Shown here: positions 1 to 64,000 of the stretch, one piece after another
How positions within the stretch are numbered: position 1 is the first letter of the stretch
How the letters are laid out: the number at the start of each line of letters is the position of its first letter
From: Amphiscolops sp. MND2022
Taxonomy: Eukaryota
Direction of reading: 5' to 3'
DNA: 64,000 bases
Assembly: GCA_964187785.1 (NCBI GenBank)
Contig: OZ076409.1
Location: 16,246,001-16,310,000 of the forward strand
Notes under the pieces: generated by a model
Told to the model about the DNA's origin: nothing
Databases searched by the model: none
Seen by the model: only the letters and a program-made list of their open reading frames with translations
Made by a program: the position numbers and the translations under genes

Positions 1-480
1 ATGCTAAAAACCACCAAATTTACACTATTAATCTGGAGAATAAAACTGTACAAGTTTTCACTGCAGTTGAAAACTTATACAATGAAAACGAAAACTAAAC
101 TGAAAAAATTCGGACCTTTTTGACTGGAACTTTAAAGTTCTAAATCTCTACAATACCATCATCAATCAACCCAATTCCCAATTCTTTTCGAGCACTAGTT
201 GTTCGCAACCTGTATGCAAAAAACGGGTTTTGAGAACAAACTCCTTCCAGGAGCAAACATCTTTTTTCATACATTCTCCAAACTACATTATACTAACTTC
301 ATACCAAAAAAAAACATTCCCATTTTGGCGCTTTCTCAAAAATGCCATAACCAAGCATCTTCATCTACATACTTAAGTTTTTTCAACACTTCAGTTACTC
401 ATATACTCATTTTATACATATACCTTAGACTTCATTACTTTTTACTTGTAAATTCTCAGTTTTCAATAAATTCTTTAAAA
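1..480 (+). mobile_element. 3' end of ORF1-only element family A (cut by window start)
   Basis: Matches the 3' end of the A copy at 3935-5917; ORF stop TAA at 96-98; ends AATAAATTCTTTAAAA directly before an SL copy. Confidence 0.9.
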
Positions 481-590
481 GCCTAATTGTTGTGATAAAC
501 TTATTAAATAGGTAAGTATTCCAACCCTATTGATAAGTTTTATTTGAAAGCAGACTGCGAAAGTGGTCTGCTGCCCAATTTTTGAACAAG
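481..590 (+). ncRNA. Putative spliced-leader (SL) RNA (regenerated downstream of an insert; 3' end approximate)
   Basis: Exon 481-511; donor AG|GTAAGT at 512; stem I AAACTTATTAAATAGG/CCTATTGATAAGTTT; stem II AGCAGACTGC-GAAA-GTGGTCTGCT at 549-572; Sm site AATTTTTGA at 577-585. Confidence 0.8.
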
Positions 591-679
591 GAACAAGCTA
601 GTCTGCACTAACTTAAAAGTTACGCGTATTTTGACCGAGAAAATTTTCGTATCATTGTACGTAATTTTGTTGTTAAGCA

Positions 680-685
680 TATAAA
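680..685 (+). promoter_or_regulatory. TATA-like box ~27 bp upstream of 5S (recurs in the other units)
   Basis: GCATATAAAGC at -27 relative to the 5S start at 707. Confidence 0.55.
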
Positions 686-706
686 GCTATTGATTCTACA
701 ATGATC

Positions 707-825
707 GGCTACGACCATACCATGTTGAATGCACCGGTTCTCGTCCGATCACCGAAGTTAAACAACATAGGGCCTGGTTAGTACTTGGATGGGAGACCGC
801 TTGGGAACACCAGGTGTTGTAGCCT
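707..825 (+). rRNA. 5S rRNA
   Basis: GGCTACGACCATACC...GGTTAGTACTTGGATGGGAGACC...GTGTTGTAGCCT; terminal stem GGCTAC/GTAGCC; followed by a T-run. Confidence 0.97.
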
Positions 826-830
826 TTTTT
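825..830 (+). terminator. Pol III oligo-dT terminator of 5S (each unit)
   Basis: TTTTTT directly after the 5S 3' end. Confidence 0.85.
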
Positions 831-835
831 GTCAG

Positions 836-1105
836 AAATGTGGTTTAACTTCGGTGACAGTTTTGCAAAAGGGGTCAAATTGAAAAGATAGCAAAAAACG
901 AACAACGCCATTAGAAAGAGCGTCCAAAAAAACCCCCATGCTGAAATTTTCGCCGCCATCACTTGAATTTTCATTGAGTTATGTCATTTTTACTATTTTC
1001 ACAAAATGTGGTTTAACTTCGGTGACAGTTTTGCAAAAGGGGTCAAAATGAACAGATAGCAAAAAACGGACAACGGCACTGGAAAGAGGGCCCAAAATTA
1101 CCCCT
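836..1105. repeat. Two ~100-bp direct subrepeats in the spacer (period 168 bp; recur in the other units)
   Basis: AAATGTGGTTTAACTTCGGTGACAGTTTTGCAAAAGGGGTCAAA... at 836 and 1004. Confidence 0.92.
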
Positions 1106-1309
1106 AAAACGTGTTTTTCACACTCCTGAGTCGACTTTTGATAATACATGGAATTTCATTTTTAAGCTTACTAATTTATGCTTTTCAGCATACATTTTCG
1201 TAATAGAGTCAAAATTTTGCTTTCTCGCAATTTTTCTGGAATATTTTTGTTTCATCAGATGTCAATAACTTGAAACGTCGTCTTTTCATGAGAATTTCTC
1301 CTCAAAACA

Positions 1310-1384
1310 AGTTGTTGGCTGGTAATGGTAAGTCCGTACCGCAGATAGGACTCTCGCGCTCCAAAAATTGACTCTTTGCTTTTA
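1310..1384 (+). promoter_or_regulatory. Presumed upstream promoter region of the SL RNA gene (boundaries unknown)
   Basis: Conserved, relatively GC-rich block (GGTAAGTCCGTACCGCAGATAGGACTCTCGCGCTCC) at about -60 to -23 of the SL start, where snRNA-type proximal elements usually lie. Position-based inference only. Confidence 0.4.
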
Positions 1385-1401
1385 GCCTAATTGTTGTGAT
1401 A

Positions 1402-3005
1402 CTGCGTGTGTCAGCAATTATTTGCTAACTCTACTCTCACTGCTGCGGCAGAGAAGACGAAAATTACCTGAACAATGCCTTTATTGACAGCAGAATTCAT
1501 CATTCCTTACACAAAAGAAGAAATTACCAGCCCAAACATAAAGCAAGCTGTTTACAAAGAATTCCTTTGCAAGCTTTTACATGCTTTATCGCCTACTCAT
1601 ATTGACAGCGTGACATGCATTAAATCGTATGTGTCCAAACATGCGCCAGCGCATGAGCATGAAAAGAAGCTTGAATGCATCAAAATTATTGCTCCAAACT
1701 CGATAGAAAACGACTTCAAAAACCTACTTCTTAAAGGAATTCCTTACAAAAACCGGATAATTTATGCATTCCAAAACAGTGATGTTTATTCTAACTCCTA
1801 CCCAAAGCAATTCACTTTGAAATTCCGCAATTTACCACACTTTTTAGAAGATGGAGAGATCGTGGAGGCTTGTAATCTGCAAGAGTACAAAATTTCCAAA
1901 TTACGCCACCAAAGAGTAAGAATTTCTGACGACATCGAAGCCTTTACTGGAATCTGTTATGCTGAAATAGAGATTGCCAATCAATGCCAATTAGAAAACA
2001 TCAAATCATGGAACCAACAAGCCTTTTTGAACCAGTTTGTTACTAATGAAATTCCCTTCAAATGTTACATTCAAACCTTGTTACAATGTGAGAATTGTAA
2101 CGAAGGAAAACGCCAATTTATGGGCCATCATAAGAAGCAATGCAAACATCACTCAACACAAAAAAACAATCTTAGCAATGAAGATACTGAGCCAATACCT
2201 TCTGAGGAGGAGGAGGAGTCAGCTGATGAACCTGAAAACAAAGCCACGAAAGTGGATCCCGATATTGCTTTTTTACCGTTTTACCTCGATGTGGACAACG
2301 AAATTATTCAGACTGTCAACAGAATGGAATCAAAATATCCTAAACTAGCAGAATGTGATCACAAAGGAGGTGATATCAACATCATTAACGATAAAAAAGT
2401 TGTTGTTAACCAACTAAGATATGTCCAAAAACTATCGGAATCAGCACAACAAGAGATGTTTGAAGACAAAGAGTGGAGAAGCCGAACCTCCTCTTCAAAG
2501 ATCGCCAACTACGATGCCTTCAAATACATCAAAGGAAGACTGGATGCCTTCTTTTACAAACCCGAGAACATCATTTATTTAGTAAATCTCCAAGGAAAAG
2601 TTAGATATGACTTTATCCCATTTGAAAAACAAGATTGATGCTATTTTTTGTAACAAACACAAATAACTCAAAACCCACTCCTTGATATGCTACACCCTCA
2701 AATCCCAAGTCTTTTAAAGTTCAATACCATGCTATTAAAATAGCCAAAAAACAGTTTGATCCAATAACTCCATCCAGGAGCAAACATCACTTTTACCCCA
2801 CATACTCAAGACTACATTATGCTAATTTCTTCAAAAAAAACAACGTTCTTTTTTGCTTGAACTTTCAAACAAGCTTCCATTTTTCACTCAGTACTTTTTC
2901 ATACTCTTATACAGTACTTTGTACACCTTTTATACCGTTTATATCTTTTATACAATTTATACTAACATTTTTGTTAGCGTAAAGTTTACAATAAAGTCTT
3001 CAAAA
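1402..3005 (+). mobile_element. ORF1-only non-autonomous retroelement, family B
   Basis: Flanked by the 17-bp duplication GCCTAATTGTTGTGATA (1385-1401 / 3006-3022); single ORF; ends AATAAAGTCTTCAAAA. Confidence 0.88.
1475..2638 (+). CDS. ORF1-like protein, family B (387 aa; CX2CX9HX4C knuckle, acidic linker, extra C-terminal domain)
   Basis: ATG-initiated ORF; YPKQFTLKFRNLP and CENCNEGKRQFMGHHKKQC align by eye with the autonomous ORF1. Confidence 0.85.
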   Translation: MPLLTAEFIIPYTKEEITSPNIKQAVYKEFLCKLLHALSPTHIDSVTCIKSYVSKHAPAHEHEKKLECIKIIAPNSIENDFKNLLLKGIPYKNRIIYAFQNSDVYSNSYPKQFTLKFRNLPHFLEDGEIVEACNLQEYKISKLRHQRVRISDDIEAFTGICYAEIEIANQCQLENIKSWNQQAFLNQFVTNEIPFKCYIQTLLQCENCNEGKRQFMGHHKKQCKHHSTQKNNLSNEDTEPIPSEEEEESADEPENKATKVDPDIAFLPFYLDVDNEIIQTVNRMESKYPKLAECDHKGGDINIINDKKVVVNQLRYVQKLSESAQQEMFEDKEWRSRTSSSKIANYDAFKYIKGRLDAFFYKPENIIYLVNLQGKVRYDFIPFEKQD

Positions 3006-3115
3006 GCCTAATTGTTGTGATAAACTTATTAAATAGGTAAGTATTCCAACCCTATTGATAAGTTTTATTTGAAAGCAGACTGCGAAAGTGGTCTGCTGCC
3101 CAATTTTTGAACAAG
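3006..3115 (+). ncRNA. Putative SL RNA copy (downstream of insert)
   Basis: Same sequence as 481-590. Confidence 0.75.
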
Positions 3116-3231
3116 GAACAAGCTAGTCTGCACTAACTTAAAAGTTACGCGTATTTTGACCGAGAAAATTTTCGTATCATTGTACGTAATTTTGTTGTTA
3201 AGCATATAAAGCTATTGATTCTACAATGATC

Positions 3232-3350
3232 GGCTACGACCATACCATGTTGAATGCACCGGTTCTCGTCCAATCACCGAAGTTAAACAACATAGGGCCT
3301 GGTTAGTACTTGGATGGGAGACCGCTTGGGAACACCAGGTGTTGTAGCCT
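3232..3350 (+). rRNA. 5S rRNA
   Basis: Near-identical to 707-825 (one substitution, GTCCAATC). Confidence 0.96.
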
Positions 3351-3934
3351 TTTTTGTCAGAAATGTGGTTTAACTTCGGTGACAGTTTTGCAAAAGGGGT
3401 CAAATTGAAAAGATAGCGAAAAACGGACAACGCCATTAGAAAGAGCGTCCAAAAAAACCCCCATGCTGAAATTTTCGCCGCCATCACTTGAATTTTCATT
3501 GAGTTATGTCATTTTTACTATTTTCACAAAATGTGGTTTAACTTCGGTGACAGTTTTGCAAAAGGGGTCAAAATGAACAGATAGCAAAAAACGGACAACG
3601 GCACTGGAAAGAGGGCCCAAAATTACCCCTAAAACGTGTTTTTCACACTCCTGAGTCGACTTTTGATAATACATGTAATTTCATTTTTAAGCTGACTAAT
3701 TTATGCTTTTCAGCATACATTTTCGTAATAGAGTCAAAATTTTGCTCACAAATTTTCTCACAATTTTTCTGGAATATTTTTGTTTCATCAGATGTCAATA
3801 ACTTGAAACGTCGTCTTTTCATGAGAATTTCTCCTCAAAACAAGTTGTTGGCTGGTAATGGTAAGTCCGTACCGCAGATAGGACTCTCGCGCTCCAAAAA
3901 TTGACTCTTTGCTTTTAGCCTAATTGTTGTGATA

Positions 3935-5917
3935 CGGCGTTACTCTGTCAGCCTGCAAACTTTGTTTGCACAGCGCCATCTTGCAAATTTTGCAGCAAAA
4001 GTTGCAAAAGTAATGACTAATTTGAACACGAGTGAGCTTGATCAACATCATAATGAAAATGTTGAGCAAAATTGTTACAAAAATGCAGTTATTTCCTTGT
4101 CGAAATCGAACTCAAATATGGACAAATTACCAATTATTATCAACTTTGCCTTACCACTGACATCTGAAATGTTCAAAAACAGCAAATTACTGGATTCAAT
4201 GTTTGTGGAAGCTGTTATGGCCGTCAAAAACCGACTTAACTCCAATGAAATTACCATCTTCAAAACTACAATTTTACGCAACAAAGGCAATTTGAAGTGT
4301 ATTACTGTGATCATTCCTTACAAACTTGAAAATGCAGCTTCCTCTCTTATTCACGAGGGCATTACTCTTCGCAATCGGAAAATACGGCCTTATTCTGTCA
4401 ATTATTCCAACCCGAACAACAATGTCTATCCAAAAAGATTACCAATATCTTTCCGAAACCTACCACACTTTCTGACGGATGAGGATATTTTGAGTAGCTG
4501 TGGTCTTCAAAACTTCAAATTTAGTAGCAAAAATTTTCATCAACAACGACGACTTCCTGATAGCAGCCTTTTTTATACAGGAGAGGCAAGAATTACAGTT
4601 TTAATTGACAATGAGAATGAGGAAAGTTTACTACAAAACTGGGCCAATAATGCATATGACAAAATGTTTAGTTCCAGTGGCATTTTTTTCAAATGTTGCT
4701 GTATCCCACTCCTCGAATGCTCTTTATGCGTCAATGAGAACCTTCCCAGTGCTCATCAACAATCAAGATGCCCAAAACAACTATCAGACGAACAGCAAAT
4801 ACAGAAAAACAGTGAATCTCAGAACCAGAAGTTAACAACTGACTACGTTATGGAAACTGCAGAAACAGAGCCAATGTCTAATGAACCTGAACTGTCAGAT
4901 TCAGATGATGCTGAACCAATCTCAAAGGCACCAAAGCAGACCGATGATGGTACTGAAACCGAATGCAACAACAACGTGGCAGAAACTGAACAACCATGCA
5001 TTAACAACTCAAAGAAAGATACCATTCCTATGCAAAAACCTAAACTAATGCATCGCTCAACTGAATGGAAATCCTCAACAGACCTTGCCCGAAATCAAGC
5101 AGATGACCAACAGTCAACGGCAAAGCATGGATATCATGAATACCCATTCTTTTTGGAAAAGAAACAAAACAAAATACTGACACCCGAAACTATTTTCAAC
5201 GAAATACCTCCTATAAAAGAACATGTGATCAAAACCCAACAAACTTCTGGCTACATCAATACACTAGACAAGGAAAAGAAAATTCAAAGGACCTTTTCAC
5301 TCGTACAACCACTGAAGAAAGAAAAACTTGAAGATCTTTTATCTGAATCAAACTGGAAACATTCTGACTCTAACACTATTTTAACTTCTCATTTTGAATT
5401 TTACTCATTGATCCGGAAGTTTGATCCATTCTATGATGCTACAAACCACCAAATTTACACTATTAATCTGGAGAATAAAATTGTACAAGTTTTCACTGCA
5501 GTTGAAAACTTATACAATGAAAACAAAAACTAAACTGAAAAATTTCGGACCTTTTTGACTGGAACTTTAAAGTTCTAAATCTCTACAATACCATCATCAA
5601 TCAACCCAATTCCCAATTCTTTTCGAGCACTAGTTGCTCGCAACCTGTATGCAAAAAACGGGTTTTGAAAACAAACTCCTTCCAGGAGCAAACATCTTTT
5701 TTTCATACATTCTCCAAACTACATTATACTAACTTCATACCTAAAAAAAAACATTCCCATTTTGGCGCTTTCTCAAAAATGCCATAACCAAGCATCTTCA
5801 TCTACATACTTCAGCTTTTTCAACACTTCAGTTACTCATATACTCATTTTATACCTATACCTTAGACTTCATTACTTTTTACTTGTAAATTCTCAGTTTT
5901 CAATAAATTCTTTAAAA
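3935..5917 (+). mobile_element. ORF1-only non-autonomous retroelement, family A
   Basis: 17-bp duplication at 3918-3934 / 5918-5934; ends AATAAATTCTTTAAAA. Confidence 0.9.
4013..5533 (+). CDS. ORF1-like protein, family A (506 aa from first ATG; the track's GTG start at 3929 lies in the SL duplication)
   Basis: YPKRLPISFRNLPHF, FYTGEARI, CSLCVNENLPSAHQQSRC knuckle; intact in 8 of 9 complete copies. Confidence 0.87.
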   Translation: MTNLNTSELDQHHNENVEQNCYKNAVISLSKSNSNMDKLPIIINFALPLTSEMFKNSKLLDSMFVEAVMAVKNRLNSNEITIFKTTILRNKGNLKCITVIIPYKLENAASSLIHEGITLRNRKIRPYSVNYSNPNNNVYPKRLPISFRNLPHFLTDEDILSSCGLQNFKFSSKNFHQQRRLPDSSLFYTGEARITVLIDNENEESLLQNWANNAYDKMFSSSGIFFKCCCIPLLECSLCVNENLPSAHQQSRCPKQLSDEQQIQKNSESQNQKLTTDYVMETAETEPMSNEPELSDSDDAEPISKAPKQTDDGTETECNNNVAETEQPCINNSKKDTIPMQKPKLMHRSTEWKSSTDLARNQADDQQSTAKHGYHEYPFFLEKKQNKILTPETIFNEIPPIKEHVIKTQQTSGYINTLDKEKKIQRTFSLVQPLKKEKLEDLLSESNWKHSDSNTILTSHFEFYSLIRKFDPFYDATNHQIYTINLENKIVQVFTAVENLYNENKN

Positions 5918-6027
5918 GCCTAATTGTTGTGATAAACTTATTAAATAGGTAAGTATTCCAACCCTATTGATAAGTTTTATTTGAAAGCAGACTGCGAAAG
6001 TGGTCTGCTGCCCAATTTTTGAACAAG
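5918..6027 (+). ncRNA. Putative SL RNA copy (downstream of insert)
   Basis: Same as 481-590. Confidence 0.75.
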
Positions 6028-6143
6028 GAACAAGCTAGTCTGCACTAACTTAAAAGTTACGCGTATTTTGACCGAGAAAATTTTCGTATCATTGTACGTA
6101 ATTTTGTTGTTAAGCATATAAAGCTATTGATTCTACAATGATC

Positions 6144-6262
6144 GGCTACGACCATACCATGTTGAATGCACCGGTTCTCGTCCGATCACCGAAGTTAAAC
6201 AACATAGGGCCTGGTTAGTACTTGGATGGGAGACCGCTTGGGAACACCAGGTGTTGTAGCCT
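6144..6262 (+). rRNA. 5S rRNA
   Basis: Same as 707-825. Confidence 0.97.
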
Positions 6263-6837
6263 TTTTTGTCAGAAATGTGGTTTAACTTCGGTGACAGTTT
6301 TGCAAAAGGGGTCAAATTGAAAAGATAGCAAAAAACGGACAACGCCATTAGAAAGAGCGTCCAAAAAACCCCCATGCTGAAATTTTCGCCGCCATCACTT
6401 GAATTTTCATTGAGTTATGTCATTTTTACTATTTTCACAAAATGTGGTTTAACTTCGGTGACAGTTTTGCAAAAGGGGTCAAAATGAACAGATAGCAAAA
6501 AACGGACAACGGCACTGGAAAGAGGGCCCAAAATTACCCCTAAAACGTGTTTTTCACACTCCTGAGTCGACTTTTGATAATACATGGAATTTCATTTCTA
6601 AGCTTACTAATTTATGCTTTTCAGCATACATTTTCGTAATAGAGTCAAAATTTTGCTTTCTCACAATTTTTCTGGAATATTTTTGTTTCATCAGATGTCA
6701 ATAACTTGAAACGTCGTCTTTTCATGAGAATTTCTCCTCAAAACAAGTTGTTGGCTGGTAATGGTAAGTCCGTACCGCAGATAGGACTCTCGCGCTCCAA
6801 AAATTGACTCTTTGCTTTTAGCCTAATTGTTGTGATA

Positions 6838-8265
6838 GCCGTGAACAGTTGACTTCTGACTTCTGACTTTCACGAAAAATTGCAAATGTCAACTGAAATA
6901 CCAAATCAAGTACGGAGCTATGCACAAATTCTTCATGAAAATTCAGCTAGTTTGCCTGTTTTTACCCCGATTATCGTTCGTTTCGTGTTACCAATTCCAA
7001 AAGAAATTTTACATAATGGCAAATTACTTGACAAACTGTTTATAGAATCCGTTATTGCTGTTCAAAAATGCTTACCAATTGCAAATGTTTCCCAAACAAC
7101 AATCTTTAAAAGTACAATCCAACGAAAAAAAGGAAACTTGAAAGCAATTACTGTTATTATCCCATCATTTTTGCGAAATGAAGCAAGAGAAATGTTAACT
7201 AAAGGTATTACAATGAACGGCAGAGTAATTCCTCCTTACTCCATTCATGACTCGTCAAAAACAGATGCTGATTACCCAAAAAACTTGAGAATTTCCTTTA
7301 GAAACATGCCTCATTGCATATCAAAAGAAGAAATAATTATATCTTGCGGATTAGAGGCTTTCAGGTTAGAAGAAATTGCTCATCAACAGAGACGGCTCCC
7401 TAATGGAAACCTGTTTTACACTGGTCTTGCCAGGGTGGAAGCTATTATTGCAAATCAAGAAGAGGAATGCAGACTTAAGGAATGGTCTAAACATGCAATC
7501 CAACAAACACTTTCTTGCAATGGAGCGACGTTTCAATGTTATTGCCCTTCCTTTACAGTTGCCAATGACCTGCAAAAAACCTCTGGTATGCATCACGAAC
7601 AATTATCAGAAGCCCCAGAACAAATGCAAGCTACAGAACCCTCAATTCAAAACGAAAACCAATCAGATCCCACAGCTAGTACCTCAAAAAAACCAGTGAA
7701 TTTCGAAGACGAAAATTTGGATTCCACTGGTGAAATAGACAATATTCAATCTGATCCGCCTGCTGAGGATTTAGAAAGTTCCTCATCTTGGGATGAAGAT
7801 TCATCTAAAAGTGGATCGTCAATTGAAAAACCTGCATCTAAAATCCAGAGGAGATCGTCACTCGAACAACTTACATCTAAAACCCAAAAGAGACATCAAC
7901 CGATCTATTATTATCATCGCGAACGAAAAACAATTCTTGATGAAAAAACGACATGGACTACTTACCCAGAGGCAAACTCTCTTCTAGATAACAAGCAGCT
8001 GATTCCTGTAGCACTTGTAACAGAAGAAGAACAAAGAATCATGTTTGAATATTTCCAATTTGGCTATAATTGAACTACTATCAGAAGATACGATGAATTT
8101 GCGATAATTAAAAGAAAATATAATGTATTCAGAATGCGTAAATATAAGAAAATTTTCTTTGTAAATCTCCGAGGTCAAGTCAAAAATGCCGTGATATTGG
8201 ATAAAATACTTTAGACCTCATTACCATTATACTTGTAAACTCTCAACAAAATAAATTCTTTAAAA
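6838..8265 (+). mobile_element. ORF1-only non-autonomous retroelement, family C (tandem with D)
   Basis: Duplication at 6821-6837 / 8266-8282; ends AATAAATTCTTTAAAA. Confidence 0.87.
6886..8073 (+). CDS. ORF1-like protein, family C; probable premature TGA (homologous frame continues to 8214)
   Basis: Clearly similar to family A (KGNLKAITVIIP, YPKNLRISFRNMPH, HQQRRLP, LFYTG); lacks the CX2C knuckle. Confidence 0.8.
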   Translation: MSTEIPNQVRSYAQILHENSASLPVFTPIIVRFVLPIPKEILHNGKLLDKLFIESVIAVQKCLPIANVSQTTIFKSTIQRKKGNLKAITVIIPSFLRNEAREMLTKGITMNGRVIPPYSIHDSSKTDADYPKNLRISFRNMPHCISKEEIIISCGLEAFRLEEIAHQQRRLPNGNLFYTGLARVEAIIANQEEECRLKEWSKHAIQQTLSCNGATFQCYCPSFTVANDLQKTSGMHHEQLSEAPEQMQATEPSIQNENQSDPTASTSKKPVNFEDENLDSTGEIDNIQSDPPAEDLESSSSWDEDSSKSGSSIEKPASKIQRRSSLEQLTSKTQKRHQPIYYYHRERKTILDEKTTWTTYPEANSLLDNKQLIPVALVTEEEQRIMFEYFQFGYN

Positions 8266-8282
8266 GCCTAATTGTTGTGATA

Positions 8283-9713
8283 CTGCGGTAGCAGCAATTA
8301 TTTGACCAAATTCATTCTCTCTCGCATCTGCTGAGGCAGGGACGATTATCTCACTTGAAAGAATGCCTAATTTCCTTACATTGGACTTTATAATACCTTA
8401 CTCCAAAGAAGAAATTACTAATCCTTCTCTAAAGCTTGTTACTTACAAAAGCTTTCTTTGCTCGTTACTTAAATGTTTACCTAGTGACGCTGTTAAACGC
8501 GTGACCTGCATGAAATCGCACGTGTACAAACATGCGCCGCACGAAAAGAAACTTGAGAGCGTCAAAGTTATCGGTCCAATTTCATTACAAAACGAGTTTA
8601 ATTCCATTATTTCTGATGGAATTTTGTTCAAAAATCGCAAGATTTATGCTCTACAAAACCATGATGTTACGTCCAATGCTTACCCCAAGCAATTTACGAT
8701 CAAATTTTGTAATTTACCACACTTCTTTCCTGATACCGATGTTATTTCGGCTTGCAATTTGAAAGATTTCAAACTTTCAAAGTTACGACACCAATTAGAG
8801 AAACTTTCTGAGGAAATTGAAACCTACACAGGCATTTGTTATGCGGATGTGGAAATCCAGGACGAAGCCCAATTACAACAGCTCATTTCATGGAATGAAA
8901 CCAGCTTTTTGAACAAATACTATCTAGAAGAAATTCCATTTAAATGCCAAATTCAAACATTACTACAATGCGATTTCTGCAGACAAAAGAAGCTCCAGTT
9001 TTTGGGGCACCATGTACGCCAATGCAAAGCCAAAAAGACACAATTAGAACCAGAATCTGAGGAAGATAGCATCTCAACCACGAAAACAAATGAAGAAAAA
9101 GAACTAGAAGCCACAGATGCAAACAAGAACAACACAGAACATACTTTCTATATTGATTTAGAAAAATGCCAAATTCGAAACATACATGACATGGACGAAC
9201 TCCATAAAGGATTTAGCAAGCTTCTTGCTTTGCAGGAATGCAAGCCTGTGAATGTCTTGAATGACAACAATGTAGTGATAAATCAACTACGACATGTGAA
9301 GAATATTACTGAAGAAAAACAGCGGAAGCTTTTCAAACAACAAAACAGATGGGGAAGTCCTTCATCAGACGTCCCAATCAAGAACTTCTCAGAGTTTTGT
9401 GAACTCCGGGGAAAGCTAGATGTGTTCTACGACTCAACAAAAGGCGAAGAAACCCTTTACCTGATGAACCTATCCAAGAAAGTGACCCACATTTTCAAAA
9501 AGAAACAACAACCACACTAACAAAACTACATTATACTAATTTTCAAACTTTGATTTCCATGTTAAATCAAAACTCTCATATTATACAATCATCACCAAGT
9601 CTTTCATTTACTCAATACTATAAGTATGCTAAGTTATTCATACTCAACACTTTAGTATTAATGTAAAGACTATTTGATTTATAAAGGCAAATTTCCAAAT
9701 ACATTCTTTAAAA
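8283..9713 (+). mobile_element. ORF1-only non-autonomous retroelement, family D
   Basis: Duplication at 8266-8282 / 9714-9730; ends AATACATTCTTTAAAA. Confidence 0.88.
8363..9520 (+). CDS. ORF1-like protein, family D (385 aa)
   Basis: Close paralogue of B (FIIPYSKEEITNP, YPKQFT, CDFCRQKKLQFLGHHVRQC). Confidence 0.86.
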   Translation: MPNFLTLDFIIPYSKEEITNPSLKLVTYKSFLCSLLKCLPSDAVKRVTCMKSHVYKHAPHEKKLESVKVIGPISLQNEFNSIISDGILFKNRKIYALQNHDVTSNAYPKQFTIKFCNLPHFFPDTDVISACNLKDFKLSKLRHQLEKLSEEIETYTGICYADVEIQDEAQLQQLISWNETSFLNKYYLEEIPFKCQIQTLLQCDFCRQKKLQFLGHHVRQCKAKKTQLEPESEEDSISTTKTNEEKELEATDANKNNTEHTFYIDLEKCQIRNIHDMDELHKGFSKLLALQECKPVNVLNDNNVVINQLRHVKNITEEKQRKLFKQQNRWGSPSSDVPIKNFSEFCELRGKLDVFYDSTKGEETLYLMNLSKKVTHIFKKKQQPH

Positions 9714-9823
9714 GCCTAATTGTTGTGATAAACTTATTAAATTGGTAAGTATTCCAACCCTATTGATAAGTTTTATTTGAAAGCAGACTGCGAAAGTGGT
9801 ATGCTGCCCAATTTTTGAACAAG
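9714..9823 (+). ncRNA. Putative SL RNA copy, degenerate (substitutions at 9743 and 9801)
   Basis: AAATTG|GTAAGT instead of AAATAG|GTAAGT; stem II mismatch. Confidence 0.65.
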
Positions 9824-9939
9824 GAACAAGCTAGTCTGCACTAACTTAAAAGTTACGCGTATTTTGACCGAGAAAATTTTCGTATCATTGTACGTAATTT
9901 TGTTGTTAAGCATATAAAGCTATTGATTCTACAATGATC

Positions 9940-10058
9940 GGCTACGACCATACCATGTTGAATGCACCGGTTCTCGTCCGATCACCGAAGTTAAACAACA
10001 TAGGGCCTGGTTAGTACTTGGATGGGAGACCGCTTGGGAACACCAGGTGTTGTAGCCT
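9940..10058 (+). rRNA. 5S rRNA
   Basis: Same as 707-825. Confidence 0.97.
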
Positions 10059-10617
10059 TTTTTGTCAGAAATGTGGTTTAACTTCGGTGACAGTTTTGCA
10101 AAAGGGGTCAAATTGAAAAGATAGCAAAAAACGGACAACGCCATTAGAAAGAGCGTCCAAAAAAACCCCCATGCTGAAATTTTCGCCGCCATCACTTGAA
10201 TTTTCATTGAGTTATGTCATTTTTACTATTTTCACAAAATGTGGTTTAACTTCGGTGACAGTTTTGCAAAAGGGGTCAAAATGAACAGATAGCAAAAAAC
10301 GGACAACGGCACTGGAAAGAGGGCCCAAAATTACCCCTAAAACGTGTTTTTCACACTCCTGAGTCGACTTTTGATAATACATGAAATTTCATTTTTAAGC
10401 TTACTAATTTATGCTTTTCAGCATACATTTTCGTAATAGAGTCAAAATTTTGCTTTCTCACAATTTTTCTGGAATATTTTTGTTTCATCAGATGTCAATA
10501 ACTTGAAACGTCGTCTTTTCATGAGAATTTCTCCTCAAAACAAGTTGTTGGCTGGTAATGGTAAGTCCGTACCGCAGATAGGAGTCTCGCGCTCCAAAAA
10601 TTGACTCTTTGCTTTTA

Positions 10618-10857
10618 GCCTAATTGTTGTGATAAACTTATTAAATAGGTAAGTATTCCAACCTTGGAATATTTCTTGCCTGTTTGAGGTGTGAATCACA
10701 CTTACTTATCAATAGGGCCCAAAAGCCAGTAACCAAAAACCAGTAACCAATAACCAACCTGTACTTACTGTTTGAAAGGTAAGTATTCCAACCCTATTGA
10801 TAAGTTTTATTTGAAAGCAGACTGCGAAAGTGGTCTGCTGCCCAATTTTTGAACAAG
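10618..10857 (+). pseudogene. SL RNA gene disrupted by a 113-bp insertion at the splice-donor loop
   Basis: Unit is 130 bp longer; AGGTAAGTATTCCAACC duplicated at 10647-10663 and 10777-10793. Confidence 0.75.
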
Positions 10858-10973
10858 GAACAAGCTAGTCTGCACTAACTTAAAAGTTACGCGTATTTTG
10901 ACCGAGAAAATTTTCGTATCATTGTACGTAATTTTGTTGTTAAGCATATAAAGCTATTGATTCTACAATGATC

Positions 10974-11092
10974 GGCTACGACCATACCATGTTGAATGCA
11001 CCGGTTCTCGTCCGATCACCGAAGTTAAACAACATAGGGCCTGGTTAGTACTTGGATGGGAGACCGCTTGGGAACACCAGGTGTTGTAGCCT
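10974..11092 (+). rRNA. 5S rRNA
   Basis: Same as 707-825. Confidence 0.97.
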
Positions 11093-11668
11093 TTTTTGTC
11101 AGAAATGTGGTTTAACTTCGGTGACAGTTTTGCAAAAGGGGTCAAATTGAAAAGATAGCAAAAAACGGACAACGCCATTAGAAAGAGCGTCCAAAAAAAC
11201 CCCCATGCTGAAATTTTCGCCGCCATCACTTGAATTTTCATTGAGTTATGTCATTTTTACTATTTTCACAAAATGTGGTTTAACTTCGGTGACAGTTTTG
11301 CAAAAGGGGTCAAAATGAACAGATAGCAAAAAACGGACAACGGCACTGGAAAGAGGGCCCAAAATTACCCCTAAAACGTGTTTTTCACACTCCTGAGTCG
11401 ACTTTTGATAATACATGAAATTTCATTTTTAAGCTTACTAATTTATGCTTTTCAGCATACATTTTCGTAATAGAGTCAAAATTTTGCTTTCTCACAATTT
11501 TTCTGGAATATTTTTGTTTCATCAGATGTCAATAACTTGAAACGTCGTCTTTTCATGAGAATTTCTCCTCAAAACAAGTTGTTGGCTGGTAATGGTAAGT
11601 CCGTACCGCAGATAGGACTCTCGCGCTCCAAAAATTGACTCTTTGCTTTTAGCCTAATTGTTGTGATA

Positions 11669-13649
11669 CGGCGTTACTCTGTCAGCCTGCAAACTTTGTT
11701 TGCACAGCGCCATCTTGCAAATTTTGCAGCAAAAGTTGCAAAAGTAATGACTAATTTGAACACGAGTGAGCTTGATCAACATCATAATGAAAATGTTGAG
11801 CAAAATTGTTACAAAAATGCAGTTATTTCCTTCTCGAAATCGAACTCAAATATGGACAAATTACCAATTATTATCAACTTTGCCTTACCACTGACATCTG
11901 AAATGTTCAAAAACAGCAAATTACTGGATTCAATGTTTGTGGAAGCTGTTATGGCCGTCAAAAACCGACTTAACTCCAATGAAATTACCATCTTCAAAAC
12001 TACAATTTTACGCAACAAAGGCAATTTGAAGTGTATTACTGTGATCATTCCTTACAAACTTGAAAATGCAGCTTCCTCTCTTATTCACGAGGGCATTACT
12101 CTTCGCAATCGGAAAATACGGCCTTATTCTGTCAATTATTCCAACCCGAACAACAATGTCTATCCAAAAAGATTACCAATATCTTTCCGAAACCTACCAC
12201 ACTTTCTGACGGATGAGGATATTTTGAGTAGCTGTGGTCTTCAAAACTTCAAATTTAGTAGCAAAATTTTTCATCAACAACGACGACTTCCTGTTAGCAG
12301 CCTTTTTTATACAGGAGAGGCAAGAATTACAGTTTTAATTGACAATGAGAATGAGGAAAGTTTACTACAAAACTGGGCCAATAATGCATATGACAAAATG
12401 TTTAGTTCCAGTGGCATTTTTTTCAAATGTTGCTGTATCCCACTCCTCGAATGCTCTTTATGCGTCAATGAGAACCTTCCCAGTGCTCATCAACAATCAA
12501 GATGCCCAAAACAACTATCAGACGAACAGCAAATACAGAAAAACAGTGAATCTCAGAACCAGAAGTTAACAACTGACTACGTTATGGAAACTGCAGAAAC
12601 AGAGCCAATGTCTAATGAACCTGAACTGTCAGATTCAGATGATGCTGAACCAATCTCAAAGGCACCAAAGCAGACCGATGATGGTACTGAAACCGAATGC
12701 AACAACAACGTGGCAGAAACTGAACAACCATGCATTAACAACTCAAAGAAAGATACCATTCCTATGCAAAAACCTAAACTAATGCATCGCTCAACTGAAT
12801 GGAAATCCTCAACAGACCTTGCCCGAAATCAAGCAGATGACCAACAGTCAACGGCAAAGCATGGATATCATGAATACCCATTCTTTTTGGAAAAGAAACA
12901 AAACAAAATACTGGCACCCGAAACTATTTTCAACGAAATACCTCCTATAAAAGAACATGTGATCAAAACCCAACAAACTTCTGGCTACATCAATACACTA
13001 GACAAGGAAAAGAAAATTCAAAGGACCTTTTCACTCGTACAACCACTGAAGAAAGAAAAACTCGAAGATCTTTTATCTGAATCAAACTGGAAACATTCTG
13101 ACTCTAACACTATTTTAACTTCTCATTTTGAATTTTACTCATTGATCCGGAAGTTTGATCCATTCTATGATGCTACAAACCACCAAATTTACACTATTAA
13201 TCTGGAGAATAAAATTGTACAAGTTTTCACTGCAGTTGAAAACTTATACAATGAAAACAAAAACTAAACTGAAAAATTTCGGACCTTTTTGACTGGAACT
13301 TTAAAGTTCTAAATCTCTACAATACCATCATCAATCAACCCAATTCCCAATTCTTTTCGAGCACTAGTTGTTCGCAACCTGTATGCAAAAAACGGGTTTT
13401 GAAAACAAACTCCTTCCAGGAGCAAACATCTTTTTTTCATACATTCTCCAAACTTCATTATACTAACTTCATACCAAAAAAAACATTCCCATTTTGGCGC
13501 TTTCTCAAAAATGCCATAACCAAGCATCTTCATCTACATACTTCAGCTTTTTCAACACTTCAGTTACTCATATACTCATTTTATACCTATACCTTAGACT
13601 TCATTACTTTTTACTTGTAAATTCTCAGTTTTCAATAAATTCTTTAAAA
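11669..13649 (+). mobile_element. Family A element
   Basis: Duplication at 11652 / 13650. Confidence 0.9.
11747..13267 (+). CDS. ORF1-like protein, family A
   Basis: Near-identical to 4013-5533. Confidence 0.87.
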   Translation: MTNLNTSELDQHHNENVEQNCYKNAVISFSKSNSNMDKLPIIINFALPLTSEMFKNSKLLDSMFVEAVMAVKNRLNSNEITIFKTTILRNKGNLKCITVIIPYKLENAASSLIHEGITLRNRKIRPYSVNYSNPNNNVYPKRLPISFRNLPHFLTDEDILSSCGLQNFKFSSKIFHQQRRLPVSSLFYTGEARITVLIDNENEESLLQNWANNAYDKMFSSSGIFFKCCCIPLLECSLCVNENLPSAHQQSRCPKQLSDEQQIQKNSESQNQKLTTDYVMETAETEPMSNEPELSDSDDAEPISKAPKQTDDGTETECNNNVAETEQPCINNSKKDTIPMQKPKLMHRSTEWKSSTDLARNQADDQQSTAKHGYHEYPFFLEKKQNKILAPETIFNEIPPIKEHVIKTQQTSGYINTLDKEKKIQRTFSLVQPLKKEKLEDLLSESNWKHSDSNTILTSHFEFYSLIRKFDPFYDATNHQIYTINLENKIVQVFTAVENLYNENKN

Positions 13650-13759
13650 GCCTAATTGTTGTGATAAACTTATTAAATAGGTAAGTATTCCAACCCTATT
13701 GATAAGTTTTATTTGAAAGCAGACTGCGAAAGTGGTCTGCTGCCCAATTTTTGAACAAG
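13650..13759 (+). ncRNA. Putative SL RNA copy (downstream of insert)
   Basis: Same as 481-590. Confidence 0.75.
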
Positions 13760-13875
13760 GAACAAGCTAGTCTGCACTAACTTAAAAGTTACGCGTATTT
13801 TGACCGAGAAAATTTTCGTATCATTGTACGTAATTTTGTTGTTAAGCATATAAAGCTATTGATTCTACAATGATC

Positions 13876-13994
13876 GGCTACGACCATACCATGTTGAATG
13901 CACCGGTTCTCGTCCGATCACCGAAGTTAAACAACATAGGGCCTGGTTAGTACTTGGATGGGAGACCGCTTGGGAACACCAGGTGTTGTAGCCT
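13876..13994 (+). rRNA. 5S rRNA
   Basis: Same as 707-825. Confidence 0.97.
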
Positions 13995-14570
13995 TTTTTG
14001 TCAGAAATGTGGTTTAACTTCGGTGACAGTTTTGCAAAAGGGGTCAAATTGAAAAGATAGCAAAAAACGGACAACGGCACTGGAAAGAGGGCCCAAAATT
14101 ACCCCCATGCTGAAATTTTCGCCGCCATCACTTGAATTTTCATTGAGTTATGTCATTTTTACTATTTTCACAAAATGTGGTTTAACTTCGGTGACAGTTT
14201 TGCAAAAGGGGTCAAAATGAACAGATAGCAAAAAACGGACAACGGCACTGGAAAGAGGGCCCAAAATTACCCCTAAAACGTGTTTTTCACACTCCTGAGT
14301 CGACTTTTGATAATACATGGAATTTCATTTTTAAGCTTACTAATTTATGCTTTTCAGCATACATTTTCGTAATAGAGTCAAAATTTTGCTTTCTCACAAT
14401 TTTTCTGGAATATTTTTGTTTCATCAGATGTCAATAACTTGAAACGTCGTCTTTTCATGAGAATTTCTCCTCAAAACAAGTTGTTGGCTGGTAATGGTAA
14501 GTCCGTACCGCAGATAGGACTCTCGCGCTCCAAAAATTGACTCTTTGCTTTTAGCCTAATTGTTGTGATA

Positions 14571-16552
14571 CGGCGTTACTCTGTCAGCCTGCAAACTTTG
14601 TTTGCACAGCGCCATCTTGCAAATTTTGCAGCAAAAGTTGCAAAAGTAATGACTAATTTGAACACGAGTGAGCTTGATCAACATCATAATGAAAATGTTG
14701 AGCAAAATTGTTACAAAAATGCAGTTATTTCCTTGTCGAAATCGAACTCAAATATGGACAAATTACCAATTATTATCAACTTTGCCTTACCACTGACATC
14801 TGAAATGTTCAAAAACAGCAAATTACTGGATTCAATGTTTGTGGAAGCTGTTATGGCCGTCAAAAACCGACTTAACTCCAATGAAATTACCATCTTCAAA
14901 ACTACAATTTCACGCAACAAAGGCAATTTGAAGTGTATTACTGTGATCATTCCTTACAAACTTGAAAATGCAGCTTCTTCTCTTATTCACGAGGGCATTA
15001 CTCTTCGCAATCGGAAAATACGGCCTTATTCTGTCAATTATTCCAAACCGAACAACAATGTCTATCCAAAAAGATTACCAATATCTTTCCGAAACCTACC
15101 ACACTTTCTGACGGATGAGGATATTTTGAGTAGCTGTGGTCTTCAAAACTTCAAATTTAGTAGCAAAATTTTTCATCAACAACGACGACTTCCTGATAGC
15201 AGCCTTTTTTATACAGGAGAGGCAAGAATTACAGTTTTAATTGACAATGAGAATGAGGAAAGTTTACTACAAAACTGGGCCAATAATGCATATGACAAAA
15301 TGTTTAGTTCCAGTGGCATTTTTTTCAAATGTTGCTGTATCCCACTCCTCGAATGCTCTTTATGCGTCAATGAGAACCTTCCCAGTGCTCATCAACAATC
15401 AAGATGCCCAAAACAACTATCAGACGAACAGCAAATACAGAAAAACAGTGAATCTCAGAACCAGAAGTTAACAACTGACTACGTTATGGAAACTGCAGAA
15501 ACAGAGCCAATGTCTAATGAACCTGAACTGTCAGATTCAGATGATGCTGAACCAATCTCAAAGGCGCCAAAGCAGACCGATGATGGTACTGAAACCGAAT
15601 GCAATAACAACGTGGCAGAAACTGAACAACCATGCATTAACAACTCAAAGAAAGATACCATTCCTATGCAAAAACCTAAACTAATGCATCGCTCAACTGA
15701 ATGGGAATCCTCAACAGACCTTGCCCGAAATCAAGCAGATGACCAACAGTCAACGGCAAAGCATGGATATCATGAATACCCATTCTTTTTGGAAAAGAAA
15801 CAAAACAAAATACTGGCACCCGAAACTATTTTCAACGAAATACCTCCTATAAAAGAACATGTGATCAAAACCCAACAAACTTCTGGCTACATCAATACAC
15901 TAGACAAGGAAAAGAAAATTCAAAGGACCTTTTCACTCGTACAACCACTGAAGAAAGAAAAACTCGAAGATCTTTTATCTGAATCAAACTGGAAACATTC
16001 TGACTCTAACACTATTTTAACTTCTCATTTTGAATTTTACTCATTGATCCGGAAGTTTGATCCATTCTATGATGCTACAAACCACCAAATTTACACTATT
16101 AATCTGGAGAATAAAATTGTACAAGTTTTCACTGCAGTTGAAAACTTATACAATGAAAACAAAAACTAAACTGAAAAATTTCGGACCTTTTTGACTGGAA
16201 CTTTAAAGTTCTAAATCTCTACAATACCATCATCAATCAACCCAATTCCCAATTCTTTTCGAGCACTAGTTGTTCGCCACCTGTATGCAAAAAATGGGTT
16301 TTGAGAACAAACTCCTTCCAGGAGCAAACATCTTTTTTTCATACATTCTCCAAACTACATTATACTAACTTCATACCAAAAAAAAACATTCCCATTTTGG
16401 CGCTTTCTCAAAAATGCCATAACCAAGCATCTTCATCTACATACTTCAGCTTTTTCAACACTTCAGTTACTCATATACTCATTTTATACATATACCTTAG
16501 ACTTCATTACTTTTTACTTGTAAATTCTCAGTTTTAAATAAATTCTTTAAAA
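14571..16552 (+). mobile_element. Family A element
   Basis: Duplication at 14554 / 16553. Confidence 0.9.
14649..16169 (+). CDS. ORF1-like protein, family A
   Basis: Near-identical to 4013-5533. Confidence 0.87.
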   Translation: MTNLNTSELDQHHNENVEQNCYKNAVISLSKSNSNMDKLPIIINFALPLTSEMFKNSKLLDSMFVEAVMAVKNRLNSNEITIFKTTISRNKGNLKCITVIIPYKLENAASSLIHEGITLRNRKIRPYSVNYSKPNNNVYPKRLPISFRNLPHFLTDEDILSSCGLQNFKFSSKIFHQQRRLPDSSLFYTGEARITVLIDNENEESLLQNWANNAYDKMFSSSGIFFKCCCIPLLECSLCVNENLPSAHQQSRCPKQLSDEQQIQKNSESQNQKLTTDYVMETAETEPMSNEPELSDSDDAEPISKAPKQTDDGTETECNNNVAETEQPCINNSKKDTIPMQKPKLMHRSTEWESSTDLARNQADDQQSTAKHGYHEYPFFLEKKQNKILAPETIFNEIPPIKEHVIKTQQTSGYINTLDKEKKIQRTFSLVQPLKKEKLEDLLSESNWKHSDSNTILTSHFEFYSLIRKFDPFYDATNHQIYTINLENKIVQVFTAVENLYNENKN

Positions 16553-16662
16553 GCCTAATTGTTGTGATAAACTTATTAAACAGGTAAGTATTCCAACCCT
16601 ATTGATAAGTTTTATTTGAAAGCAGACTGCGAAAGTGGTCTGCTGCCCAATTTTTGAACAAG
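16553..16662 (+). ncRNA. Putative SL RNA copy (T>C at 16581)
   Basis: AAACAG|GTAAGT variant. Confidence 0.7.
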
Positions 16663-16778
16663 GAACAAGCTAGTCTGCACCAACTTAAAAGTTACGCGTA
16701 TTTTGACCGAGAAAATTTTCGTATCATTGTACGTAATTTTGTTGTTAAGCATATAAAGCTATTGATTCTACAATGATC

Positions 16779-16897
16779 GGCTACGACCATACCATGTTGA
16801 ATGCACCGGTTCTCGTCCGATCACCGAAGTTAAACAACATAGGGCCTGGTTAGTACTTGGATGGGAGACCGCTTGGGAACACCAGGTGTTGTAGCCT
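16779..16897 (+). rRNA. 5S rRNA
   Basis: Same as 707-825. Confidence 0.97.
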
Positions 16898-17473
16898 TTT
16901 TTGTCAGAAATGTGGTTTAACTTCGGTGACAGTTTTGCAAAAGGGGTCAAATTGAAAAGATAGCAAAAAACGGACAACGCCATTAGAAAGAGCGTCCAAA
17001 AAAACCCCCATGCTGAAATTTTCGCCGCCATCACTTGAATTTTCATTGAGTTATGTCATTTTTACTATTTTCACAAAATGTGGTTTAACTTCGGTGACAG
17101 TTTTGCAAAAGGGGTCAAAATGAACAGATAGCAAAAAACGGACAACGGCACTGGAAAGAGGGCCCAAAATTACCCCTAAAACGTGTTTTTCACACTCCTG
17201 AGTCGACTTTTGATAATACATGGAATTTCATTTTTAAGCTTACTAATTTATGCTTTTCAGCATACATTTTCGTAATAGAGTCAAAATTTTGCTTTCTCAC
17301 AATTTTTCTGGAATATTTTTGTTTCATCAGATGTCAATAACTTGAAACGTCGTCTTTTCATGAGAATTTCTCCTCAAAACAAGTTGTTGGCTGGTAATGG
17401 TAAGTCCGTACCGCAGATAGGACTCTCGCGCTCCAAAAATTGACTCTTTGCTTTTAGCCTAATTGTTGTGATA

Positions 17474-18904
17474 CTGCGGTAGCAGCAATTATTTGACCAA
17501 ATTCATTCTCTCTCGCATCTGCTGAGGCAGGGACGATTATCTCACTTGAAAGAATGCCTAATTTCCTTACATTGGACTTTATAATACCTTACTCCAAAGA
17601 AGAAATTACTAATCCTTCTATAAAGCTTGTTACTTACAAAAGCTTTCTTTGCTCGTTACTTAAATGTTTACCTAGTGACGCTGTTAAACGCGTGACCTGC
17701 ATGAAATCGCACGTGTACAAACATGCGCCGCACGAAAAGAAACTTGAGAGCGTCAAAGTTATCGGTCCAATTTCATTACAAAACGAGTTTAATTCCATTA
17801 TTTCTGATGGAATTTTGTTCAAAAATCGCAAGATTTATGCTCTGCAAAACCATGATGTTACGTCCAATGCTTACTCCAAGCAATTTACGATCAAATTTCG
17901 TAATTTACTACACTTCTTTCCTGATACCGATGTTATTTCGGCTTGCAATTTGAAAGATTTCAAACTTTCAAAGTTACGACACCAATTAGAGAAACTTTCT
18001 GAGGAAATTGAAACCTACACAGGCATTTGTTATGCGGATGTGGAAATCCAGGACGAAGCCCAATTACAACAGCTCATTTCATGGAATGAAACCAGCTTTT
18101 TGAACAAATACTATCTAGAAGAAATTCCATTTAAATGCCAAATTCAAACATTACTACAATGCGATTTCTGCAGACAAAAGAAGCTCCAGTTTTTGGGGCA
18201 CCATGTACGCCAATGCAAAGCCAAAAAGACACAATTAGAACCAGAATCTGAGGAAGATAGCATCTCAACTACGAAAACAAATGAAGAAAAAGAACTAGAA
18301 GCCACAGATGCAAACAAGAATAACCCAGAACATACTTTCTATATTGATTTAGAAAAATGCCAAATTCGAAACATACATGACATGGACGAACTCCATAAAG
18401 GATTTAGCAAGCTTCTTGCTTTACAGGAATGCAAGCCTGTGAATGTCTTGAATGACAACAATGTAGTGATAAACCAACTACGACATGTGAAGAATATTAC
18501 TGAAGAAAAACAGCGGAAGCTTTTCAAACAACAAAACAGATGGGGAAGTCCTTCATCAGACGTCCCAATCAAGAACTTCTCAGAGTTTTGTGAACTCCGG
18601 GGAAAGCTAGATGTGTTCTACGACTCAACAAAAGGCGAAGAAACCCTTTACCTGATGAACCTATCCAAGAAAGTGACCCACATTTTCAAAAAGAAACAAC
18701 AACCAAACTAACAAAACTACATTATACTAATTTTCAAACTTTGATTTCCATGTTAAATCAAAACTCTCATATTATACAATCATCACCAAGTCTTTCATTT
18801 ACTCAATACTATAAGTATGCTAAGTTATTCATACTCAACACTTTAGTATTAATGTAAAGACTATTTGATTTATAAAGGCAAATTTTCAAATACATTCTTT
18901 AAAA
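17474..18904 (+). mobile_element. Family D element
   Basis: Duplication at 17457 / 18905. Confidence 0.88.
17554..18711 (+). CDS. ORF1-like protein, family D
   Basis: Near-identical to 8363-9520. Confidence 0.86.
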   Translation: MPNFLTLDFIIPYSKEEITNPSIKLVTYKSFLCSLLKCLPSDAVKRVTCMKSHVYKHAPHEKKLESVKVIGPISLQNEFNSIISDGILFKNRKIYALQNHDVTSNAYSKQFTIKFRNLLHFFPDTDVISACNLKDFKLSKLRHQLEKLSEEIETYTGICYADVEIQDEAQLQQLISWNETSFLNKYYLEEIPFKCQIQTLLQCDFCRQKKLQFLGHHVRQCKAKKTQLEPESEEDSISTTKTNEEKELEATDANKNNPEHTFYIDLEKCQIRNIHDMDELHKGFSKLLALQECKPVNVLNDNNVVINQLRHVKNITEEKQRKLFKQQNRWGSPSSDVPIKNFSEFCELRGKLDVFYDSTKGEETLYLMNLSKKVTHIFKKKQQPN

Positions 18905-19014
18905 GCCTAATTGTTGTGATAAACTTATTAAATAGGTAAGTATTCCAACCCTATTGATAAGTTTTATTTGAAAGCAGACTGCGAAAGTGGTCTGCTGCCC
19001 AATTTTTGAACAAG
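18905..19014 (+). ncRNA. Putative SL RNA copy (downstream of insert)
   Basis: Same as 481-590. Confidence 0.75.
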
Positions 19015-19130
19015 GAACAAGCTAGTCTGCACTAACTTAAAAGTTACGCGTATTTTGACCGAGAAAATTTTCGTATCATTGTACGTAATTTTGTTGTTAA
19101 GCATATAAAGCTATTGATTCTACAATGATC

Positions 19131-19249
19131 GGCTACGACCATACCATGTTGAATGCACCGGTTCTCGTCCGATCACCGAAGTTAAACAACATAGGGCCTG
19201 GTTAGTACTTGGATGGGAGACCGCTTGGGAACACCAGGTGTTGTAGCCT
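19131..19249 (+). rRNA. 5S rRNA
   Basis: Same as 707-825; T7 terminator run. Confidence 0.97.
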
Positions 19250-19809
19250 TTTTTTGTCAGAAATGTGGTTTAACTTCGGTGACAGTTTTGCAAAAGGGGT
19301 CAAATTGAAAAGATAGCAAAAAACGGACAACGCCATTAGAAAGAGCGTCCAAAAAAACCCCCATGCTGAAATTTTCGCCGCCATCACTTGAATTTTCATT
19401 GAGTTATGTCATTTTTACTATTTTCACAAAATGTGGTTTAACTTCGGTGACAGTTTTGCAAAAGGGGTCAAAATGAACAGATAGCAAAAAACGGACAACG
19501 GCACTGGAAAGAGGGCCCAAAATTACTCCTAAAACGTGTTTTTCACACTCCTGAGTCGACTTTTGATAATACATGGAATTTCATTTTTAAGCTTACTAAT
19601 TTATGCTTTTCAGCATACATTTTCGTAATAGAGTCAAAATTTTGCTTTCTCACAATTTTTCTGGAATAATTTTGTTTCATCAGATGTCAATAACTTGAAA
19701 CGTCGTCTTTTCATGAGAATTTCTCCTCAAAACAAGTTGTTGGCTGTTAATGGTAAGTCCGTACCGCAGATAGGACTCTCGCGCTCCAAAAATTGACTCT
19801 TTGCTTTTA

Positions 19810-19919
19810 GCCTAATTGTTGTGATAAACTTATTAAATAGGTAAGTATTCCAACCCTATTGATAAGTTTTATTTGAAAGCAGACTGCGAAAGTGGTCTGC
19901 TGCCCAATTTTTGAACAAG
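19810..19919 (+). ncRNA. Putative SL RNA gene, uninterrupted (empty target site)
   Basis: Native upstream TTGCTTTTA runs directly into the full SL sequence. Confidence 0.82.
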
Positions 19920-20035
19920 GAACAAGCTAGTCTGCACTAACTTAAAAGTTACGCGTATTTTGACCGAGAAAATTTTCGTATCATTGTACGTAATTTTGTT
20001 GTTAAGCATATAAAGCTATTGATTCTACAATGATC

Positions 20036-20154
20036 GGCTACGACCATACCATGTTGAATGCACCGGTTCTCGTCCGATCACCGAAGTTAAACAACATAGG
20101 GCCTGGTTAGTACTTGGATGGGAGACCGCTTGGGAACACCAGGTGTTGTAGCCT
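20036..20154 (+). rRNA. 5S rRNA
   Basis: Same as 707-825. Confidence 0.97.
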
Positions 20155-20730
20155 TTTTTGTCAGAAATGTGGTTTAACTTCGGTGACAGTTTTGCAAAAG
20201 GGGTCAAATTGAAAAGATAGCAAAAAACGGACAACGCCATTAGAAAGAGCGTCCAAAAAAACCCCCATGCTGAAATTTTCGCCGCCATCACTTGAATTTT
20301 CATTGAGTTATGTCATTTTTACTATTTTCACAAAATGTGGTTTAACTTCGGTGACAGTTTTGCAAAAGGGGTCAAAATGAACAGATAGCAAAAAACGGAC
20401 AACGGCACTGGAAAGAGGGCCCAAAATTACCCCTAAAACGTGTTTTTCACACTCCTGAGTCGACTTTTGATAATACATGGAATTTCATTTTTAAGCTTAC
20501 TAATTTATGCTTTTCAGCATACATTTTCGTAATAGAGTCAAAATTTTGCTTTCTCACAATTTTTCTGGAATATTTTTGTTTCATCAGATGTCAATAACTT
20601 GAAACGTCGTCTTTTCATGAGAATTTCTCCTCAAAACAAGTTGTTGGCTGGTAATGGTAAGTCCGTACCGCAGATAGGACTCTCGCGCTCCAAAAATTGA
20701 CTCTTTGCTTTTAGCCTAATTGTTGTGATA

Positions 20731-20795
20731 CTTTGTATTACATTTGTGATTACTTTGTATTTGTAAATCTTCAGGTTTAAATAAATTCTTTAAAA
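20731..20795 (+). mobile_element. 65-bp mini-insert (5'-truncated or minimal non-coding retroelement)
   Basis: Full 17-bp duplication at 20714-20730 / 20796-20812; ends TTGTAAA...AATAAATTCTTTAAAA. Confidence 0.8.
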
Positions 20796-20812
20796 GCCTA
20801 ATTGTTGTGATA

Positions 20813-22795
20813 CGGCGTTACTCTGTCAGCCTGCAAACTTTGTTTGCACAGCGCCATCTTGCAAATTTTGCAGCAAAAGTTGCAAAAGTAATGACTAATT
20901 TGAACACGAGTGAGCTTGATCAACATCATAATGAAAATGTTGAGCAAAATTGTTACAAAAATGCAGTTATTTCCTTGTCGAAATCGAACTCAAATATGGA
21001 CAAATTACCAATTATTATCAACTTTGCCTTACCACTGACATCTGAAATGTTCAAAAACAGCAAATTACTGGATTCAATGTTTGTGGAAGCTGTTATGGCC
21101 GTCAAAAACCGACTTAACTCCAATGAAATTACCATCTTCAAAACTACAATTTTACGCAACAAAGGCAATTTGAAGTGTATTACTGTGATCATTCCTTACA
21201 AACTTGAAAATGCAGCTTCCTCTCTTATTCACGAGGGCATTACTCTTCGCAATCGGAAAATACGGCCTTATTCTGTCAATTATTCCAACCCGAACAACAA
21301 TGTCTATCCAAAAAGATTACCAATATCTTTCCGAAACCTACCACACTTTCTGACGGATGAGGATATTTTGAGTAGCTGTGGTCTTCAAAACTTCAAATTT
21401 AGTAGCAAAATTTTTCATCAACAACGACGACTTCCTGATAGCAGCCTTTTTTATACAGGAGAGGCAAGAATTACAGTTTTAATTGACAATGAGAATGAGG
21501 AAAGTTTACTACAAAACTGGGCCAATAATGCATATGACAAAATGTTTAGTTCCAGTGGCATTTTTTTCAAATGTTGCTGTATCCCACTCCTCGAATGCTC
21601 TTTATGCGTCAATGAGAACCTTCCCAGTGCTCATCAACAATCAAGATGCCCAAAACAACTATCAGACGAACAGCAAATACAGAAAAACAGTGAATCTCAG
21701 AACCAGAAGTTAACAACTGACTACGTTATGGAAACTGCAGAAACAGAGCCAATGTCTAATGAACCTGAACTGTCAGATTCAGATGATGCTGAACCAATCT
21801 CAAAGGCACCAAAGCAGACCGATGATGGTACTGAAACCGAATGCAACAACAACGTGGCAGAAACTGAACAACCATGCATTAACAACTCAAAGAAAGATAC
21901 CATTCCTATGCAAAAACCTAAACTAATGCATCGCTCAACTGAATGGAAATCCTCAACAGACCTTGCCCGAAATCAAGCAGATGACCAACAGTCAACGGCA
22001 AAGCATGGATATCATGAATACCCATTCTTTTTGGAAAAGAAACAAAACAAAATACTGGCACCCGAAACTATTTTCAACGAAATACCTCCTATAAAAGAAC
22101 ATGTGATCAAAACCCAACAAACTTCTGGCTACATCAATACACTAGACAAGGAAAAGAAAATTCAAAGGACCTTTTCACTCGTACAACCACTGAAGAAAGA
22201 AAAACTCGAAGATCTTTTATCTGAATCAAACTGGAAACATTCTGACTCTAACACTATTTTAACTTCTCATTTTGAATTTTACTCATTGATCCGGAAGTTT
22301 GATCCATTCTATGATGCTACAAACCACCAAATTTACACTATTAATCTGGAGAATAAAATTGTACAAGTTTTCACTGCAGTTGAAAACTTATACAATGAAA
22401 ACAAAAACTAAACTGAAAAATTTCGGACCTTTTTGACTGGAACTTTAAAGTTCTAAATCTCTACAATACCATCATCAATCAACCCAATTCCCAATTCTTT
22501 TCGAGCACTAGTTGTTCGCAACCTGTATGCAAAAAACGGGTTTTGAAAACAAACTCCTTCCAGGAGCAAACATCTTTTTTTCATACATTCTCCAAACTAC
22601 ATTATACTAACTTCATACCTAAAAAAAAACATTCCCATTTTGGCGCTTTCTCAAAAATGCCATAACCAAGCATCTTCATCTACATACTTCAGCTTTTTCA
22701 ACACTTCAGTTACTCATATACTCATTTTATACCTATACCTTAGACTTCATTACTTTTTACTTGTAAATTCTCAGTTTTCAATAAATTCTTTAAAA
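20813..22795 (+). mobile_element. Family A element
   Basis: Duplication at 20796 / 22796. Confidence 0.9.
20891..22411 (+). CDS. ORF1-like protein, family A
   Basis: Near-identical to 4013-5533. Confidence 0.87.
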   Translation: MTNLNTSELDQHHNENVEQNCYKNAVISLSKSNSNMDKLPIIINFALPLTSEMFKNSKLLDSMFVEAVMAVKNRLNSNEITIFKTTILRNKGNLKCITVIIPYKLENAASSLIHEGITLRNRKIRPYSVNYSNPNNNVYPKRLPISFRNLPHFLTDEDILSSCGLQNFKFSSKIFHQQRRLPDSSLFYTGEARITVLIDNENEESLLQNWANNAYDKMFSSSGIFFKCCCIPLLECSLCVNENLPSAHQQSRCPKQLSDEQQIQKNSESQNQKLTTDYVMETAETEPMSNEPELSDSDDAEPISKAPKQTDDGTETECNNNVAETEQPCINNSKKDTIPMQKPKLMHRSTEWKSSTDLARNQADDQQSTAKHGYHEYPFFLEKKQNKILAPETIFNEIPPIKEHVIKTQQTSGYINTLDKEKKIQRTFSLVQPLKKEKLEDLLSESNWKHSDSNTILTSHFEFYSLIRKFDPFYDATNHQIYTINLENKIVQVFTAVENLYNENKN

Positions 22796-22905
22796 GCCTA
22801 ATTGTTGTGATAAACTTATTAAATAGGTAAGTATTCCAACCCTATTGATAAGTTTTATTTAAAAGCAGACTGCGAAAGTGGTCTGCTGCCCAATTTTTGA
22901 ACAAG
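22796..22905 (+). ncRNA. Putative SL RNA copy (G>A at 22861)
   Basis: Otherwise same as 481-590. Confidence 0.72.
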
Positions 22906-23021
22906 GAACAAGCTAGTCTGCACTAACTTAAAAGTTACGCGTATTTTGACCGAGAAAATTTTCGTATCATTGTACGTAATTTTGTTGTTAAGCATATAAA
23001 GCTATTGATTCTACAATGATC

Positions 23022-23140
23022 GGCTACGACCATACCATGTTGAATGCACCGGTTCTCGTCCGATCACCGAAGTTAAACAACATAGGGCCTGGTTAGTACT
23101 TGGATGGGAGACCGCTTGGGAACACCAGGTGTTGTAGCCT
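23022..23140 (+). rRNA. 5S rRNA
   Basis: Same as 707-825. Confidence 0.97.
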
Positions 23141-23928
23141 TTTTTGTCAGAAATGTGGTTTAACTTCGGTGACAGTTTTGCAAAAGGGGTCAAATTGAAA
23201 AGATAGCAAAAAACGGACAACGCCATTAGAAAGAGCGTCCAAAAAAACCCCCATGCTGAAATTTTCGCCGCCATCACTTGAATTTTCATTGAGTTATGTC
23301 ATTTTTACTATTTTCACAAAATGTGGTTTAACTTCGGTGACAGTTTTGCAAAAGGGGTCAAAATGAACAGATAGCAAAAAACGGACAACGGCACTGGAAA
23401 GAGGGCCCAAAATTACCCCTAAAACGTGTTTTTCACACTCCTGAGTCGACTTTTGATAATACATGGAATTTCATTTTTAAGCTTACCAATTTATGCTTTT
23501 CAGCATACATTTTCGTAATAGAGTCAAAATTTTGCTTTCTCACAATTTTTCTGGAATATTTTTGTTTCATCAGATGTCAATAACTTGAAACGTCGTCTTT
23601 TCATGAGAATTTCTCCTCAAAACAAGTTGTTGGCTGGTAATGGTAAGTCCGTACCGCAGATAGGACTCTCGCGCTCCAACAATTGACTCTTTGCTTTTAG
23701 CCTAATTGTTGTTCACGCGTCGGTTGGTTAGTTATCTTTGACTTTTGACTTCTGATTGTGAAAAACTTTTTTGACGAGTTTTTAACACATAGTACCGCTA
23801 AAACTCTAGAAGTTTAACGAAAAAATTGTTTATTTGGGTTTATACCCCTTTGCACTTTACCCCCTCTGGGTTTATACCCCCCCTTGGGTTTATACTCCCT
23901 TTTGGATAGAGGATAGGAAAACGACTTC

Positions 23929-25260
23929 ATGATTCTTGACGACGATGTTGCTTCTGGTAATGTGGACGTAACAAAAATGCCGATGGATGGTCACGACAAT
24001 ACTGAATATATTCCACCTATTGAAAGCCTCAGCCTTGTTCAATTGTCGGAGCAATCGCAATCTGGGTCTCCGTCACTTACACCACCACCAACATCTTCTC
24101 TACAGAACATACAATCGGCAATAAACATGCAATTATACAGCGCTGTTGCAGGTGCCAACACTCCACCATCTCGCACGACAGCAATAATTAAAATGAAAAT
24201 CATTCCACCATTACAAAAACAACACTTCACAACCAAGGACAACTTCACTACTGCAACCAATCAATGTTTTTCAGCAATTTTACGTTGCTTTCCACCTACA
24301 TACAGACAACAGCTTACTATTTCAAAATCATTTACAATTGTCGGGACAAGACATTTGCATTCAATTAATGTAGTGGCGCCTGTCACAGCCCAGGACATTG
24401 TATCAAAATTGCAAACAACAGGAATATCAATGCTTGGCAAAACTGTATTTCCATCGACAGACAACTTTCTCACTAATTTACCTGGACTCTATCCACGATA
24501 CACTCAAGTGAGACTTCTACATGCACCAGCACAATGCGATGACGAGACCTTAACAGAACTATTACTTCTTCCGGCAGATACGACAATCATAGGATTCAAA
24601 CGTCAGACAGACACGATTGATGGTATGTCCTTTTTCAATGGCAAAATAGCATGCACGATAAAAATCAACAATACAACTCATGAAGAAGAACTACGACAAT
24701 GGTCGTTGGATCAACATGAAAATCCCACAATGATTTGGGAGGAGATTCCTATCTTTGCATTTATTCCCTCACTTCACAATTGCACGTTCTGTAAACAACA
24801 TAACAAACCTCACTTTGGACATGACATTGCCTGGTGCAAACATGCAAAAGCACATCCAACGACTCCACCATCACCTCCTCTACCACAACAGACATCAACT
24901 ACAACTTCGCAGATGCCTCTGCCTCCTCCTTCTTCTTCTGCTACTCCATCTGTTATCGTGCCAACTCCTCCTACTTTGGTTAACAACAACTTGGGTTTAG
25001 CTGACGTACCTGTTACAACGACTGATGATTGGCAACCTGTAACTAAGAAGACTTTCCCTAAACACAGTTTGGTTAGAACGAGGTCTGTTATCAAGGCGAA
25101 AAGACCAAAACACCCGAGCCCTGTAACTGAAGTTAACCCCAATTTGACAGAACCTACGATGACGGCACCGTTCCTTCCGACTACACCCATTTACAATTCA
25201 TTTGACAGCAAGCGGTATTCTAAATCTTCCAGGTCTAAACATGATAGTGTTCAGCCTTAA
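23929..25260 (+). CDS. ORF1p (gag-like nucleic-acid-binding protein; CTFCKQHNKPHFGHDIAWC knuckle; Pro/Thr-rich tail)
   Basis: 443-aa ATG ORF directly upstream of ORF2; open in all 4 copies. Confidence 0.9.
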   Translation: MILDDDVASGNVDVTKMPMDGHDNTEYIPPIESLSLVQLSEQSQSGSPSLTPPPTSSLQNIQSAINMQLYSAVAGANTPPSRTTAIIKMKIIPPLQKQHFTTKDNFTTATNQCFSAILRCFPPTYRQQLTISKSFTIVGTRHLHSINVVAPVTAQDIVSKLQTTGISMLGKTVFPSTDNFLTNLPGLYPRYTQVRLLHAPAQCDDETLTELLLLPADTTIIGFKRQTDTIDGMSFFNGKIACTIKINNTTHEEELRQWSLDQHENPTMIWEEIPIFAFIPSLHNCTFCKQHNKPHFGHDIAWCKHAKAHPTTPPSPPLPQQTSTTTSQMPLPPPSSSATPSVIVPTPPTLVNNNLGLADVPVTTTDDWQPVTKKTFPKHSLVRTRSVIKAKRPKHPSPVTEVNPNLTEPTMTAPFLPTTPIYNSFDSKRYSKSSRSKHDSVQP

Positions 25261-28200
25261 TTGTAGAGGACTGAAGGATCCTCTTCGCCTTGCCATGACT
25301 CTGACTGCTTGTCAGCGTCATGGTGTGAAAAATTTTGTTCTTTTCCTACAAGAAACTAAGATTTCTGAATTTTATATCAATCATAGAAAACTACTTACAC
25401 AACACCATCTCTCGTACTGCATGGTTCCTGCCTCTGATACTGCAGGTGGATTGGTGACAATTTTTCCGTCTTCTTTCCACATAACTTACCGTTTTAACAA
25501 TGAATCCATGCTCCTATTGCGTTTTCAAGAATATAATATCACTTTTAGCAACTGTTATGTCAATCCGCTTGCTTTTCATCTGGAAAAGCTTATTCATGGT
25601 TTCCAACAGCTTTCTCTTCTATCTTCTAGTTCTCACATACTTGGTGGAGATTTTAACTGTTTATCAACCCGTGCTGACACATCTAATGTTAATATTCGAA
25701 GTAATGATTTCCGCTTACTTCGTTTTCGAAAACTTATGAATCTTATGCACCTGCTGGATGTCACACCATGTGCTCCAGCCTCGGCTGCACATCTGTTCAC
25801 ACACTATGATAAAAGGTATAATACATTTAGTCGTTTAGACTACTTTTTTACATCGAGTGTTGACTTCTCTCTCGAAACTGAAGTCATTCCTTTTTCGGAT
25901 CACAAGTTAATTAAGCTTTGTGAAGCGGCATCTTTTACTCCAGCAAACAGTCATTGGAAATTAAATGACAACATTCTGCAGTATCACCATGCAGTACGGG
26001 AGGTTTTGGTGAGTTCTATTGCATCCCGGTCTACGGATTCAGAGTGTATCCTATCGAACTATGATGTCATTAAAAATCTTGTTAGGGATAAACTCCGTAT
26101 CTTTTGTATCCAGAATCATAGACGTAATCTTTTTGAAGAAAATCACCTGAAAGAACTAATACTTGGTGCAGAGAAATATCTACAAATTTTTGGCGTAGAT
26201 TCCAAAACTATTTCTCGTCTTTCAGATTTAAATAAAAAATTGATGGAACTCCAGCACCAGAATGCTCGTAAATGCCTTAAACAGGTGAAAATGTTTTATG
26301 TTGATGCCAATCATGGTGATCCTCAAGTTATTAAAAAACACCTTTCAAATATGAGAAAATCCGTACATATTTCTCAAATACAAGACGACAATGGTGAGGT
26401 CTTGACTACTGATGAGCAGATTTTTGAAGCTTTTCATATGCATTACTCAGATCGTTTTTCCATTCCGCAGGTCAATATCAATAATGATTCCCATGTCAAG
26501 CAGCTGCAAGATGACATTATTGGTACTTTTTGTAGTGTTAAGAGATCTGATATTGAAAATATTCGCACTCTAACCAGAGACCGGGATATGATTAGTGAAC
26601 AAGAAGTTATTAATGCCATTACCAAATTGAATTCTGAAAGTGCTCCTGGTCCTGATGGCCTCACTTCCAACTTTTATAAAGCTCATCAGGAAGTTCTGAG
26701 TCCTCTACTCTGCAGGCTGTTTAACCAGATGGTTACTGATGGTTGGATGCCGCTATCTTTCTCCAGAGCCATTATAAAACTGATTCCTAAAAAACCCAAC
26801 GCCAATCGTGTTGAAGATTTTCGTCCCATCAGTCTTATTAATACAGACCAAAAAATACTCTCTCATATTTTGTCGGAACGAGTTCGCATTCCTGTTGATA
26901 AGCTTATTGGTCCCCACCAATCTGCTTATCTTCCTGGGCGTCACATACACTCTTCTTTATTGAAAGTCTCCTTAAACTTGGAAACCATGCCGTCAAATAA
27001 TTCTCTCATCGCTATTGATTTTAGCAAAGCCTTTGATAAACTAAGTCGAACATTTATCTTTGCGTTATTAGAAAAAATTGGCTTGCACGAAAACACAGTC
27101 AAATTGATTCGCATCATGTATATGCATAATATTGCCTATCTTGACATCAATGGTCAACTCTCTCAACCTGTTCTTATGGAAAATGGAGTTAGGCAAGGCT
27201 GCCCTTTATCCGCGCTCATTTTTATTCTAGGCATTGAACCCCTTCTTCATGCAATTCAGCACTCCTTCAACATTAGATCGGATATGCCGTTTAAAATTAT
27301 CTCGTATGCGGATGATCTTACTTGTGGTATTCACACTGATAATATTCAAGATCTTTTTGATATCATTGATACATTTTCTGGCGTTACGAATTTATCTGTT
27401 AATCAATCTAAAACTGAAATTCTTACATTGAGTAGTCTTCGTCCTCCTCTCCAATCTTGTGACGTTGTTAAAATACTGGGTGTTCACTTTAGTTTGGGCA
27501 ACTCTGCTAGACCTTTCTCTGACTTCATGAACTATGCGCAACGAAGTGGTCAGTATTGTAACAAATACAATACTCTAATAGCTCGTGCGCGAAATATTCA
27601 TACATTTGTTATGCAAAAATTAGTTCATGAAATTCGCCATCTTTATGTCCTAAGGCCTCAATTAGACAAAATTGATAGTATTTTCATTGATGCTATTTGG
27701 CTTGGCCGCAAACACAATCTAAGTAAATTTATTCTCCAGAGACCATGGTCGGCGATGGGTATTGGTCTTCGGAATTTCCGTCAAACTATTGTTTCTTCCA
27801 AAATTATCGACTGCTTCAACTTTCTCTACGAAAACAATTTGCCCGATAATCTTAAACTGTTACTCCAATCTAGGTTTTTTAGAAATCTTAAATTCTTGTG
27901 TCGCACATTTAAATGCTCCATTTCCTTTCCAAACTCCACCACCTGTACTCTTTCTATTGATGACCGTCAACTTGTGATTTCCACCCCTCTTCCCACTAAA
28001 AAAATTTATCATTTTCTTACAGACCGGTCAACTTCGGCAGCTTTTTGCCGAATCTCTAGTATGGCAGAGAAATTATCTGTTCCTGCTTTTTCTATCTTTT
28101 CCTTCATCCGTCACTTGTGGAAGCATCCCTCGTATGCTGCTTTCGAGAAAAATTATTTATATCTGTTTTTCCTTAATTGCTACTTAGAGAAAACCAAAAA

Positions 28201-28492
28201 ACAAGATTTGGGCTTAGTGTTTTCAGCTCATTGCTGTTTTTGTGGTGTTGAAGACGAAACCTTCTCACATCTTATTACTGAATGTCAGCATATTCCATCT
28301 CTCAATTTCTTTAAAACTCCTAGTGATTGCTGTCTAGATTTTCAAAACATGAATGCAATTTACCCTTTCAAACGTCTGATAGCTCTCCTAATTTCCTCAT
28401 GGAGCGAAGATCCGCTCAGATTCTCTAAGTATTTTTTGAATTGTGTCTCCTTAAGGCATCCAACCATTCTTAACCATCAGGCTGTAACGTAA
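25241..28492 (+). CDS. ORF2p: APE-type endonuclease + reverse transcriptase + C-terminal CCHC zinc knuckle
   Basis: APE motifs SLNCRGL, LQETK, GGDFN, SRLDY, SDH; RT motifs PGPDG, FRPISL, DFSKAFD, GVRQGCPLS, YADD; CFCGVEDETFSHLITEC. ATG at 25241 overlaps the ORF1 end by 20 bp (track start TTG 25202). Confidence 0.97.
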   Translation: MIVFSLNCRGLKDPLRLAMTLTACQRHGVKNFVLFLQETKISEFYINHRKLLTQHHLSYCMVPASDTAGGLVTIFPSSFHITYRFNNESMLLLRFQEYNITFSNCYVNPLAFHLEKLIHGFQQLSLLSSSSHILGGDFNCLSTRADTSNVNIRSNDFRLLRFRKLMNLMHLLDVTPCAPASAAHLFTHYDKRYNTFSRLDYFFTSSVDFSLETEVIPFSDHKLIKLCEAASFTPANSHWKLNDNILQYHHAVREVLVSSIASRSTDSECILSNYDVIKNLVRDKLRIFCIQNHRRNLFEENHLKELILGAEKYLQIFGVDSKTISRLSDLNKKLMELQHQNARKCLKQVKMFYVDANHGDPQVIKKHLSNMRKSVHISQIQDDNGEVLTTDEQIFEAFHMHYSDRFSIPQVNINNDSHVKQLQDDIIGTFCSVKRSDIENIRTLTRDRDMISEQEVINAITKLNSESAPGPDGLTSNFYKAHQEVLSPLLCRLFNQMVTDGWMPLSFSRAIIKLIPKKPNANRVEDFRPISLINTDQKILSHILSERVRIPVDKLIGPHQSAYLPGRHIHSSLLKVSLNLETMPSNNSLIAIDFSKAFDKLSRTFIFALLEKIGLHENTVKLIRIMYMHNIAYLDINGQLSQPVLMENGVRQGCPLSALIFILGIEPLLHAIQHSFNIRSDMPFKIISYADDLTCGIHTDNIQDLFDIIDTFSGVTNLSVNQSKTEILTLSSLRPPLQSCDVVKILGVHFSLGNSARPFSDFMNYAQRSGQYCNKYNTLIARARNIHTFVMQKLVHEIRHLYVLRPQLDKIDSIFIDAIWLGRKHNLSKFILQRPWSAMGIGLRNFRQTIVSSKIIDCFNFLYENNLPDNLKLLLQSRFFRNLKFLCRTFKCSISFPNSTTCTLSIDDRQLVISTPLPTKKIYHFLTDRSTSAAFCRISSMAEKLSVPAFSIFSFIRHLWKHPSYAAFEKNYLYLFFLNCYLEKTKKQDLGLVFSAHCCFCGVEDETFSHLITECQHIPSLNFFKTPSDCCLDFQNMNAIYPFKRLIALLISSWSEDPLRFSKYFLNCVSLRHPTILNHQAVT

Positions 28493-28639
28493 CTAAGTTC
28501 AATTATATTTATATCTTGCAACCAATGAACCATTCACTTACTTTGATTAGCTACTGAATTGTCTGAATTATGAACTTGGTCTACGCTATTTGATTGATTC
28601 ATTTGTTCCTACTGATTTACTGTAATTAATTCTTTAAAA

Positions 28640-28749
28640 GCCTAATTGTTGTGATAAACTTATTAAATAGGTAAGTATTCCAACCCTATTGATAAGTTTT
28701 ATTTGAAAGCAGACTGCGAAAGTGGTCTGCTGCCCAATTTTTGAACAAG
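28640..28749 (+). ncRNA. Putative SL RNA copy (downstream of insert)
   Basis: Same as 481-590. Confidence 0.75.
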
Positions 28750-28865
28750 GAACAAGCTAGTCTGCACTAACTTAAAAGTTACGCGTATTTTGACCGAGAA
28801 AATTTTCGTATCATTGTACGTAATTTTGTTGTTAAGCATATAAAGCTATTGATTCTACAATGATC

Positions 28866-28984
28866 GACTACGACCATACCATGTTGAATGCACCGGTTCT
28901 CGTCCGATCACCGAAGTTAAACAACATAGGGCCTGGTTAGTACTTGGATGGGAGACCGCTTGGGAACACCAGGTGTTGTAGCCT
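28866..28984 (+). rRNA. 5S rRNA (G2A variant)
   Basis: Starts GACTACGACC. Confidence 0.95.
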
Positions 28985-29543
28985 TTTTTGTCAGAAATGT
29001 GGTTTAACTTCGGTGACAGTTTTGCAAAAGGGGTCAAATTGAAAAGATAGCAAAAAACGGACAACGCCATTAGAAAGAGCGTCCAAAAAAACCCCCATGC
29101 TGAAATTTTCGCCGCCATCACTTGAATTTTCATTGAGTTATGTCATTTTTACTATTTTCACAAAATGTGGTTTAACTTCGGTGACAGTTTTGCAAAAGGG
29201 GTCAAAATGAACAGATAGCAAAAAACGGACAACGGCACTGGAAAGAGGGCCCAAAATTACCCCTAAAACGTGTTTTTCACACTCCTGAGTCGACTTTTGA
29301 TAATACATGGAATTTCATTTTTAAGCTTACTAATTTATGCTTTTCAGCATACATTTTCGTAATAGAGTCAAAATTTTGCTTTCTCACAATTTTTCTGGAA
29401 TATTTTTGTTTCATCAGATGTCAATAACTTGAAACGTCGTCTTTTCATGAGAATTTCTCCTCAAAACAAGTTGTTGGCTGGTAATGGTAAGTCCGTACCG
29501 CAGATAGGACTCTCGCGCTCCAAAAATTGACTCTTTGCTTTTA

Positions 29544-29653
29544 GCCTAATTGTTGTGATAAACTTATTAAATAGGTAAGTATTCCAACCCTATTGATAAG
29601 TTTTATTTGAAAGCAGACTGCGAAAGTGGTCTGCTGCCCAATTTTTGAACAAG
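29544..29653 (+). ncRNA. Putative SL RNA gene, uninterrupted (empty target site)
   Basis: Native upstream sequence contiguous with the full SL sequence. Confidence 0.82.
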
Positions 29654-29769
29654 GAACAAGCTAGTCTGCACTAACTTAAAAGTTACGCGTATTTTGACCG
29701 AGAAAATTTTCGTATCATTGTACGTAATTTTGTTGTTAAGCATATAAAGCTATTGATTCTACAATGATC

Positions 29770-29888
29770 GGCTACGACCATACCATGTTGAATGCACCGG
29801 TTCTCGTCCGATCACCGAAGTTAAACAACATAGGGCCTGGTTAGTACTTGGATGGGAGACCGCTTGGGAACACCAGGTGTTGTAGCCT
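29770..29888 (+). rRNA. 5S rRNA
   Basis: Same as 707-825. Confidence 0.97.
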
Positions 29889-30463
29889 TTTTTGTCAGAA
29901 ATGTGGTTTAACTTCGGTGACAGTTTTGCAAAAGGGGTCAAATTGAAAAGATAGCAAAAAACGGACAACGCCATTAGAAAGAGCGTCCAAAAAAAACCCA
30001 TGCTGAAATTTTCGCCGCCATCACTTGAATTTTCATTGAGTTATGTCATTTTTACTATTTTCACAAAATGTGGTTTAACTTCGGTGACAGTTTTGCAAAA
30101 GGGGTCAAAATGAACAGATAGCAAAAAACGGACAACGGCACTGGAAAGAGGGCCCAAAATTACCCCTAAAACGTGTTTTTCACACTCCTGAGTCGACTTT
30201 TGATAATACATGGAATTTCATTTTTAAGCTTACTAATTTATGCTTTTCAGCATACATTTTCGTAATAGAGTCAAAATTTTGCTTTCTCACAATTTTTCTG
30301 GAATATTTTTGTTTCATCAGATGTCAATAACTTGAAACGTCGTCTTTTCATGAGAATTTCTCCTCAAAACAAGTTGTTGGCTGGTAATGGTAAGTCCGTA
30401 CCGCAGATAGGACTCTCGCGCTCCAAAAATTGACTCTTTGCTTTTAGCCTAATTGTTGTGATA

Positions 30464-31894
30464 CTGCGGTAGCAGCAATTATTTGACCAAATTCATTCTC
30501 TCTCGCATCTGCTGAGGCAGGGACGATTATCTCACTTGAAAGAATGCCTAATTTCCTTACATTGGACTTTATAATACCTTACTCCAAAGAAGAAATTACT
30601 AATCCTTCTCTAAAGCTTGTTACTTACAAAAGCTTTCTTTGCTCGTTACTTAAATGTTTACCTAGTGACGCTGTTAAACGCGTGACCTGCATGAAATTGC
30701 ACGTGTACAAACATGCGCCGCACGAAAAGAAACTTGAGAGCGTCAAAGTTATCGGTCCAATTTCATTACAAAACGAGTTTAATTCCATTATTTCTGATGG
30801 AATTTTGTTCAAAAATCGCAAGATTTATGCTCTACAAAACCACGATGTTACGTCCAATGCTTACCCCAAGCAATTTACGATCAAATTTCGTATTTTACCA
30901 CACTTCTTTCCTGATACCGATGTTATTTCGGCTTGCAATTTGAAAGATTTCAAACTTTCAAAGTTACGACACCAATTAGAGAAACTTTCTGAGGAAATTG
31001 AAACCTACACAGGCATTTGTTATGCGGATGTGGAAATCCAGGACGAAGCCCAATTACAACAGCTCATTTCATGGAATGAAACCAGCTTTTTGAACAAATA
31101 CTATCTAGAAGAAATTCCATTTAAATGCCAAATTCAAACATTACTACAATGCGATTTCTGCAGACAAAAGAAGCTCCAGTTTTTGGGGCACCATGTACGC
31201 CAATGCAAAGCCAAAAAGACACAATTAGAACCAAAATCTGAGGAAGATAGCATCTCAACCACGAAAACAAATGAAGAAAAAGAACTAGAAGCCACAGATG
31301 CAAACAAGAATAACACAGAACATACTTTCTATATTGATTTAGAAAAATGCCAAATTCGAAACATACATGACATGGACGAACTCCATAAAGGATTTAGCAA
31401 GCTTCTTGCTTTACAGGAATGCAAGCCTGTGAATGTCTTGAATGACAACAATGTAGTGAAAAACCAACTACGACATGTGAAGAATATTACTGAAGAAAAA
31501 CAGCGGAAGCTTTTCAAACAACAAAACAGATGGGGAAGTCCTTCATCAGACGTCCCAATCAAGAACTTCTCAGAGTTTTGTGAACTCCGGGGAAAGCTAG
31601 ATGTGTTCTACGACTCAACAAAAGGCGAAGAAACCCTTTACCTGATGAACCTATCCAAGAAAGTGACCCACATTTTCAAAAAGAAACAACAACCAAACTA
31701 ACAAAACTACATTATACTAATTTTCAAACTTTGATTTCCATGTTAAATCAAAACTCTCATATTATACAATCATCACCAAGTCTTTCATTTACTCAATACT
31801 ATAAGTATGCTAAGTTATTCATACTCAACACTTTAGTATTAATGTAAAGACTATTTGATTTATAAAGGCAAATTTCCAAATACATTCTTTAAAA
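30464..31894 (+). mobile_element. Family D element
   Basis: Duplication at 30447 / 31895. Confidence 0.88.
30544..31701 (+). CDS. ORF1-like protein, family D
   Basis: Near-identical to 8363-9520. Confidence 0.86.
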   Translation: MPNFLTLDFIIPYSKEEITNPSLKLVTYKSFLCSLLKCLPSDAVKRVTCMKLHVYKHAPHEKKLESVKVIGPISLQNEFNSIISDGILFKNRKIYALQNHDVTSNAYPKQFTIKFRILPHFFPDTDVISACNLKDFKLSKLRHQLEKLSEEIETYTGICYADVEIQDEAQLQQLISWNETSFLNKYYLEEIPFKCQIQTLLQCDFCRQKKLQFLGHHVRQCKAKKTQLEPKSEEDSISTTKTNEEKELEATDANKNNTEHTFYIDLEKCQIRNIHDMDELHKGFSKLLALQECKPVNVLNDNNVVKNQLRHVKNITEEKQRKLFKQQNRWGSPSSDVPIKNFSEFCELRGKLDVFYDSTKGEETLYLMNLSKKVTHIFKKKQQPN

Positions 31895-32004
31895 GCCTAA
31901 TTGTTGTGATAAACTTATTAAATAGGTAAGTATTCCAACCCTATTGATAAGTTTTATTTGAAAGCAGACTGCGAAAGTGGTCTGCTGCCCAATTTTTGAA
32001 CAAG
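31895..32004 (+). ncRNA. Putative SL RNA copy (downstream of insert)
   Basis: Same as 481-590. Confidence 0.75.
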
Positions 32005-32120
32005 GAACAAGCTAGTCTGCACTAACTTAAAAGTTACGCGTATTTTGACCGAGAAAATTTTCGTATCATTGTACGTAATTTTGTTGTTAAGCATATAAAG
32101 CTATTGATTCTACAATGATC

Positions 32121-32239
32121 GGCTACGACCATACCATGTTGAATGCACCGGTTCTCGTCCGATCACCGAAGTTAAACAACATAGGGCCTGGTTAGTACTT
32201 GGATGGGAGACCGCTTGGGAACACCAGGTGTTGTAGCCT
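32121..32239 (+). rRNA. 5S rRNA
   Basis: Same as 707-825. Confidence 0.97.
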
Positions 32240-32815
32240 TTTTTGTCAGAAATGTGGTTTAACTTCGGTGACAGTTTTGCAAAAGGGGTCAAATTGAAAA
32301 GATAGCAAAAAACGGACAACGCCATTAGAAAGAGCGTCCAAAAAAACCCCCATGCTGAAATTTTCGCCGCCATCACTTGAATTTTCATTGAGTTATGTCA
32401 TTTTTACTATTTTCACAAAATGTGGTTTAACTTCGGTGACAGTTTTGCAAAAGGGGTCAAAATGAACAGATAGCAAAAAACGGACAACGGCACTGGAAAG
32501 AGGGCCCAAAGTTACCCCTAAAACGTGTTTTTCACACTCCTGAGTCGACTTTTGATAATACATGGAATTTCATTTTTAAGCTTACTAATTTATGCTTTTC
32601 AGCATACATTTTCGTAATAGAGTCAAAATTTTGCTTTCTCACAATTTTTCTGGAATATTTTTGTTTCATCAGATGTCAATAACTTGAAACGTCGTCTTTT
32701 CATGAGAATTTCTCCTCAAAACAAGTTGTTGGCTGGTAATGGTAAGTCCGTACCGCAGATAGGACTCTCGCGCTCCAAAAATTGACTCTTTGCTTTTAGC
32801 CTAATTGTTGTGATA

Positions 32816-34798
32816 CGGCGTTACTCTATCAGCCTGCAAACTTTGTTTGCACAGCGCCATCTTGCAAATTTTGCAGCAAAAGTTGCAAAAGTAATGACTA
32901 ATTTGAACACGAGTGAGCTTGATCAACATCATAATGAAAATGTTGAGCAAAATTGTTACAAAAATGCAGTTATTTCCTTGTCGAAATCGAACTCAAATAT
33001 GGACAAATTACCAATTATTATCAACTTTGCCTTACCACTGACATCTGAAATGTTCAAAAACAGCAAATTACTGGATTCAATGTTTGTGGAAGCTGTTATG
33101 GCCGTCAAAAACCGACTTAACTCCAATGAAATTACCATCTTCAAAACTACAATTTTACGCAACAAAGGCAATTTGAAGTGTATTACTGTGATCATTCCTT
33201 ACAAACTTGAAAATGCAGCTTCCTCTCTTATTCACGAGGGCATTACTCTTCGCAATCGGAAAATACGGCCTTATTCTGTCAATTATTCCAACCCGAACAA
33301 CAATGTCTATCCAAAAAGATTACCAATATCTTTCCGAAACCTACCACACTTTCTGACGGATGAGGATATTTTGAGTAGCTGTGGTCTTCAAAACTTCAAA
33401 TTTAGTAGCAAAATTTTTCATCAACAACGACGACTTCCTGATAGCAGCCTTTTTTATACAGGAGAGGCAAGAATTACAGTTTTAATTGACAATGAGAATG
33501 AGGAAAGTTTACTACAAAACTGGGCCAATAATGCATATGACAAAATGTTTAGTTCCAGTGGCATTTTTTTCAAATGTTGCTGTATCCCACTCCTCGAATG
33601 CTCTTTATGCGTCAATGAGAACCTTCCCAGTGCTCATCAACAATCAAGATGCCCAAAACAACTATCAGACGAACAGCAAATACAGAAAAACAGTGAATCT
33701 CAGAACCAGAAGTTAACAACTGACTACGTTATGGAAACTGCAGAAACAGAGCCAATGTCTAATGAACCTGAACTGTCAGATTCAGATGATGCTGAACCAA
33801 TCTCAAAGGCACCAAAGCAGACCGATGATGGTACTGAAACCGAATGCAACAACAACGTGGCAGAAACTGAACAACCATGCATTAACAACTCAAAGAAAGA
33901 TACCATTCCTATGCAAAAACCTAAACTAATGCATCGCTCAACTGAATGGAAATCCTCAACAGACCTTGCCCGAAATCAAGCAGATGACCAACAGTCAACG
34001 GCAAAGCATGGATATCATGAATACCCATTCTTTTTGGAAAAGAAACAAAACAAAATACTGGCACCCGAAACTATTTTCAACGAAATACCTCCTATAAAAG
34101 AACATGTGATCAAAACCCAACAAACTTCTGGCTACATCAATACACTAGACAAGGAAAAGAAAATTCAAAGGACCTTTTCACTCGTACAACCACTGAAGAA
34201 AGAAAAACTCGAAGATCTTTTATCTGAATCAAACTGGAAACATTCTGACTCTAACACTATTTTAACTTCTCACTTTGAATTTTACTCATTGATCCGGAAG
34301 TTTGATCCATTCTATGATGCTACAAACCACCAAATTTACACTATTAATCTGGAGAATAAAATTGTACAAGTTTTCACTGCAGTTGAAAACTTATACAATG
34401 AAAACAAAAACTAAACTGAAAAATTTCGGACCTTTTTGACTGGAACTTTAAAGTTCTAAATCTCTACAATACCATCATCAATCAACCCAATTCCCAATTC
34501 TTTTCGAGCACTAGTTGTTCGCAACCTGTATGCAAAAAACGGGTTTTGAAAACAAACTCCTTCCAGGAGCAAACATCTTTTTTTCATACATTCTCCAAAC
34601 TACATTATACTAACTTCATACCTAAAAAAAAACATTCCCATTTTGGCGCTTTCTCAAAAATGCCATAACCAAGCATCTTCATCTACATACTTCAGCTTTT
34701 TCAACACTTCAGTTACTCATAAACTCATTTTATACCTATACCTTAGACTTCATTACTTTTTACTTGTAAATTCTCAGTTTTCAATAAATTCTTTAAAA
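32816..34798 (+). mobile_element. Family A element
   Basis: Duplication at 32799 / 34799. Confidence 0.9.
32894..34414 (+). CDS. ORF1-like protein, family A
   Basis: Near-identical to 4013-5533. Confidence 0.87.
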   Translation: MTNLNTSELDQHHNENVEQNCYKNAVISLSKSNSNMDKLPIIINFALPLTSEMFKNSKLLDSMFVEAVMAVKNRLNSNEITIFKTTILRNKGNLKCITVIIPYKLENAASSLIHEGITLRNRKIRPYSVNYSNPNNNVYPKRLPISFRNLPHFLTDEDILSSCGLQNFKFSSKIFHQQRRLPDSSLFYTGEARITVLIDNENEESLLQNWANNAYDKMFSSSGIFFKCCCIPLLECSLCVNENLPSAHQQSRCPKQLSDEQQIQKNSESQNQKLTTDYVMETAETEPMSNEPELSDSDDAEPISKAPKQTDDGTETECNNNVAETEQPCINNSKKDTIPMQKPKLMHRSTEWKSSTDLARNQADDQQSTAKHGYHEYPFFLEKKQNKILAPETIFNEIPPIKEHVIKTQQTSGYINTLDKEKKIQRTFSLVQPLKKEKLEDLLSESNWKHSDSNTILTSHFEFYSLIRKFDPFYDATNHQIYTINLENKIVQVFTAVENLYNENKN

Positions 34799-34908
34799 GC
34801 CTAATTGTTGTGATAAACTTATTAAATAGGTAAGTATTCCAACCCTATTGATAAGTTTTATTTGAAAGCAGACTGCGAAAGTGGTCTGCTGCCCAATTTT
34901 TGAACAAG
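34799..34908 (+). ncRNA. Putative SL RNA copy (downstream of insert)
   Basis: Same as 481-590. Confidence 0.75.
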
Positions 34909-35024
34909 GAACAAGCTAGTCTGCACTAACTTAAAAGTTACGCGTATTTTGACCGAGAAAATTTTCGTATCATTGTACGTAATTTTGTTGTTAAGCATAT
35001 AAAGCTATTGATTCTACAATGATC

Positions 35025-35143
35025 GGCTACGACCATACCATGTTGAATGCACCGGTTCTCGTCCGATCACCGAAGTTAAACAACATAGGGCCTGGTTAGT
35101 ACTTGGATGGGAGACCGCTTGGGAACACCAGGTGTTGTAGCCT
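35025..35143 (+). rRNA. 5S rRNA
   Basis: Same as 707-825. Confidence 0.97.
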
Positions 35144-35702
35144 TTTTTGTCAGAAATGTGGTTTAACTTCGGTGACAGTTTTGCAAAAGGGGTCAAATTG
35201 AAAAGATAGCAAAAAACGGACAACGCCATTAGAAAGAGCGTCCAAAAAAACCCCCATGCTGAAATTTTCGCCGCCATCACTTGAATTTTCATTGAGTTAT
35301 GTCATTTTTACTATTTTCACAAAATGTGGTTTAACTTCGGTGACAGTTTTGCAAAAGGGGTCAAAATGAACAGATAGCAAAAAACGGACAACGGCACTGG
35401 AAAGAGGGCCCAAAATTACCCCTAAAACGTGTTTTTCACACTCCTGAGTCGACTTTTGATAATACATGGAATTTCATTTTTAAGCTTACTAATTTATGCT
35501 TTTCAGCATACATTTTCGTAATAGAGTCAAAATTTTGCTTTCTCACAATTTTTCTGGAATATTTTTGTTTCATCAGATGTCAATAACTTGAAACGTCGTC
35601 TTTTCATGAGAATTTCTCCTCAAAACAAGTTGTTGGCTGGTAATGGTAAGTCCGTACCGCAGATAGGACTCTCGCGCTCCAAAAATTGACTCTTTGCTTT
35701 TA

Positions 35703-35812
35703 GCCTAATTGTTGTGATAAACTTATTAAATAGGTAAGTATTCCAACCCTATTGATAAGTTTTATTTGAAAGCAGACTGCGAAAGTGGTCTGCTGCCCAA
35801 TTTTTGAACAAG
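35703..35812 (+). ncRNA. Putative SL RNA gene, uninterrupted (empty target site)
   Basis: Native upstream sequence contiguous with the full SL sequence. Confidence 0.82.
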
Positions 35813-35928
35813 GAACAAGCTAGTCTGCGCTAACTTAAAAGTTACGCGTATTTTGACCGAGAAAATTTTCGTATCATTGTACGTAATTTTGTTGTTAAGC
35901 ATATAAAGCTATTGATTCTACAATGATC

Positions 35929-36047
35929 GGCTACGACCATACCATTTTGAATGCACCGGTTCTCGTCCGATCACCGAAGTTAAACAACATAGGGCCTGGT
36001 TAGTACTTGGATGGGAGACCGCTTGGGAACACCAGGTGTTGTAGCCT
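35929..36047 (+). rRNA. 5S rRNA (G>T at 35946)
   Basis: CCATTTTGAATG variant, shared with the copy at 56344. Confidence 0.95.
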
Positions 36048-36836
36048 TTTTTGTCAGAAATGTGGTTTAACTTCGGTGACAGTTTTGCAAAAGGGGTCAA
36101 ATTGAAAAGATAGCAAAAAACGGACAACGCCATTAGAAAGAGCGTCCAAAAAAACCCCCATGCTGAAATTTTCGCCGCCATCACTTGAATTTTCATTGAG
36201 TTATGTCATTTTTACTATTTTCACAAAATGTGGTTTAACTTCGGTGACAGTTTTGCAAAAGGGGTCAAAATGAACAGATAGCAAAAAACGGACAACGGCA
36301 CTGGAAAGAGGGCCCAAAATTACCCCTAAAACGTGTTTTTCACACTCCTGAGTCGACTTTTGATAATACATGGAATTTCATTTTTAAGCTTACTAATTTA
36401 TGCTTTTCAGCATACATTTTCGTAATAGAGTCAAAATTTTGCTTTCTCACAATTTTTCTGGAATATTTTTGTTTCATCAGATGTCAATAACTTGAAACGT
36501 CGTCTTTTCATGAGAATTTCTCCTCAAAACAAGTTGTTGGCTGGTAATGGTAAGTCCGTACCGCAGATAGGACTCTCGCGCTCCAAAAAATGACTCTTTG
36601 CTTTTAGCCTAATTGTTGTTCACGCGTCGGTTGGTTAGTTATCTTTGACTTTTGACTTCTGATTGTGAAAAACTTTTTTGACGAGTTTTTAACACATAGT
36701 ACCGCTAAAACTCTGGAAGTTTAACGAAAAAATTGTTTATTTGGGTTTATACCCCTTTGCACTTTACCCCCTCTGGGTTTATACCCCCCCCTTGGGTTTA
36801 TACTCCCTTTTGGATAGAGGATAGGAAAACGACTTC

Positions 36837-38168
36837 ATGATTCTTGACGACGATGTTGCTTCTGGGAATGTGGACGTAACAAAAATGCCGATGGATGGTC
36901 ACGACAATACTGAATATATTCCACCTATTGAAAGCCTCAGCCTTGTTCAATTGTCGGAGCAATCGCAATCTGGGTCTCCGTCACTTACACCACCACCAAC
37001 ATCTTCTCTACAGAACATACAATCGGCAATAAACACGCAATTATACAGCGCTGTTGCAGGTGCCAACACTCCACCATCTCGCACGACAGCAATAATTAAA
37101 ATGAAAATCATTCCACCATTACAAAAACAACACTTCACAACCAAGGACAACTTCACTACTGCAACCAATCAATGTTTTTCAGCAATTTTACGTTGCTTTC
37201 CACCTACATACAGACAACAGCTTACTATTTCAAAATCATTTACAATTGTCGGGACAAGACATTTGCATTCAATTAATGTAGTGGCGCCTGTCACAGCCCA
37301 GGACATTGTATCAAAATTGCAAACAACAGGAATATCAATGCTTGGCAAAACTGTATTTCCATCGACAGACAACTTTCTCACTAATTTACCTGGACTCTAT
37401 CCACGATACACTCAAGTGAGACTTCTACATGCACCAGCACAATGCGATGACGAGACCTTAACAGAACTATTACATCTTCCGGCAGATACGACAATCATAG
37501 GATTCAAACGTCAGACAGACACGATTGATGGTATGTCCTTTTTCAATGGCAAAATAGCATGCACGATAAAAATCAACAATACAACTCATGAAGAAGAACT
37601 ACGACAATGGTCGTTGGATCAACATGAAAATCCCACAATGATTTGGGAGGAGATTCCTATCTTTGCATTTATTCCCTCACTTCACAATTGCACTTTCTGT
37701 AAACAACATAACAAACCTCACTTTGGACATGACATTGCCTGGTGCAAACATGCAAAAGCACATCCAACGACTCCACCATCACCTCCTCTACCACAACAGA
37801 CATCAACTACAACTTCGCAGATGCCTCTGCCTCCTCCTTCTTCTTCTGCTACTCCATCTGTTATTGCGCCAACTCCTCCTACTTTGGTTAACAACAACTT
37901 GGGTTTAGCTGACGTACCTGTTACAACGACTGATGATTGGCAACCTGTAACTAAGAAGACTTTCCCTAAACACAGTTTGGTTAGAACGAGGTCTGTTATC
38001 AAGGCGAAAAGACCAAAACACCCGAGCCCTGTAACTGAAGTTAACCCCAATTTGACAGAACCTACGATGACGGCACCGTTCCTTCCGACTACACCCATTT
38101 ACAATTCATTTGACAGCAAGCGGTATTCTAAATCTTCCAGGTCTAAACATGATAGTGTTCAGCCTTAA
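36837..38168 (+). CDS. ORF1p
   Basis: Near-identical to 23929-25260. Confidence 0.9.
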   Translation: MILDDDVASGNVDVTKMPMDGHDNTEYIPPIESLSLVQLSEQSQSGSPSLTPPPTSSLQNIQSAINTQLYSAVAGANTPPSRTTAIIKMKIIPPLQKQHFTTKDNFTTATNQCFSAILRCFPPTYRQQLTISKSFTIVGTRHLHSINVVAPVTAQDIVSKLQTTGISMLGKTVFPSTDNFLTNLPGLYPRYTQVRLLHAPAQCDDETLTELLHLPADTTIIGFKRQTDTIDGMSFFNGKIACTIKINNTTHEEELRQWSLDQHENPTMIWEEIPIFAFIPSLHNCTFCKQHNKPHFGHDIAWCKHAKAHPTTPPSPPLPQQTSTTTSQMPLPPPSSSATPSVIAPTPPTLVNNNLGLADVPVTTTDDWQPVTKKTFPKHSLVRTRSVIKAKRPKHPSPVTEVNPNLTEPTMTAPFLPTTPIYNSFDSKRYSKSSRSKHDSVQP

Positions 38169-41100
38169 TTGTAGAGGACTGAAGGATCCTCTTCGCCTTG
38201 CCATAACTCTGACTGCTTGTCAGCGTCATGGTGTGAAAAATTTTGTTCTTTTCCTACAAGAAACTAAGATTTCTGAATTTTCTATCAATCATAGAAAACT
38301 ACTTACACAACACCATCTCTCGTACTGCATGGTTCCTGCCTCTGATACTGCAGGTGGATTGGTGACAATTTTTCCGTCTTCTTTCCACATAACTTACCGT
38401 TTTAACAATGAATCCATGCTCCTATTGCGTTTTCAAGAATATAATATCACTTTTAGCAACTGTTATGTCAATCCGCTTGATTTTCATCTGGAAAAGCTTA
38501 ATCATGGTTTCCAACAGCTTTCTCTTCTATCTTCTAGTTCTCACATACTTGGTGGAGATTTTAACTGTTTATCAACCCGTGCTGACACATCTAATGTTAA
38601 TATTCGAAGTAATGATTTCCGCTTACTTCGTTTTCGAAAACTTATGAATCTTATGCACCTGCTGGATGTCACACCATGTGCTCCAGCCTCGGCTGCACAT
38701 CTGTTCACACACTATGATAAAAGGTATAATACATTTAGTCGTTTAGACTACTTTTTTACATCGAGTGTTGACTTCTCTCTCGAAACTGAAGTCATTCCTT
38801 TTTCGGATCACAAGTTAATTAAGCTTTGTGAAGCGGCATCTTTTACTCCAGCAAACAGTCATTGGAAATTAAATGACAACATTCTGCAGTATCACCATGC
38901 AGTACGGGAGGTTTTGGTGAGTTCTATTGCATCCCGGTCTACGGATTCAGAGTGTATCCTATCGAACTATGATGTCATTAAAAATCTTGTTAGGGATAAA
39001 CTCCGTATCTTTTGTATCCAGAATCATAGACGTAATCTTTTTGAAGAAAATCACCTGAAAGAACTAATACTTGATGCAGAGAAATATCTACAAATTTTTG
39101 GCGTAGATTCCAAAACTATTTCTCGTCTTTCAGATTTAAATAAAAAATTGATGGAACTCCAGCACCAGAATGCTCGTAAATGCCTTAAACAGGTGAAAAT
39201 GTTTTATGTTGATGCCAATCATGGTGATCCTCAAGTTATTAAAAAACACCTTTCAAATATGAGAAAATCCGTACATATTTCTCAAATACAAGACGACAAT
39301 GGTGAGGTCTTGACTACTGATGAGCAGATTTTTGAAGCTTTTCATATGCATTACTCAGATCGTTTTTCCATTCCGCAGGTCAATATCAATAATGATTCCC
39401 ATGTCAAGCAGCTGCAAGATGACATTATTGGTACTTTTTGTAGTGTTAAGAGATCTGATATTGAAAATATTCGCACTCTAACCAGAGACCGGGATATGAT
39501 TAGTGAACAAGAAGTTATTAATGCCATTACCAAATTGAATTCTGAAAGTGCTCCTGGTCCTGATGGCCTCACTTCCAACTTTTATAAAGCTCATCAGGAA
39601 GTTCTGAGTCCTCTACTCTGCAGGCTGTTTAACCAGATGGTTACTGATGGTTGGATGCCGCTATCTTTCTCCAGAGCCATTATAAAACTGATTCCTAAAA
39701 AACCCAACGCCAATCGTGTTGAAGATTTTCGTCCCATCAGTCTTATTAATACAGACCAAAAAATACTCTCTCATATTTTGTCGGAACGAGTTCGCATTCC
39801 TGTTGATAAGCTTATTGGTCCCCACCAATCTGCTTATCTTCCTGGGCGTCACATACACTCTTCTTTATTGAAAGTCTCCTTAAACTTGGAAACCATGCCG
39901 TCAAATAATTCTCTCATCGCTATTGATTTTAGCAAAGCCTTTGATAAACTAAGTCGAACATTTATCTTTGCGTTATTAGAAAAAATTGGCTTGCACGAAA
40001 ACACAGTCAAATTGATTCGCATCATGTATATGCATAATATTGCCTATCTTGACATCAATGGTCAACTCTCTCAACCTGTTCTTATGGAAAATGGAGTTAG
40101 GCAAGGCTGCCCTTTATCCGCGCTCATTTTTATTCTAGGCATTGAACCCCTTCTTCATGCAATTCAGCACTCCTTCAACATTAGATCGGATATGCCGTTT
40201 AAAATTATCTCGTATGCGGATGATCTTACTTGTGGTATTCACACTGATAATATTCAAGATCTTTTTGATATCATTGATACATTTTCTGGCGTTACGAATT
40301 TATCTGTTAATCAATCTAAAACTGAAATTCTTACATTGAGTAGTCTTCGTCCTCCTCTCCAATCTTGTGACGTTGTTAAAATACTGGGTGTTCACTTTAG
40401 TTTGGGCAACTCTGCTAGACCTTTCTCTGACTTCATGAACTTTGCGCAACGAAGTGGTCAGTATTGTAACAAATACAATACTCTAATAGCTCGTGCGCGA
40501 AATATTCATACATTTGTTATGCAAAAATTAGTTCATGAAATTCGCCATCTTTATGTCCTAAGACCTCAATTAGACAAAATTGATAGTATTTTCATTGATG
40601 CTATTTGGCTTGGCCGCAAACACAATCTAGGTAAATTTATTCTCCAGAGACCATGGTCGGCGATGGGTATTGGTCTTCGGAATTTCCGTCAAACTATTGT
40701 TTCTTCCAAAATTATCGACTGCTTCAACTTTCTCTACGAAAACAATTTGCCCGATAATCTTAAACTGTTACTCCAATCTAGGTTTTTTAGAAATCTTAAA
40801 TCCTTGTGTCGCACATTTAAATGCTCCATTTCCTTTCCAAACTCCACCACCTGTACTCTTTCTATTGATGACCGTCAACTTGTGATTTCCACCCCTCTTC
40901 CCACTAAAAAAATTTATCATTTTCTTACAGACCGGTCAACTTCGGCAGCTTTTTGCCGAATCTCTAGTATGGCAGAGAAATTATCTGTTCCTGCTTTTTC
41001 TATCTTTTCCTTCATCCGTCACTTGTGGAAGCATCCCTCGTAGGCTGCTTTTGAGAAAAATTATTTATATCTGTTTTTCCTTAATTGCTACTTAGAGAAA

Positions 41101-41400
41101 ACCAAAAAACAAGATTTGGGCTTAGTGTTTTCAGCTCATTGCTGTTTTTGTGGTGTTGAAGACGAAACCTTCTCACATCTTATTACTGAATGTCAGCATA
41201 TTCCATCTCTCAATTTCTTTAAAACTCCTAGTGATTGCTGTCTAGATTTTCAAAACATGAATGCAATTTACCCTTTCAAACGTCTGATAGCTCTCCTAAT
41301 TTCCTCATGGAGCGAAGATCCGCTCAGATTCTCTAAATATTTTTTGAATTGTGTCTCCTTAAGGCATCCAACCATTCTTAACCATCAGGCTGTAACGTAA
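38149..41400 (+). pseudogene. ORF2 APE-RT with premature stop TAT>TAG at 41041-41043 (loses C-terminal zinc knuckle)
   Basis: Frame continues after the TAG to 41400 as in the intact copy. Confidence 0.9.
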
Positions 41401-41553
41401 CTAAGTTCAATTATATTTATATCTTGCAACCAATGAACCATACACTTACTTTGATTAGCTACTGAATTGTCTGAATTATGAACTTGGTCATGACCTACGC
41501 TATTTGATTGATTCATTTGTTCCTACTGATTTACTGTAATTAATTCTTTAAAA

Positions 41554-41663
41554 GCCTAATTGTTGTGATAAACTTATTAAATAGGTAAGTATTCCAACCC
41601 TATTGATAAGTTTTATTTGAAAGCAGACTGCGAAAGTGGTCTGCTGCCCAATTTTTGAACAAG
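41554..41663 (+). ncRNA. Putative SL RNA copy (downstream of insert)
   Basis: Same as 481-590. Confidence 0.75.
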
Positions 41664-41779
41664 GAACAAGCTAGTCTGCACTAACTTAAAAGTTACGCGT
41701 ATTTTGACCGAGAAAATTTTCGTATCATTGTACGTAATTTTGTTGTTAAGCATATAAAGCTATTGATTCTACAATGATC

Positions 41780-41898
41780 GGCTACGACCATACCATGTTG
41801 AATGCACCGGTTCTCGTCCGATCACCGAAGTTAAACAACATAGGGCCTGGTTAGTACTTGGATGGGAGACCGCTTGGGAACACCAGGTGTTGTAGCCT
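41780..41898 (+). rRNA. 5S rRNA
   Basis: Same as 707-825. Confidence 0.97.
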
Positions 41899-42689
41899 TT
41901 TTTGTCAGAAATGTGGTTTAACTTCGGTGACAGTTTTGCAAAAGGGGTCAAATTGAAAAGATAGCAAAAAACGGACAACGCCATTAGAAAGAGCGTCCAA
42001 AAAACCCCCATGCTGAAATTTTCGCCGCCATCACTTGAATTTTCATTGAGTTATGTCATTTTTACTATTTTCACAAAATGTGGTTTAACTTCGGTGACAG
42101 TTTTGCAAAAGGGGTCAAAATGAACAGATAGCAAAAAACGGACAACGGCACTGGAAAGAGGGCCCAAAATTACCCCTAAAACGTGTTTTTCACACTCCTG
42201 AGTCGACTTTTGATAATACATGGAATTTCATTTTTAAGCTTACTAATTTATGCTTTTCAGCATACATTTTCGTAATAGAGTCAAAATTTTGCTTTCTCAC
42301 AATTTTTCTGGAATATTTTTGTTTCATCAGATGTCAATAACTTGAAACGTCGTCTTTTCATGAGAATTTCTCCTCAAAACAAGTTGTTGGCTGGTAATGG
42401 TAAGTCCGTACCGCAGATAGGACTCTCGCGCTCCAAAAATTGACTCTTTGCTTTTAGCCTAATTGTTCACGCGTCGGTTGGTTAGTTATCTTTGACTTTT
42501 GACTTCTGATTGTGAAAAACTTTTTTGACGAGTTTTTAACACATAGTAAAAAAAACCGCTAAAACTCTAGAAGTTTAACGAAAAAATTGTTTATTTGGGT
42601 TTATACCCCTTTGCACTTTACCCCCTCTGGGTTTATACCCCCCCTTGGGTTTATACTCCCTTTTGGATAGAGGATAGGAAAACGACTTC

Positions 42690-44021
42690 ATGATTCTTGA
42701 CGACGATGTTGCTTCTGGTAATGTGGACGTAACAAAAATGCCGATGGATGGTCACGACAATACTGAATATATTCCACCTATTGAAAGCCTCAGCCTTGTT
42801 CAATTGTCGGAGCAATCGCAATCTGGGTCTCCGTCACTTACACCACCACCAACATCTTCTCTACAGAACATACAATCGGCAATAAACACGCAATTATACA
42901 GCGCTGTTGCAGGTGCCAACACTCCACCATCTCGCACGACAGCAATAATTAAAATGAAAATCATTCCACCATTACAAAAACAACACTTCACAACCAAGGA
43001 AAACTTCACTACTGCAACCAATCAATGTTTTTCAGCAATTTTACGTTGCTTTCCACCTACATACAGACAACAGCTTACTATTTCAAAATCATTTACAATT
43101 GTTGGGACCAGACATTTGCATTCAATTAATGTAGTGGCGCCTGTCACAGCCCAGGACATTGTATCAAAATTGCAAACAACAGGAATATCAATGCTTGGCA
43201 AAACTGTATTTCCATCGACAGACAACTTTCTCACTAATTTACCTGGACTCTATCCACGATACACTCAAGTGAGACTTCTACATGCACCAGCACAATGCGA
43301 TGACGAGACCTTAACAGAACTATTACATCTTCCGGCAGATACGACAATCATAGGATTCAAACGTCAGACAGACACGATTGATGGTATGTCCTTTTTCAAT
43401 GGCAAAATAGCATGCACGATAAAAATCAACAATACAACTCATGAAGAAGAACTACGACAATGGTCGTTGGATCAACATGAAAATCCCACAATGATTTGGG
43501 AGGAGATTCCTATCTTTGCATTTATTCCCTCACTTCACAATTGCACGTTCTGTAAACAACATAACAAACCTCACTTTGGACATGACATTGCCTGGTGCAA
43601 ACATGCAAAAGCACATCCAACGACTCCACCATCACCTCCTCTACCACAACAGACATCAACTACAACTTCGCAGATGCCTCTGCCTCCTCCTTCTTCTTCT
43701 GCTACTCCATCTGTTATCGTGCCAACTCCTCCTACTTTGGTTAACAACAACTTGGGTTTAGCTGACGTACCTGTTACAACGACTGATGATTGGCAACCTG
43801 TAACTAAGAAGACTTTCCCTAAACACAGTTTGGTTAGAACGAGGTCTGTTATCAAGGCGAAAAGACCAAAACACCCGAGCCCTGTAACTGAAGTTAACCC
43901 CAATTTGACAGAACCTACGATGACGGCACCGTTCCTTCCGACTACACCCATTTACAATTCATTTGACAGCAAGCGGTATTCTAAATCTTCCAGGTCTGAA
44001 CATGATAGTGTTCAGCCTTAA
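42690..44021 (+). CDS. ORF1p
   Basis: Near-identical to 23929-25260. Confidence 0.9.
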   Translation: MILDDDVASGNVDVTKMPMDGHDNTEYIPPIESLSLVQLSEQSQSGSPSLTPPPTSSLQNIQSAINTQLYSAVAGANTPPSRTTAIIKMKIIPPLQKQHFTTKENFTTATNQCFSAILRCFPPTYRQQLTISKSFTIVGTRHLHSINVVAPVTAQDIVSKLQTTGISMLGKTVFPSTDNFLTNLPGLYPRYTQVRLLHAPAQCDDETLTELLHLPADTTIIGFKRQTDTIDGMSFFNGKIACTIKINNTTHEEELRQWSLDQHENPTMIWEEIPIFAFIPSLHNCTFCKQHNKPHFGHDIAWCKHAKAHPTTPPSPPLPQQTSTTTSQMPLPPPSSSATPSVIVPTPPTLVNNNLGLADVPVTTTDDWQPVTKKTFPKHSLVRTRSVIKAKRPKHPSPVTEVNPNLTEPTMTAPFLPTTPIYNSFDSKRYSKSSRSEHDSVQP

Positions 44022-47000
44022 TTGTAGAGGACTGAAGGATCCTCTTCGCCTTGCCATGACTCTGACTGCTTGTCAGCGTCATGGTGTGAAAAATTTTGTT
44101 CTTTTCCTACAAGAAACTAAGATTTCTGAATTTTCTATCAATCATAGAAAACTACTTACACAACACCATCTCTCGTACTGCATGGTTCCTGCCTCTGATA
44201 CTGCAGGTGGATTGGTGACAATTTTTCCGTCTTCTTTCCACATAACTTACCGTTTTAACAATGAATCCATGCTCCTATTGCGTTTTCAAGAATATAATAT
44301 CACTTTTAGCAACTGTTATGTCAATCCGCTTGATTTTCATCTGGAAAAGCTTAATCATGGTTTCCAACAGCTTTCTCTTCTATCTTCTAGTTCTCACATA
44401 CTTGGTGGAGATTTTAACTGTTTATCAACCCGTGCTGACACATCTAATGTTAATATTCGAAGTAATGATTTCCGCTTACTTCGTTTTCGAAAACTTATGA
44501 ATCTTATGCACCTGCTGGATGTCACACCATGTGCTCCAGCCTCGGCTGCACATCTGTTCACACACTATGATAAAAGGTTAAATACATTTAGTCGTTTAGA
44601 CTACTTTTTTACATCGAGTGTTGACTTCTCTCTCGAAACTGAAGTCATTCCTTTTTCGGATCACAAGTTAATGAGGCTTTGTGAAGCGGCATCTTTTACT
44701 CCAGCAAACAGTCATTGGAAATTAAATGACAACATTCTGCAGTATCACCATGCAGTGCGGGAGGTTTTGGTGAGTTCTATTGCATCCCGGTCTACGGATT
44801 CAGAGTGTATCCTATCGAACTATGATGTCATTAAAAATCTTGTTAGGGATAAACTCCGTATCTTTTGTATCCAGAATCATAGACGTAATCTTTTTGAAGA
44901 AAATCATCTGAAAGAACTAATACTTGATGCAGAGAAATATCTACAAATTTTTGGCGTAGATTCCAAAACTATTTCTCGTCTTTCAGATTTAAATAAAAAA
45001 TTGATGGAACTCCAGCACCAGAATGCTCGTAAATGCCTTAAACAGGTGAAAATGTTTTATGTTGATGCCAATCATGGTGATCCTCAAGTTATTAAAAAAC
45101 ACCTTTCAAATATGAGAAAATCCGTACATATTTCTCAAATACAAGACGACAATGGTGAGGTCTTGACTACTGATGAGCAGATTTTTGAAGCTTTTCATAT
45201 GCATTACTCAGATCGTTTTTCCATTCCGCAGGTCAATATCAATAATGATTCCCATGTCAAGCAGCTGCAAGATGACATTATTGGTACTTTTTGTAGTGTT
45301 AAGAGATCTGATATTGAAAATATTCGCACTCTAACCAGAGACCGGGATATGATTAGTGAACAAGAAGTTATTAATGCCATTACCAAATTGAATTCTGAAA
45401 GTGCTCCTGGTCCTGATGGCCTCACTTCCAACTTTTATAAAGCTCATCAGGAAGTTCTGAGTCCTCTACTCTGCAGGCTGTTTAACCAGATGGTTACTGA
45501 TGGTTGGATGCCGCTATCTTTCTCCAGAGCCATTATAAAACTGATTCCTAAAAAACCCAACGCCAATCGTGTTGAAGATTTTCGTCCCATCAGTCTTATT
45601 AATACAGACCAAAAAATACTCTCTCATATTTCGTCGGAACGAGTTCGCATTCCTGTTGATAAGCTTATTGGTCCCCACCAATCTGCTTATCTTCCTGGGC
45701 GTCACATACACTCTTCTTTATTGAAAGTCTCCTTAAACTTGGAAACCATGCCGTCAAATAATTCTCTCATCGCTATTGATTTTAGCAAAGCCTTTGATAA
45801 ACTAAGTCGAACATTTATCTTTGCGTTATTAGAAAAAATTGGCTTGCACGAAAACACAGTCAAATTGATTCGCATCATGTATATGCATAATATTGCCTAT
45901 CTTGACATCAATGGTCAACTCTCTCAACCTGTTCTTATGGAAAATGGAGTTAGGCAAGGCTGCCCTTTATCCGCGCTCATTTTTATTCTAGGCATTGAAC
46001 CCCTTCTTCATGCAATTCAGCACTCCTTCAACATTAGATCGGATATGCCGTTTAAAATTATCTCGTATGCGGATGATCTTACTTGTGGTATTCACACTGA
46101 TAATATTCAAGATCTTTTTGATATCATTGATACATTTTCTGGCGTTACGAATCTATCTGTTAATCAATCTAAAACTGAAATTCTTACATTGAGTAGTCTT
46201 CGTCCTCCTCTCCAATCTTGTGACGTTGTTAAAATACTGGGTGTTCACTTTAGTTTGGGCAACTCTGCTAGACCTTTCTCTGACTTCATGAACTATGCGC
46301 AACGAAGTGGTCAGTATTGTAACAAATACAATACTCTAATAGCTCGTGCGCGAAATATTCATACATTTGTTATGCAAAAATTAGTTCATGAAATTCGCCA
46401 TCTTTATGTCCTAAGGCCTCAATTAGACAAAATTGATAGTATTTTCATTGATGCTATTTGGCTTGGCCGCAAACACAATCTAAGTAAATTTATTCTCCAG
46501 AGACCATGGTCGGCGATGGGTATTGGTCTTCGGAATTTCCGTCAAACTATTGTTTCTTCCAAAATTATCGACTGCTTCAACTTTCTCTACGAAAACAATT
46601 TGCCCGATAATCTTAAACTGTTACTCCAATCTAGGTTTTTTAGAAATCTTAAATCCTTGTGTCGCACATTTAAATGCTCCATTTCCTTTCCAAACTCCAC
46701 CACCTGTACTCTTTCTATTGATGACCGTCAACTTGTGATTTCCACCCCTCTTCCCACTAAAAAAATTATCATTTTCTTACAGACCGGTCAACTTCGGCAG
46801 CTTTTTGCCGAATCTCTAGTATGGCAGAGAAATTATCTGTTCCTGCTTTTTCTATCTTTTCCTTCATCCGTCACTTGTGGAAGCATCCCTCGTATGCTGC
46901 TTTTGAGAAAAATTATTTATATCTGTTTTTCCTTAATTGCTACTTAGAGAAAACCAAAAAACAAGATTTGGGCTTAGTGTTTTCAGCTCATTGCTGTTTT

Positions 47001-47252
47001 TGTGGTGTTGAAGACGAAACCTTCTCACATCTTATTACTGAATGTCAGCATATTCCATCTCTCAATTTCTTTAAAACTCCTAGTGATTGCTGTCTAGATT
47101 TTCAAAACATGAATGCAATTTACCCTTTCAAACGTCTGATAGCTCTCCTAATTTCCTCATGGAGCGAAGATCCGCTCAGATTCTCTAAGTATTTTTTGAA
47201 TTGTGTCTCCTTAAGGCATCCAACCATTCTTAACCATCAGGCTGTAACGTAA
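44002..47252 (+). pseudogene. ORF2 APE-RT with a 1-bp deletion near 46766
   Basis: AAAAATTATC versus AAAAATTTATC in the intact copy; C-terminus continues in another frame (46821-47252). Could be a sequencing indel. Confidence 0.82.
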
Positions 47253-47405
47253 CTAAGTTCAATTATATTTATATCTTGCAACCAATGAACCATTCACTTA
47301 CTTTGATTAGCTACTGAATTGTCTGAATTATGAACTTGGTCATGACCTACGCTATTTGATTGATTCATTTGTTCCTACTGATTTACTGTAATTAATTCTT
47401 TAAAA

Positions 47406-47515
47406 GCCTAATTGTTGTGATAAACTTATTAAATAGGTAAGTATTCCAACCCTATTGATAAGTTTTATTTGAAAGCAGACTGCGAAAGTGGTCTGCTGCC
47501 CAATTTTTGAACAAG
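47406..47515 (+). ncRNA. Putative SL RNA copy (downstream of insert)
   Basis: Same as 481-590. Confidence 0.75.
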
Positions 47516-47631
47516 GAACAAGCTAGTCTGCACTAACTTAAAAGTTACGCGTATTTTGACCGAGAAAATTTTCGTATCATTGTACGTAATTTTGTTGTTA
47601 AGCATATAAAGCTATTGATTCTACAATGATC

Positions 47632-47750
47632 GGCTACGACCATACCATGTTGAATGCACCGGTTCTCGTCCGATCACCGAAGTTAAACAACATAGGGCCT
47701 GGTTAGTACTTGGATGGGAGACCGCTTGGGAACACCAGGTGTTGTAGCCT
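47632..47750 (+). rRNA. 5S rRNA
   Basis: Same as 707-825. Confidence 0.97.
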
Positions 47751-48326
47751 TTTTTGTCAGAAATGTGGTTTAACTTCGGTGACAGTTTTGCAAAAGGGGT
47801 CAAATTGAAAAGATAGCAAAAAACGGACAACGCCATTAGAAAGAGCGTCCAAAAAAACCCCCATGCTGAAATTTTCGCCGCCATCACTTGAATTTTCATT
47901 GAGTTATGTCATTTTTACTATTTTCACAAAATGTGGTTTAACTTCGGTGACAGTTTTGCAAAAGGGGTCAAAATGAACAGATAGCAAAAAACGGACAACG
48001 GCACTGGAAAGAGGGCCCAAAATTACCCCTAAAACGTGTTTTTCACACTCCTGAGTCGACTTTTGATAATACATGGAATTTCATTTTTAAGCTTACTAAT
48101 TTATGCTTTTCAGCATACATTTTCGTAATAGAGTCAAAATTTTGCTTTCTCACAATTTTTCTGGAATATTTTTGTTTCATCAGATGTCAATAACTTGAAA
48201 CGTCGTCTTTTCATGAGAATTTCTCCTCAAAACAAGTTGTTGGCTGGTAATGGTAAGTCCGTACCGCAGATAGGACTCTCGCGCTCCAAAAATTGACTCT
48301 TTGCTTTTAGCCTAATTGTTGTGATA

Positions 48327-50309
48327 CGGCGTTACTCTGTCAGCCTGCAAACTTTGTTTGCACAGCGCCATCTTGCAAATTTTGCAGCAAAAGTTGCAAA
48401 AGTAATGACTAATTTGAACACGAGTGAGCTTGATCAACATCATAATGAAAATGTTGAGCAAAATTGTTACAAAAATGCAGTTATTTCCTTGTCGAAATCG
48501 AACTCAAATATGGACAAATTACCAATTATTATCAATTTTGCGTTACCACTGACATCTGAAATGTTCAAAAACAGCAAATTACTGGATTCAATATTTGTGG
48601 AAGCTGTTATGGCCGTCAAAAACCGACTTAACTCCAATGAAATTACCATCTTCAAAACTACAATTTTACGCAACAAAGGCAATTTGAAGTGTATTACTGT
48701 GATCATTCCTTACAAACTTGAAAATGCAGCTTCCTCTCTTATTCACGAGGGCATTACTCTTCGCAATCGGAAAATACGGTCTTATTCTGTCAATTATTCC
48801 AACCCGAACAACAATGTCTATCCAAAAAGATTACCAATATCTTTCCGAAACCTACCACACTTTCTGACGGATGAGGATATTTTGAGTAGCTGTGGTCTTC
48901 AAAACTTCAAATTTAGTAGCAAAATTTTTCATCAACAACGACGACTTCCTGATAGCAGCCTTTTTTATACAGGAGAGGCAAGAATTACAGTTTTAATTGA
49001 CAATGAGAATGAGGAAAGTTTACTACAAAACTGGGCCAATAATGCATATGACAAAATGTTTAGTACCAGTGGCATTTTCTTCAAATGTTGCTGTATCCCA
49101 CTTCTCGAATGCTCTTTATGCGTCAATGAGAACCTTCCCAGTGCTCATCAACAATCAAGATGCCCAAAACAACTATCAGACGAACAGCAAATACAGAAAA
49201 ACAGTGAATCTCAGAACCAGAAGTTAACAACTGACTACGTTATGGAAACTGCAGAAACAGAACCAATGTCTAATGAACCTGAACTGTCAGATTAAGATGA
49301 TGCTGAACCAATCTCAAAGGCGCCAAAGCAGACCGATGATGGTACTGAAACCGAATGCAATAACAACGTGGCAGAAACTGAACAATCATGCATTAACAAC
49401 TCAAAGAAACATACCATTCCTATGCAAAAACCTAAACTAATGCATCGCTCAACTGAATGGGAATCCTCAACAGACCTTGCCCGAAATCAAGCAGATGACC
49501 AACAGTCAACGGCAAAGCATGGATATCATGAATACCCATTCTTTTTGGAAAAGAAACAAAACAAAATACTGGCACCCGAAACTATTTTCAACGAAATACC
49601 TCCTATAAAAGAACATGTGATCAAAACCCAACAAACTTCTGGCTACATCAATACACTAGACAAGGAAAAGAAAATTCAAAGGACCTTTTCACTCGTACAA
49701 CCACTGAAGAAAGAAAAACTCGAAGATCTTTTATCTGAATCAAACTGGAAACATTCTGACTCTAACACTATTTTAACTTCTCATTTTGAATTTTACTCAT
49801 TGATCCGGAAGTTTGATCCATTCTATGATGCTACAAACCACCAAATTTACACTATTAATCTGGAGAATAAAATTGTACAAGTTTTCACTGCAGTTGAAAA
49901 CTTATACAATGAAAACAAAAACTAAACCGAAAAAATTCGGACCTTTTGGACTGGAACTTTAAAGTTCTAAATCTCTACAATACCATCATCAATCAACCCA
50001 ATTCCCAATTCTTTTCGAGCACTAGTTGTTCGCAACCTGTATGCAAAAAACGGGTTTTGAGAACAAACTCCTTCCAGGAGCAAACATCTTTTTTTCATAC
50101 ATTCTCCAAACTACATTATACTAATTTCATACCAAAAAAAAAACATTCCCATTTTGGCGCTTTCTCAAAAATGCCATAACCAAGCATCTTCATCTACATA
50201 CTTCAGCTTTTTCAACACTTCAGTTACTCATATACTCATTTTATACATATACCTTAGACTTCATTACTTTTTACTTGTAAATTCTCAGTTTTCAATAAAT
50301 TCTTTAAAA
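48327..50309 (+). mobile_element. Family A element (ORF disrupted)
   Basis: Duplication at 48310 / 50310. Confidence 0.9.
48405..49925 (+). pseudogene. Family A ORF1-like gene with nonsense TCA>TAA at 49293-49295
   Basis: In-frame continuation to 49925; several further private substitutions. Confidence 0.88.
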
Positions 50310-50419
50310 GCCTAATTGTTGTGATAAACATATTAAATAGGTAAGTATTCCAACCCTATTGATAAGTTTTATTTGAAAGCAGACTGCGAAAGTGGTCTGC
50401 TGCCCAATTTTTGAACAAG
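50310..50419 (+). ncRNA. Putative SL RNA copy (T>A at 50330)
   Basis: AAACATATT variant in stem I. Confidence 0.7.
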
Positions 50420-50534
50420 GAACAAGCTAGTCTGCACTAACTTAAAGTTACGCGTATTTTGACCGAGAAAATTTTCGTATCATTGTACGTAATTTTGTTG
50501 TTAAGCATATAAAGCTATTGATTCTACAATGATC

Positions 50535-50653
50535 GGCTACGACCATACCATGTTGAATGCACCGGTTCTCGTCCGATCACCGAAGTTAAACAACATAGGG
50601 CCTGGTTAGTACTTGGATGGGAGACCGCTTGGGAACACCAGGTGTTGTAGCCT
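50535..50653 (+). rRNA. 5S rRNA
   Basis: Same as 707-825. Confidence 0.97.
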
Positions 50654-51228
50654 TTTTTGTCAGAAATGTGGTTTAACTTCGGTGACAGTTTTGCATAAGG
50701 GGTCAAATTGAAAAGATAGCAAAAAACGGACAACGCCATTAGAAAGAGCGTCCAAAAAACCCCCATGCTGAAATTTTCGCCGCCATCACTTGAATTTTCA
50801 TTGAGTTATGTCATTTTTACTATTTTCACAAAATGTGGTTTAACTTCGGTGACAGTTTTGCAAAAGGGGTCAAAATGAACAGATAGCAAAAAACGGACAA
50901 CGGCACTGGAAAGAGGGCCCAAAATTACCCCTAAAACGTGTTTTTCACACTCCTGAGTCGACTTTTGATAATACATGGAAATTCATTTTTAAGCTTACTA
51001 ATTTATGCTTTTCAGCATACATTTTCGTAATAGAGTCAAAATTTTGCTTTCTCACAATTTTTCTGGAATATTTTTGTTTCATCAGATGTCAATAACTTGA
51101 AACGTCGTCTTTTCATGAGAATTTCTCCTCAAAACAAGTTGTTGGCTGGTAATGGTAAGTCCGTACCGCAGATACGACTCTCGCGCTCCAAAAATTGACT
51201 CTTTGCTTTTAGCCTAATTGTTGTGATA

Positions 51229-53215
51229 CGGCGTTACTCTGTCAGCCTGCAAACTTTGTTTGCACAGCGCCATCTTGCAAATTTTGCAGCAAAAGTTGCA
51301 AAAGTAATGACTAATTTGAACACGAGTGAGCTTGATCAACATCATAATGAAAATGTTGAGCAAAATTGTTACAAAAATGCAGTTATTTCCTTGTCGAAAT
51401 CGAACTCAAATATGGACAAATTACCAATTATTATCAACTTTGCCTTACCACTGACATCTGAAATGTTCAAAAACAGCAAATTACTGGATTCAATGTTTGT
51501 GGAAGCTGTTATGGCCGTCAAAAACCGACTTAACTCCAATGAAATTACCATCTTCAAAACTACAATTTTACGCAACAAAGGCAATTTGAAGTGTATTACT
51601 GTGATCATTCCTTACAAACTTGAAAATGCAGCTTCCTCTCTTATTCACGAGGGCATTACTCTTCGCAATCGGAAAATACGGCCTTATTCTGTCAATTATT
51701 CCAACCCGAACAACAATGTCTATCCAAAAAGATTACCAATATCTTTCCGAAACCTACCACACTTTCTGACGGATGAGGATATTTTGAGTAGCTGTGGTCT
51801 TCAAAACTTCAAATTTAGTAGCAAAATTTTTCATCAACAACGACGACTTCCTGATAGCAGCCTTTTTTATACAGGAGAGGCAAGAATTACAGTTTTAATT
51901 GACAATGAGAATGAGGAAAGTTTACTACAAAACTGGGCCAATAATGCATATGACAAAATGTTTAGTTCCAGTGGCATTTTTTTCAAATGTTGCTGTATCC
52001 CACTCCTCGAATGCTCTTTATGCGTCAATGAGAACCTTCGCAGTGCTCATCAACAATCAAGATGCCCAAAACAACTATCAGACGAACAGCAAATACAGAA
52101 AAACAGTGAATCTCAGAACCAGAAGTTAACAACTGACTACGTTATGGAAACTGCAGAAACAGAGCCAATGTCTAATGAACCTGAACTGTCAGATTCAGAT
52201 GATGCTGAACCAATCTCAAAGGCACCAAAGCAGACCGATGATGGTACTGAAACCGAATGCAACAACAACGTGGCAGAAACTGAACAACCATGCATTAACA
52301 ACTCAAAGAAAGATACCATTCCTATGCAAAAACCTAAACTAATGCATCGCTCAACTGAATGGAAATCCTCAACAGACCTTGCCCGAAATCAAGCAGATGA
52401 CCAACAGTCAACGGCAAAGCATGGATATCATGAATACCCATTCTTTTTGGAAAAGAAACAAAACAAAATACTGGCACCCGAAACTATTTTCAACGAAATA
52501 CCTCCTATAAAAGAACATGTGATCAAAACCCAACAAACTTCTGGCTACATCAATACACTAGACAAGGAAAAGAAAATTCAAAGGACCTTTTCACTCGTAC
52601 AACCACTGAAGAAAGAAAAACTCGAAGATCTTTTATCTGAATCAAACTGGAAACATTCTGACTCTAACACTATTTTAACTTCTCATTTTGAATTTTACTC
52701 ATTGATCCGGAAGTTTGATCCATTCTATGATGCTACAAACCACCAAATTTACACTATTAATCTGGAGAATAAAATTGTACAAGTTTTCACTGCAGTTGAA
52801 AACTTATACAATGAAAACAAAAACTAAACTGAAAAATTTCGGACCTTTTTGACTGGAACTTTAAAGTTCTAAATCTCTACAATACCATCATCAATCAACC
52901 CAATTCCCAATTCTTTTCGAGCACTAGTTGTTTGCAACCTGTATGCAAAAAACGGGTTTTGAAAACAAACTCCTTCCAGGAGCAAACATCTTTTTTTCAT
53001 ACATTCTCCAAACTACATTATACTAACTTCATACCTAAAAAAAAAAAAACATTCCCATTTTGGCGCTTTCTCAAAAATGCCATAACCAAGCATCTTCATC
53101 TACATACTTCAGCTTTTTCAACACTTCAGTTACTCATATACTCATTTTATACCTATACCTTAGACTTCATTACTTTTTACTTGTAAATTCTCAGTTTTCA
53201 ATAAATTCTTTAAAA
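51229..53215 (+). mobile_element. Family A element
   Basis: Duplication at 51212 / 53216. Confidence 0.9.
51307..52827 (+). CDS. ORF1-like protein, family A
   Basis: Near-identical to 4013-5533. Confidence 0.87.
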   Translation: MTNLNTSELDQHHNENVEQNCYKNAVISLSKSNSNMDKLPIIINFALPLTSEMFKNSKLLDSMFVEAVMAVKNRLNSNEITIFKTTILRNKGNLKCITVIIPYKLENAASSLIHEGITLRNRKIRPYSVNYSNPNNNVYPKRLPISFRNLPHFLTDEDILSSCGLQNFKFSSKIFHQQRRLPDSSLFYTGEARITVLIDNENEESLLQNWANNAYDKMFSSSGIFFKCCCIPLLECSLCVNENLRSAHQQSRCPKQLSDEQQIQKNSESQNQKLTTDYVMETAETEPMSNEPELSDSDDAEPISKAPKQTDDGTETECNNNVAETEQPCINNSKKDTIPMQKPKLMHRSTEWKSSTDLARNQADDQQSTAKHGYHEYPFFLEKKQNKILAPETIFNEIPPIKEHVIKTQQTSGYINTLDKEKKIQRTFSLVQPLKKEKLEDLLSESNWKHSDSNTILTSHFEFYSLIRKFDPFYDATNHQIYTINLENKIVQVFTAVENLYNENKN

Positions 53216-53325
53216 GCCTAATTGTTGTGATAAACTTATTAAATAGGTAAGTATTCCAACCCTATTGATAAGTTTTATTTGAAAGCAGACTGCGAAAGTG
53301 GTCTGCTGCCCAATTTTTGAACAAG
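53216..53325 (+). ncRNA. Putative SL RNA copy (downstream of insert)
   Basis: Same as 481-590. Confidence 0.75.
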
Positions 53326-53441
53326 GAACAAGCTAGTCTGCACTAACTTAAAAGTTACGCGTATTTTGACCGAGAAAATTTTCGTATCATTGTACGTAAT
53401 TTTGTTGTTAAGCATATAAAGCTATTGATTCTACAATGATC

Positions 53442-53560
53442 GGCTACGACCATACCATGTTGAATGCACCGGTTCTCGTCCGATCACCGAAGTTAAACAA
53501 CATAGGGCCTGGTTAGTACTTGGATGGGAGACCGCTTGGGAACACCAGGTGTTGTAGCCT
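53442..53560 (+). rRNA. 5S rRNA
   Basis: Same as 707-825. Confidence 0.97.
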
Positions 53561-54136
53561 TTTTTGTCAGAAATGTGGTTTAACTTCGGTGACAGTTTTG
53601 CAAAAGGGGTCAAATTGAAAAGATAGCAAAAAACGGACAACGCCATTAGAAAGAGCGTCCAAAAAAACCCCCATGCTGAAATTTTCGCCGCCATCACTTG
53701 AATTTTCATTGAGTTATGTCATTTTTACTATTTTCACAAAATGTGGTTTAACTTCGGTGACAGTTTTGCAAAAGGGGTCAAAATGAACAGATAGCAAAAA
53801 ACGGACAACGGCACTGGAAAGAGGGCCCAAAATTACCCCTAAAACGTGTTTTTCACACTCCTGAGTCGACTTTTGATAATACATGGAATTTCATTTTTAA
53901 GCTTACTAATTTATGCTTTTCAGCATACATTTTCGTAATAGAGTCAAAATTTTGCTTTCTCACAATTTTTCCGGAATATTTTTGTTTCATCAGATGTCAA
54001 TAACTTGAAACGTCGTCTTTTCATGAGAATTTCTCCTCAAAACAAGTTGTTGGCTGGTAATGGTAAGTCCGTACCGCAGATACGAGTCTCGCGCTCCAAA
54101 AATTGACTCTTTGCTTTTAGCCTAATTGTTGTGATA

Positions 54137-56117
54137 CGGCGTTACTCTGTCAGCCTGCAAACTTTGTTTGCACAGCGCCATCTTGCAAATTTTGCAGCAA
54201 AAGTTGCAAAAGTAATGACTAATTTGAACACGAGTGAGCTTGATCAACATCATAATGAAAATGTTGAGCAAAATTGTTACAAAAATGCAGTTATTTCCTT
54301 GTCGAAATCGAACTCAAATATGGACAAATTACCAATTATTATCAACTTTGCCTTACCACTGACATCTGAAATGTTCAAAAACAGCAAATTACTGGATTCA
54401 ATGTTTGTGGAAGCTGTTATGGCCGTCAAAAACCGACTTAACTCCAATGAAATTACCATCTTCAAAACTACAATTTTACGCAACAAAGGCAATTTGAAGT
54501 GTATTACTGTGATCATTCCTTACAAACTTGAAAATGCAGCTTCCTCTCTTATTCACGAGGGCATTACTCTTCGCAATCGGAAAATACGGCCTTATTCTGT
54601 CAATTATTCCAACCCGAACAACAATGTCTATCCAAAAAGATTACCAATATCTTTCCGAAACCTACCACACTTTCTGACGGATGAGGATATTTTGAGTAGC
54701 TGTGGTCTTCAAAACTTCAAATTTAGTAGCAAAATTTTTCATCAACAACGACGACTTCCTGATAGCAGCCTTTTTTATACAGGAGAGGCAAGAATTACAG
54801 TTTTAATTGACAATGAGAATGAGGAAAGTTTACTACAAAACTGGGCCAATAATGCATATGACAAAATGTTTAGTTCCAGTGGCATTTTTTTCAAATGTTG
54901 CTGTATCCCACTCCTCGAATGCTCTTTATGCGTCAATGAGAACCTTCCCAGTGCTCATCAACAATCAAGATGCCCAAAACAACTATCAGACGAACAGCAA
55001 ATACAGAAAAACAGTGAATCTCAGAACCAGAAGTTAACAACTGACTACGTTATGGAAACTGCAGAAACAGAGCCAATGTCTAATGAACCTGAACTGTCAG
55101 ATTCAGATGATGCTGAACCAATCTCAAAGGCACCAAAGCAGACCGATGATGGTACTGAAACCGAATGCAACAACAACGTGGCAGAAACTGAACAACCATG
55201 CATTAACAACTCAAAGAAAGATACAATTCCTATGCAAAAACTCAAACTAATGCATCGCTCAACTGAATGGAAATCCTCAACAGACCTTGCCCGAAATCAA
55301 GCAGATGACCAACAGTCAACGGCAAAGCATGGATATCATGAATACCCATTCTTTTTGGAAAAGAAACAAAACAAAATACTGGCACCCGAAACTATTTTCA
55401 ACGAAATACCTCCTATAAAAGAACATGTGATCAAAACCCAACAAACTTCTGGCTACATCAATACACTAGACAAGGAAAAGAAAATTCAAAGGACCTTTTC
55501 ACTCGTACAACCACTGAAGAAAGAAAAACTCGAAGATCTTTTATCTGAATCAAACTGGAAACATTCTGACTCTAACACTATTTTAACTTCTCATTTTGAA
55601 TTTTACTCATTGATCCGGAAGTTTGATCCATTCTATGATGCTACAAACCACCAAATTTACACTATTAATCTGGAGAATAAAATTGTACAAGTTTTCACTG
55701 CAGTTGAAAACTTATACAATGAAAACAAAAACTAAACTGAAAAATTTCGGACCTTTTTGACTGGAACTTTAAAGTTCTAAATCTCTACAATACCATCATC
55801 AATCAACCCAATTCCCAATTCTTTTCGAGCACTAGTTGTTCGCAACCTGTATGCAAAAAACGGGTTTTGAAAACAAACTCCTTCCAGGAGCAAACATCTT
55901 TTTTTCATACATTCTCCAAACTTCATTATACTAACTTCATACCAAAAAAAACATTCCCATTTTGGCGCTTTCTCAAAAATGCCATAACCAAGCATCTTCA
56001 TCTACATACTTCAGCTTTTTCAACACTTCAGTTACTCATATACTCATTTTATACCTATACCTTAGACTTCATTACTTTTTACTTGTAAATTCTCAGTTTT
56101 CAATAAATTCTTTAAAA
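54137..56117 (+). mobile_element. Family A element
   Basis: Duplication at 54120 / 56118. Confidence 0.9.
54215..55735 (+). CDS. ORF1-like protein, family A
   Basis: Near-identical to 4013-5533. Confidence 0.87.
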   Translation: MTNLNTSELDQHHNENVEQNCYKNAVISLSKSNSNMDKLPIIINFALPLTSEMFKNSKLLDSMFVEAVMAVKNRLNSNEITIFKTTILRNKGNLKCITVIIPYKLENAASSLIHEGITLRNRKIRPYSVNYSNPNNNVYPKRLPISFRNLPHFLTDEDILSSCGLQNFKFSSKIFHQQRRLPDSSLFYTGEARITVLIDNENEESLLQNWANNAYDKMFSSSGIFFKCCCIPLLECSLCVNENLPSAHQQSRCPKQLSDEQQIQKNSESQNQKLTTDYVMETAETEPMSNEPELSDSDDAEPISKAPKQTDDGTETECNNNVAETEQPCINNSKKDTIPMQKLKLMHRSTEWKSSTDLARNQADDQQSTAKHGYHEYPFFLEKKQNKILAPETIFNEIPPIKEHVIKTQQTSGYINTLDKEKKIQRTFSLVQPLKKEKLEDLLSESNWKHSDSNTILTSHFEFYSLIRKFDPFYDATNHQIYTINLENKIVQVFTAVENLYNENKN

Positions 56118-56227
56118 GCCTAATTGTTGTGATAAACTTATTAAATAGGTAAGTATTCCAACCCTATTGATAAGTTTTATTTGAAAGCACACTGCGAAAG
56201 TGGTCTGCTGCCCAATTTTTGAACAAG
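56118..56227 (+). ncRNA. Putative SL RNA copy (G>C at 56190 in stem II)
   Basis: AGCACACTGC variant. Confidence 0.7.
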
Positions 56228-56343
56228 GAACAAGCTAGTCTGCACTAACTTAAAAGTTACGCGTATTTTGACCGAGAAAATTTTCGTATCATTGTACGTA
56301 ATTTTGTTGTTAAGCATATAAAGCTATTGATTCTACAATGATC

Positions 56344-56462
56344 GGCTACGACCATACCATTTTGAATGCACCGGTTCTCGTCCGATCACCGAAGTTAAAC
56401 AACATAGGGCCTGGTTAGTACTTGGATGGGAGACCGCTTGGGAACACCAGGTGTTGTAGCCT
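56344..56462 (+). rRNA. 5S rRNA (G>T at 56361)
   Basis: Variant shared with the copy at 35929. Confidence 0.95.
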
Positions 56463-57037
56463 TTTTTGTCAGAAATGTGGTTTAACTTCGGTGACAGTTT
56501 TGCAAAAGGGGTCAAATTGAAAAGATAGCAAAAAACGGACAACGCCATTAGAAAGAGCGTCCAAAAAACCCCCATGCTGAAATTTTCGCCGCCATCACTT
56601 GAATTTTCATTGAGTTATGTCATTTTTACTATTTTCACAAAATGTGGTTTAACTTCGGTGACAGTTTTGCAAAAGGTGTCAAAATGAACAGATAGCAAAA
56701 AACGGACAACGGCACTGGAAAGAGGGCCCAAAATTACCCCTAAAACGTGTTTTTCACACTCCTGAGTCGACTTTTGATAATACATGGAATTTCATTTTTA
56801 AGCTTACTAATTTATGCTTTTCAGCATACATTTTCGTAATAGAGTCAAAATTTTGCTTTCTCACAATTTTTCTGGAATATTTTTGTTTCATCAGATGTCA
56901 ATAACTTGAAACGTCGTCTTTTCATGAGAATTTCTCCTCAAAACAAGTTGTTGGCTGGTAATGGTAAGTCCGTACCGCAGATAGGAGTCTCGCGCTCCAA
57001 AAATTGACTCTTTGCTTTTAGCCTAATTGTTGTGATA

Positions 57038-59021
57038 CGGCGTTACTCTGTCAGCCTGCAAACTTTGTTTGCACAGCGCCATCTTGCAAATTTTGCAGCA
57101 AAAGTTGCAAAAGTAATGACTAATTTGAACACGAGTGAGCTTGATCAACATCATAATGAAAATGTTGAGCAAAATTGTTACAAAAATGCAGTTATTTCCT
57201 TGTCGAAATCGAACTCAAATATGGACAAATTACCAATTATTATCAACTTTGCCTTACCACTGACATCTGAAATGTTCAAAAACAGCAAATTACTGGATTC
57301 AATGTTTGTGGAAGCTGTTATGGCCGTCAAAAACCGACTTAACTCCAATGAAATTACCATCTTCAAAACTACAATTTTACGCAACAAAGGCAATTTGAAG
57401 TGTATTACTGTGATCATTCCTTACAAACTTGAAAATGCAGCTTCCTCTCTTATTCACGAGGGCATTACTCTTCGCAATCGGAAAATACGGCCTTATTCTG
57501 TCAATTATTCCAACCCGAACAACAATGTCTATCCAAAAAGATTACCAATATCTTTCCGAAACCTACCACACTTTCTGACGGATGAGGATATTTTGAGTAG
57601 CTGTGGTCTTCAAAACTTCAAATTTAGTAGCAAAATTTTTCATCAACAACGACGACTTCCTGATAGCAGCCTTTTTTATACAGGAGAGGCAAGAATTACA
57701 GTTTTAATTGACAATGAGAATGAGGAAAGTTTACTACAAAACTGGGCCAATAATGCATATGACAAAATGTTTAGTTCCAGTGGCATTTTTTTCAAATGTT
57801 GCTGTATCCCACTTCTCGAATGCTCTTTATGCGTCAATGAGAACCTTCCCAGTGCTCATCAACAATCAAGATGCCCAAAACAACTATCAGACGAACAGCA
57901 AATACAGAAAAACAGTGAATCTCAGAACCAGAAGTTAACAACTGACTACGTTATGGAAACTGCAGAAACAGAGCCAATGTCTAATGAACCTGAACTGTCA
58001 GATTCAGATGATGCTGAACCAATCTCAAAGGCGCCAAAGCAGACCGATGATGGTACTGAAACCGAATGCAATAACAACGTGGCAGAAACTGAACAACCAT
58101 GCATTAACAACTCAAAGAAAGATACCATTCCTATGCAAAAACCTAAACTAATACATCGCTCAACTGAATGGGAATCCTCAACAGACCTTGCCCGAAATCA
58201 AGCAGATGACCAACAGTCAACGGCAAAGCATGGATATCATGAATACCCATTCTTTTTGGAAAAGAAACAAAACAAAATACTGGCACCCGAAACTATTTTC
58301 AACGAAATACCTCCTATAAAAGAACATGTGATCAAAACCCAACAAACTTCTGGCTACATCAATACACTAGACAAGGAAAAGAAAATTCAAAGGACCTTTT
58401 CACTCGTACAACCACTGAAGAAAGAAAAACTCGAAGATCTTTTATCTGAATCAAACTGGAAACATTCTGACTCTAACACTATTTTAACTTCTCATTTTGA
58501 ATTTTACTCATTGATCCGGAAGTTTGATCCATTCTATGATGCTACAAACCACCAAATTTACACTATTAATCTGGAGAATAAAATTGTACAAGTTTTCACT
58601 GCAGTTGAAAACTTATACAATGAAAACAAAAACTAAACTGAAAAATTTCGGACCTTTTTGACTGGAACTTTAAAGTTCTAAATCTCTACAATACCATCAT
58701 CAATCAACCCAATTCCCAATTCTTTTCGAGCACTAGTTGTTCGCAACCTGTATGCAAAAAACGGGTTTTGAAAACAAACTCCTTCCAGGAGCAAACATCT
58801 TTTTTTCATACATTCTCCAAACTACATTATACTAACTTCATACCTAAAAAAAAAACATTCCCATTTTGGCGCTTTCTCAAAAATGCCATAACCAAGCATC
58901 TTCATCTACATACTTCAGCTTTTTCAACACTTCAGTTACTCATATACTCATTTTATACCTATACCTTAGACTTCATTACTTTTTACTTGTAAATTCTCAG
59001 TTTTCAATAAATTCTTTAAAA
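57038..59021 (+). mobile_element. Family A element
   Basis: Duplication at 57021 / 59022. Confidence 0.9.
57116..58636 (+). CDS. ORF1-like protein, family A
   Basis: Near-identical to 4013-5533. Confidence 0.87.
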   Translation: MTNLNTSELDQHHNENVEQNCYKNAVISLSKSNSNMDKLPIIINFALPLTSEMFKNSKLLDSMFVEAVMAVKNRLNSNEITIFKTTILRNKGNLKCITVIIPYKLENAASSLIHEGITLRNRKIRPYSVNYSNPNNNVYPKRLPISFRNLPHFLTDEDILSSCGLQNFKFSSKIFHQQRRLPDSSLFYTGEARITVLIDNENEESLLQNWANNAYDKMFSSSGIFFKCCCIPLLECSLCVNENLPSAHQQSRCPKQLSDEQQIQKNSESQNQKLTTDYVMETAETEPMSNEPELSDSDDAEPISKAPKQTDDGTETECNNNVAETEQPCINNSKKDTIPMQKPKLIHRSTEWESSTDLARNQADDQQSTAKHGYHEYPFFLEKKQNKILAPETIFNEIPPIKEHVIKTQQTSGYINTLDKEKKIQRTFSLVQPLKKEKLEDLLSESNWKHSDSNTILTSHFEFYSLIRKFDPFYDATNHQIYTINLENKIVQVFTAVENLYNENKN

Positions 59022-59131
59022 GCCTAATTGTTGTGATAAACTTATTAAATAGGTAAGTATTCCAACCCTATTGATAAGTTTTATTTAAAAGCAGACTGCG
59101 AAAGTGGTCTGCTGCCCAATTTTTGAACAAG
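59022..59131 (+). ncRNA. Putative SL RNA copy (same G>A variant as 22796)
   Basis: TTTAAAAGCAGAC variant. Confidence 0.72.
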
Positions 59132-59247
59132 GAACAAGCTAGTCTGCACTAACTTAAAAGTTACGCGTATTTTGACCGAGAAAATTTTCGTATCATTGTA
59201 CGTAATTTTGTTGTTAAGCATATAAAGCTATTGATTCTACAATGATC

Positions 59248-59366
59248 GGCTACGACCATACCATGTTGAATGCACCGGTTCTCGTCCGATCACCGAAGTT
59301 AAACAACATAGGGCCTGGTTAGTACTTGGATGGGAGACCGCTTGGGAACACCAGGTGTTGTAGCCT
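59248..59366 (+). rRNA. 5S rRNA
   Basis: Same as 707-825. Confidence 0.97.
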
Positions 59367-60154
59367 TTTTTGTCAGAAATGTGGTTTAACTTCGGTGACA
59401 GTTTTGCAAAAGGAGTCAAATTGAAAAGATAGCAAAAAACGGACAACGCCATTAGAAAGAGCGTCCAAAAAAACCCCCATGCTGAAATTTTCGCCGCCAT
59501 CACTTGAATTTTCATTGAGTTATGTCATTTTTACTATTTTCACAAAATGTGGTTTAACTTCGGTGACAGTTTTGCAAAAGGGGTCAAAATGAACAGATAG
59601 CAAAAAACGGACAACGGCACTGGAAAGAGGGCCCAAAATTACCCCTAAAACGTGTTTTTCACACTCCTGAGTCGACTTTTGATAATACATGGAATTTCAT
59701 TTTTAAGCTTACCAATTTATGCTTTTCAGCATACATTTTCGTAATAGAGTCAAAATTTTGCTTTCTCACAATTTTTCTGGAATATTTTTGTTTCATCAGA
59801 TGTCAATAACTTGAAACGTCGTCTTTTCATGAGAATTTCTCCTCAAAACAAGTTGTTGGCTGGTAATGGTAAGTCCGTACCGCAGATAGGACTCTCGCGC
59901 TCCAAAAATTGACTCTTTGCTTTTAGCCTAATTGTTGTTCACGCGTCGGTTGGTTAGTTATCTTTGACTTTTGACTTCTGATTGTGAAAAACTTTTTTGA
60001 CGAGTTTTTAACACATAGTACCGCTAAAACTCTAGAAGTTTAACGAAAAAATTGTTTATTTGGGTTTATACCCCTTTGCACTTTACCCCCTCTGGGTTTA
60101 TACCCCCCCTTGGGTTTATACTCCCTTTTGGATAGAGGATAGGAAAACGACTTC

Positions 60155-61486
60155 ATGATTCTTGACGACGATGTTGCTTCTGGTAATGTGGACGTAACAA
60201 AAATGCCGATGGATGGTCACGACAATACTGAATATATTCCACCTATTGAAAGCCTCAGCCTTGTTCAATTGTCGGAGCAATCGCAATCTGGGTCTCCGTC
60301 ACTTACACCACCACCAACATCTTCTCTACAGAACATACAATCGGCAATAAACATGCAATTATACAGCGCTGTTGCAGGTGCCAACACTCCACCATCTCGC
60401 ACGACAGCAATAATTAAAATGAAAATCATTCCACCATTACAAAAACAACACTTCACAACCAAGGACAACTTCACTACTGCAACCAATCAATGTTTTTCAG
60501 CAATTTTACGTTGCTTTCCACCTACATACAGACAACAGCTTACTATTTCAAAATCATTTACAATTGTCGGGACAAGACATTTGCATTCAATTAATGTAGT
60601 GGCGCCTGTCACAGCCCAGGACATTGTATCAAAATTGCAAACAACAGGAATATCAATGCTTGGCAAAACTGTATTTCCATCGACAGACAACTTTCTCACT
60701 AATTTACCTGGACTCTATCCACGATACACTCAAGTGAGACTTCTACATGCACCAGCACAATGCGATGACGAGACCTTAACAGAACTATTACATCTTCCGG
60801 CAGATACGACAATCATAGGATTCAAACGTCAGACAGACACGATTGATGGTATGTCCTTTTTCAATGGCAAAATAGCATGCACGATAAAAATCAACAATAC
60901 AACTCATGAAGAAGAACTACGACAATGGTCGTTGGATCAACATGAAAATCCCACAATGATTTGGGAGGAGATTCCTATCTTTGCATTTATTCCCTCACTT
61001 CACAATTGCACGTTCTGTAAACAACATAACAAACCTCACTTTGGACATGACATTGCCTGGTGCAAACATGCAAAAGCACATCCAACGACTCCACCATCAC
61101 CTCCTCTACCACAACAGACATCAACTACAACTTCGCAGATGCCTCTGCCTCCTCCTTCTTCTTCTGCTACTCCATCTGTTATCGTGCCAACTCCTCCTAC
61201 TTTGGTTAACAACAACTTGGGTTTAGCTGACGTACCTGTTACAACGACTGATGATTGGCAACCTGTAACTAAGAAGACTTTCCCTAAACACAGTTTGGTT
61301 AGAACGAGGTCTGTTATCAAGGCGAAAAGACCAAAACACCCGAGCCCTGTAACTGAAGTTAACCCCAATTTGACAGAACCTACGATGACGGCACCGTTCC
61401 TTCCGACTACACCCATTTACAATTCATTTGACAGCAAGCGGTATTCTAAATCTTCCAGGTCTAAACATGATAGTGTTCAGCCTTAA
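60155..61486 (+). CDS. ORF1p
   Basis: Near-identical to 23929-25260. Confidence 0.9.
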   Translation: MILDDDVASGNVDVTKMPMDGHDNTEYIPPIESLSLVQLSEQSQSGSPSLTPPPTSSLQNIQSAINMQLYSAVAGANTPPSRTTAIIKMKIIPPLQKQHFTTKDNFTTATNQCFSAILRCFPPTYRQQLTISKSFTIVGTRHLHSINVVAPVTAQDIVSKLQTTGISMLGKTVFPSTDNFLTNLPGLYPRYTQVRLLHAPAQCDDETLTELLHLPADTTIIGFKRQTDTIDGMSFFNGKIACTIKINNTTHEEELRQWSLDQHENPTMIWEEIPIFAFIPSLHNCTFCKQHNKPHFGHDIAWCKHAKAHPTTPPSPPLPQQTSTTTSQMPLPPPSSSATPSVIVPTPPTLVNNNLGLADVPVTTTDDWQPVTKKTFPKHSLVRTRSVIKAKRPKHPSPVTEVNPNLTEPTMTAPFLPTTPIYNSFDSKRYSKSSRSKHDSVQP

Positions 61487-64000
61487 TTGTAGAGGACTGA
61501 AGGATCCTCTTCGCCTTGCCATGACTCTGACTGCTTGTCAGCGTCATGGTGTGAAAAATTTTGTTCTTTTCCTACAAGAAACTAAGATTTCTGAATTTTA
61601 TATCAATCATAGAAAACTACTTACACAACACCATCTCTCGTACTGCATGGTTCCTGCCTCTGATACTGCAGGTGGATTGGTGACAATTTTTCCGTCTTCT
61701 TTCCACATAACTTACCGTTTTAACAATGAATCCATGCTCCTATTGCGTTTTCAAGAATATAATATCACTTTTAGCAACTGTTATGTCAATCCGCTTGCTT
61801 TTCATCTGGAAAAGCTTATTCATGGTTTCCAACAGCTTTCTCTTCTATCTTCTAGTTCTCACATACTTGGTGGAGATTTTAACTGTTTATCAACCCGTGC
61901 TGACACATCTAATGTTAATATTCGAAGTAATGATTTCCGCTTACTTCGTTTTCGAAAACTTATGAATCTTATGCACCTGCTGGATGTCACACCATGTGCT
62001 CCAGCCTCGGCTGCACATCTGTTCACACACTATGATAAAAGGTATAATACATTTAGTCGTTTAGACTACTTTTTTACATCGAGTGTTGACTTCTCTCTCG
62101 AAACTGAAGTCATTCCTTTTTCGGATCACAAGTTAATTAAGCTTTGTGAAGCGGCATCTTTTACTCCAGCAAACAGTCATTGGAAATTAAATGACAACAT
62201 TCTGCAGTATCACCATGCAGTACGGGAGGTTTTGGTGAGTTCTATTGCATCCCGGTCTACGGATTCAGAGTGTATCCTATCGAACTATGATGTCATTAAA
62301 AATCTTGTTAGGGATAAACTCCGTATCTTTTGTATCCAGAATCATAGACGTAATCTTTTTGAAGAAAATCACCTGAAAGAACTAATACTTGGTGCAGAGA
62401 AATATCTACAAATTTTTGGCGTAGATTCCAAAACTATTTCTCGTCTTTCAGATTTAAATAAAAAATTGATGGAACTCCAGCACCAGAATGCTCGTAAATG
62501 CCTTAAACAGGTGAAAATGTTTTATGTTGATGCCAATCATGGTGATCCTCAAGTTATTAAAAAACACCTTTCAAATATGAGAAAATCCGTACATATTTCT
62601 CAAATACAAGACGACAATGGTGAGGTCTTGACTACTGATGAGCAGATTTTTGAAGCTTTTCATATGCATTACTCAGATCGTTTTTCCATTCCGCAGGTCA
62701 ATATCAATAATGATTCCCATGTCAAGCAGCTGCAAGATGACATTATTGGTACTTTTTGTAGTGTTAAGAGATCTGATATTGAAAATATTCGCACTCTAAC
62801 CAGAGACCGGGATATGATTAGTGAACAAGAAGTTATTAATGCCATTACCAAATTGAATTCTGAAAGTGCTCCTGGTCCTGATGGCCTCACTTCCAACTTT
62901 TATAAAGCTCATCAGGAAGTTCTGAGTCCTCTACTCTGCAGGCTGTTTAACCAGATGGTTACTGATGGTTGGATGCCGCTATCTTTCTCCAGAGCCATTA
63001 TAAAACTGATTCCTAAAAAACCCAACGCCAATCGTGTTGAAGATTTTCGTCCCATCAGTCTTATTAATACAGACCAAAAAATACTCTCTCATATTTTGTC
63101 GGAACGAGTTCGCATTCCTGTTGATAAGCTTATTGGTCCCCACCAATCTGCTTATCTTCCTGGGCGTCACATACACTCTTCTTTATTGAAAGTCTCCTTA
63201 AACTTGGAAACCATGCCGTCAAATAATTCTCTCATCGCTATTGATTTTAGCAAAGCCTTTGATAAACTAAGTCGAACATTTATCTTTGCGTTATTAGAAA
63301 AAATTGGCTTGCACGAAAACACAGTCAAATTGATTCGCATCATGTATATGCATAATATTGCCTATCTTGACATCAATGGTCAACTCTCTCAACCTGTTCT
63401 TATGGAAAATGGAGTTAGGCAAGGCTGCCCTTTATCCGCGCTCATTTTTATTCTAGGCATTGAACCCCTTCTTCATGCAATTCAGCACTCCTTCAACATT
63501 AGATCGGATATGCCGTTTAAAATTATCTCGTATGCGGATGATCTTACTTGTGGTATTCACACTGATAATATTCAAGATCTTTTTGATATCATTGATACAT
63601 TTTCTGGCGTTACGAATTTATCTGTTAATCAATCTAAAACTGAAATTCTTACATTGAGTAGTCTTCGTCCTCCTCTCCAATCTTGTGACGTTGTTAAAAT
63701 ACTGGGTGTTCACTTTAGTTTGGGCAACTCTGCTAGACCTTTCTCTGACTTCATGAACTATGCGCAACGAAGTGGTCAGTATTGTAACAAATACAATACT
63801 CTAATAGCTCGTGCGCGAAATATTCATACATTTGTTATGCAAAAATTAGTTCATGAAATTCGCCATCTTTATGTCCTAAGGCCTCAATTAGACAAAATTG
63901 ATAGTATTTTCATTGATGCTATTTGGCTTGGCCGCAAACACAATCTAAGTAAATTTATTCTCCAGAGACCATGGTCGGCGATGGGTATTGGTCTTCGGAA
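61467..64000 (+). CDS. ORF2p APE-RT (partial, open to window end)
   Basis: Sequence matches 25241 onward, including YADD; missing from the ORF track because there is no stop inside the window. Confidence 0.92.
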   Translation, partial: MIVFSLNCRGLKDPLRLAMTLTACQRHGVKNFVLFLQETKISEFYINHRKLLTQHHLSYCMVPASDTAGGLVTIFPSSFHITYRFNNESMLLLRFQEYNITFSNCYVNPLAFHLEKLIHGFQQLSLLSSSSHILGGDFNCLSTRADTSNVNIRSNDFRLLRFRKLMNLMHLLDVTPCAPASAAHLFTHYDKRYNTFSRLDYFFTSSVDFSLETEVIPFSDHKLIKLCEAASFTPANSHWKLNDNILQYHHAVREVLVSSIASRSTDSECILSNYDVIKNLVRDKLRIFCIQNHRRNLFEENHLKELILGAEKYLQIFGVDSKTISRLSDLNKKLMELQHQNARKCLKQVKMFYVDANHGDPQVIKKHLSNMRKSVHISQIQDDNGEVLTTDEQIFEAFHMHYSDRFSIPQVNINNDSHVKQLQDDIIGTFCSVKRSDIENIRTLTRDRDMISEQEVINAITKLNSESAPGPDGLTSNFYKAHQEVLSPLLCRLFNQMVTDGWMPLSFSRAIIKLIPKKPNANRVEDFRPISLINTDQKILSHILSERVRIPVDKLIGPHQSAYLPGRHIHSSLLKVSLNLETMPSNNSLIAIDFSKAFDKLSRTFIFALLEKIGLHENTVKLIRIMYMHNIAYLDINGQLSQPVLMENGVRQGCPLSALIFILGIEPLLHAIQHSFNIRSDMPFKIISYADDLTCGIHTDNIQDLFDIIDTFSGVTNLSVNQSKTEILTLSSLRPPLQSCDVVKILGVHFSLGNSARPFSDFMNYAQRSGQYCNKYNTLIARARNIHTFVMQKLVHEIRHLYVLRPQLDKIDSIFIDAIWLGRKHNLSKFILQRPWSAMGIGLR

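Follow-up and report, generated by a model that had tools for sequence, protein, structure and literature searches.

The SL-5S array and its inserts

The stretch of Amphiscolops sp. MND2022 DNA analysed here (the window, 64 kb) is an SL-5S tandem array. It holds 21 5S rRNA genes, with Rfam scores of 111-117 bits over the whole window, and 21 SL gene starts with native upstream sequence. Four of these SL genes are intact (10618, 19810, 29544 and 35703) and the remaining 17 are interrupted. The 17-mer GCCTAATTGTTGTGATA is found 36 times in the window, on the + strand each time, against 0.01 matches expected by chance. There are six insert types: the ORF1-only families A, B, C and D (the satellites), a 65-bp fragment (F65) and the autonomous, two-ORF element L.

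1..480, + strand: 3' part of a family A copy cut by the window start, ending ...AATAAATTCTTTAAAA before GCCTAATTG at 481
481..1384, + strand: SL-5S unit of 904 bp; SL exon and intron from 481, 5S gene at 707-825 (Rfam 117.5 bits), followed by spacer and by the promoter that serves the next SL gene
1385..1401, + strand: SL nt 1-17, upstream copy of the target-site duplication; the arrangement recurs at every A-D and F65 insert
1402..3005, + strand: family B, ORF1-only, 1604 bp; ORF 1475-2638, 387 aa; one copy in the window
2963-3005, + strand: shared 3' tail of B, its last 43 nt
3935..5917, + strand: family A, ORF1-only; ORF 4013-5533, 506 aa
Starts at 11669, 14571, 20813, 32816, 48327 (ORF broken), 51229, 54137 and 57038, + strand: other A copies
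6838..8265, + strand: family C, ORF1-only, 1428 bp; ORF 6886-8073, 395 aa; one copy
8283..9713, + strand: family D, ORF1-only, 1431 bp; ORF 8363-9520, 385 aa; three copies
17474-18904 and 30464-31894, + strand: further D copies
10664..10793, + strand: 130 bp extra in a 1034-bp unit variant; the SL gene there is otherwise uninterrupted, and the extra lies just 3' of its splice-donor region
20731..20795, + strand: F65, 65 bp, one copy; 5'-truncated copy of the L016/L017-type autonomous family, with the 17-nt duplication at its flanks
23700..23712, + strand: SL nt 1-13, adjoining L at its 5' end
23713..28639, + strand: L; ORF1 23929-25260 (443 aa), ORF2 25241-28492 (1083 aa, with APE at residues 18-234, RT at 528-763 and a zf-RVT-like domain at 969-1030)
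36620-41553 (ORF2 964 aa), 42467-47405 (ORF2 981 aa) and 59939-64000 (cut), + strand: other L copies

The unit at 481..1384 is listed to represent the 21 units in the window; 19 host units are 902-905 bp long, with a mean divergence of 0.56%. Family A measures about 1983 bp and is present in nine full copies besides the cut one, while L is 4927-4939 bp long, with four copies including the one cut by the window end. Intact ORFs are found in eight of nine A copies, in all three D copies and in the single copies of B and C. The 130-bp extra is bordered on both sides by the 15-bp direct repeat GTAAGTATTCCAACC, as seen when the 1034-bp and 904-bp units are aligned; it lies outside the +1 insertion system, yet it alters its SL gene.

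Of 1189 SL exon-plus-donor sites across the genome, 1062 have native upstream sequence, which is missing at about 127 (10.7%). The window belongs to a large SL-5S tandem array and makes up its heavily invaded edge.

A single insertion site in a real SL gene

The SL exon of the window is identical to the SL of Symsagittifera roscoffensis, given as GCCTAATTGTTGTGATAAACTTATTAAATAGA in the accessible text of PMC9911081. Further, the SL gene has an SL-RNA-like fold, in which the splice donor is paired and a second hairpin and an Sm-like AAUUUUUGA are present. Because of this match and this fold, the target of insertion is a real SL gene, as had been proposed from the sequence.

The window contains 19 insert 3' ends; every one of them immediately precedes GCCTAATTG, that is SL base +1, and the orientation is the same throughout. 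L, A, C, D and F65 share the ending ATTCTTTAAAA. The one-site insertion described in the sequence-only reading is thus borne out, together with its six insert types, the duplication of the SL 5' end and the common terminal motif TTCTTTAAAA, of which B carries the variant GTCTTCAAAA.

That reading also suggested a genome-wide mapping to see whether every copy abuts the site. Across the genome, 60 occurrences of the terminal 16-mer continue with GCCTAATTG (control 0) and 19 with a base other than G (control 11). A G comes next in 65 cases, of which 61 are SL sites. The specificity for SL sites is not absolute: loci L036 and L037 carry satellite-type copies off target.

The SL 5' duplication is 17 nt long at A-D and at F65. 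Since the 5'-truncated F65 copy has it too, SL nt 1-17 represent a true target duplication. At L the duplication is 13 nt in three copies and 10-11 nt in the fourth, the one at 42457, where only nt 1-10/11 are kept. These 5' junctions vary within one family, which indicates separate L insertion events.

Autonomous elements

L is an APE-type element, unlike the restriction-like CRE/SLACS/NeSL elements, and here the first description stands. Its APE domain is N-terminal (PF03372, scoring 30.1 bits where the cut-off is 24.5), and its best solved relative is human L1 ORF2p (E 1.2e-56; for R2, 5e-21).

Genome-wide, this 3' junction is shared by no fewer than six additional autonomous families, with 5' junctions after SL nt 14-17. 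Among eight further ORF2s, RVT_1 is found in all eight and an APE family, at E<=1e-3, in five. One family occupies three different SL-unit variants (L018/L021, L022 and L023), which indicates separate insertion events; L024/L034 and L026 likewise lie in differing variants.

The ORF2 tree places the SL-specific elements in two groups, and next to each stands a group associated with U2 or tRNA; these sister lineages of the same genome are inserted in U2 genes or sit beside tRNA genes. We infer that the SL-specific clade consists of L1-group APE-type LINEs that are Tx1-like in behaviour and may belong to Tx1. Convergence on SL genes is plausible, and the ORF2 tree is compatible with more than one direction and number of target switches.

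An ORF1-only lineage and its tails

The RT-less families with an ORF1 of their own, noted earlier at the common site and with the common terminal motif, are A-D. It was further claimed that they depend on one APE-RT helper. According to this first alternative L, the single autonomous element and only source of RT in the window, mobilises all four families in trans; among the L-type ORF2 matches listed genome-wide (46% identity), 16 of 19 lack an internal stop, and the ending common to L, A, C, D and F65 fits as well. However, the 3' UTR of L bears no resemblance to the satellites beyond the last 10-16 nt, and the satellite tails match other autonomous families. The tail of B is identical to that of the L020/L027 families at 43 of 43 nt, while A agrees with L016/L017 at 36 of 41 nt and F65 at 40 of 41 nt. 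In addition, the ORF1 of L, which has 30-49% identity to other autonomous ORF1s, is the one least similar to satellite ORF1s, at about 20%. Since the site is also used by six or more other autonomous families, we regard L as an unlikely sole helper, and for the genome as a whole the claim of one helper is wrong.

For D, the terminal ~16 nt are all that is common to any sampled autonomous family. One recombinant with the body of B and a D-like tail was seen. The candidate pairing of helpers with satellites is drawn from tail identity.

A second alternative is that the ORF1-only families are internal-deletion derivatives similar to HAL1, which arose independently and recently, one from each autonomous family. 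In mammals HAL1 has kept ORF1 and lost ORF2 in several origins, according to the accessible text of PMC5753468. B and A do carry the tails of particular autonomous families, and C has a 5' leader that agrees at 90% over 31 nt with the autonomous family in L015. On the other hand, A and B show no nucleotide similarity to the autonomous families outside the tails. The A-D ORF1s, at 20-29% identity to any autonomous ORF1, form one clade (support 100/100) apart from the 14 sampled autonomous ORF1s, in a tree that is unrooted and where the satellite branch is long, so that "old" could partly mean "fast". The clade keeps its 100/100 after addition of eight database proteins and four ORFs from three further loci.

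Further, an extra C-terminal domain is seen in the alignment of satellite ORF1s, truncated in C, and in no sampled autonomous ORF1. Its model has pLDDT 85.5 and pTM 0.78, and a fold search with the domain gave no clear match. The AF2 model of the D ORF (pLDDT 82.6) predicts two RRM-like domains, a Cys/His knuckle, a linker and the C-terminal domain. The D-like protein P0176 has only 59% identity to its best match in the Amphiscolops sp. MND2022 genome and therefore belongs to another genome, in which the satellite lineage is thus present too. Taken against these relatives and the common domain, independent recent deletions are distinctly improbable.

The ORF2 survey scored 44 of 5663 candidates and the ORF1 survey 107 of 371, so that a satellite-type ORF1 in an autonomous element may have escaped among the others.

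How the satellites move

Copy number has also grown by array duplication, beside transposition. A 36,226-bp block with nine inserts is repeated, and four consecutive A-bearing units follow each other with a period of about 2.9 kb. The A copies differ by 3-26 nt (0.15-1.3%), a similarity no greater than that among the host units, so the insert counts overstate the number of events. The repeated block, the consecutive A-bearing units, this divergence and the 5' junction at nt 17 in every full-length A-D copy would also be expected if the RT-less inserts were immobile relics, each arisen once and afterwards multiplied or moved between arrays by nothing other than segmental duplication, gene conversion and unequal crossing-over of the SL-5S array. 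We find this very hard to reconcile with three 5'-truncated B copies, which share the canonical 3' junction but differ at the 5' junction: one has the 17-nt duplication, one has SL nt 1-9 followed by 35 nt of filler, and one joins the spacer upstream of the SL promoter. Because of these differing junctions, RT-less family B bears the hallmarks of reverse transcription, and the satellites move by target-primed reverse transcription. Also against relics, some SL genes contain two inserts in tandem (C with D, F65 with A, and others), and B is found on C1, C12, C13 and two unplaced contigs. Genome-wide B has 19 full-length copies with 98-100% identity, 18 of them without a stop. On other chromosomes, the L036 and L037 copies occupy non-SL sites and have intact tails; dN/dS between the two is 0.68 on 33 differences, a weak signal.

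That the 5' SL sequence stems from trans-splicing of element RNA before reverse transcription, and not from insertion into SL genes, has a negligible chance of being right, as only SL nt 1-17 (or 1-13, 1-10) and never the full 31-nt exon lie 5' of the elements, with the native SL promoter and spacer upstream and a complete SL gene and 5S gene downstream.

Proposed mechanism

Our overall reading, to which we give a probability of roughly 80%, is that a clade of APE-type LINEs resides in SL genes and that an old ORF1-only lineage uses its ORF2p in trans. At least seven autonomous lineages co-exist genome-wide, falling in two ORF2 clades. These two-ORF elements would insert by target-primed reverse transcription. 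A bottom-strand nick exactly between SL -1 and +1 would make the 3' end of every element abut GCCTAATTG, and a top-strand cut about 17 nt downstream would give the 17-nt duplication of SL nt 1-17. An insert would therefore come to lie downstream of SL nt 1-17 and of an SL promoter that is still intact, and would probably be co-transcribed from the SL start into the downstream SL copy.

The ORF1-only lineage is separate, monophyletic and, on this reading, old, comprising A-D and relatives here and in another genome. Its ORF1p combines predicted tandem RRMs, a Cys/His knuckle and the extra C-terminal domain, for which a role is presumed, and no RT or endonuclease is encoded. Satellite RNA may be coated by its own ORF1p and its 3' tail recognised by ORF2p from the corresponding autonomous lineage, the RNA then most likely being copied into the same SL site by this trans-acting ORF2p. 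Tails pass between lineages, and array duplication raises the copy number further.

Comparison with known systems

In rDNA arrays, R1 and R2 provide an example of several site-specific LINE lineages within one tandem array, where they share transcription with the host gene; only the smaller part of the units is occupied, and the inserted units cluster. The non-autonomous rDNA elements derived from R1/R2 are not known to be coding. The co-existence of site-specific LINE lineages in one array, the clustering and the minority occupancy are the same here, and so, probably, is the co-transcription, whereas the target and clade differ and the satellites are coding.

Spliced-leader exons are a known non-LTR target, and NeSL is SL-specific according to the accessible parts of PMC4640811. 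CRE1/2, SLACS and CZAR of trypanosomatids and NeSL-1 of nematodes resemble the present elements in lying, uniformly oriented and behind the SL promoter, in the SL exon of tandemly repeated SL genes. However, they belong to early-branching clades and have a restriction-like endonuclease C-terminal to RT (PMC4640811, same parts). In the present elements the APE is N-terminal and L1 ORF2p is the closest relative; therefore SL targeting was acquired independently. The sequence-only reading knew of no such system, and a search found no description of an APE-type SL-specific LINE in the searchable literature.

Tx1-clade elements are alike in being APE-type two-ORF LINEs strictly specific for multicopy small-RNA genes: Keno with U2 snRNA genes as its target, Dewa with the tRNA-Leu spacer and Mutsu with 5S rRNA genes, as stated in the accessible text of PMC4494074 and PMC3706591. 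The SL groups are, further, sisters of elements that lie in U2 genes or beside tRNA genes. In contrast, the Tx1 targets given in the accessible text of PMC4640811, PMC4494074 and PMC3706591 do not include the SL gene. Tx1-Mar has a non-autonomous partner with the same target preference, SINEU, as far as the accessible text of its source goes; the partners here are protein-coding, and the likeness to Tx1 is one of target behaviour.

HAL1 of mammals is likewise a non-autonomous LINE derivative that encodes ORF1p only and uses ORF2p in trans, but it originated repeatedly from contemporary L1 (PMC5753468, accessible text). A-D, on the other hand, form a single deep clade with an extra domain. They have only tails of about 40 nt in common with several helper lineages, insert site-specifically and are present in two genomes or more.

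The SL-5S array and its inserts

The window (G000:C1:16246001-16310000, in an assembly of 1.07 Gb) is built of head-to-tail units of ~904 bp, each with one spliced-leader (SL) RNA gene and one 5S rRNA gene; Rfam finds 21 5S rRNA genes in it. The 17-mer GCCTAATTGTTGTGATA occurs 36 times, on the + strand only, while the chance expectation is 0.01. A full-text search with the SL exon sequence led to one work, present as preprint and as journal version, on the genome of the acoel Symsagittifera roscoffensis, a passage of which gives the trans-spliced leader of that species, rebuilt from transcripts, as GCCTAATTGTTGTGATAAACTTATTAAATAGA (PMC9911081). As the exon of the window is found there as a transcript-derived leader, the target is a transcript-supported SL gene, and its first base (+1) is the G of GCCTAATTG. 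The predicted fold of the uninterrupted gene is SL-RNA-like: the splice donor would be paired in stem 1, followed by a second hairpin and the Sm-like AAUUUUUGA.

There are 21 SL gene starts with native upstream sequence in the window, 4 of them intact and 17 interrupted, and this hot zone of insertion adjoins a long run of clean 904-bp units. The six insert types reported in an earlier, sequence-only reading are all present. Their single shared 3' end position is borne out as well: 19 of 19 insert 3' ends lie directly before SL +1.

Insert types in the window (copy numbers rest on the assembly of a highly repetitive region)
A, ORF1-only family: ~1983 bp; ORF of 506 aa; 9 full copies and 1 cut copy
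B, ORF1-only family: 1604 bp; ORF of 387 aa; 1 copy
C, ORF1-only family: 1428 bp; ORF of 395 aa; 1 copy
D, ORF1-only family: 1431 bp; ORF of 385 aa; 3 copies
F65, fragment: 65 bp; no ORF; 1 copy
L, two-ORF autonomous element: ~4.93 kb; ORF1 of 443 aa, ORF2 of up to 1083 aa; 4 copies, one cut by the window end

All inserts have one orientation. A-D and F65 are preceded by SL nt 1-17, and L by nt 1-13 (three copies) or nt 1-10/11 (one copy). The inserts end in TTCTTTAAAA, except for B, which ends in GTCTTCAAAA, and no poly(A) tail is present. The hallmarks of target-primed reverse transcription are thus found, namely an invariant 3' junction, a 17-nt duplication (also at F65) and 5' truncation. 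Trans-splicing of the element RNA, as a rival source of the SL sequence at the 5' side, was rejected. Two SL genes of the window carry tandem double inserts, C+D in one and the fragment+A in the other. The 65-bp insert is real, but it is not a sixth satellite: with 40 of 41 tail nucleotides identical, it is a 5'-truncated copy of the autonomous family L016/L017 described below.

An array block with nine inserts (in the order L, D, A, L, L, A, A, A, A) recurs 36,226 bp further on:

G000:C1:16274624-16305030, first block, within the window from about 28,600
G000:C1:16310850-16340356, second block

The block has been duplicated segmentally, so part of the insert copy number comes from array duplication and the counts are inflated. 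The divergence among A copies is comparable to that among host units.

Two SL exons located 3' of inserts (window 9714-9744 and 16553-16583) have point changes near the splice donor, and read AAATTGGTAAGT and AAACAGGTAAGT where the normal sequence is AAATAGGTAAGT; interrupted SL copies may be decaying. Further, there is a unit variant of 1034 bp (unit start at window 10618), in which 130 extra bases, at 10664-10793, sit directly past the region of the splice donor in an SL gene that has no other interruption, with the 15-bp direct repeat GTAAGTATTCCAACC at both bounds. The same 1034-bp spacing is seen at G000:C1:16377679-16378713 and 16393913-16395981. The 130 bp may have arisen as a small insertion that duplicated its target, or they may make up an alternative, second leader exon in front of a second donor.

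Enzyme class of the autonomous element

The N-terminal part of the L ORF2 (residues 18-234) matches the apurinic-type endonuclease (APE) family PF03372 with 30.1 bits, above the Pfam cut-off of 24.5. It is followed by a reverse transcriptase of the non-LTR type (PF00078, E 3.1e-29), and C-terminal to this only a weak zf-RVT match is found. The closest solved structure is human L1 ORF2p (E 1.2e-56), with R2 proteins far weaker (5e-21). The combination of APE and reverse transcriptase in ORF2, with L1 ORF2p as its closest structure, places L among the APE-type LINEs (L1 group) and outside the restriction-like endonuclease (RLE) type; the first reading had likewise called it APE-type. The elements described from SL genes are of the RLE type, according to the section of PMC4640811 that deals with them. 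Membership of L in these SL-specific elements (CRE/SLACS/CZAR/NeSL) was rejected on the same N-terminal APE domain and weak zf-RVT match, and on R2-type proteins being matched far less well than L1 ORF2p.

Further autonomous families at the SL site

We searched the genome with P0002, an ORF2 from the protein database (45% identical); 44 of 5663 candidates were scored and 20 loci were fetched. Fourteen of these are SL-gene insertions with the identical 3' junction, and their 5' junctions lie after SL nt 14-17. The idea of one APE-RT helper must therefore be given up, since at least six autonomous families besides L use the same SL 3' junction.

Further autonomous families at the SL site
L015: ORF1 395 aa; ORF2 1077 aa
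L016/L017: ORF1 722-733 aa; ORF2 1089-1092 aa
L018/L021/L022/L023: ORF1 473 aa; ORF2 1108 aa
L019/L025: ORF1 672 aa; ORF2 1162 aa
L020/L027: ORF1 719 aa; ORF2 1106 aa
L024/L026/L034: ORF1 424 aa; ORF2 1092-1095 aa

RVT_1 is found in all eight further ORF2s (six of SL type, one of U2 type and one tRNA-adjacent), and an APE family (PF03372 or PF14529) at E<=1e-3 in five of the eight, L015, L019 and L020 missing the threshold. A single family can be present in several SL-unit variants: L018/L021, L022 and L023 show three upstream sequences, and the upstream sequence of L024/L034 is likewise unlike that of L026. Members of one family in different unit variants represent separate insertions rather than array copies.

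Relatives in U2 genes and by tRNA genes

The remaining six fetched ORF2 loci lie outside SL genes: two in U2 genes, two by tRNA genes, and L032 and L033, at whose junctions no small-RNA gene was found.

G000:C4:81.10 Mb, L029, two-ORF LINE within a U2 snRNA gene, after U2 nt 1-25
G000:C5:28.06 Mb, L030, two-ORF LINE within a U2 snRNA gene, after U2 nt 1-25
G000:C5:20.02 Mb, L028, LINE ~110 bp from an opposite-strand tRNA-Lys(ctt)
G000:C1:99.40 Mb, L031, LINE ~110 bp from an opposite-strand tRNA-Ala(tgc)

The U2 elements end in ...AATAAATTATTTAAA(G), followed by (G)GCTAAGATCA, which gives a duplication of 6-7 nt. Both their tail motif and their nick context (CCTTTTG/GCTAAG, the slash marking the presumed nick) resemble those of the SL elements (GCTTTTA/GCCTAA). 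L028 has a duplication of ~10 nt, TAGTTCCCCC, and differs from the SL elements, which lack poly(A), in its 18-nt terminal poly(A).

In a tree of ORF2 (43 rows, quick search, SH-aLRT support only) all acoel elements form one clade (100), apart from 20 vertebrate and invertebrate relatives. Within it, the U2 elements are the sister group (85) of L, L015 and the proteins P0002 and P0004; the five other SL families group together (98) and are sister to the tRNA-associated group (83). The known targets of Tx1-clade elements are small-RNA genes, among them U2 (Keno) and tRNA spacers (Dewa), according to PMC4494074 and PMC3706591. Here, too, the elements are specific for multicopy genes of that kind (SL, with U2 and tRNA-adjacent sisters). 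Judged by its targets, the acoel clade behaves like Tx1; its relatives in the tree carry no clade names.

The ORF1-only lineage

Families A-D have a single ORF each and no ORF2, and their proteins show homology to LINE ORF1s (E 1e-5 to 1e-18). The model predicted for the D protein from 16 aligned sequences (pLDDT 82.6) comprises a pair of RRM-like domains and a Cys/His knuckle, together with a disordered linker and a C-terminal domain, and Foldseek matches it best to proteins with tandem RRMs, HuD among them (E 2.4e-4). The C-terminal domain of ~125 residues is found in A, B, D and their relatives and is truncated in C. All autonomous ORF1s lack it and have a basic tail in its place. Modelled alone it reaches a pLDDT of 85.5 and a pTM of 0.78. 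Foldseek gave no PDB match for it at E<=0.001, and a wide VIA-align search gave no clear structural match, with a best Z of 4.6. No Pfam family is common to more than one of 16 ORF1 proteins.

In an unrooted tree of ORF1 (18 rows, careful search), which includes 14 autonomous ORF1s of SL, U2 and tRNA type, A-D form one clade (100/100) outside all 14, with A+C at 97/94 and B+D at 98/99; the satellite branch is long. The identity between satellite ORF1s and any sampled autonomous ORF1 is 20-29%, and that of the L ORF1 to other autonomous ORF1s 30-49%. A recent origin of A-D by loss of ORF2 from a contemporary autonomous family was considered and rejected on the separate clade, the low identity and a nucleotide similarity confined to the ends, among the genome candidates scored (44 of 5663 for ORF2, 107 of 371 for ORF1); an autonomous element with a satellite-type ORF1 could therefore have been missed.

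A profile of six satellite ORF1s matched only 8 proteins among 5.8 billion. One of these database proteins, the D-like ORF1 P0176, is at most 59% identical to anything in this genome and thus comes from another one, to which the D-like ORF1s P0177 and P0178 and the ORF2 P0002 are also assigned. With the database proteins added, the satellite clade is still supported at 100/100 and divides into an A/C type and a B/D type.

Outside the SL arrays, a 3.07-kb tandem repeat (L035, G000:C5:70415500-70422500) has an open chimeric ORF of 496-497 aa. Its first ~150 residues are like the C-terminal part of the L024/L026-type ORF1 core, and the remainder is a B/D-type satellite ORF1 including the C-terminal domain. 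No Rfam match was found nearby. The genome search lists more satellite-like loci on C7, C8, C10 (24.57 Mb), C11 and C12 (55.99 Mb).

Tails, tail exchange and mobility

At the nucleotide level A-D resemble autonomous families only in their tails and in one leader. The tail of B is identical to that of L020/L027 in 43 of 43 nt, and that of A to L016/L017 in 36 of 41. The 31-nt leader of C is 90% identical to that of L015, and C and D have only the terminal 10-16 nt in common with autonomous tails. In SINE/LINE pairs the 3' tail is likewise identical or nearly so to that of the partner LINE, as it is in B, F65 and A. Sharing only a partner-like tail is the pattern of a dependent element, and for B and A at least it suggests that the helper is a family other than L. 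That L is the helper of all satellites, as had been proposed, is unlikely.

Three B copies truncated at the 5' end share the canonical 3' junction, but each has a 5' junction of its own: the first shows the 17-nt duplication, the second SL nt 1-9 with filler of 35 nt, and the third lies in spacer that precedes the SL promoter. Among the candidates scored, B has 19 full-length copies, 98-100% identical and spread over three chromosomes and two unplaced contigs; 18 of them are stop-free. The truncated B junctions, the spread of B, the off-target copies and tail exchange are evidence that the RT-less elements have themselves been retrotransposed.

At L041 (G000:C1:15429250-15429600, minus strand) a B-type 3' UTR turns D-like ~60 nt before its end. 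Its tail, ...TAAAGACTATTTGATTTATA...AATACAATCTTTAAAA, is followed by a 17-nt duplication and a 5'-truncated B copy. From its sequence, this locus looks like a tail-swap recombinant plus a tandem insertion at one site. A B body with a D-like tail is direct evidence of tail exchange.

Site specificity and load genome-wide

In the genome, the terminal 16-mer AATWMATTCTTTAAAA abuts GCCTAATTG at 60 places (control 0), and at 19 scattered ones its next base is not G (control 11). In 65 cases the 16-mer is followed by G; 61 of these are SL sites, and three of the four non-SL sites start with GCC. The genome-wide 16-mer counts thus uphold the site specificity, but real off-target copies exist:

G000:C10:12.22 Mb, L036, dispersed ORF1-only copy at a non-SL site
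G000:C6:27.33 Mb, L037, dispersed ORF1-only copy at a non-SL site

Their ORFs (472-474 aa) are 45% identical to C, and over 1650 nt the two copies are 97% identical. Both 3' flanks still have GCC at their start (GCCTCATTAT and GCCGGCTG), as do two more non-SL sites carrying the terminal 16-mer. In general, SL site specificity is high, not absolute. L036 and L037 are the one pair usable for dN/dS, the other family pairs being too diverged for dS; the ratio is 0.68, a weak estimate from only 33 differences.

Exact SL exon+donor sites number 1189 genome-wide. The native upstream 9-mer is kept in 1062, which leaves about 127 SL sites (10.7%) interrupted.

Proposed mechanism and joint reading

From the junctions, the bottom strand would be nicked between -1 and +1 and the top strand after +17. 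The elements would be transcribed from the SL promoter, which is kept upstream of every insert, into the downstream SL copy, and this read-through could guide precise priming. The ORF1-only elements would use in trans the ORF2p of the autonomous family with the matching tail, and the satellite C-terminal domain may have a role in ORF2p capture.

Tentatively, with a probability of about 0.4, a joint reading can be put forward in which the ORF1-only elements would not be decay products but ancient, self-sustaining, protein-coding LINE parasites. They would bring their own RNA-packaging protein, whose dedicated C-terminal domain possibly captures foreign ORF2p, survive by swapping 3' tails of ~40 nt between successive helpers, and in more than one acoel genome have followed these to the SL gene. 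The SL specificity of the APE-type clade, for its part, may stem from a Keno-like U2 specificity, given the likeness between the nick sites of U2 (CCTTTTG/GCTAAG) and SL (GCTTTTA/GCCTAA).

Implications and comparison with known systems

To our knowledge, SL genes are known as targets only of RLE elements, in trypanosomatids and nematodes. In the full-text literature (Repbase, Dfam and subscription journals being outside its scope) we found no element of APE or Tx1 type that has SL genes as its target, nor any account of retroelements in the SL genes of acoels. With an APE-type clade inserting at +1 of an animal SL gene, the same problem has been solved independently, and the list of Tx1-like targets is extended. 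Related endonucleases with SL, U2 and tRNA-flank specificity in one genome should be useful for the study of DNA recognition by APE. For the host, the cost is the interruption of about a tenth of its SL genes, or of four fifths if the window alone is counted; the report on the model acoel states that 30% of its genes are trans-spliced (PMC9911081).

The ORF1-only lineage bears on the open question of what ORF1p is for and how cis-preference is subverted. A parasite with its own ORF1p, only the tail of its helper and visible tail exchange makes the ORF1p question directly testable.

The nearest known systems are the target-specific LINEs of the Tx1 clade, the RLE-type SL elements and HAL1. CRE/SLACS/CZAR/NeSL are like the acoel elements in their target, the SL exon of tandem SL genes, and are kin by target and not by membership: they have a restriction-like (PD-(D/E)xK) endonuclease C-terminal to the reverse transcriptase and no APE, whereas the acoel L has an N-terminal APE. 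HAL1, the nearest known ORF1-only derivative in the account consulted (PMC5753468, in part), is a non-autonomous LINE type with ORF1p only. A-D share with it an ORF1p homologue without ORF2, but not its recent derivation from a contemporary autonomous family. What is new here is an SL target for the APE class, the large number of lineages that live side by side, and an ORF1-only lineage that is deep and diversified, swaps tails and has a domain of its own.

Follow-up and report, generated by a model that had tools for sequence, protein, structure and literature searches.

Spliced-leader (SL) RNA genes are linked to 5S rRNA genes in nematodes and euglenozoans. The two are also linked in Oikopleura, as described in PMC8008620, and SL genes are the targets of the specific non-LTR retrotransposons CRE, SLACS and CZAR in trypanosomatids and NeSL in nematodes (PMC3636483, PMC4640811). 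Specific elements with an APE-type endonuclease are assigned to the Tx1 and R1 clades, with targets that include U2, U5, 5S, microsatellites and transposons (PMC4640811, PMC4494074, PMC8869645, PMC3747384). Two non-autonomous groups are also relevant here: HAL1 (half-L1) elements, which are L1 derivatives encoding ORF1p only (PMC5753468), and the crocodilian SINEU, which are SINEs with U1 or U2 heads that Tx1 elements likely mobilise and whose transcription may start from flanking promoters (PMC4494074). According to the same source, U1/U2-type snRNA promoters lie upstream, with none internal. PMC2481426 had already described SL addition for an acoel, and the leader of the acoel Symsagittifera roscoffensis has been rebuilt from unmapped transcript 5' ends, with 10,433 genes (30.2%) called trans-spliced and several SL genes and a predicted SL RNA fold described (PMC9911081).

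Here we analyze an SL RNA gene at 481-590 of a 64,000-nucleotide stretch of acoel DNA, referred to below as the window. We consider it probable that this gene is a copy of the published acoel SL gene belonging to a 904-bp SL-5S tandem unit, that it was rebuilt downstream of a retroelement whose insertion point was the first base of the gene, that it was likely left promoterless, and that LINEs reach the SL start by the targeting mechanism proposed below.

The SL-5S array and the copy at 481-590

The preliminary description of this DNA had proposed an ATG-free 31-nt exon, a splice donor within a stem-loop of about 15 bp, a second hairpin with a GAAA loop and an Sm-type site, and inspection and folding located each of them where it had been placed (Table 1). 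The donor junction at 511/512 reads AG|GTAAGTAT and lies at the top of stem I, which has 15 bp (497-540); the second hairpin has 10 bp with its loop at 559-562, and the putative Sm-type site reads AATTTTTGA. The SL RNA fold has a z score of -4.51, with 0 of 200 shuffles equally good. The proposed complementarity between the donor and the 5' end of U1 was recovered as well, since AGGTAAGTAT is complementary to ATACTTACCT, the head of a U1-derived stretch in the same genome (L136). Common variants of the putative Sm-type site in the arrays are AATTTTTTGA and AATTTT(T)CGA, and homogenised sub-arrays (C1 array right half, C12, C13) differ among themselves at this site (AATTTTTGA, AATTTTTTGA, AATTTTCGA, AATTTTTCGA).

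Exact motifs identify 1,241 SL hairpins and 1,316 5S genes in the genome. The claim that SL is linked to 5S held both across the arrays on C1 (taken whole), C12 and C13 (each taken in part), where a 5S gene lies 140-175 bases downstream of 418 of 423 SL hairpins, and in the window, where 21 SL exon copies (18 exact, three with one mismatch) and 21 5S genes are all on the plus strand. Units measure 904-905, 907 or about 1,074 bp, and in a plain unit the SL start precedes the 5S start by 226 bases. The window forms the element-rich left edge of a 440-kb array that has 285 5S genes and a nearly clean core. Over C1:16.23-16.67 Mb, insertions crowd both array edges and leave a core of ~100 almost clean units, which recalls the insertion-free domains of rDNA. 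A block of ~35 kb is also duplicated with shared private variants (window 42457-59926 and C1:16317933-16341252), as either a real higher-order repeat or an assembly effect.

Table 1. Annotated features of the window, in window coordinates
Feature	Position	Strand	Remarks
ORF1-only element family B, 3' part	1..480	+	tail ...AATTCTTTAAAA abutting SL copy; element starts 1.5 kb before window
Spliced-leader exon	480..511	+	481-511 published; A480 likely first base
SL RNA intron part	512..590	+	donor GTAAGTAT 512-519; stem I 3' arm to 540; GAAA hairpin 549-572; putative Sm-type site 577-585; 3' limit nominal
5S rRNA gene, T run after	707..825	+	117.5 bits
Spacer	826..1384	+	3' end ...CTCTTTGCTTTTA = native upstream of next SL gene
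ORF1-only element A	1385..3005	+	SL nt 1-17 head; 387-aa ORF 1475-2638: two RRMs, CCHC-type knuckle, extra C-terminal domain
ORF1-only element B, 506 aa	3918..5917	+	more copies start 11652, 14554, 20796, 32799, 48310, 51212, 54120, 57021
ORF1-only element C, 395 aa in this copy	6821..8265	+	stop before C-terminal domain ends
ORF1-only element D, 385 aa	8266..9713	+	stacked behind C at same site; also 17457, 30447
113-bp site-2 insert	10664..10776	+	between two AGGTAAGTATTCCAACC copies; partly antisense to leader and donor
Plain 904-bp SL-5S unit	19810..20713	+	native upstream, uninterrupted SL gene; also 29544, 35703
82-bp site-1 insert	20714..20795	+	17-bp head + ~65 bp; probably 5'-truncated element
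Autonomous-type LINE	23700..28639	+	SL nt 1-13 head; ORF1 23929-25260; ORF2 25241-28492 (APE, RT, zf-RVT)
Further window LINE copies	36607-41553, 42457-47405, 59926 to window end	+	same LINE family

The implied status of an ordinary gene was not supported for the copy at 481. Its native upstream sequence, present at 19810, 29544 and 35703, is absent and has been replaced by the tail of the family B element. An element tail precedes 17 of the 21 SL exons in the window, and its 21 native upstream regions lead into a site-1 element (an insertion at the SL start) in 17 cases, into a copy with a short insert in one and into an intact gene in three. Throughout the C1 array, 210 SL copies are native, 52 stand behind elements and 22 carry inserts at a second site close to the donor (site 2), while site-1 elements occupy 53 native upstream regions. 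The 3' end of the spacer likely holds the SL promoter, a position that we infer, and the 481 copy, judged by its sequence context, is likely cut off from it and promoterless. By eye, no upstream motif common to SL, U2, U5 and U1 was evident; a bacterial promoter scan was empty, but the bacterial consensus is irrelevant to this genome.

We think it unlikely that an SL copy behind an element is still active, whether through a tail that mimics a promoter or through processing of read-through RNA into SL RNA. The 481 copy is itself perfect, and SL copies that follow elements show, measured against their own 5S, no excess of decay over native ones (the 52 units behind elements hold 23 SL and 15 5S variants, the 107 native units 12 and 8; Fisher p = 1, Sm-tract indel excluded), both of which would suit continued activity. 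The tails of unrelated families also converge on a similar 9-mer (TCTTTAAAA in 37 of 55, TCTTCAAAA in 10 of 55), but a common tail is expected for recognition by RT. Moreover, the entire native upstream sequence is replaced, the tails differ beyond about 15 bases, and private SL variants, including donor-adjacent ones, are found in 17 of 52 such copies.

Elements at the SL start and their proposed transcription

The LINE in the window has a separate ORF1 and an ORF2 with an N-terminal APE, an RT and a C-terminal zf-RVT, which is the ORF1 plus APE-RT-zinc ORF2 layout of the L1 group. The best PDB match of its ORF2 is human L1 ORF2p (1e-56, versus 5e-21 for R2). CRE and NeSL elements have a single ORF with a C-terminal restriction-like endonuclease, whereas two ORFs and APE motifs are found here. 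The L1-group LINEs of this genome also bear the marks of TPRT, namely target-site duplication and 5'-truncated copies, and they share target specificity with the Tx1 clade, more weakly in family e. The 5' UTR of the window LINE contains degenerate TGGGTTTATACCCCC palindromic repeats (23833-23902).

Phylogenetic analysis was performed on 46 RT sequences, 18 from this genome and 28 chosen among 120 listed database matches. The families of this genome form their own clade (99/96) with unnamed database proteins, in which the site-1 families fall into two groups and the site-2 LINE stands apart; the one named Tx1 protein in the tree (P0097) sits on a long branch. A further 20 ORF2 loci were fetched, and 15 of them were scanned with Rfam. 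A U2-targeting relative (L121, L122, L124, L125) has its 3' junction in U2 arrays before nt 19 (GGCTAAG) and a head of U2 nt 1-25, and in a U1-targeting relative (L136, L154) the LINE ends before U1 nt 8 while the neighbouring insert starts with U1 nt 1-11. The U2 site GGCTAAG resembles the SL site GCCTAAT. Related LINEs also lie head-to-head with tRNA genes, within ~100 bases of them, and end in A runs (L129:8253-9336, L130:2247-3738).

The SL head is present in all nine off-array copies whose 5' end was reached; it consists of the leader's first 15-17 bases and starts at SL nt 1-2 in eight of the nine and at nt 7 in the other. In two copies (L134, L135) the head lies inside a 15-bp duplication of foreign target, and a 5'-truncated copy (L138) is headless with a duplication of ~16 bp; six other headed copies (L127, L128, L150, L141-L143) showed no duplication. 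The 3' flank of off-array copies begins with GCC in nine of ten cases and with GGCC in one. These genomic copies show the SL head to be RNA-borne. It is likely that the SL promoter drives the elements and that their RNAs begin at the SL start, which the head fits without proving.

Unit anatomy, leader identity, two fixed sites, duplications in 5'-truncated copies and off-array leader heads are all directly visible in the DNA, and we propose the following mechanism. The LINE endonuclease would nick the bottom strand at A|GCC, the SL start, where reverse transcription would be primed, and the top strand would be cut ~17 bases downstream of the nick. The cDNA end, with the leader's first 13-17 bases, could then anneal to the overhang. 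An element inserted in this way would have the upstream SL promoter immediately in front of it, its transcription would begin at the SL start, and the intact SL sequence behind the element would be left without a promoter. The 5S gene, which has an internal Pol III promoter, would be untouched by the insertion. LINE ORF2 proteins would act in trans to copy the ORF1-only families and the short inserts, and SL RNA for trans-splicing would come mostly from uninterrupted units, 210 of the 284 classified in the C1 array.

Alternatively, the SL genes may be no more than a safe multicopy site for elements with internal promoters, with the SL head as a passenger that aids 5' joining. L1 elements commonly have internal promoters, the 5' UTRs here (65-650 bases) could hold them, and a head on off-array copies is compatible with an internal promoter too, which counts against promoter capture. 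We nevertheless judge this alternative quite unlikely, given that nearly all off-array heads begin at the first or second SL base and that the U2- and U1-targeting relatives likewise begin within the first bases of their own target RNAs.

At site 1, a class partly defined by the SL start motif, 55 of 55 C1-array elements end at A|GCC; the 5' junctions occupy SL nt 11-18, mostly with one fixed position in each family, and 5'-truncated copies have duplications of 16-18 bp. At site 2, the end point of all 18 anchored inserts is SL nt 30, which lies two bases ahead of the donor; four more could not be anchored. No third insertion site appeared in the C1 array, and four odd segments in the C12 array resolved to the same 3' junctions. 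The occupants comprise seven site-1 LINE families (a-g), one site-2 LINE, the ORF1-only families A-D with a B-like sister and the short inserts of 95-113 bp, these family counts being lower bounds (at least seven site-1 LINE and at least four ORF1-only families). Genome-wide, 18 of 18 exact matches to the 3' end of the window LINE abut an SL start, and 46 of 49 matches to the family B head fall within array intervals. All 32 matches to family A at >=90% lie, by coordinate, in array intervals or small SL-bearing contigs, and the 35 matches to the site-2 LINE, checked in part, are divided between three chromosomal intervals (27) and small contigs (8). Family e, with at least four copies outside the arrays, appears to have looser specificity. 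The RTs of the seven site-1 families are only 40-55% identical to that of the window LINE, so the target site has been kept over long divergence.

It is very improbable that such a pattern arose from chance insertions multiplied by unequal crossing-over, without target specificity. Array blocks are indeed duplicated, so that copy counts do not represent independent events, and the array edges are rich in elements. However, two exact junctions are common to eight divergent LINE families, with truncations of varied length and on three chromosomes, and insertions off the arrays are also at A|GCC, all of which contradicts this explanation. A community of L1-group elements that targets the SL gene is well supported in the DNA.

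The leader and its retrocopies

Over 31 nt, the window leader is identical to the published leader of S. roscoffensis (PMC9911081). The host belongs to S. roscoffensis or to a closely related species. The SL RNA itself is therefore already known, and the gene that had been called unannotated encodes a leader that, together with a predicted fold, is in print in that paper. Trans-splicing with the proposed leader was borne out both by the transcript 5' ends in PMC9911081 and by leader-headed retrocopies in the genome. The proposed 31-mer matches the published sequence, but its first base probably lies one position earlier, at A480 rather than G481. Among 22 distinct full-length leader retrocopies, A precedes GCC in 20 (background 31%, p = 9e-9) and position -2 is mixed. 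Because the SL gene also has A at 480, this bias makes a 32-nt leader starting at A480 likely; a junction bias of the retroposing enzyme is another explanation for the A. As printed in PMC9911081, the published leader has 32 nt with a final A that is absent from the gene here, and it likely lacks the 5' A.

The leader's last 21 nt followed by a non-G base have 638 exact dispersed matches over the chromosomes, and a control had none. The SL intron is missing from these leader-headed sequences, which is what retrocopies of trans-spliced RNAs should look like. The first 30 of them (L001-L030) have no likeness to the window 3' of the leader, and by eye many resemble the 5' ends of CR1/L2-type LINEs. 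One retrocopy family has two leader junctions, separated by 27 nt, and the second of them directly follows TTTTCAG, as trans-splicing to alternative acceptors would predict. We also observed that 16 of the 22 distinct leader-headed LINE-like copies continue with TTTCAG, TTTCCG or CTTCAG. Taken from these copies, the evidence suggests repeated rounds of trans-splicing and retroposition, and SL-capped transposon RNAs are known from Hydra (PMC12220107). Leader-headed retrocopies offer a genome-only route to mapping leader ends and acceptors. A TTTTAG|CCTAATT at 1385, considered as a 3' splice site, was dropped as native upstream sequence followed by an SL start.

Rfam searches at gathering, and at E<=10 in window 1-7000, placed no family over 481-590, so the different snRNA against which the preliminary description had asked for a check did not appear even at the looser threshold. 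The idea that a different snRNA or only a repeat accounts for the 110-nt RNA, which gains from the lack of a matching Rfam SL model, has a negligible chance of being right, as the retrocopies stop exactly at the AG preceding the donor and the recovery of the leader from transcript 5' ends refutes it (PMC9911081).

ORF1-only elements, short inserts and comparison with known systems

The ORF1-only proteins align with LINE ORF1s, and their elements share an insertion site and tails with the LINEs. They show the HAL1-like trait of an ORF1 homolog alone whose open frame has been kept. Families A and D share 48% identity; their dN is 0.45, and their dS, at about 2.9, is near saturation. A model of an ORF1-only protein (pLDDT 78.6) gave predicted structural matches to tandem-RRM proteins that are weak, with low TM, but consistent (36 at E<=0.001). 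For the ORF1-type proteins, no significant match came from Pfam or from PDB sequences, and the only leads in the Atlas, all below 0.9, pointed to CCHC/RRM and ZCCHC3-like clusters. The ORF1-only proteins have in common a C-terminal domain of ~125 aa that is absent from the LINE ORF1s aligned; it had no match to ORF2 proteins and no usable Atlas match. Two more ORFs of ~500 aa with this domain (37% identity) lie away from the SL arrays, at C5:70417172-70420594.

Exon and donor are both present in the short inserts as reverse complement. Comparison of the aligned blocks by eye gives three A-to-G differences for the 113-bp form and seven plus one C-to-T for the 95-bp form, all of them G-U compatible. 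The predicted fold of a read-through RNA reaches -73.8 kcal/mol versus -53.5 +/- 3.2 with the insert shuffled (0/300), and both donors would be <=6% unpaired in it; in the native fold, five of six positions are 43-100% unpaired. Such pairing would already follow from an origin as an inverted copy, and the A-to-G pattern could come from selection or ADAR editing. All but one of the 45 genome matches to the short insert lie in array intervals or small contigs, and the sole dispersed copy is an orphan unit with spacer. That orphan, a diverged SL-5S unit on C2 (L144), has its short insert cut off in the SL intron. A role of the short insert as a longer working leader is not favoured: a pro rata estimate (638 x 45/1241) predicts ~23 spliced copies outside the arrays, and none was evident at the 45 places, two of which were inspected.

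A broader picture can be offered only tentatively, and we hold it to be doubtful as a whole. Acoel SL arrays may host an undescribed APE-type LINE radiation that captures the SL promoter and start and that has given rise to two parasites of its own, one being ORF1-only elements equipped with a new domain and the other short RNAs with an SL head, whose antisense leader would hide both donors. The latter would escape trans-splicing, likely keep the Sm site, and could be SL snRNP mimics or LINE dampers.

In the literature searched we found no report of SL-5S linkage in acoels and no APE-type SL-targeting element, Repbase Reports and subscription journals being outside its coverage. The searched text and supplement text of PMC9911081, with figures and image tables outside the scope, make no mention of rRNA, Tx1, arrays or inserted elements. 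Acoel SL-5S linkage is a new instance of a known arrangement, and the array would put acoels among the lineages that have it. Oikopleura likewise has SL and 5S in one repeat, but PMC8008620 describes inverted repeats, with 27 copies found in that assembly, whereas the ~1,240 copies here are head-to-tail on the same strand.

The ORF1 of Tx1 elements has tandem RRMs and a knuckle, as in the elements here. The Tx1 clade (Tx1L, Keno in U2, Kibi, Koshi, Tx1-Mar; U5 and 5S targets) also combines APE with specificity for multicopy RNA genes, but the portions of PMC4640811 and PMC4494074 devoted to it name no SL target, and here two sites and at least eight families are found in one gene. HAL1 elements, as characterized in PMC5753468, are likewise ORF1-only in coding, but the elements here are site-specific and SL-headed and have the extra domain. 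The short inserts, of 95-113 bp, may resemble SINEU as short retroposons with a Pol II snRNA head; they differ from SINEU as described in PMC4494074 in their position inside the gene that would drive them and in their antisense relation to the exon and donor of that gene. These elements make it possible to test how snRNA-headed retroposons are transcribed.

CRE, SLACS, CZAR and NeSL share SL-gene targeting with the LINEs described here, but they have one ORF and a restriction-like endonuclease, compared with the ORF1 and APE-RT ORF2 of an L1-group element (PMC3636483, PMC4640811), and NeSL is associated with target deletions (PMC3636483) where these LINEs make duplications. Related endonucleases that have switched among the SL start, the SL donor, U2, U1 and tRNA-flanking sites would form a natural series for the study of APE specificity change. 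The elements would represent a third independent origin of SL targeting, this time with an APE endonuclease.

Follow-up and report, generated by a model that had tools for sequence, protein, structure and literature searches.

Host promoter use and leader-assisted integration, partly supported, for an L1-group retrotransposon and its ORF1-only satellites in SL RNA genes

Introduction

SL genes are already known as targets of elements with a restriction-like endonuclease, namely SLACS/CRE and NeSL. SLACS, which belongs to the CRE clade and is found in Trypanosoma brucei, inserts only in SL RNA genes, and its transcription has been reported to run from +1 of the interrupted SL gene into the element (available text of PMC3447711). 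The restriction-like endonuclease of SLACS/CRE is described in the accessible part of PMC4640811, which also presents NeSL as an SL-specific non-LTR element of animals that has an RLE enzyme and a Ulp1-like protease and is given there as confined to nematodes. Another relevant system is R2 with upstream self-cleavage, for which the available portion of PMC3774820 describes a host promoter, an RNA with target sequence at its 5′ end, and uniform, heritable 5′ junctions. Elements of the Tx1 clade (Keno, Tx1L and others) have APE and RT and favour multicopy targets such as the U2, U5 and 5S genes, and SL is not among the targets named in the available text of PMC4494074.

Here we analyze a 64-kb window (the whole stretch of DNA under study) in which an element, R, and several satellites interrupt SL RNA genes. 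R shares SL-exon-specific insertion with SLACS/CRE and NeSL; however, it has an N-terminal APE in place of the restriction-like endonuclease. It differs further from SLACS in its animal host, in the SL-5S unit that it occupies and in being accompanied by several ORF1-only satellites, and from NeSL in having two ORFs and no protease match. R works like CRE/SLACS and NeSL but is no member of either. In R2 an HDV-like ribozyme cuts the Pol I co-transcript, whereas the host start would define the 5′ end of the window elements. R resembles the site-specific elements of the Tx1 clade and may belong to it; its RT identity to distant relatives in snRNA and tRNA arrays is only 20–38%, and the preference for a multicopy target is likewise seen in the window. 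Our literature search, outside which Repbase and most subscription journals lay, found no SL-specific APE element in acoels, and the available parts of PMC4721609 and PMC8869645 hold nothing on mechanism.

The original prediction for this DNA held that the elements are transcribed from the host SL promoter as fusions to the first leader bases and that this leader-derived end helps to complete integration. The DNA evidence agrees with host SL promoter use and with 5′ joining helped by the leader, for both of which there are direct precedents, and we regard the prediction as partly supported. The whole model, promoter capture together with leader-assisted integration, is in our estimate the likeliest reading (probability about 0.55).

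Results

The window holds 904-bp units repeated in tandem, each with a gene for SL RNA and another for 5S rRNA, with 21 Rfam RF00001 matches and 40 SL starts, all on the + strand and none on the − strand (Table 1). The SL RNA gene has a GT donor and a stem-loop fold, its leader is found on eight mRNA-like contigs, and it has an Sm-like site at 3102–3110. Its 31-nt leader is identical to the published leader of Symsagittifera roscoffensis, which in the available text of PMC9911081 was reconstructed from transcripts with its 5′ end not mapped. The host should accordingly be this acoel or a relative with the same leader. Among the 21 spacer-linked SL starts, 17 run into an insert, one has a different insert in its intron and three are whole. 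At a second SL site, after nt 46, there is a 113-nt insert (10664–10776) with a 17-nt duplication; it has no family 3′ tail, its 5′ end forms a foldback with the SL bases upstream, and within it are stretches complementary to the SL stem downstream and to the 5′ splice site.

Table 1. Positions in the window of the array features and elements, with the dispersed loci found elsewhere
Feature	Position or loci	Strand	Remarks
Conserved TCCAAAA	1360–1366	+	−25 to −19 of SL start; candidate promoter element; same position in window, L042 and L084
Conserved GCTTTTA	1378–1384	+	−7 to −1, before leader; window, L042 and L084
SL nt 1–17	1385–1401	+	upstream copy of target-site duplication; putative element-RNA 5′ end
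Satellite A, ORF1-only non-autonomous element	1402–3005	+	5′UTR 1402–1474; ATG 1475
Satellite A ORF, 387-aa ORF1-like protein	1475–2638	+	two tandem RRM-like folds, Cys/His knuckle, extra C-terminal domain
Satellite A 3′ end	2990–3005	+	hexamer resembling a poly(A) signal at −16; fixed tail with four A at its end
Restored SL RNA gene, upstream spacer absent	3006–3117	+	exon 3006–3036, GT donor 3037; 3′ end approximate
5S rRNA gene of SL-5S unit	3232–3350	+	Rfam RF00001; 21 in window
Satellite B, after SL nt 17	3935–5917	+	nine copies with 5′ end in view, eight with open 506-aa ORF
Satellite C, 395-aa ORF, after SL nt 17	6838–8265	+	
Satellite D, 385-aa ORF, three copies	8283–9713	+	tandem behind C, no spacer upstream
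Uninterrupted spacer-linked SL gene	19810–19921	+	one of only three in window; others from 29544 and 35703
65-nt insert with family 3′ tail	20731–20795	+	
Autonomous element R, after SL nt 13	23713–28639	+	ORF1 23929–25260; ORF2 25241–28492
R copy with junction after SL nt 10	42467–47405	+	
Dispersed leader loci	L013, L019, L020, L023, L027, L038, L043, L044, L058, L074, L076		

R is an L1-group non-LTR retrotransposon with an APE and RT ORF2, a separate ORF1 and a target-site duplication. Its ORF2 comprises an N-terminal APE endonuclease, an RT and a C-terminal zinc domain, with Pfam matches to PF03372 and PF00078 above cut-off and to PF13966 below cut-off (E 3e-4), and its closest solved structure is human L1 ORF2p (PDB match, E 1e-56). 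The Pfam search gave no protease match in the R proteins, and nothing above cut-off for R ORF1 or the four satellite proteins. L1 elements typically have a variable poly(A) tail and frequent 5′ truncation. Neither habit is seen here: the A-run at each of the 19 visible 3′ junctions is exactly four long, and 5′ truncation is absent from the 18 ORF-bearing inserts.

Satellites A, B, C and D each encode only an ORF1-like protein, with which the 443-aa R ORF1 can be aligned. The satellite A protein is 26–48% identical to those of B, C and D and 22% identical (E 1e-13) to ORF1 of L045, an autonomous relative. Its structural model (pLDDT 78.9) finds tandem-RRM proteins as best Foldseek matches, with E about 1e-4. 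The satellite ORF1 proteins at 1475–2638, 4013–5533 and 8363–9520 have an extra, confidently modelled C-terminal alpha/beta domain that R ORF1 is without, and in satellite A this domain is predicted to span about residues 268–385.

The array contains both intact and decayed copies. Two of the three complete R copies have a shortened ORF2, one B copy has a stop in its ORF, and ORF regions of decayed copies lie at 38071–41043, 43924–46947 and 48310–50309. Tandem repeats of ∼16–19 nt occur in the R 5′UTR (23833–23902, 36767–36807, 42594–42663 and 60059–60128). With one unit and one incomplete R copy left out, mean divergence between copies is 0.54% for B, 0.78% for D and 0.43% for R, and 0.51% for the SL-5S units.

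All 19 inserts with a 5′ junction in view (nine B, four R, three D and one each of A, C and a 65-mer) share one target site, a multicopy sequence in the SL exon, and each begins 10–17 nt past the SL start, as had been predicted. The junction lies after SL nt 17 in 15 of them, which are all 15 non-R inserts, and the R copies have it after nt 13 (three of four) or nt 10 (one of four). The very short satellite 5′UTRs of the original prediction were also borne out, with lengths of 73 (A), 78 (B), 48 (C) and 80 nt (D); that of R is 216–223 nt. An intact upstream region before every insert was claimed as well, and this holds for 17 of the 19; the exceptions are D at 8266 and B at 20796, which directly follow another element's 3′ end with no spacer upstream. 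Identical 5′ junctions within satellite families are found in B (nine copies) and D (three copies), the only families in which this can be tested, apart from one B copy with a substitution at element nt 13. That truncation would be limited to the 65-mer is correct as regards the ORF-bearing inserts. The 65-mer itself is no truncation of any window family, its best match being to the B 3′ end at 46 of 65 bases, and represents either a mini-element of its own or part of a family that the window does not contain.

A new SL start follows each of the 19 visible 3′ junctions, with a full SL gene at 17 and another insert at two. The claim that a complete SL is restored behind the inserts, away from its upstream DNA, agrees with this count. 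No special mechanism is needed for its regeneration, however, because any target-primed insertion with a target-site duplication yields the same arrangement, and the restored copy alone is uninformative about transcription. The duplication measures 10–17 nt plus an ambiguous A, and may be 18 nt if A1384 is included. A poly(A)-signal-like hexamer stands at −16 of the 3′ end in all six window families and in both elements from outside it, and at the SL start the primer strand offers no run of T with which a poly(A) tail could pair.

A scan of public metagenome contigs for SL(1–17) gave 87 loci. Sixty-three of these were set aside as chance matches with neither leader continuation nor SL-type upstream sequence, leaving 24 that are SL-related. 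Two of them have spacers otherwise diverged from those of the window, namely L042, an SL-5S unit that is intact, and L084, a junction with an element; the motifs at −25 and −7 are kept in all three arrays. Neither motif is present in the element 3′ ends. A replacement promoter in these 3′ ends was considered and rejected, since their similarity to the spacer is no better than that of shuffles (0.10–0.89 of which score as well). The available text of PMC4494074 places snRNA promoters generally upstream and reports no internal promoter in genes encoding snRNA. The conservation of the upstream motifs and their absence from element 3′ ends argue for an external promoter that the displaced SL copy has lost, and this copy would be promoterless, a conclusion that is supported indirectly. 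The spacer end at 1328–1385 has the look of a small intron (GTAAGT, a branch-like TTGAC, a pyrimidine run and AG at SL +1), and its donor-like hexamer GTAAGT is kept in neither L042 nor L084.

The base before the leader is A in all 11 dispersed leader-headed loci and in all eight mRNA-like contigs, which suggests that SL RNA begins at A1384 or a little earlier, and probably not at G1385 as originally proposed. The second base before the leader in the dispersed loci is T in eight and G in three. The eight mRNA-like contigs (L001, L011, L012, L016, L017, L032, L073 and L087) have 1–25 nt of upstream-type sequence before the leader, three of them beginning exactly at −7; this extension may reflect a leader longer than the published one or an effect of assembly.

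Several of the outside loci carry relatives of R at the same target. L045 (51% identical to R in ORF1 and 39% in ORF2) starts after SL nt 17, possibly 18; L084 has the same upstream-SL(1–17) junction as the window elements; and in L021 and L031, whose ORF2 RTs are 33–34% identical to that of R, the elements end at the SL start. These four loci suggest that the insertion geometry is old. In a quick RT tree (83 of 87 rows, four being dropped for short RT coverage), the three SL-verified RTs fall on separate branches of a 34-row clade (SH-aLRT 99); the rows have no clade labels, and the tree is informative on the targets of these three rows only. A scan of a genome collection found only distant relatives, with 20–38% RT identity to R, which sit in U2/U1/5S, U5 and tRNA arrays. 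Animal-type snRNA/tRNA arrays with L1/Tx1-like elements (L091–L093, L130 and L131; L098, L102 and L118; L090) lie in bacterial genome bins and are mis-binned host DNA; they comprise a U5 array broken after U5 nt 37, U2-U1-5S with an element ending at U2 nt 38, and tRNA.

The 11 dispersed loci are of another type. They contain the leader to or near its end with unique flanks, APE or RT motifs are found in nine of them, and five of six frames tested have Pfam matches. From these sequences it seems that acoel LINEs undergo trans-splicing and then insert again together with the leader, whose own final AG could serve as the next acceptor, so that an identical 5′ end would be restored.

We also looked at pairing between leader and element 5′ end, which amounts to 13 pairs in A and 10–13 in D, with a motif in A, D, C, R and L045 that shows only A/G variation opposite leader U. 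Initially p was low for A, while D and R were borderline. Under better controls A has p 0.009 (20- and 25-nt windows), 0.03 (30 nt) and 0.21 (40 nt), eight families combined give P 0.06, 0.12, 0.45 and 0.94, and shuffled leaders do as well in 9/300 trials (20 nt), or 36/300 without A. Being not significant overall, with only A passing the controls, the hairpin was rejected as evidence.

Discussion

We observe directly in the DNA the target, the 10–17-nt duplication, the fixed junctions and the proteins. We propose that an L1-group (APE and RT) element and ORF1-only satellites insert at the SL gene start by target-primed reverse transcription, in which the bottom strand would be nicked at the SL start. 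Judging from the conserved upstream sequence, element copies behind a spacer are probably transcribed from the external SL promoter, and it is similarly probable that the RNA begins with the first 11–18 leader bases and an ordinary m7G cap. We put it slightly above even odds that the cDNA, through its leader-derived end, pairs with the top strand once this is cut and so primes second-strand synthesis. With such priming each family would inherit its own junction and few truncated copies would be finished. The displaced SL gene would lose its promoter, the expected outcome whenever an insertion separates an external promoter from the gene behind it.

The junctions are uniform within a family and different between families. 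In R2, according to the accessible part of PMC3774820, uniform junctions accompany an RNA that has upstream target sequence at its 5′ end, and where a whole family falls short by 3 or 7 bp this is put down to inheritance via the template. By analogy, the 4-nt shortfall in three of the four R copies looks the same as these inherited shortfalls. A leader piece on the element RNA is likewise favoured by the apparent age of the insertion geometry in L045, L084, L021 and L031. Leader nt 19–31 are found at none of 21 5′ junctions (19 in the window, two outside), and the reverse-transcribed RNA is without leader nt 18–31 at the junction. The original prediction took a full leader on element transcripts as contradicting promoter capture. 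A full leader on some element mRNAs is no refutation, because only the reverse-transcribed RNA matters. The same prediction suggested a TMG cap. Hypermethylation of the snRNA cap requires an Sm core. Since an RNA cut a few bases into the SL would be without an Sm site, a TMG cap is improbable unless there is read-through to the downstream Sm site, and an m7G cap is expected.

At the other end, the four A at all 19 3′ ends suggest that SL sequence may be present at both termini of the element RNA. In the simplest reading, transcripts extend a few bases into the downstream SL copy and pair there with the primer, fixing the 3′ junction, a tentative step to which we give a little less than even odds; GU-rich bases of the downstream leader could act as a downstream element of 3′-end formation. 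R1 elements reportedly show read-through pairing with their target. The more extended proposal that both RNA ends are handed to the target, with promoter, 3′-end signal and both homology arms all taken from the SL gene and the element's hexamer at −16 acting together with the GU-rich leader copy to terminate the RNA, is doubtful.

An ordinary L1/Tx1-type element would read much of this evidence differently, and we consider it an unlikely but serious competitor. It would have an internal 5′UTR promoter, RNA starting from its first base and a fixed stagger giving a 17–18-bp duplication, and the array would have been amplified by unequal crossing-over or gene conversion multiplying a few full-length insertions. 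Short motifs common to element 5′ ends could be the internal promoter, namely GCG(T/G) at element nt 3–6 in A, B, D and L084 and C-R-R-T-T-G at nt 9–14 in C, R and L045, and B has CGCCATCTT at 3974–3982, which we take to be a match to the YY1 consensus and count on the same side. A fixed duplication also arises from a fixed cut stagger, and a duplication of 17 nt also flanks the unrelated-looking 113-nt insert at the other SL site. The junctions of two tandem copies are perfect despite the lack of a spacer. Because divergence among element copies is no greater than among units (0.43–0.78% vs 0.51%), and the copies are no younger than the units, array amplification of few insertions could equally have produced the uniform junctions, and the 13/10 split of R fits TTGT microhomology in two registers equally well. 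This account leaves unexplained, except by microhomology, why R, the likely source of the enzyme, has a shorter duplication than its satellites. The lack of truncations in four ORF1-only families with mostly distant proteins also counts against it, as does a family order along the array that has no evident period. Flank variants are not common to B sub-lineages, although the linkage of B copies with their flanks (rho 0.11, p 0.33) covers only eight of nine copies and has little power.

Promoter capture is also questioned from two other directions. Upstream read-through transcripts could be trans-spliced or processed so as to place a full leader before SL(2–17), with the inner copy annealing at integration. 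By eye, acceptor-like sequence is present at 1371–1385 (pyrimidine run and AG at the SL start) and in the 5′UTRs of B and L084; the upstream-type sequence before the leader on the mRNA-like contigs and the leader-headed LINE-like loci of related animals point the same way, and the available text of PMC12220107 reports the leader on about 30% of Hydra TE long reads. Yet the dispersed loci show that trans-splicing leaves a visible signature, and neither a doubled leader nor leader nt 19–31 occurs at any of the 21 array junctions, which counts for an RNA that begins with only a piece of the leader. In R2 elements with upstream homology, tandem duplications are found in a minority of copies (accessible part of PMC3774820). 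Ribozyme searches gave no Rfam match at the gathering score across the window or at E up to 1 in 830–9930; the latter leans against the processing variant, and we hold this alternative as a whole to be quite unlikely. It is very improbable, finally, that the SL promoter is internal or downstream, in which case displaced copies would stay active and the elements would capture nothing. Capture of 17 of 21 promoters is nonetheless a heavy load, with only three of the 21 spacer-linked SL genes uninterrupted, and raises the question whether displaced copies are truly silent; 11 of 17 displaced copies are unmutated over their first 112 nt. Working genes may, however, sit in other arrays of the genome, the upstream sequence is conserved at fixed positions, and no internal promoter is reported for snRNA genes in the available text of PMC4494074. 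Substitutions in six of 17 displaced and none of three linked copies lean the same way but are too few to test.

Promoter capture as a concept is not new; the L1-group enzyme is the new part. L021, L031 and L045 share the SL target, and in acoels an APE-type lineage on it would count as one more independent arrival. If the extended proposal on both RNA ends is true, the system would represent precise APE-type insertion without a poly(A) tail, and promoterless ORF1-only satellites together with the 65-nt mini-element would occupy ∼4/5 of the SL promoters of the array. The 5′ joining of non-LTR elements is still argued indirectly, being named as the greatest uncertainty of the R2 model in the accessible part of PMC3774820, and families with 17, 13 and 10 nt of leader on one target offer a natural test. 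The insert load matters for a trans-splicing host, in which about 30% of genes would be concerned if the species is, or is close to, Symsagittifera roscoffensis, where about that share of genes is trans-spliced according to the available text of PMC9911081.

Follow-up and report, generated by a model that had tools for sequence, protein, structure and literature searches.

ORF1-only elements in the SL RNA gene arrays of an acoel: a likely single clade, probably copied in trans by several SL-targeting helpers

Introduction

SL RNA genes are the target of the SLACS/CRE elements of trypanosomatids. In nematodes, NeSL inserts specifically into SL RNA genes (PMC4640811). The Tx1 clade includes the target-specific elements Keno (U2 snRNA), Kibi, Koshi and Tx1-Mar, and SINEU are Tx1 passengers with snRNA-derived heads (PMC4494074; PMC5203782). 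Elements reduced to ORF1 are also already known, namely HAL1 and telomeric elements of Drosophila (PMC3627910; PMC5753468; PMC13534243). HAL1 is non-autonomous, encodes only ORF1p and has kept its coding capacity for 29–44 Myr in the guinea pig (PMC3627910; PMC5753468), whilst about 40% of the Drosophila telomeric families are reported to be ORF1-only and to form monophyletic groups of 2–6 families (PMC13534243).

Here, four families of ORF1-only elements (A–D) are described from a window of 64 kb (the whole stretch of DNA analysed) of the genome of Amphiscolops sp. They touch on the questions of how non-autonomous elements evade the cis preference of LINEs and why HAL1 and HeT-A keep ORF1. 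Literature searches whose coverage excludes Repbase and the majority of subscription journals turned up neither a report of SL-targeting or ORF1-only elements in acoels nor any SL target, tail swapping or clade-specific domain for elements with ORF1 only.

The SL RNA/5S array and its insertions

The unit map resolves the window into an array of 904-bp SL RNA/5S units (Table 1). The SL exon is identical to the published SL of the acoel Symsagittifera roscoffensis (PMC9911081), and the first SL RNA gene carries an Sm-type U-rich site near 577–585, as read by eye, and has a fold z of −3.1. The original prediction left the insertion target without a name; the exon match and the unit map identify it as the SL RNA gene. 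Every A–D insert is preceded by the native SL upstream flank, begins with the first 17 nt of the SL exon and is flanked on both sides by a copy of these 17 nt, and the insertions end at GCC(T). All inserts thus lie between 17-nt SL copies at one SL site, in agreement with the precise junctions and sequence specificity first proposed, and the helper copies in the window (4/4) occupy this site as well. In the genome, SL arrays lie at 15–17 Mb of a 104-Mb contig and at 13 Mb of a 58-Mb contig, that is, not at chromosome ends, and at least seven helpers (H1–H7) and at least nine related ORF1-only families share the one SL site.

Table 1. Features of the 64-kb window (positions counted from its first nucleotide)
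Feature	Position	Strand	Remarks
SL RNA gene of the first 904-bp unit, target of all inserts	481–600	+	exon 481–511, donor GT at 512
5S rRNA gene of the unit	707–825	+	Rfam RF00001, 117.5 bits
Family A copy, 3' end, cut by window start	1–480	+	self-BLAST 98.9% to 5436–6837
Family B element	1385–3005	+	SL head 1385–1401; ORF 1475–2638 (387 aa); C-terminal domain ~2261–2635
Family A element	3918–5917	+	SL head 3918–3934; ORF 4013–5533 (506 aa); C-terminal domain ~5129–5530
Family C element	6821–8265	+	ORF 6886–8073 (395 aa); without zinc knuckle
Family D element, inserted at one site with C and immediately following it	8266–9713	+	ORF 8363–9520 (385 aa); C-terminal domain ~9128–9517
Family A copies, intact	11652–13649, 14554–16552, 20796–22795, 32799–34798	+	
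Family A copies, intact (rest)	51212–53215, 54120–56117, 57021–59021	+	
Family A copy, broken frame	48310–50309	+	296-aa and 167-aa pieces
Family D copies, intact	17457–18904, 30447–31894	+	
SL head with 65-bp insert	20714–20795	+	insert = 3' tail of H2-type element (39/40)
Helper H1, intact	23700–28639	+	ORF1 23929–25260 (without C-terminal domain); ORF2 25241–28492 (APE endonuclease, RT, zf-RVT)
H1 copy	36607–41553	+	ORF2 stops at 964 aa
H1 copy, shortened head	42457–47405	+	ORF2 frameshifted (981 aa)
H1 copy, cut by window end	59926–64000	+	ORF2 1083 aa if read into the next stretch

The ORF positions and lengths of A–D stand as originally given, as does the tally of 15 copies against four of the helper (nine whole copies of A and one cut by the window start, three of D and one each of B and C). 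No endonuclease or RT match was found in A–D, which were predicted to lack both; Pfam finds RVT_1, Exo_endo_phos and zf-RVT in the helper ORF2, the zf-RVT match scoring below the curated cut-off. Maintained reading frames, claimed for all four families, hold for A (8/9 whole copies), D (3/3) and B (1/1), but not for the single copy of C, which is stopped 46 codons early, inside the C-terminal domain, by a TGA at 8071–8073, after which the frame continues to 8214. Relatives of C on another contig (C5) are 83–85% identical, decayed and free of this TGA; no intact copy was found in the genome, and the only near-identical copy carries the premature stop. The lineage is a selected one, of which C represents a single, broken copy. 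Among distinct sequences, frames are broken in four of 20 for A and in four of 22 for B.

Domain structure of the ORF1 protein

The A–D protein is predicted to consist of two RRMs, a zinc knuckle, which C, E and F have lost, and a C-terminal domain of about 120 aa. For the N-terminal part, tandem-RRM matches were obtained with the modelled fold (E 3e-5 to 1e-3) beside the knuckle, as had been expected. The ORF1 of H1 also has a zinc knuckle and can be aligned with B over the N-terminal domain, which in B is modelled as two RRM-like domains. Of the motifs said to be shared with the helper, GIx6[IV], YP[KR] and [FY]xG occur in all four families and the helper, whilst ExxLxxW is confined to A, C and the helper and is absent from B and D; a motif scan places the CX2CX8-9HX4C knuckle in A, B, D and the helper and not in C, just as described. 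The proposed pairs B/D and A/C are 57% and 44% identical over the N-terminal domain. The ORF1 of A–D has no Pfam match (Transposase_22 included), and the N-terminal profile matches no PDB sequence and four longer proteins. A metagenome scan for relatives gave 96 pattern matches, none of which was confirmed. As a lead only, the ESM Atlas offers CCHC and ZCCHC3-type RRM proteins as look-alikes, at 0.85–0.90.

The C-terminal domain, which the earlier account of motifs missed, is common to A, B, C and D, alignable in all four and absent from the helper ORF1. Its structural model is of high confidence (pLDDT 92, pTM 0.84). None of nine ORF2 sequences scores against it (best E 0.3), and no match was found in H1–H7 or in the non-SL X elements, except in two chimeras (L038, L039) in which domain-bearing pieces are joined to helper sequence. 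Amongst 1.84 billion representatives there were 17 matches, 16 resembling the A–D family and one a repeat protein. Among the 133 matches in the loci fetched, which overlap in part, 112 are followed by an SL site, in 107 cases at most 715 nt away, in support of an absence of ORF2 behind the domain. On these sequence searches, the domain appears so far to be confined to the ORF1-only clade and to be absent from the autonomous elements examined. Foldseek against PDB and BFVD returned no match at E <= 0.001, and VIA-align gave none at Z >= 5 among 48,161 chains (best Z 4.3, rmsd 3.5, 69 aligned), an absence of matches that shows neither a new nor a different fold. Weak resemblances were seen to the I-TevI DNA-binding domain (NUMOD1-like; Z 3.1, rmsd 3.3, 44 aligned), to sCTP-23166 (Z 3.3, rmsd 2.8, 48 aligned) and to the PARP13 WWE domain (E 1.3). 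Fourteen members of the domain matched no Pfam family at a cut-off, the best PDB sequence is a designed repeat protein aligned over 23 positions only, and the ESM Atlas gave no usable match. An internal two-fold repeat and descent from an ORF2 relic were both considered and dropped (hhalign probability 1.2% and probability 0.2%, respectively).

Parentage and selection

In an unrooted tree of ORF1 (21 rows), the nine genome-verified ORF1-only families all fall on one side of a branch with starred support of 95/96, which becomes 91/93, unstarred, when database proteins are added; this side adjoins non-SL autonomous elements. The nearest autonomous ORF1s, X1 and X3, are 23–31% identical to the ORF1-only proteins among the top search candidates scored. 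A search for ORF2-bearing versions of A–D, suggested at the outset, found no parent in the genome among the roughly 100 top-scoring candidates. A copy of a further family (I) followed by ORF2 sequence, considered as a parent (L039), proved to have been fused by a deletion to decayed pieces of H4-like sequence.

Recent internal deletion of H1 would account for the common insertion site, the same last ~10 nt and the shared ORF1 motifs; it is hardly conceivable given an ORF1 identity of 18–20% (as the original prediction had argued from divergence), rejection of a grouping of H1 with the ORF1-only families (p-AU 1.75e-5), UTRs unlike those of H1 and the added domain. It is also very improbable that ORF2 was lost separately, in the manner of HAL1, from parents that already had ORF1 with the C-terminal domain and are now extinct, unassembled or resident in other acoels. 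Precedents exist, since HAL1 had several origins in mammals (PMC5753468) and the Drosophila telomeric elements lost ORF2 dozens of times (PMC13534243); the genome searches scored only about 100 candidates, and eight homologous database proteins (P0003–P0010) were compared as proteins, one of which (P0006) is not in the genome (best 67%). Against this, the roughly 12 autonomous families seen in the genome all lack the domain and lie outside the clade, and repeated loss would require every parent to be missing. Of the eight representatives, five come from contigs of 1.4–1.65 kb, a length expected of an ORF1-only element, although such short contigs may be fragments. Going by the sequence comparisons, A–D are likely to be one old clade rather than four separate losses.

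Between families, dN/dS is 0.20–0.28 where dS is measurable, or 0.12–0.28 with E–F included, dS being saturated elsewhere. For B–D it is 0.23 (CI 0.10–0.37; dN 0.32, dS 1.39) and so not near 1, and for B–I 0.26 (0.15–0.39), whilst of the eight other comparisons seven have pS >0.75 with pN 0.18–0.46 and E–F gives 0.12; the saturation of dS in most pairs and the use of protein-guided codon alignments bias these ratios downward. Within young families selection was not detectable: for A, B and D the ratio was 1.24, 0.95 and 0.38 with shared variants and 0.73, 0.60 and 1.65 with singletons, all from small counts, and E versus E2 gave 0.6–0.7. The between-family ratios, the lack of an ORF2 parent and the predicted RRMs and knuckle uphold the proposal of long-lived, selected, sequence-specific ORF1-only lineages similar to HAL1 and HeT-A.

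Mobilization at the SL site

The tails of all families end in a common T(A/T)xA(T/G)TCTT(T/C)AAAA-type motif. By sequence, the resident helper H1 is neither the closest relative nor the best tail match of A–D, agreeing with them at 19–22 of the last 40 nt; H2, H5 and H6, from this and other arrays, fit the passenger tails better. Over these 40 nt B equals H5 (40/40), A and E resemble H2 (35/40 and 37/40) and the C13 form of A resembles H6 (33/40), whilst C and D are without a good helper match (best 24/40 and 28/40). Jumping is documented for the sister family E and not for A–D themselves. All four ectopic E copies end at GCC, three have the whole SL head and two have duplications (304/307 and 178/182 bp), which start at GCC; in the other two no target-site duplication was found within 400 bp. 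The 178/182-bp duplication is borne out by five of five empty-site copies. For one locus (L035), a duplication of 4–5 bp was discarded, with no empty-site match, the real duplication being 182 bp. E copies outside arrays, with target-site duplications and the 17-nt SL head, support trans-mobilization of SL-promoter transcripts.

It could instead be that turnover of the array, through unequal crossover and gene conversion, is now the main way in which the copies spread and that the protein is kept for the host, for example to restrain autonomous SL invaders. Each of the 42 whole A matches belongs to a region in which fetched loci show arrays, copies within a family differ by less than 1% on average with no within-family signal of selection, gene conversion could have produced the swapped heads and tails, and tandem duplications and deletions do occur in the arrays. 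Such turnover is at odds with the ectopic E copies and their target-site duplications, with the presence of A and B in arrays on C1, C12 and C13 that differ in their spacer variants and with the stacking of different families at one site in an order that varies between array places; a host role fits poorly with many families that turn over and decay like selfish elements, no single-copy fixed gene having been found in the genome. We consider this explanation improbable.

The preferred reading, which relies on sequence evidence, is that A–D belong to an ORF1-only SL-site clade that is probably copied in trans by the ORF2 of several SL-targeting helpers with the same 3' ends. The promoter of the SL gene itself would drive transcription of the RNA, with a start at SL +1, as suggested by the SL flank and 17-nt head; addition of the head by trans-splicing was rejected, only 17 of the 31 exon bases being there. 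Translation would yield the predicted protein of two RRMs, knuckle and C-terminal domain, which may coat its own RNA in cis, and such cis-coating would explain selection on the ORF1 frame. The common motif and the 40-nt matches suggest that helper ORF2p binds the tail, and target-primed reverse transcription would then proceed from a nick at GCC(T), with the whole SL coding sequence rebuilt downstream. The C-terminal domain would help to bring a foreign ORF2p to the RNP in spite of cis preference, a role put forward tentatively beside nucleic-acid binding and oligomerization. A bolder and on balance unlikely extension is that of a self-propagating, satellite-like clade of protein-coding retrotransposons, formed from a non-SL ORF1 by one loss of ORF2 and equipped with a new-fold ORF2p-recruiting domain and the SL promoter, in which tail-swapping tracks whichever SL helper is active; if true, the clade would parallel, among LINEs, those satellite phages that carry a gene for a hijacking protein of their own. 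The natural swaps of heads, tails and domains and the compact passenger-only domain make the question of cis preference directly testable, and a system that is aimed precisely at an RNA gene and appears already to move a protein-coding cargo of 1.4–2 kb in trans also bears on site-specific gene insertion.

Comparison with known systems

The A–D clade resembles HAL1 in being ORF1-only with a long-maintained frame. It differs in its type I-like ORF1 (two RRMs and CCHC, not Transposase_22), in its sequence specificity, lack of a poly(A) tail, added domain and tails common with several helpers, and in that its families, at least nine in number, form a single clade and are not separate offshoots of a close parent. 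In the comparison made here, the ORF1-only telomeric elements of the Drosophila Jockey clade are the closest ecological parallel: like HeT-A, A–D form head-to-tail arrays and, as tails and ectopic copies suggest, would take ORF2 from other families. Unlike HeT-A, they occupy an RNA gene cut by an endonuclease and not a chromosome end, their helpers are L1/Tx1-like and their nearest ORF1 relatives are not the helpers; an ORF1 domain specific to ORF1-only forms is not described in the accessible part of the Drosophila study (PMC13534243).

With the Tx1 clade the helper shares, by domain layout, an ORF2 with APE, RT and zf-RVT, an RRM/CCHC ORF1 and a multicopy RNA-gene target, although its homologues are mostly unnamed, with none labelled Tx1, and the available text of two Tx1 papers contains no SL-targeting member (PMC4494074; PMC5203782). 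Like SINEU, A–D combine an RNA-gene head (17 nt of SL, kept in the ectopic copies) with a helper-like tail, but SINEU are SINEs whereas A–D code for proteins of 385–506 aa under purifying selection. Insertion into SL RNA genes is common to NeSL, CRE/SLACS and the elements described here; the former use a restriction-like endonuclease, whilst the helper has an N-terminal Exo_endo_phos (APE) domain, and SL-gene targeting by this APE-type element therefore likely arose independently.

The arrays and their inserts

Tandem repetition of a 904-bp unit makes up the window, as seen by self-comparison and a map of the units. Two genes are present in each unit, one for 5S rRNA (Rfam, 117.5 bits) and one for SL RNA. 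The 31-nt exon of the latter is identical to the published spliced leader of the acoel Symsagittifera roscoffensis (PMC9911081); given this identity, the host is likely to be S. roscoffensis or a close relative. Each insert is bracketed by two copies of the first 13-17 bases of the SL exon (10 in one helper copy), so that the whole SL coding sequence stands 3' of every insert or insert stack. The window holds nine whole copies and one cut copy of the ORF1-only family A, three of D, one each of B and C, and four of the autonomous helper H1; frames are intact in 8/9 whole copies of A, 3/3 of D, 1/1 of B and 0/1 of C, and ORF2 is full length in two of the four H1 copies. Read-through transcription of any insert would place a complete SL RNA at the 3' end of the transcript, and it may be speculated that host mRNAs could in principle receive an entire element by trans-splicing.

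Genome searches scored about 100 candidates each, with inspection of fetched stretches. SL arrays lie on contigs C1, C12, C13 and C5 and on small contigs, and hold at least seven autonomous SL families (H1-H7), along with ORF1-only families additional to those of the window (E, F, G, I, L and decayed others). Units measure about 904, 907 or 1074 bp. The spacer 5' of the SL gene exists in three variants (on C1, C12 and C13/C610), and A and B occur with each of them. At least 42 whole copies of A (98-100% identity) were found, and about 19 of B among the matches listed; near-identical copies of helper 3' parts number four for H5, one of them about 10 kb before the window, and two for H2. The 113-bp non-coding insert, which includes short fragments of the SL intron in reverse complement, has 31 near-full matches in arrays on C1, C12, C13 and small contigs, as well as shorter variants, and is possibly another small mobile element; the tail-only inserts would be extreme 5' truncations or minimal passengers.

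Inserts and related features in the window and in loci (L) taken from the genome assembly
Feature	Location	Observation
113-bp non-coding insert	window 10664-10776	second site, the SL splice donor; 17-bp direct repeat on both sides
Helper-3'-tail-only insert, H2-type	window 20714-20795	65 bp; very short
Helper-3'-tail-only insert, H3-type	L048:5110-5066	27 bp; very short
SL RNA after insert	window 3006-3130, and after every insert	splice donor, Sm-type site
H1-H7, APE-RT families	window 23700-28639; L080-L105	one common SL site; family-specific heads with 13-17 SL bases
X-type autonomous elements, nearest kin of ORF1-only clade	L036, L037, L098, L099, L100	away from SL sites; clustered in tandem
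In-frame chimera	L038:7169-5658	duplicated on C5, period about 3.07 kb
Off-target duplications	L031:2023-2329; L035:1980-2161	307 bp; 182 bp; very long against 13-17 bp in the array
H4 and 5'-clipped G in tandem	L087:5084 to L034:~4200 (contig C7)	outside arrays

The ORF1-only proteins

The four ORFs of the window are as first described and match neither reverse transcriptase nor endonuclease; four of the five motifs that they were said to share hold, and ExxLxxW is absent from B and D. The frame of C meets a stop at 8071-8073 but stays in register to 8214, and this continuation can be aligned to the terminal parts of A, B and D. Among the matches listed, the window copy is the sole near-identical C; three aligned relatives on C5 lack this stop but contain others.

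An AlphaFold2 model of B, built from six input sequences, starts with two alpha/beta domains predicted with confidence (about 1-97 and 108-200), followed by a knuckle and linker of low confidence and a third domain at about 265-385. Its best Foldseek matches are tandem RRM proteins (nucleolin, HuD and Sxl; E 3e-5 to 1e-3). In L1/Tx1 elements, an ORF1 with RRMs and a knuckle is described as Type I (PMC5203782), and the predicted fold together with the knuckle identifies the ORF1-only protein as of this type; the knuckle has been lost from C, E and F.

Modelled alone from 14 sequences, the third domain reached pLDDT 92 and pTM 0.84. A search of 1.84 billion representatives with its profile gave 17 proteins, of which 16 resemble family members or fragments and one is a repeat protein; the profile scored against none of nine ORF2 sequences. 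With a single invariant position (Asn) in the 14 sequences and net charges from -8 to +6, the domain would be easier to explain as an interaction module than as an enzyme. The fetched, partly overlapping loci contain 133 matches to it; an SL site lies downstream in 112, within 715 nt in 107 of these, which leaves no space for ORF2. The remaining 21 extend to the locus end, are ectopic or are chimeric. Two chimeras were seen: L039 is a deletion fusion, and in L038 an H3-like ORF1 start is joined in frame to a second RRM, knuckle and C-terminal domain of B/D type (Table). Eleven database clusters of proteins match the whole-protein profile. One protein, P0006, combines a B-like N-terminal part with a G-like C-terminal domain and is absent from the assembly, indicating that the clade reaches beyond it and swaps domains.

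Selection and descent

Between B and D, dN is 0.32 and dS 1.39, a ratio of 0.23 (bootstrap 0.10-0.37); the ratio is 0.26 (0.15-0.39) for B-I and 0.12 for E-F, with agreement between three methods where they converge. In seven more between-family comparisons (three in the C-terminal domain) synonymous sites are saturated, with pN of 0.18-0.46. No selection was seen within families, whose copies differ by <1% on average: ratios for A, B and D are 1.24, 0.95 and 0.38 for shared variants and 0.73, 0.60 and 1.65 for singletons. This is expected for young copies, yet gives no support to selection.

Descent was studied in an unrooted tree built from the N-terminal domains of 21 genome-verified rows, leaving out eight database proteins, represented by protein sequence alone, and the partial or frameshifted families J, K, M, N and X2. 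The nine ORF1-only families form one side of a branch (support 95/96, starred; 91/93 with database proteins included) and split into B/D/I and A/C/E/F/G/L. Closest to them are X1, X3 and L100, three autonomous elements away from SL sites, and on the far side of a 100/100 branch from all of these lie the SL helpers, seven in number, and two more autonomous families; a grouping of H1 with the ORF1-only families was rejected (p-AU 1.75e-5). The simplest reading, supported by the common third domain although short of proof in an unrooted tree, would be one single loss of ORF2.

Ends and mobility

In 23 tails compared, the last 14 bases are almost fixed. Over the last 40 nt, B matches H5 at 40/40, E matches H2 at 37/40, A matches H2 at 35/40 and the C13 form of A matches H6 at 33/40, whereas A, B, C and D match H1 at just 19-22/40; C and D found no good partner among nine autonomous tails. 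Heads are also shared, the 5' UTRs of A, E and G being almost equal (94/95, 92/95) despite ORFs 37-44% identical.

All four E copies outside the arrays have the GCC end, and three start with the 17-nt SL head within unrelated flanks. Duplications of 307 bp and 182 bp, each starting at GCC and including the head, bracket two of the copies; the 182-bp duplication is confirmed by all five empty copies of its site. These sites show that an ORF1-only element has retrotransposed with the head as part of its RNA. Trans-splicing was considered as the source of the head and rejected, since it would add 31 bases rather than 17, and transcription from the SL promoter is therefore the likely origin; for R2 and SINEU, reliance on a promoter in the flanking sequence has been discussed (PMC4494074). 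The long off-target duplications suggest that the second-strand cut is fixed in position only on the true target. The tandem of H4 and G on C7 has a single SL head and a single GCC end, as if the two had moved together as a read-through RNA.

Proposed cycle and known systems

The ends, target, duplications and selection can be read in the copies themselves; around them, we infer that a transcript is likely made from the SL promoter, and that ORF1p is probably translated and then packages its own RNA. Helper ORF2p would then be likely to bind the borrowed tail, with a nick at the SL start probably followed by target-primed reverse transcription. Engagement of the foreign ORF2p is a tentative candidate role for the C-terminal domain, favoured by its confinement to elements that need one.

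The SL-targeting NeSL elements are described with a restriction-like endonuclease (PMC4640811), whereas the helpers here, also SL-targeting, are APE-type. The literature searched (Repbase not covered) yielded no description of an APE-type SL-targeting element or group, of an ORF1-only clade whose ORF1 is distant from that of its helpers and whose tails are swapped among them, or of a passenger-specific domain. ORF1-only non-autonomous elements are already known, as in HAL1 (PMC5753468, PMC3627910) and in the ORF1-only groups of two to six families described among Drosophila telomeric elements (PMC13534243); the elements studied here work like HAL1 and HeT-A, but are members of neither.
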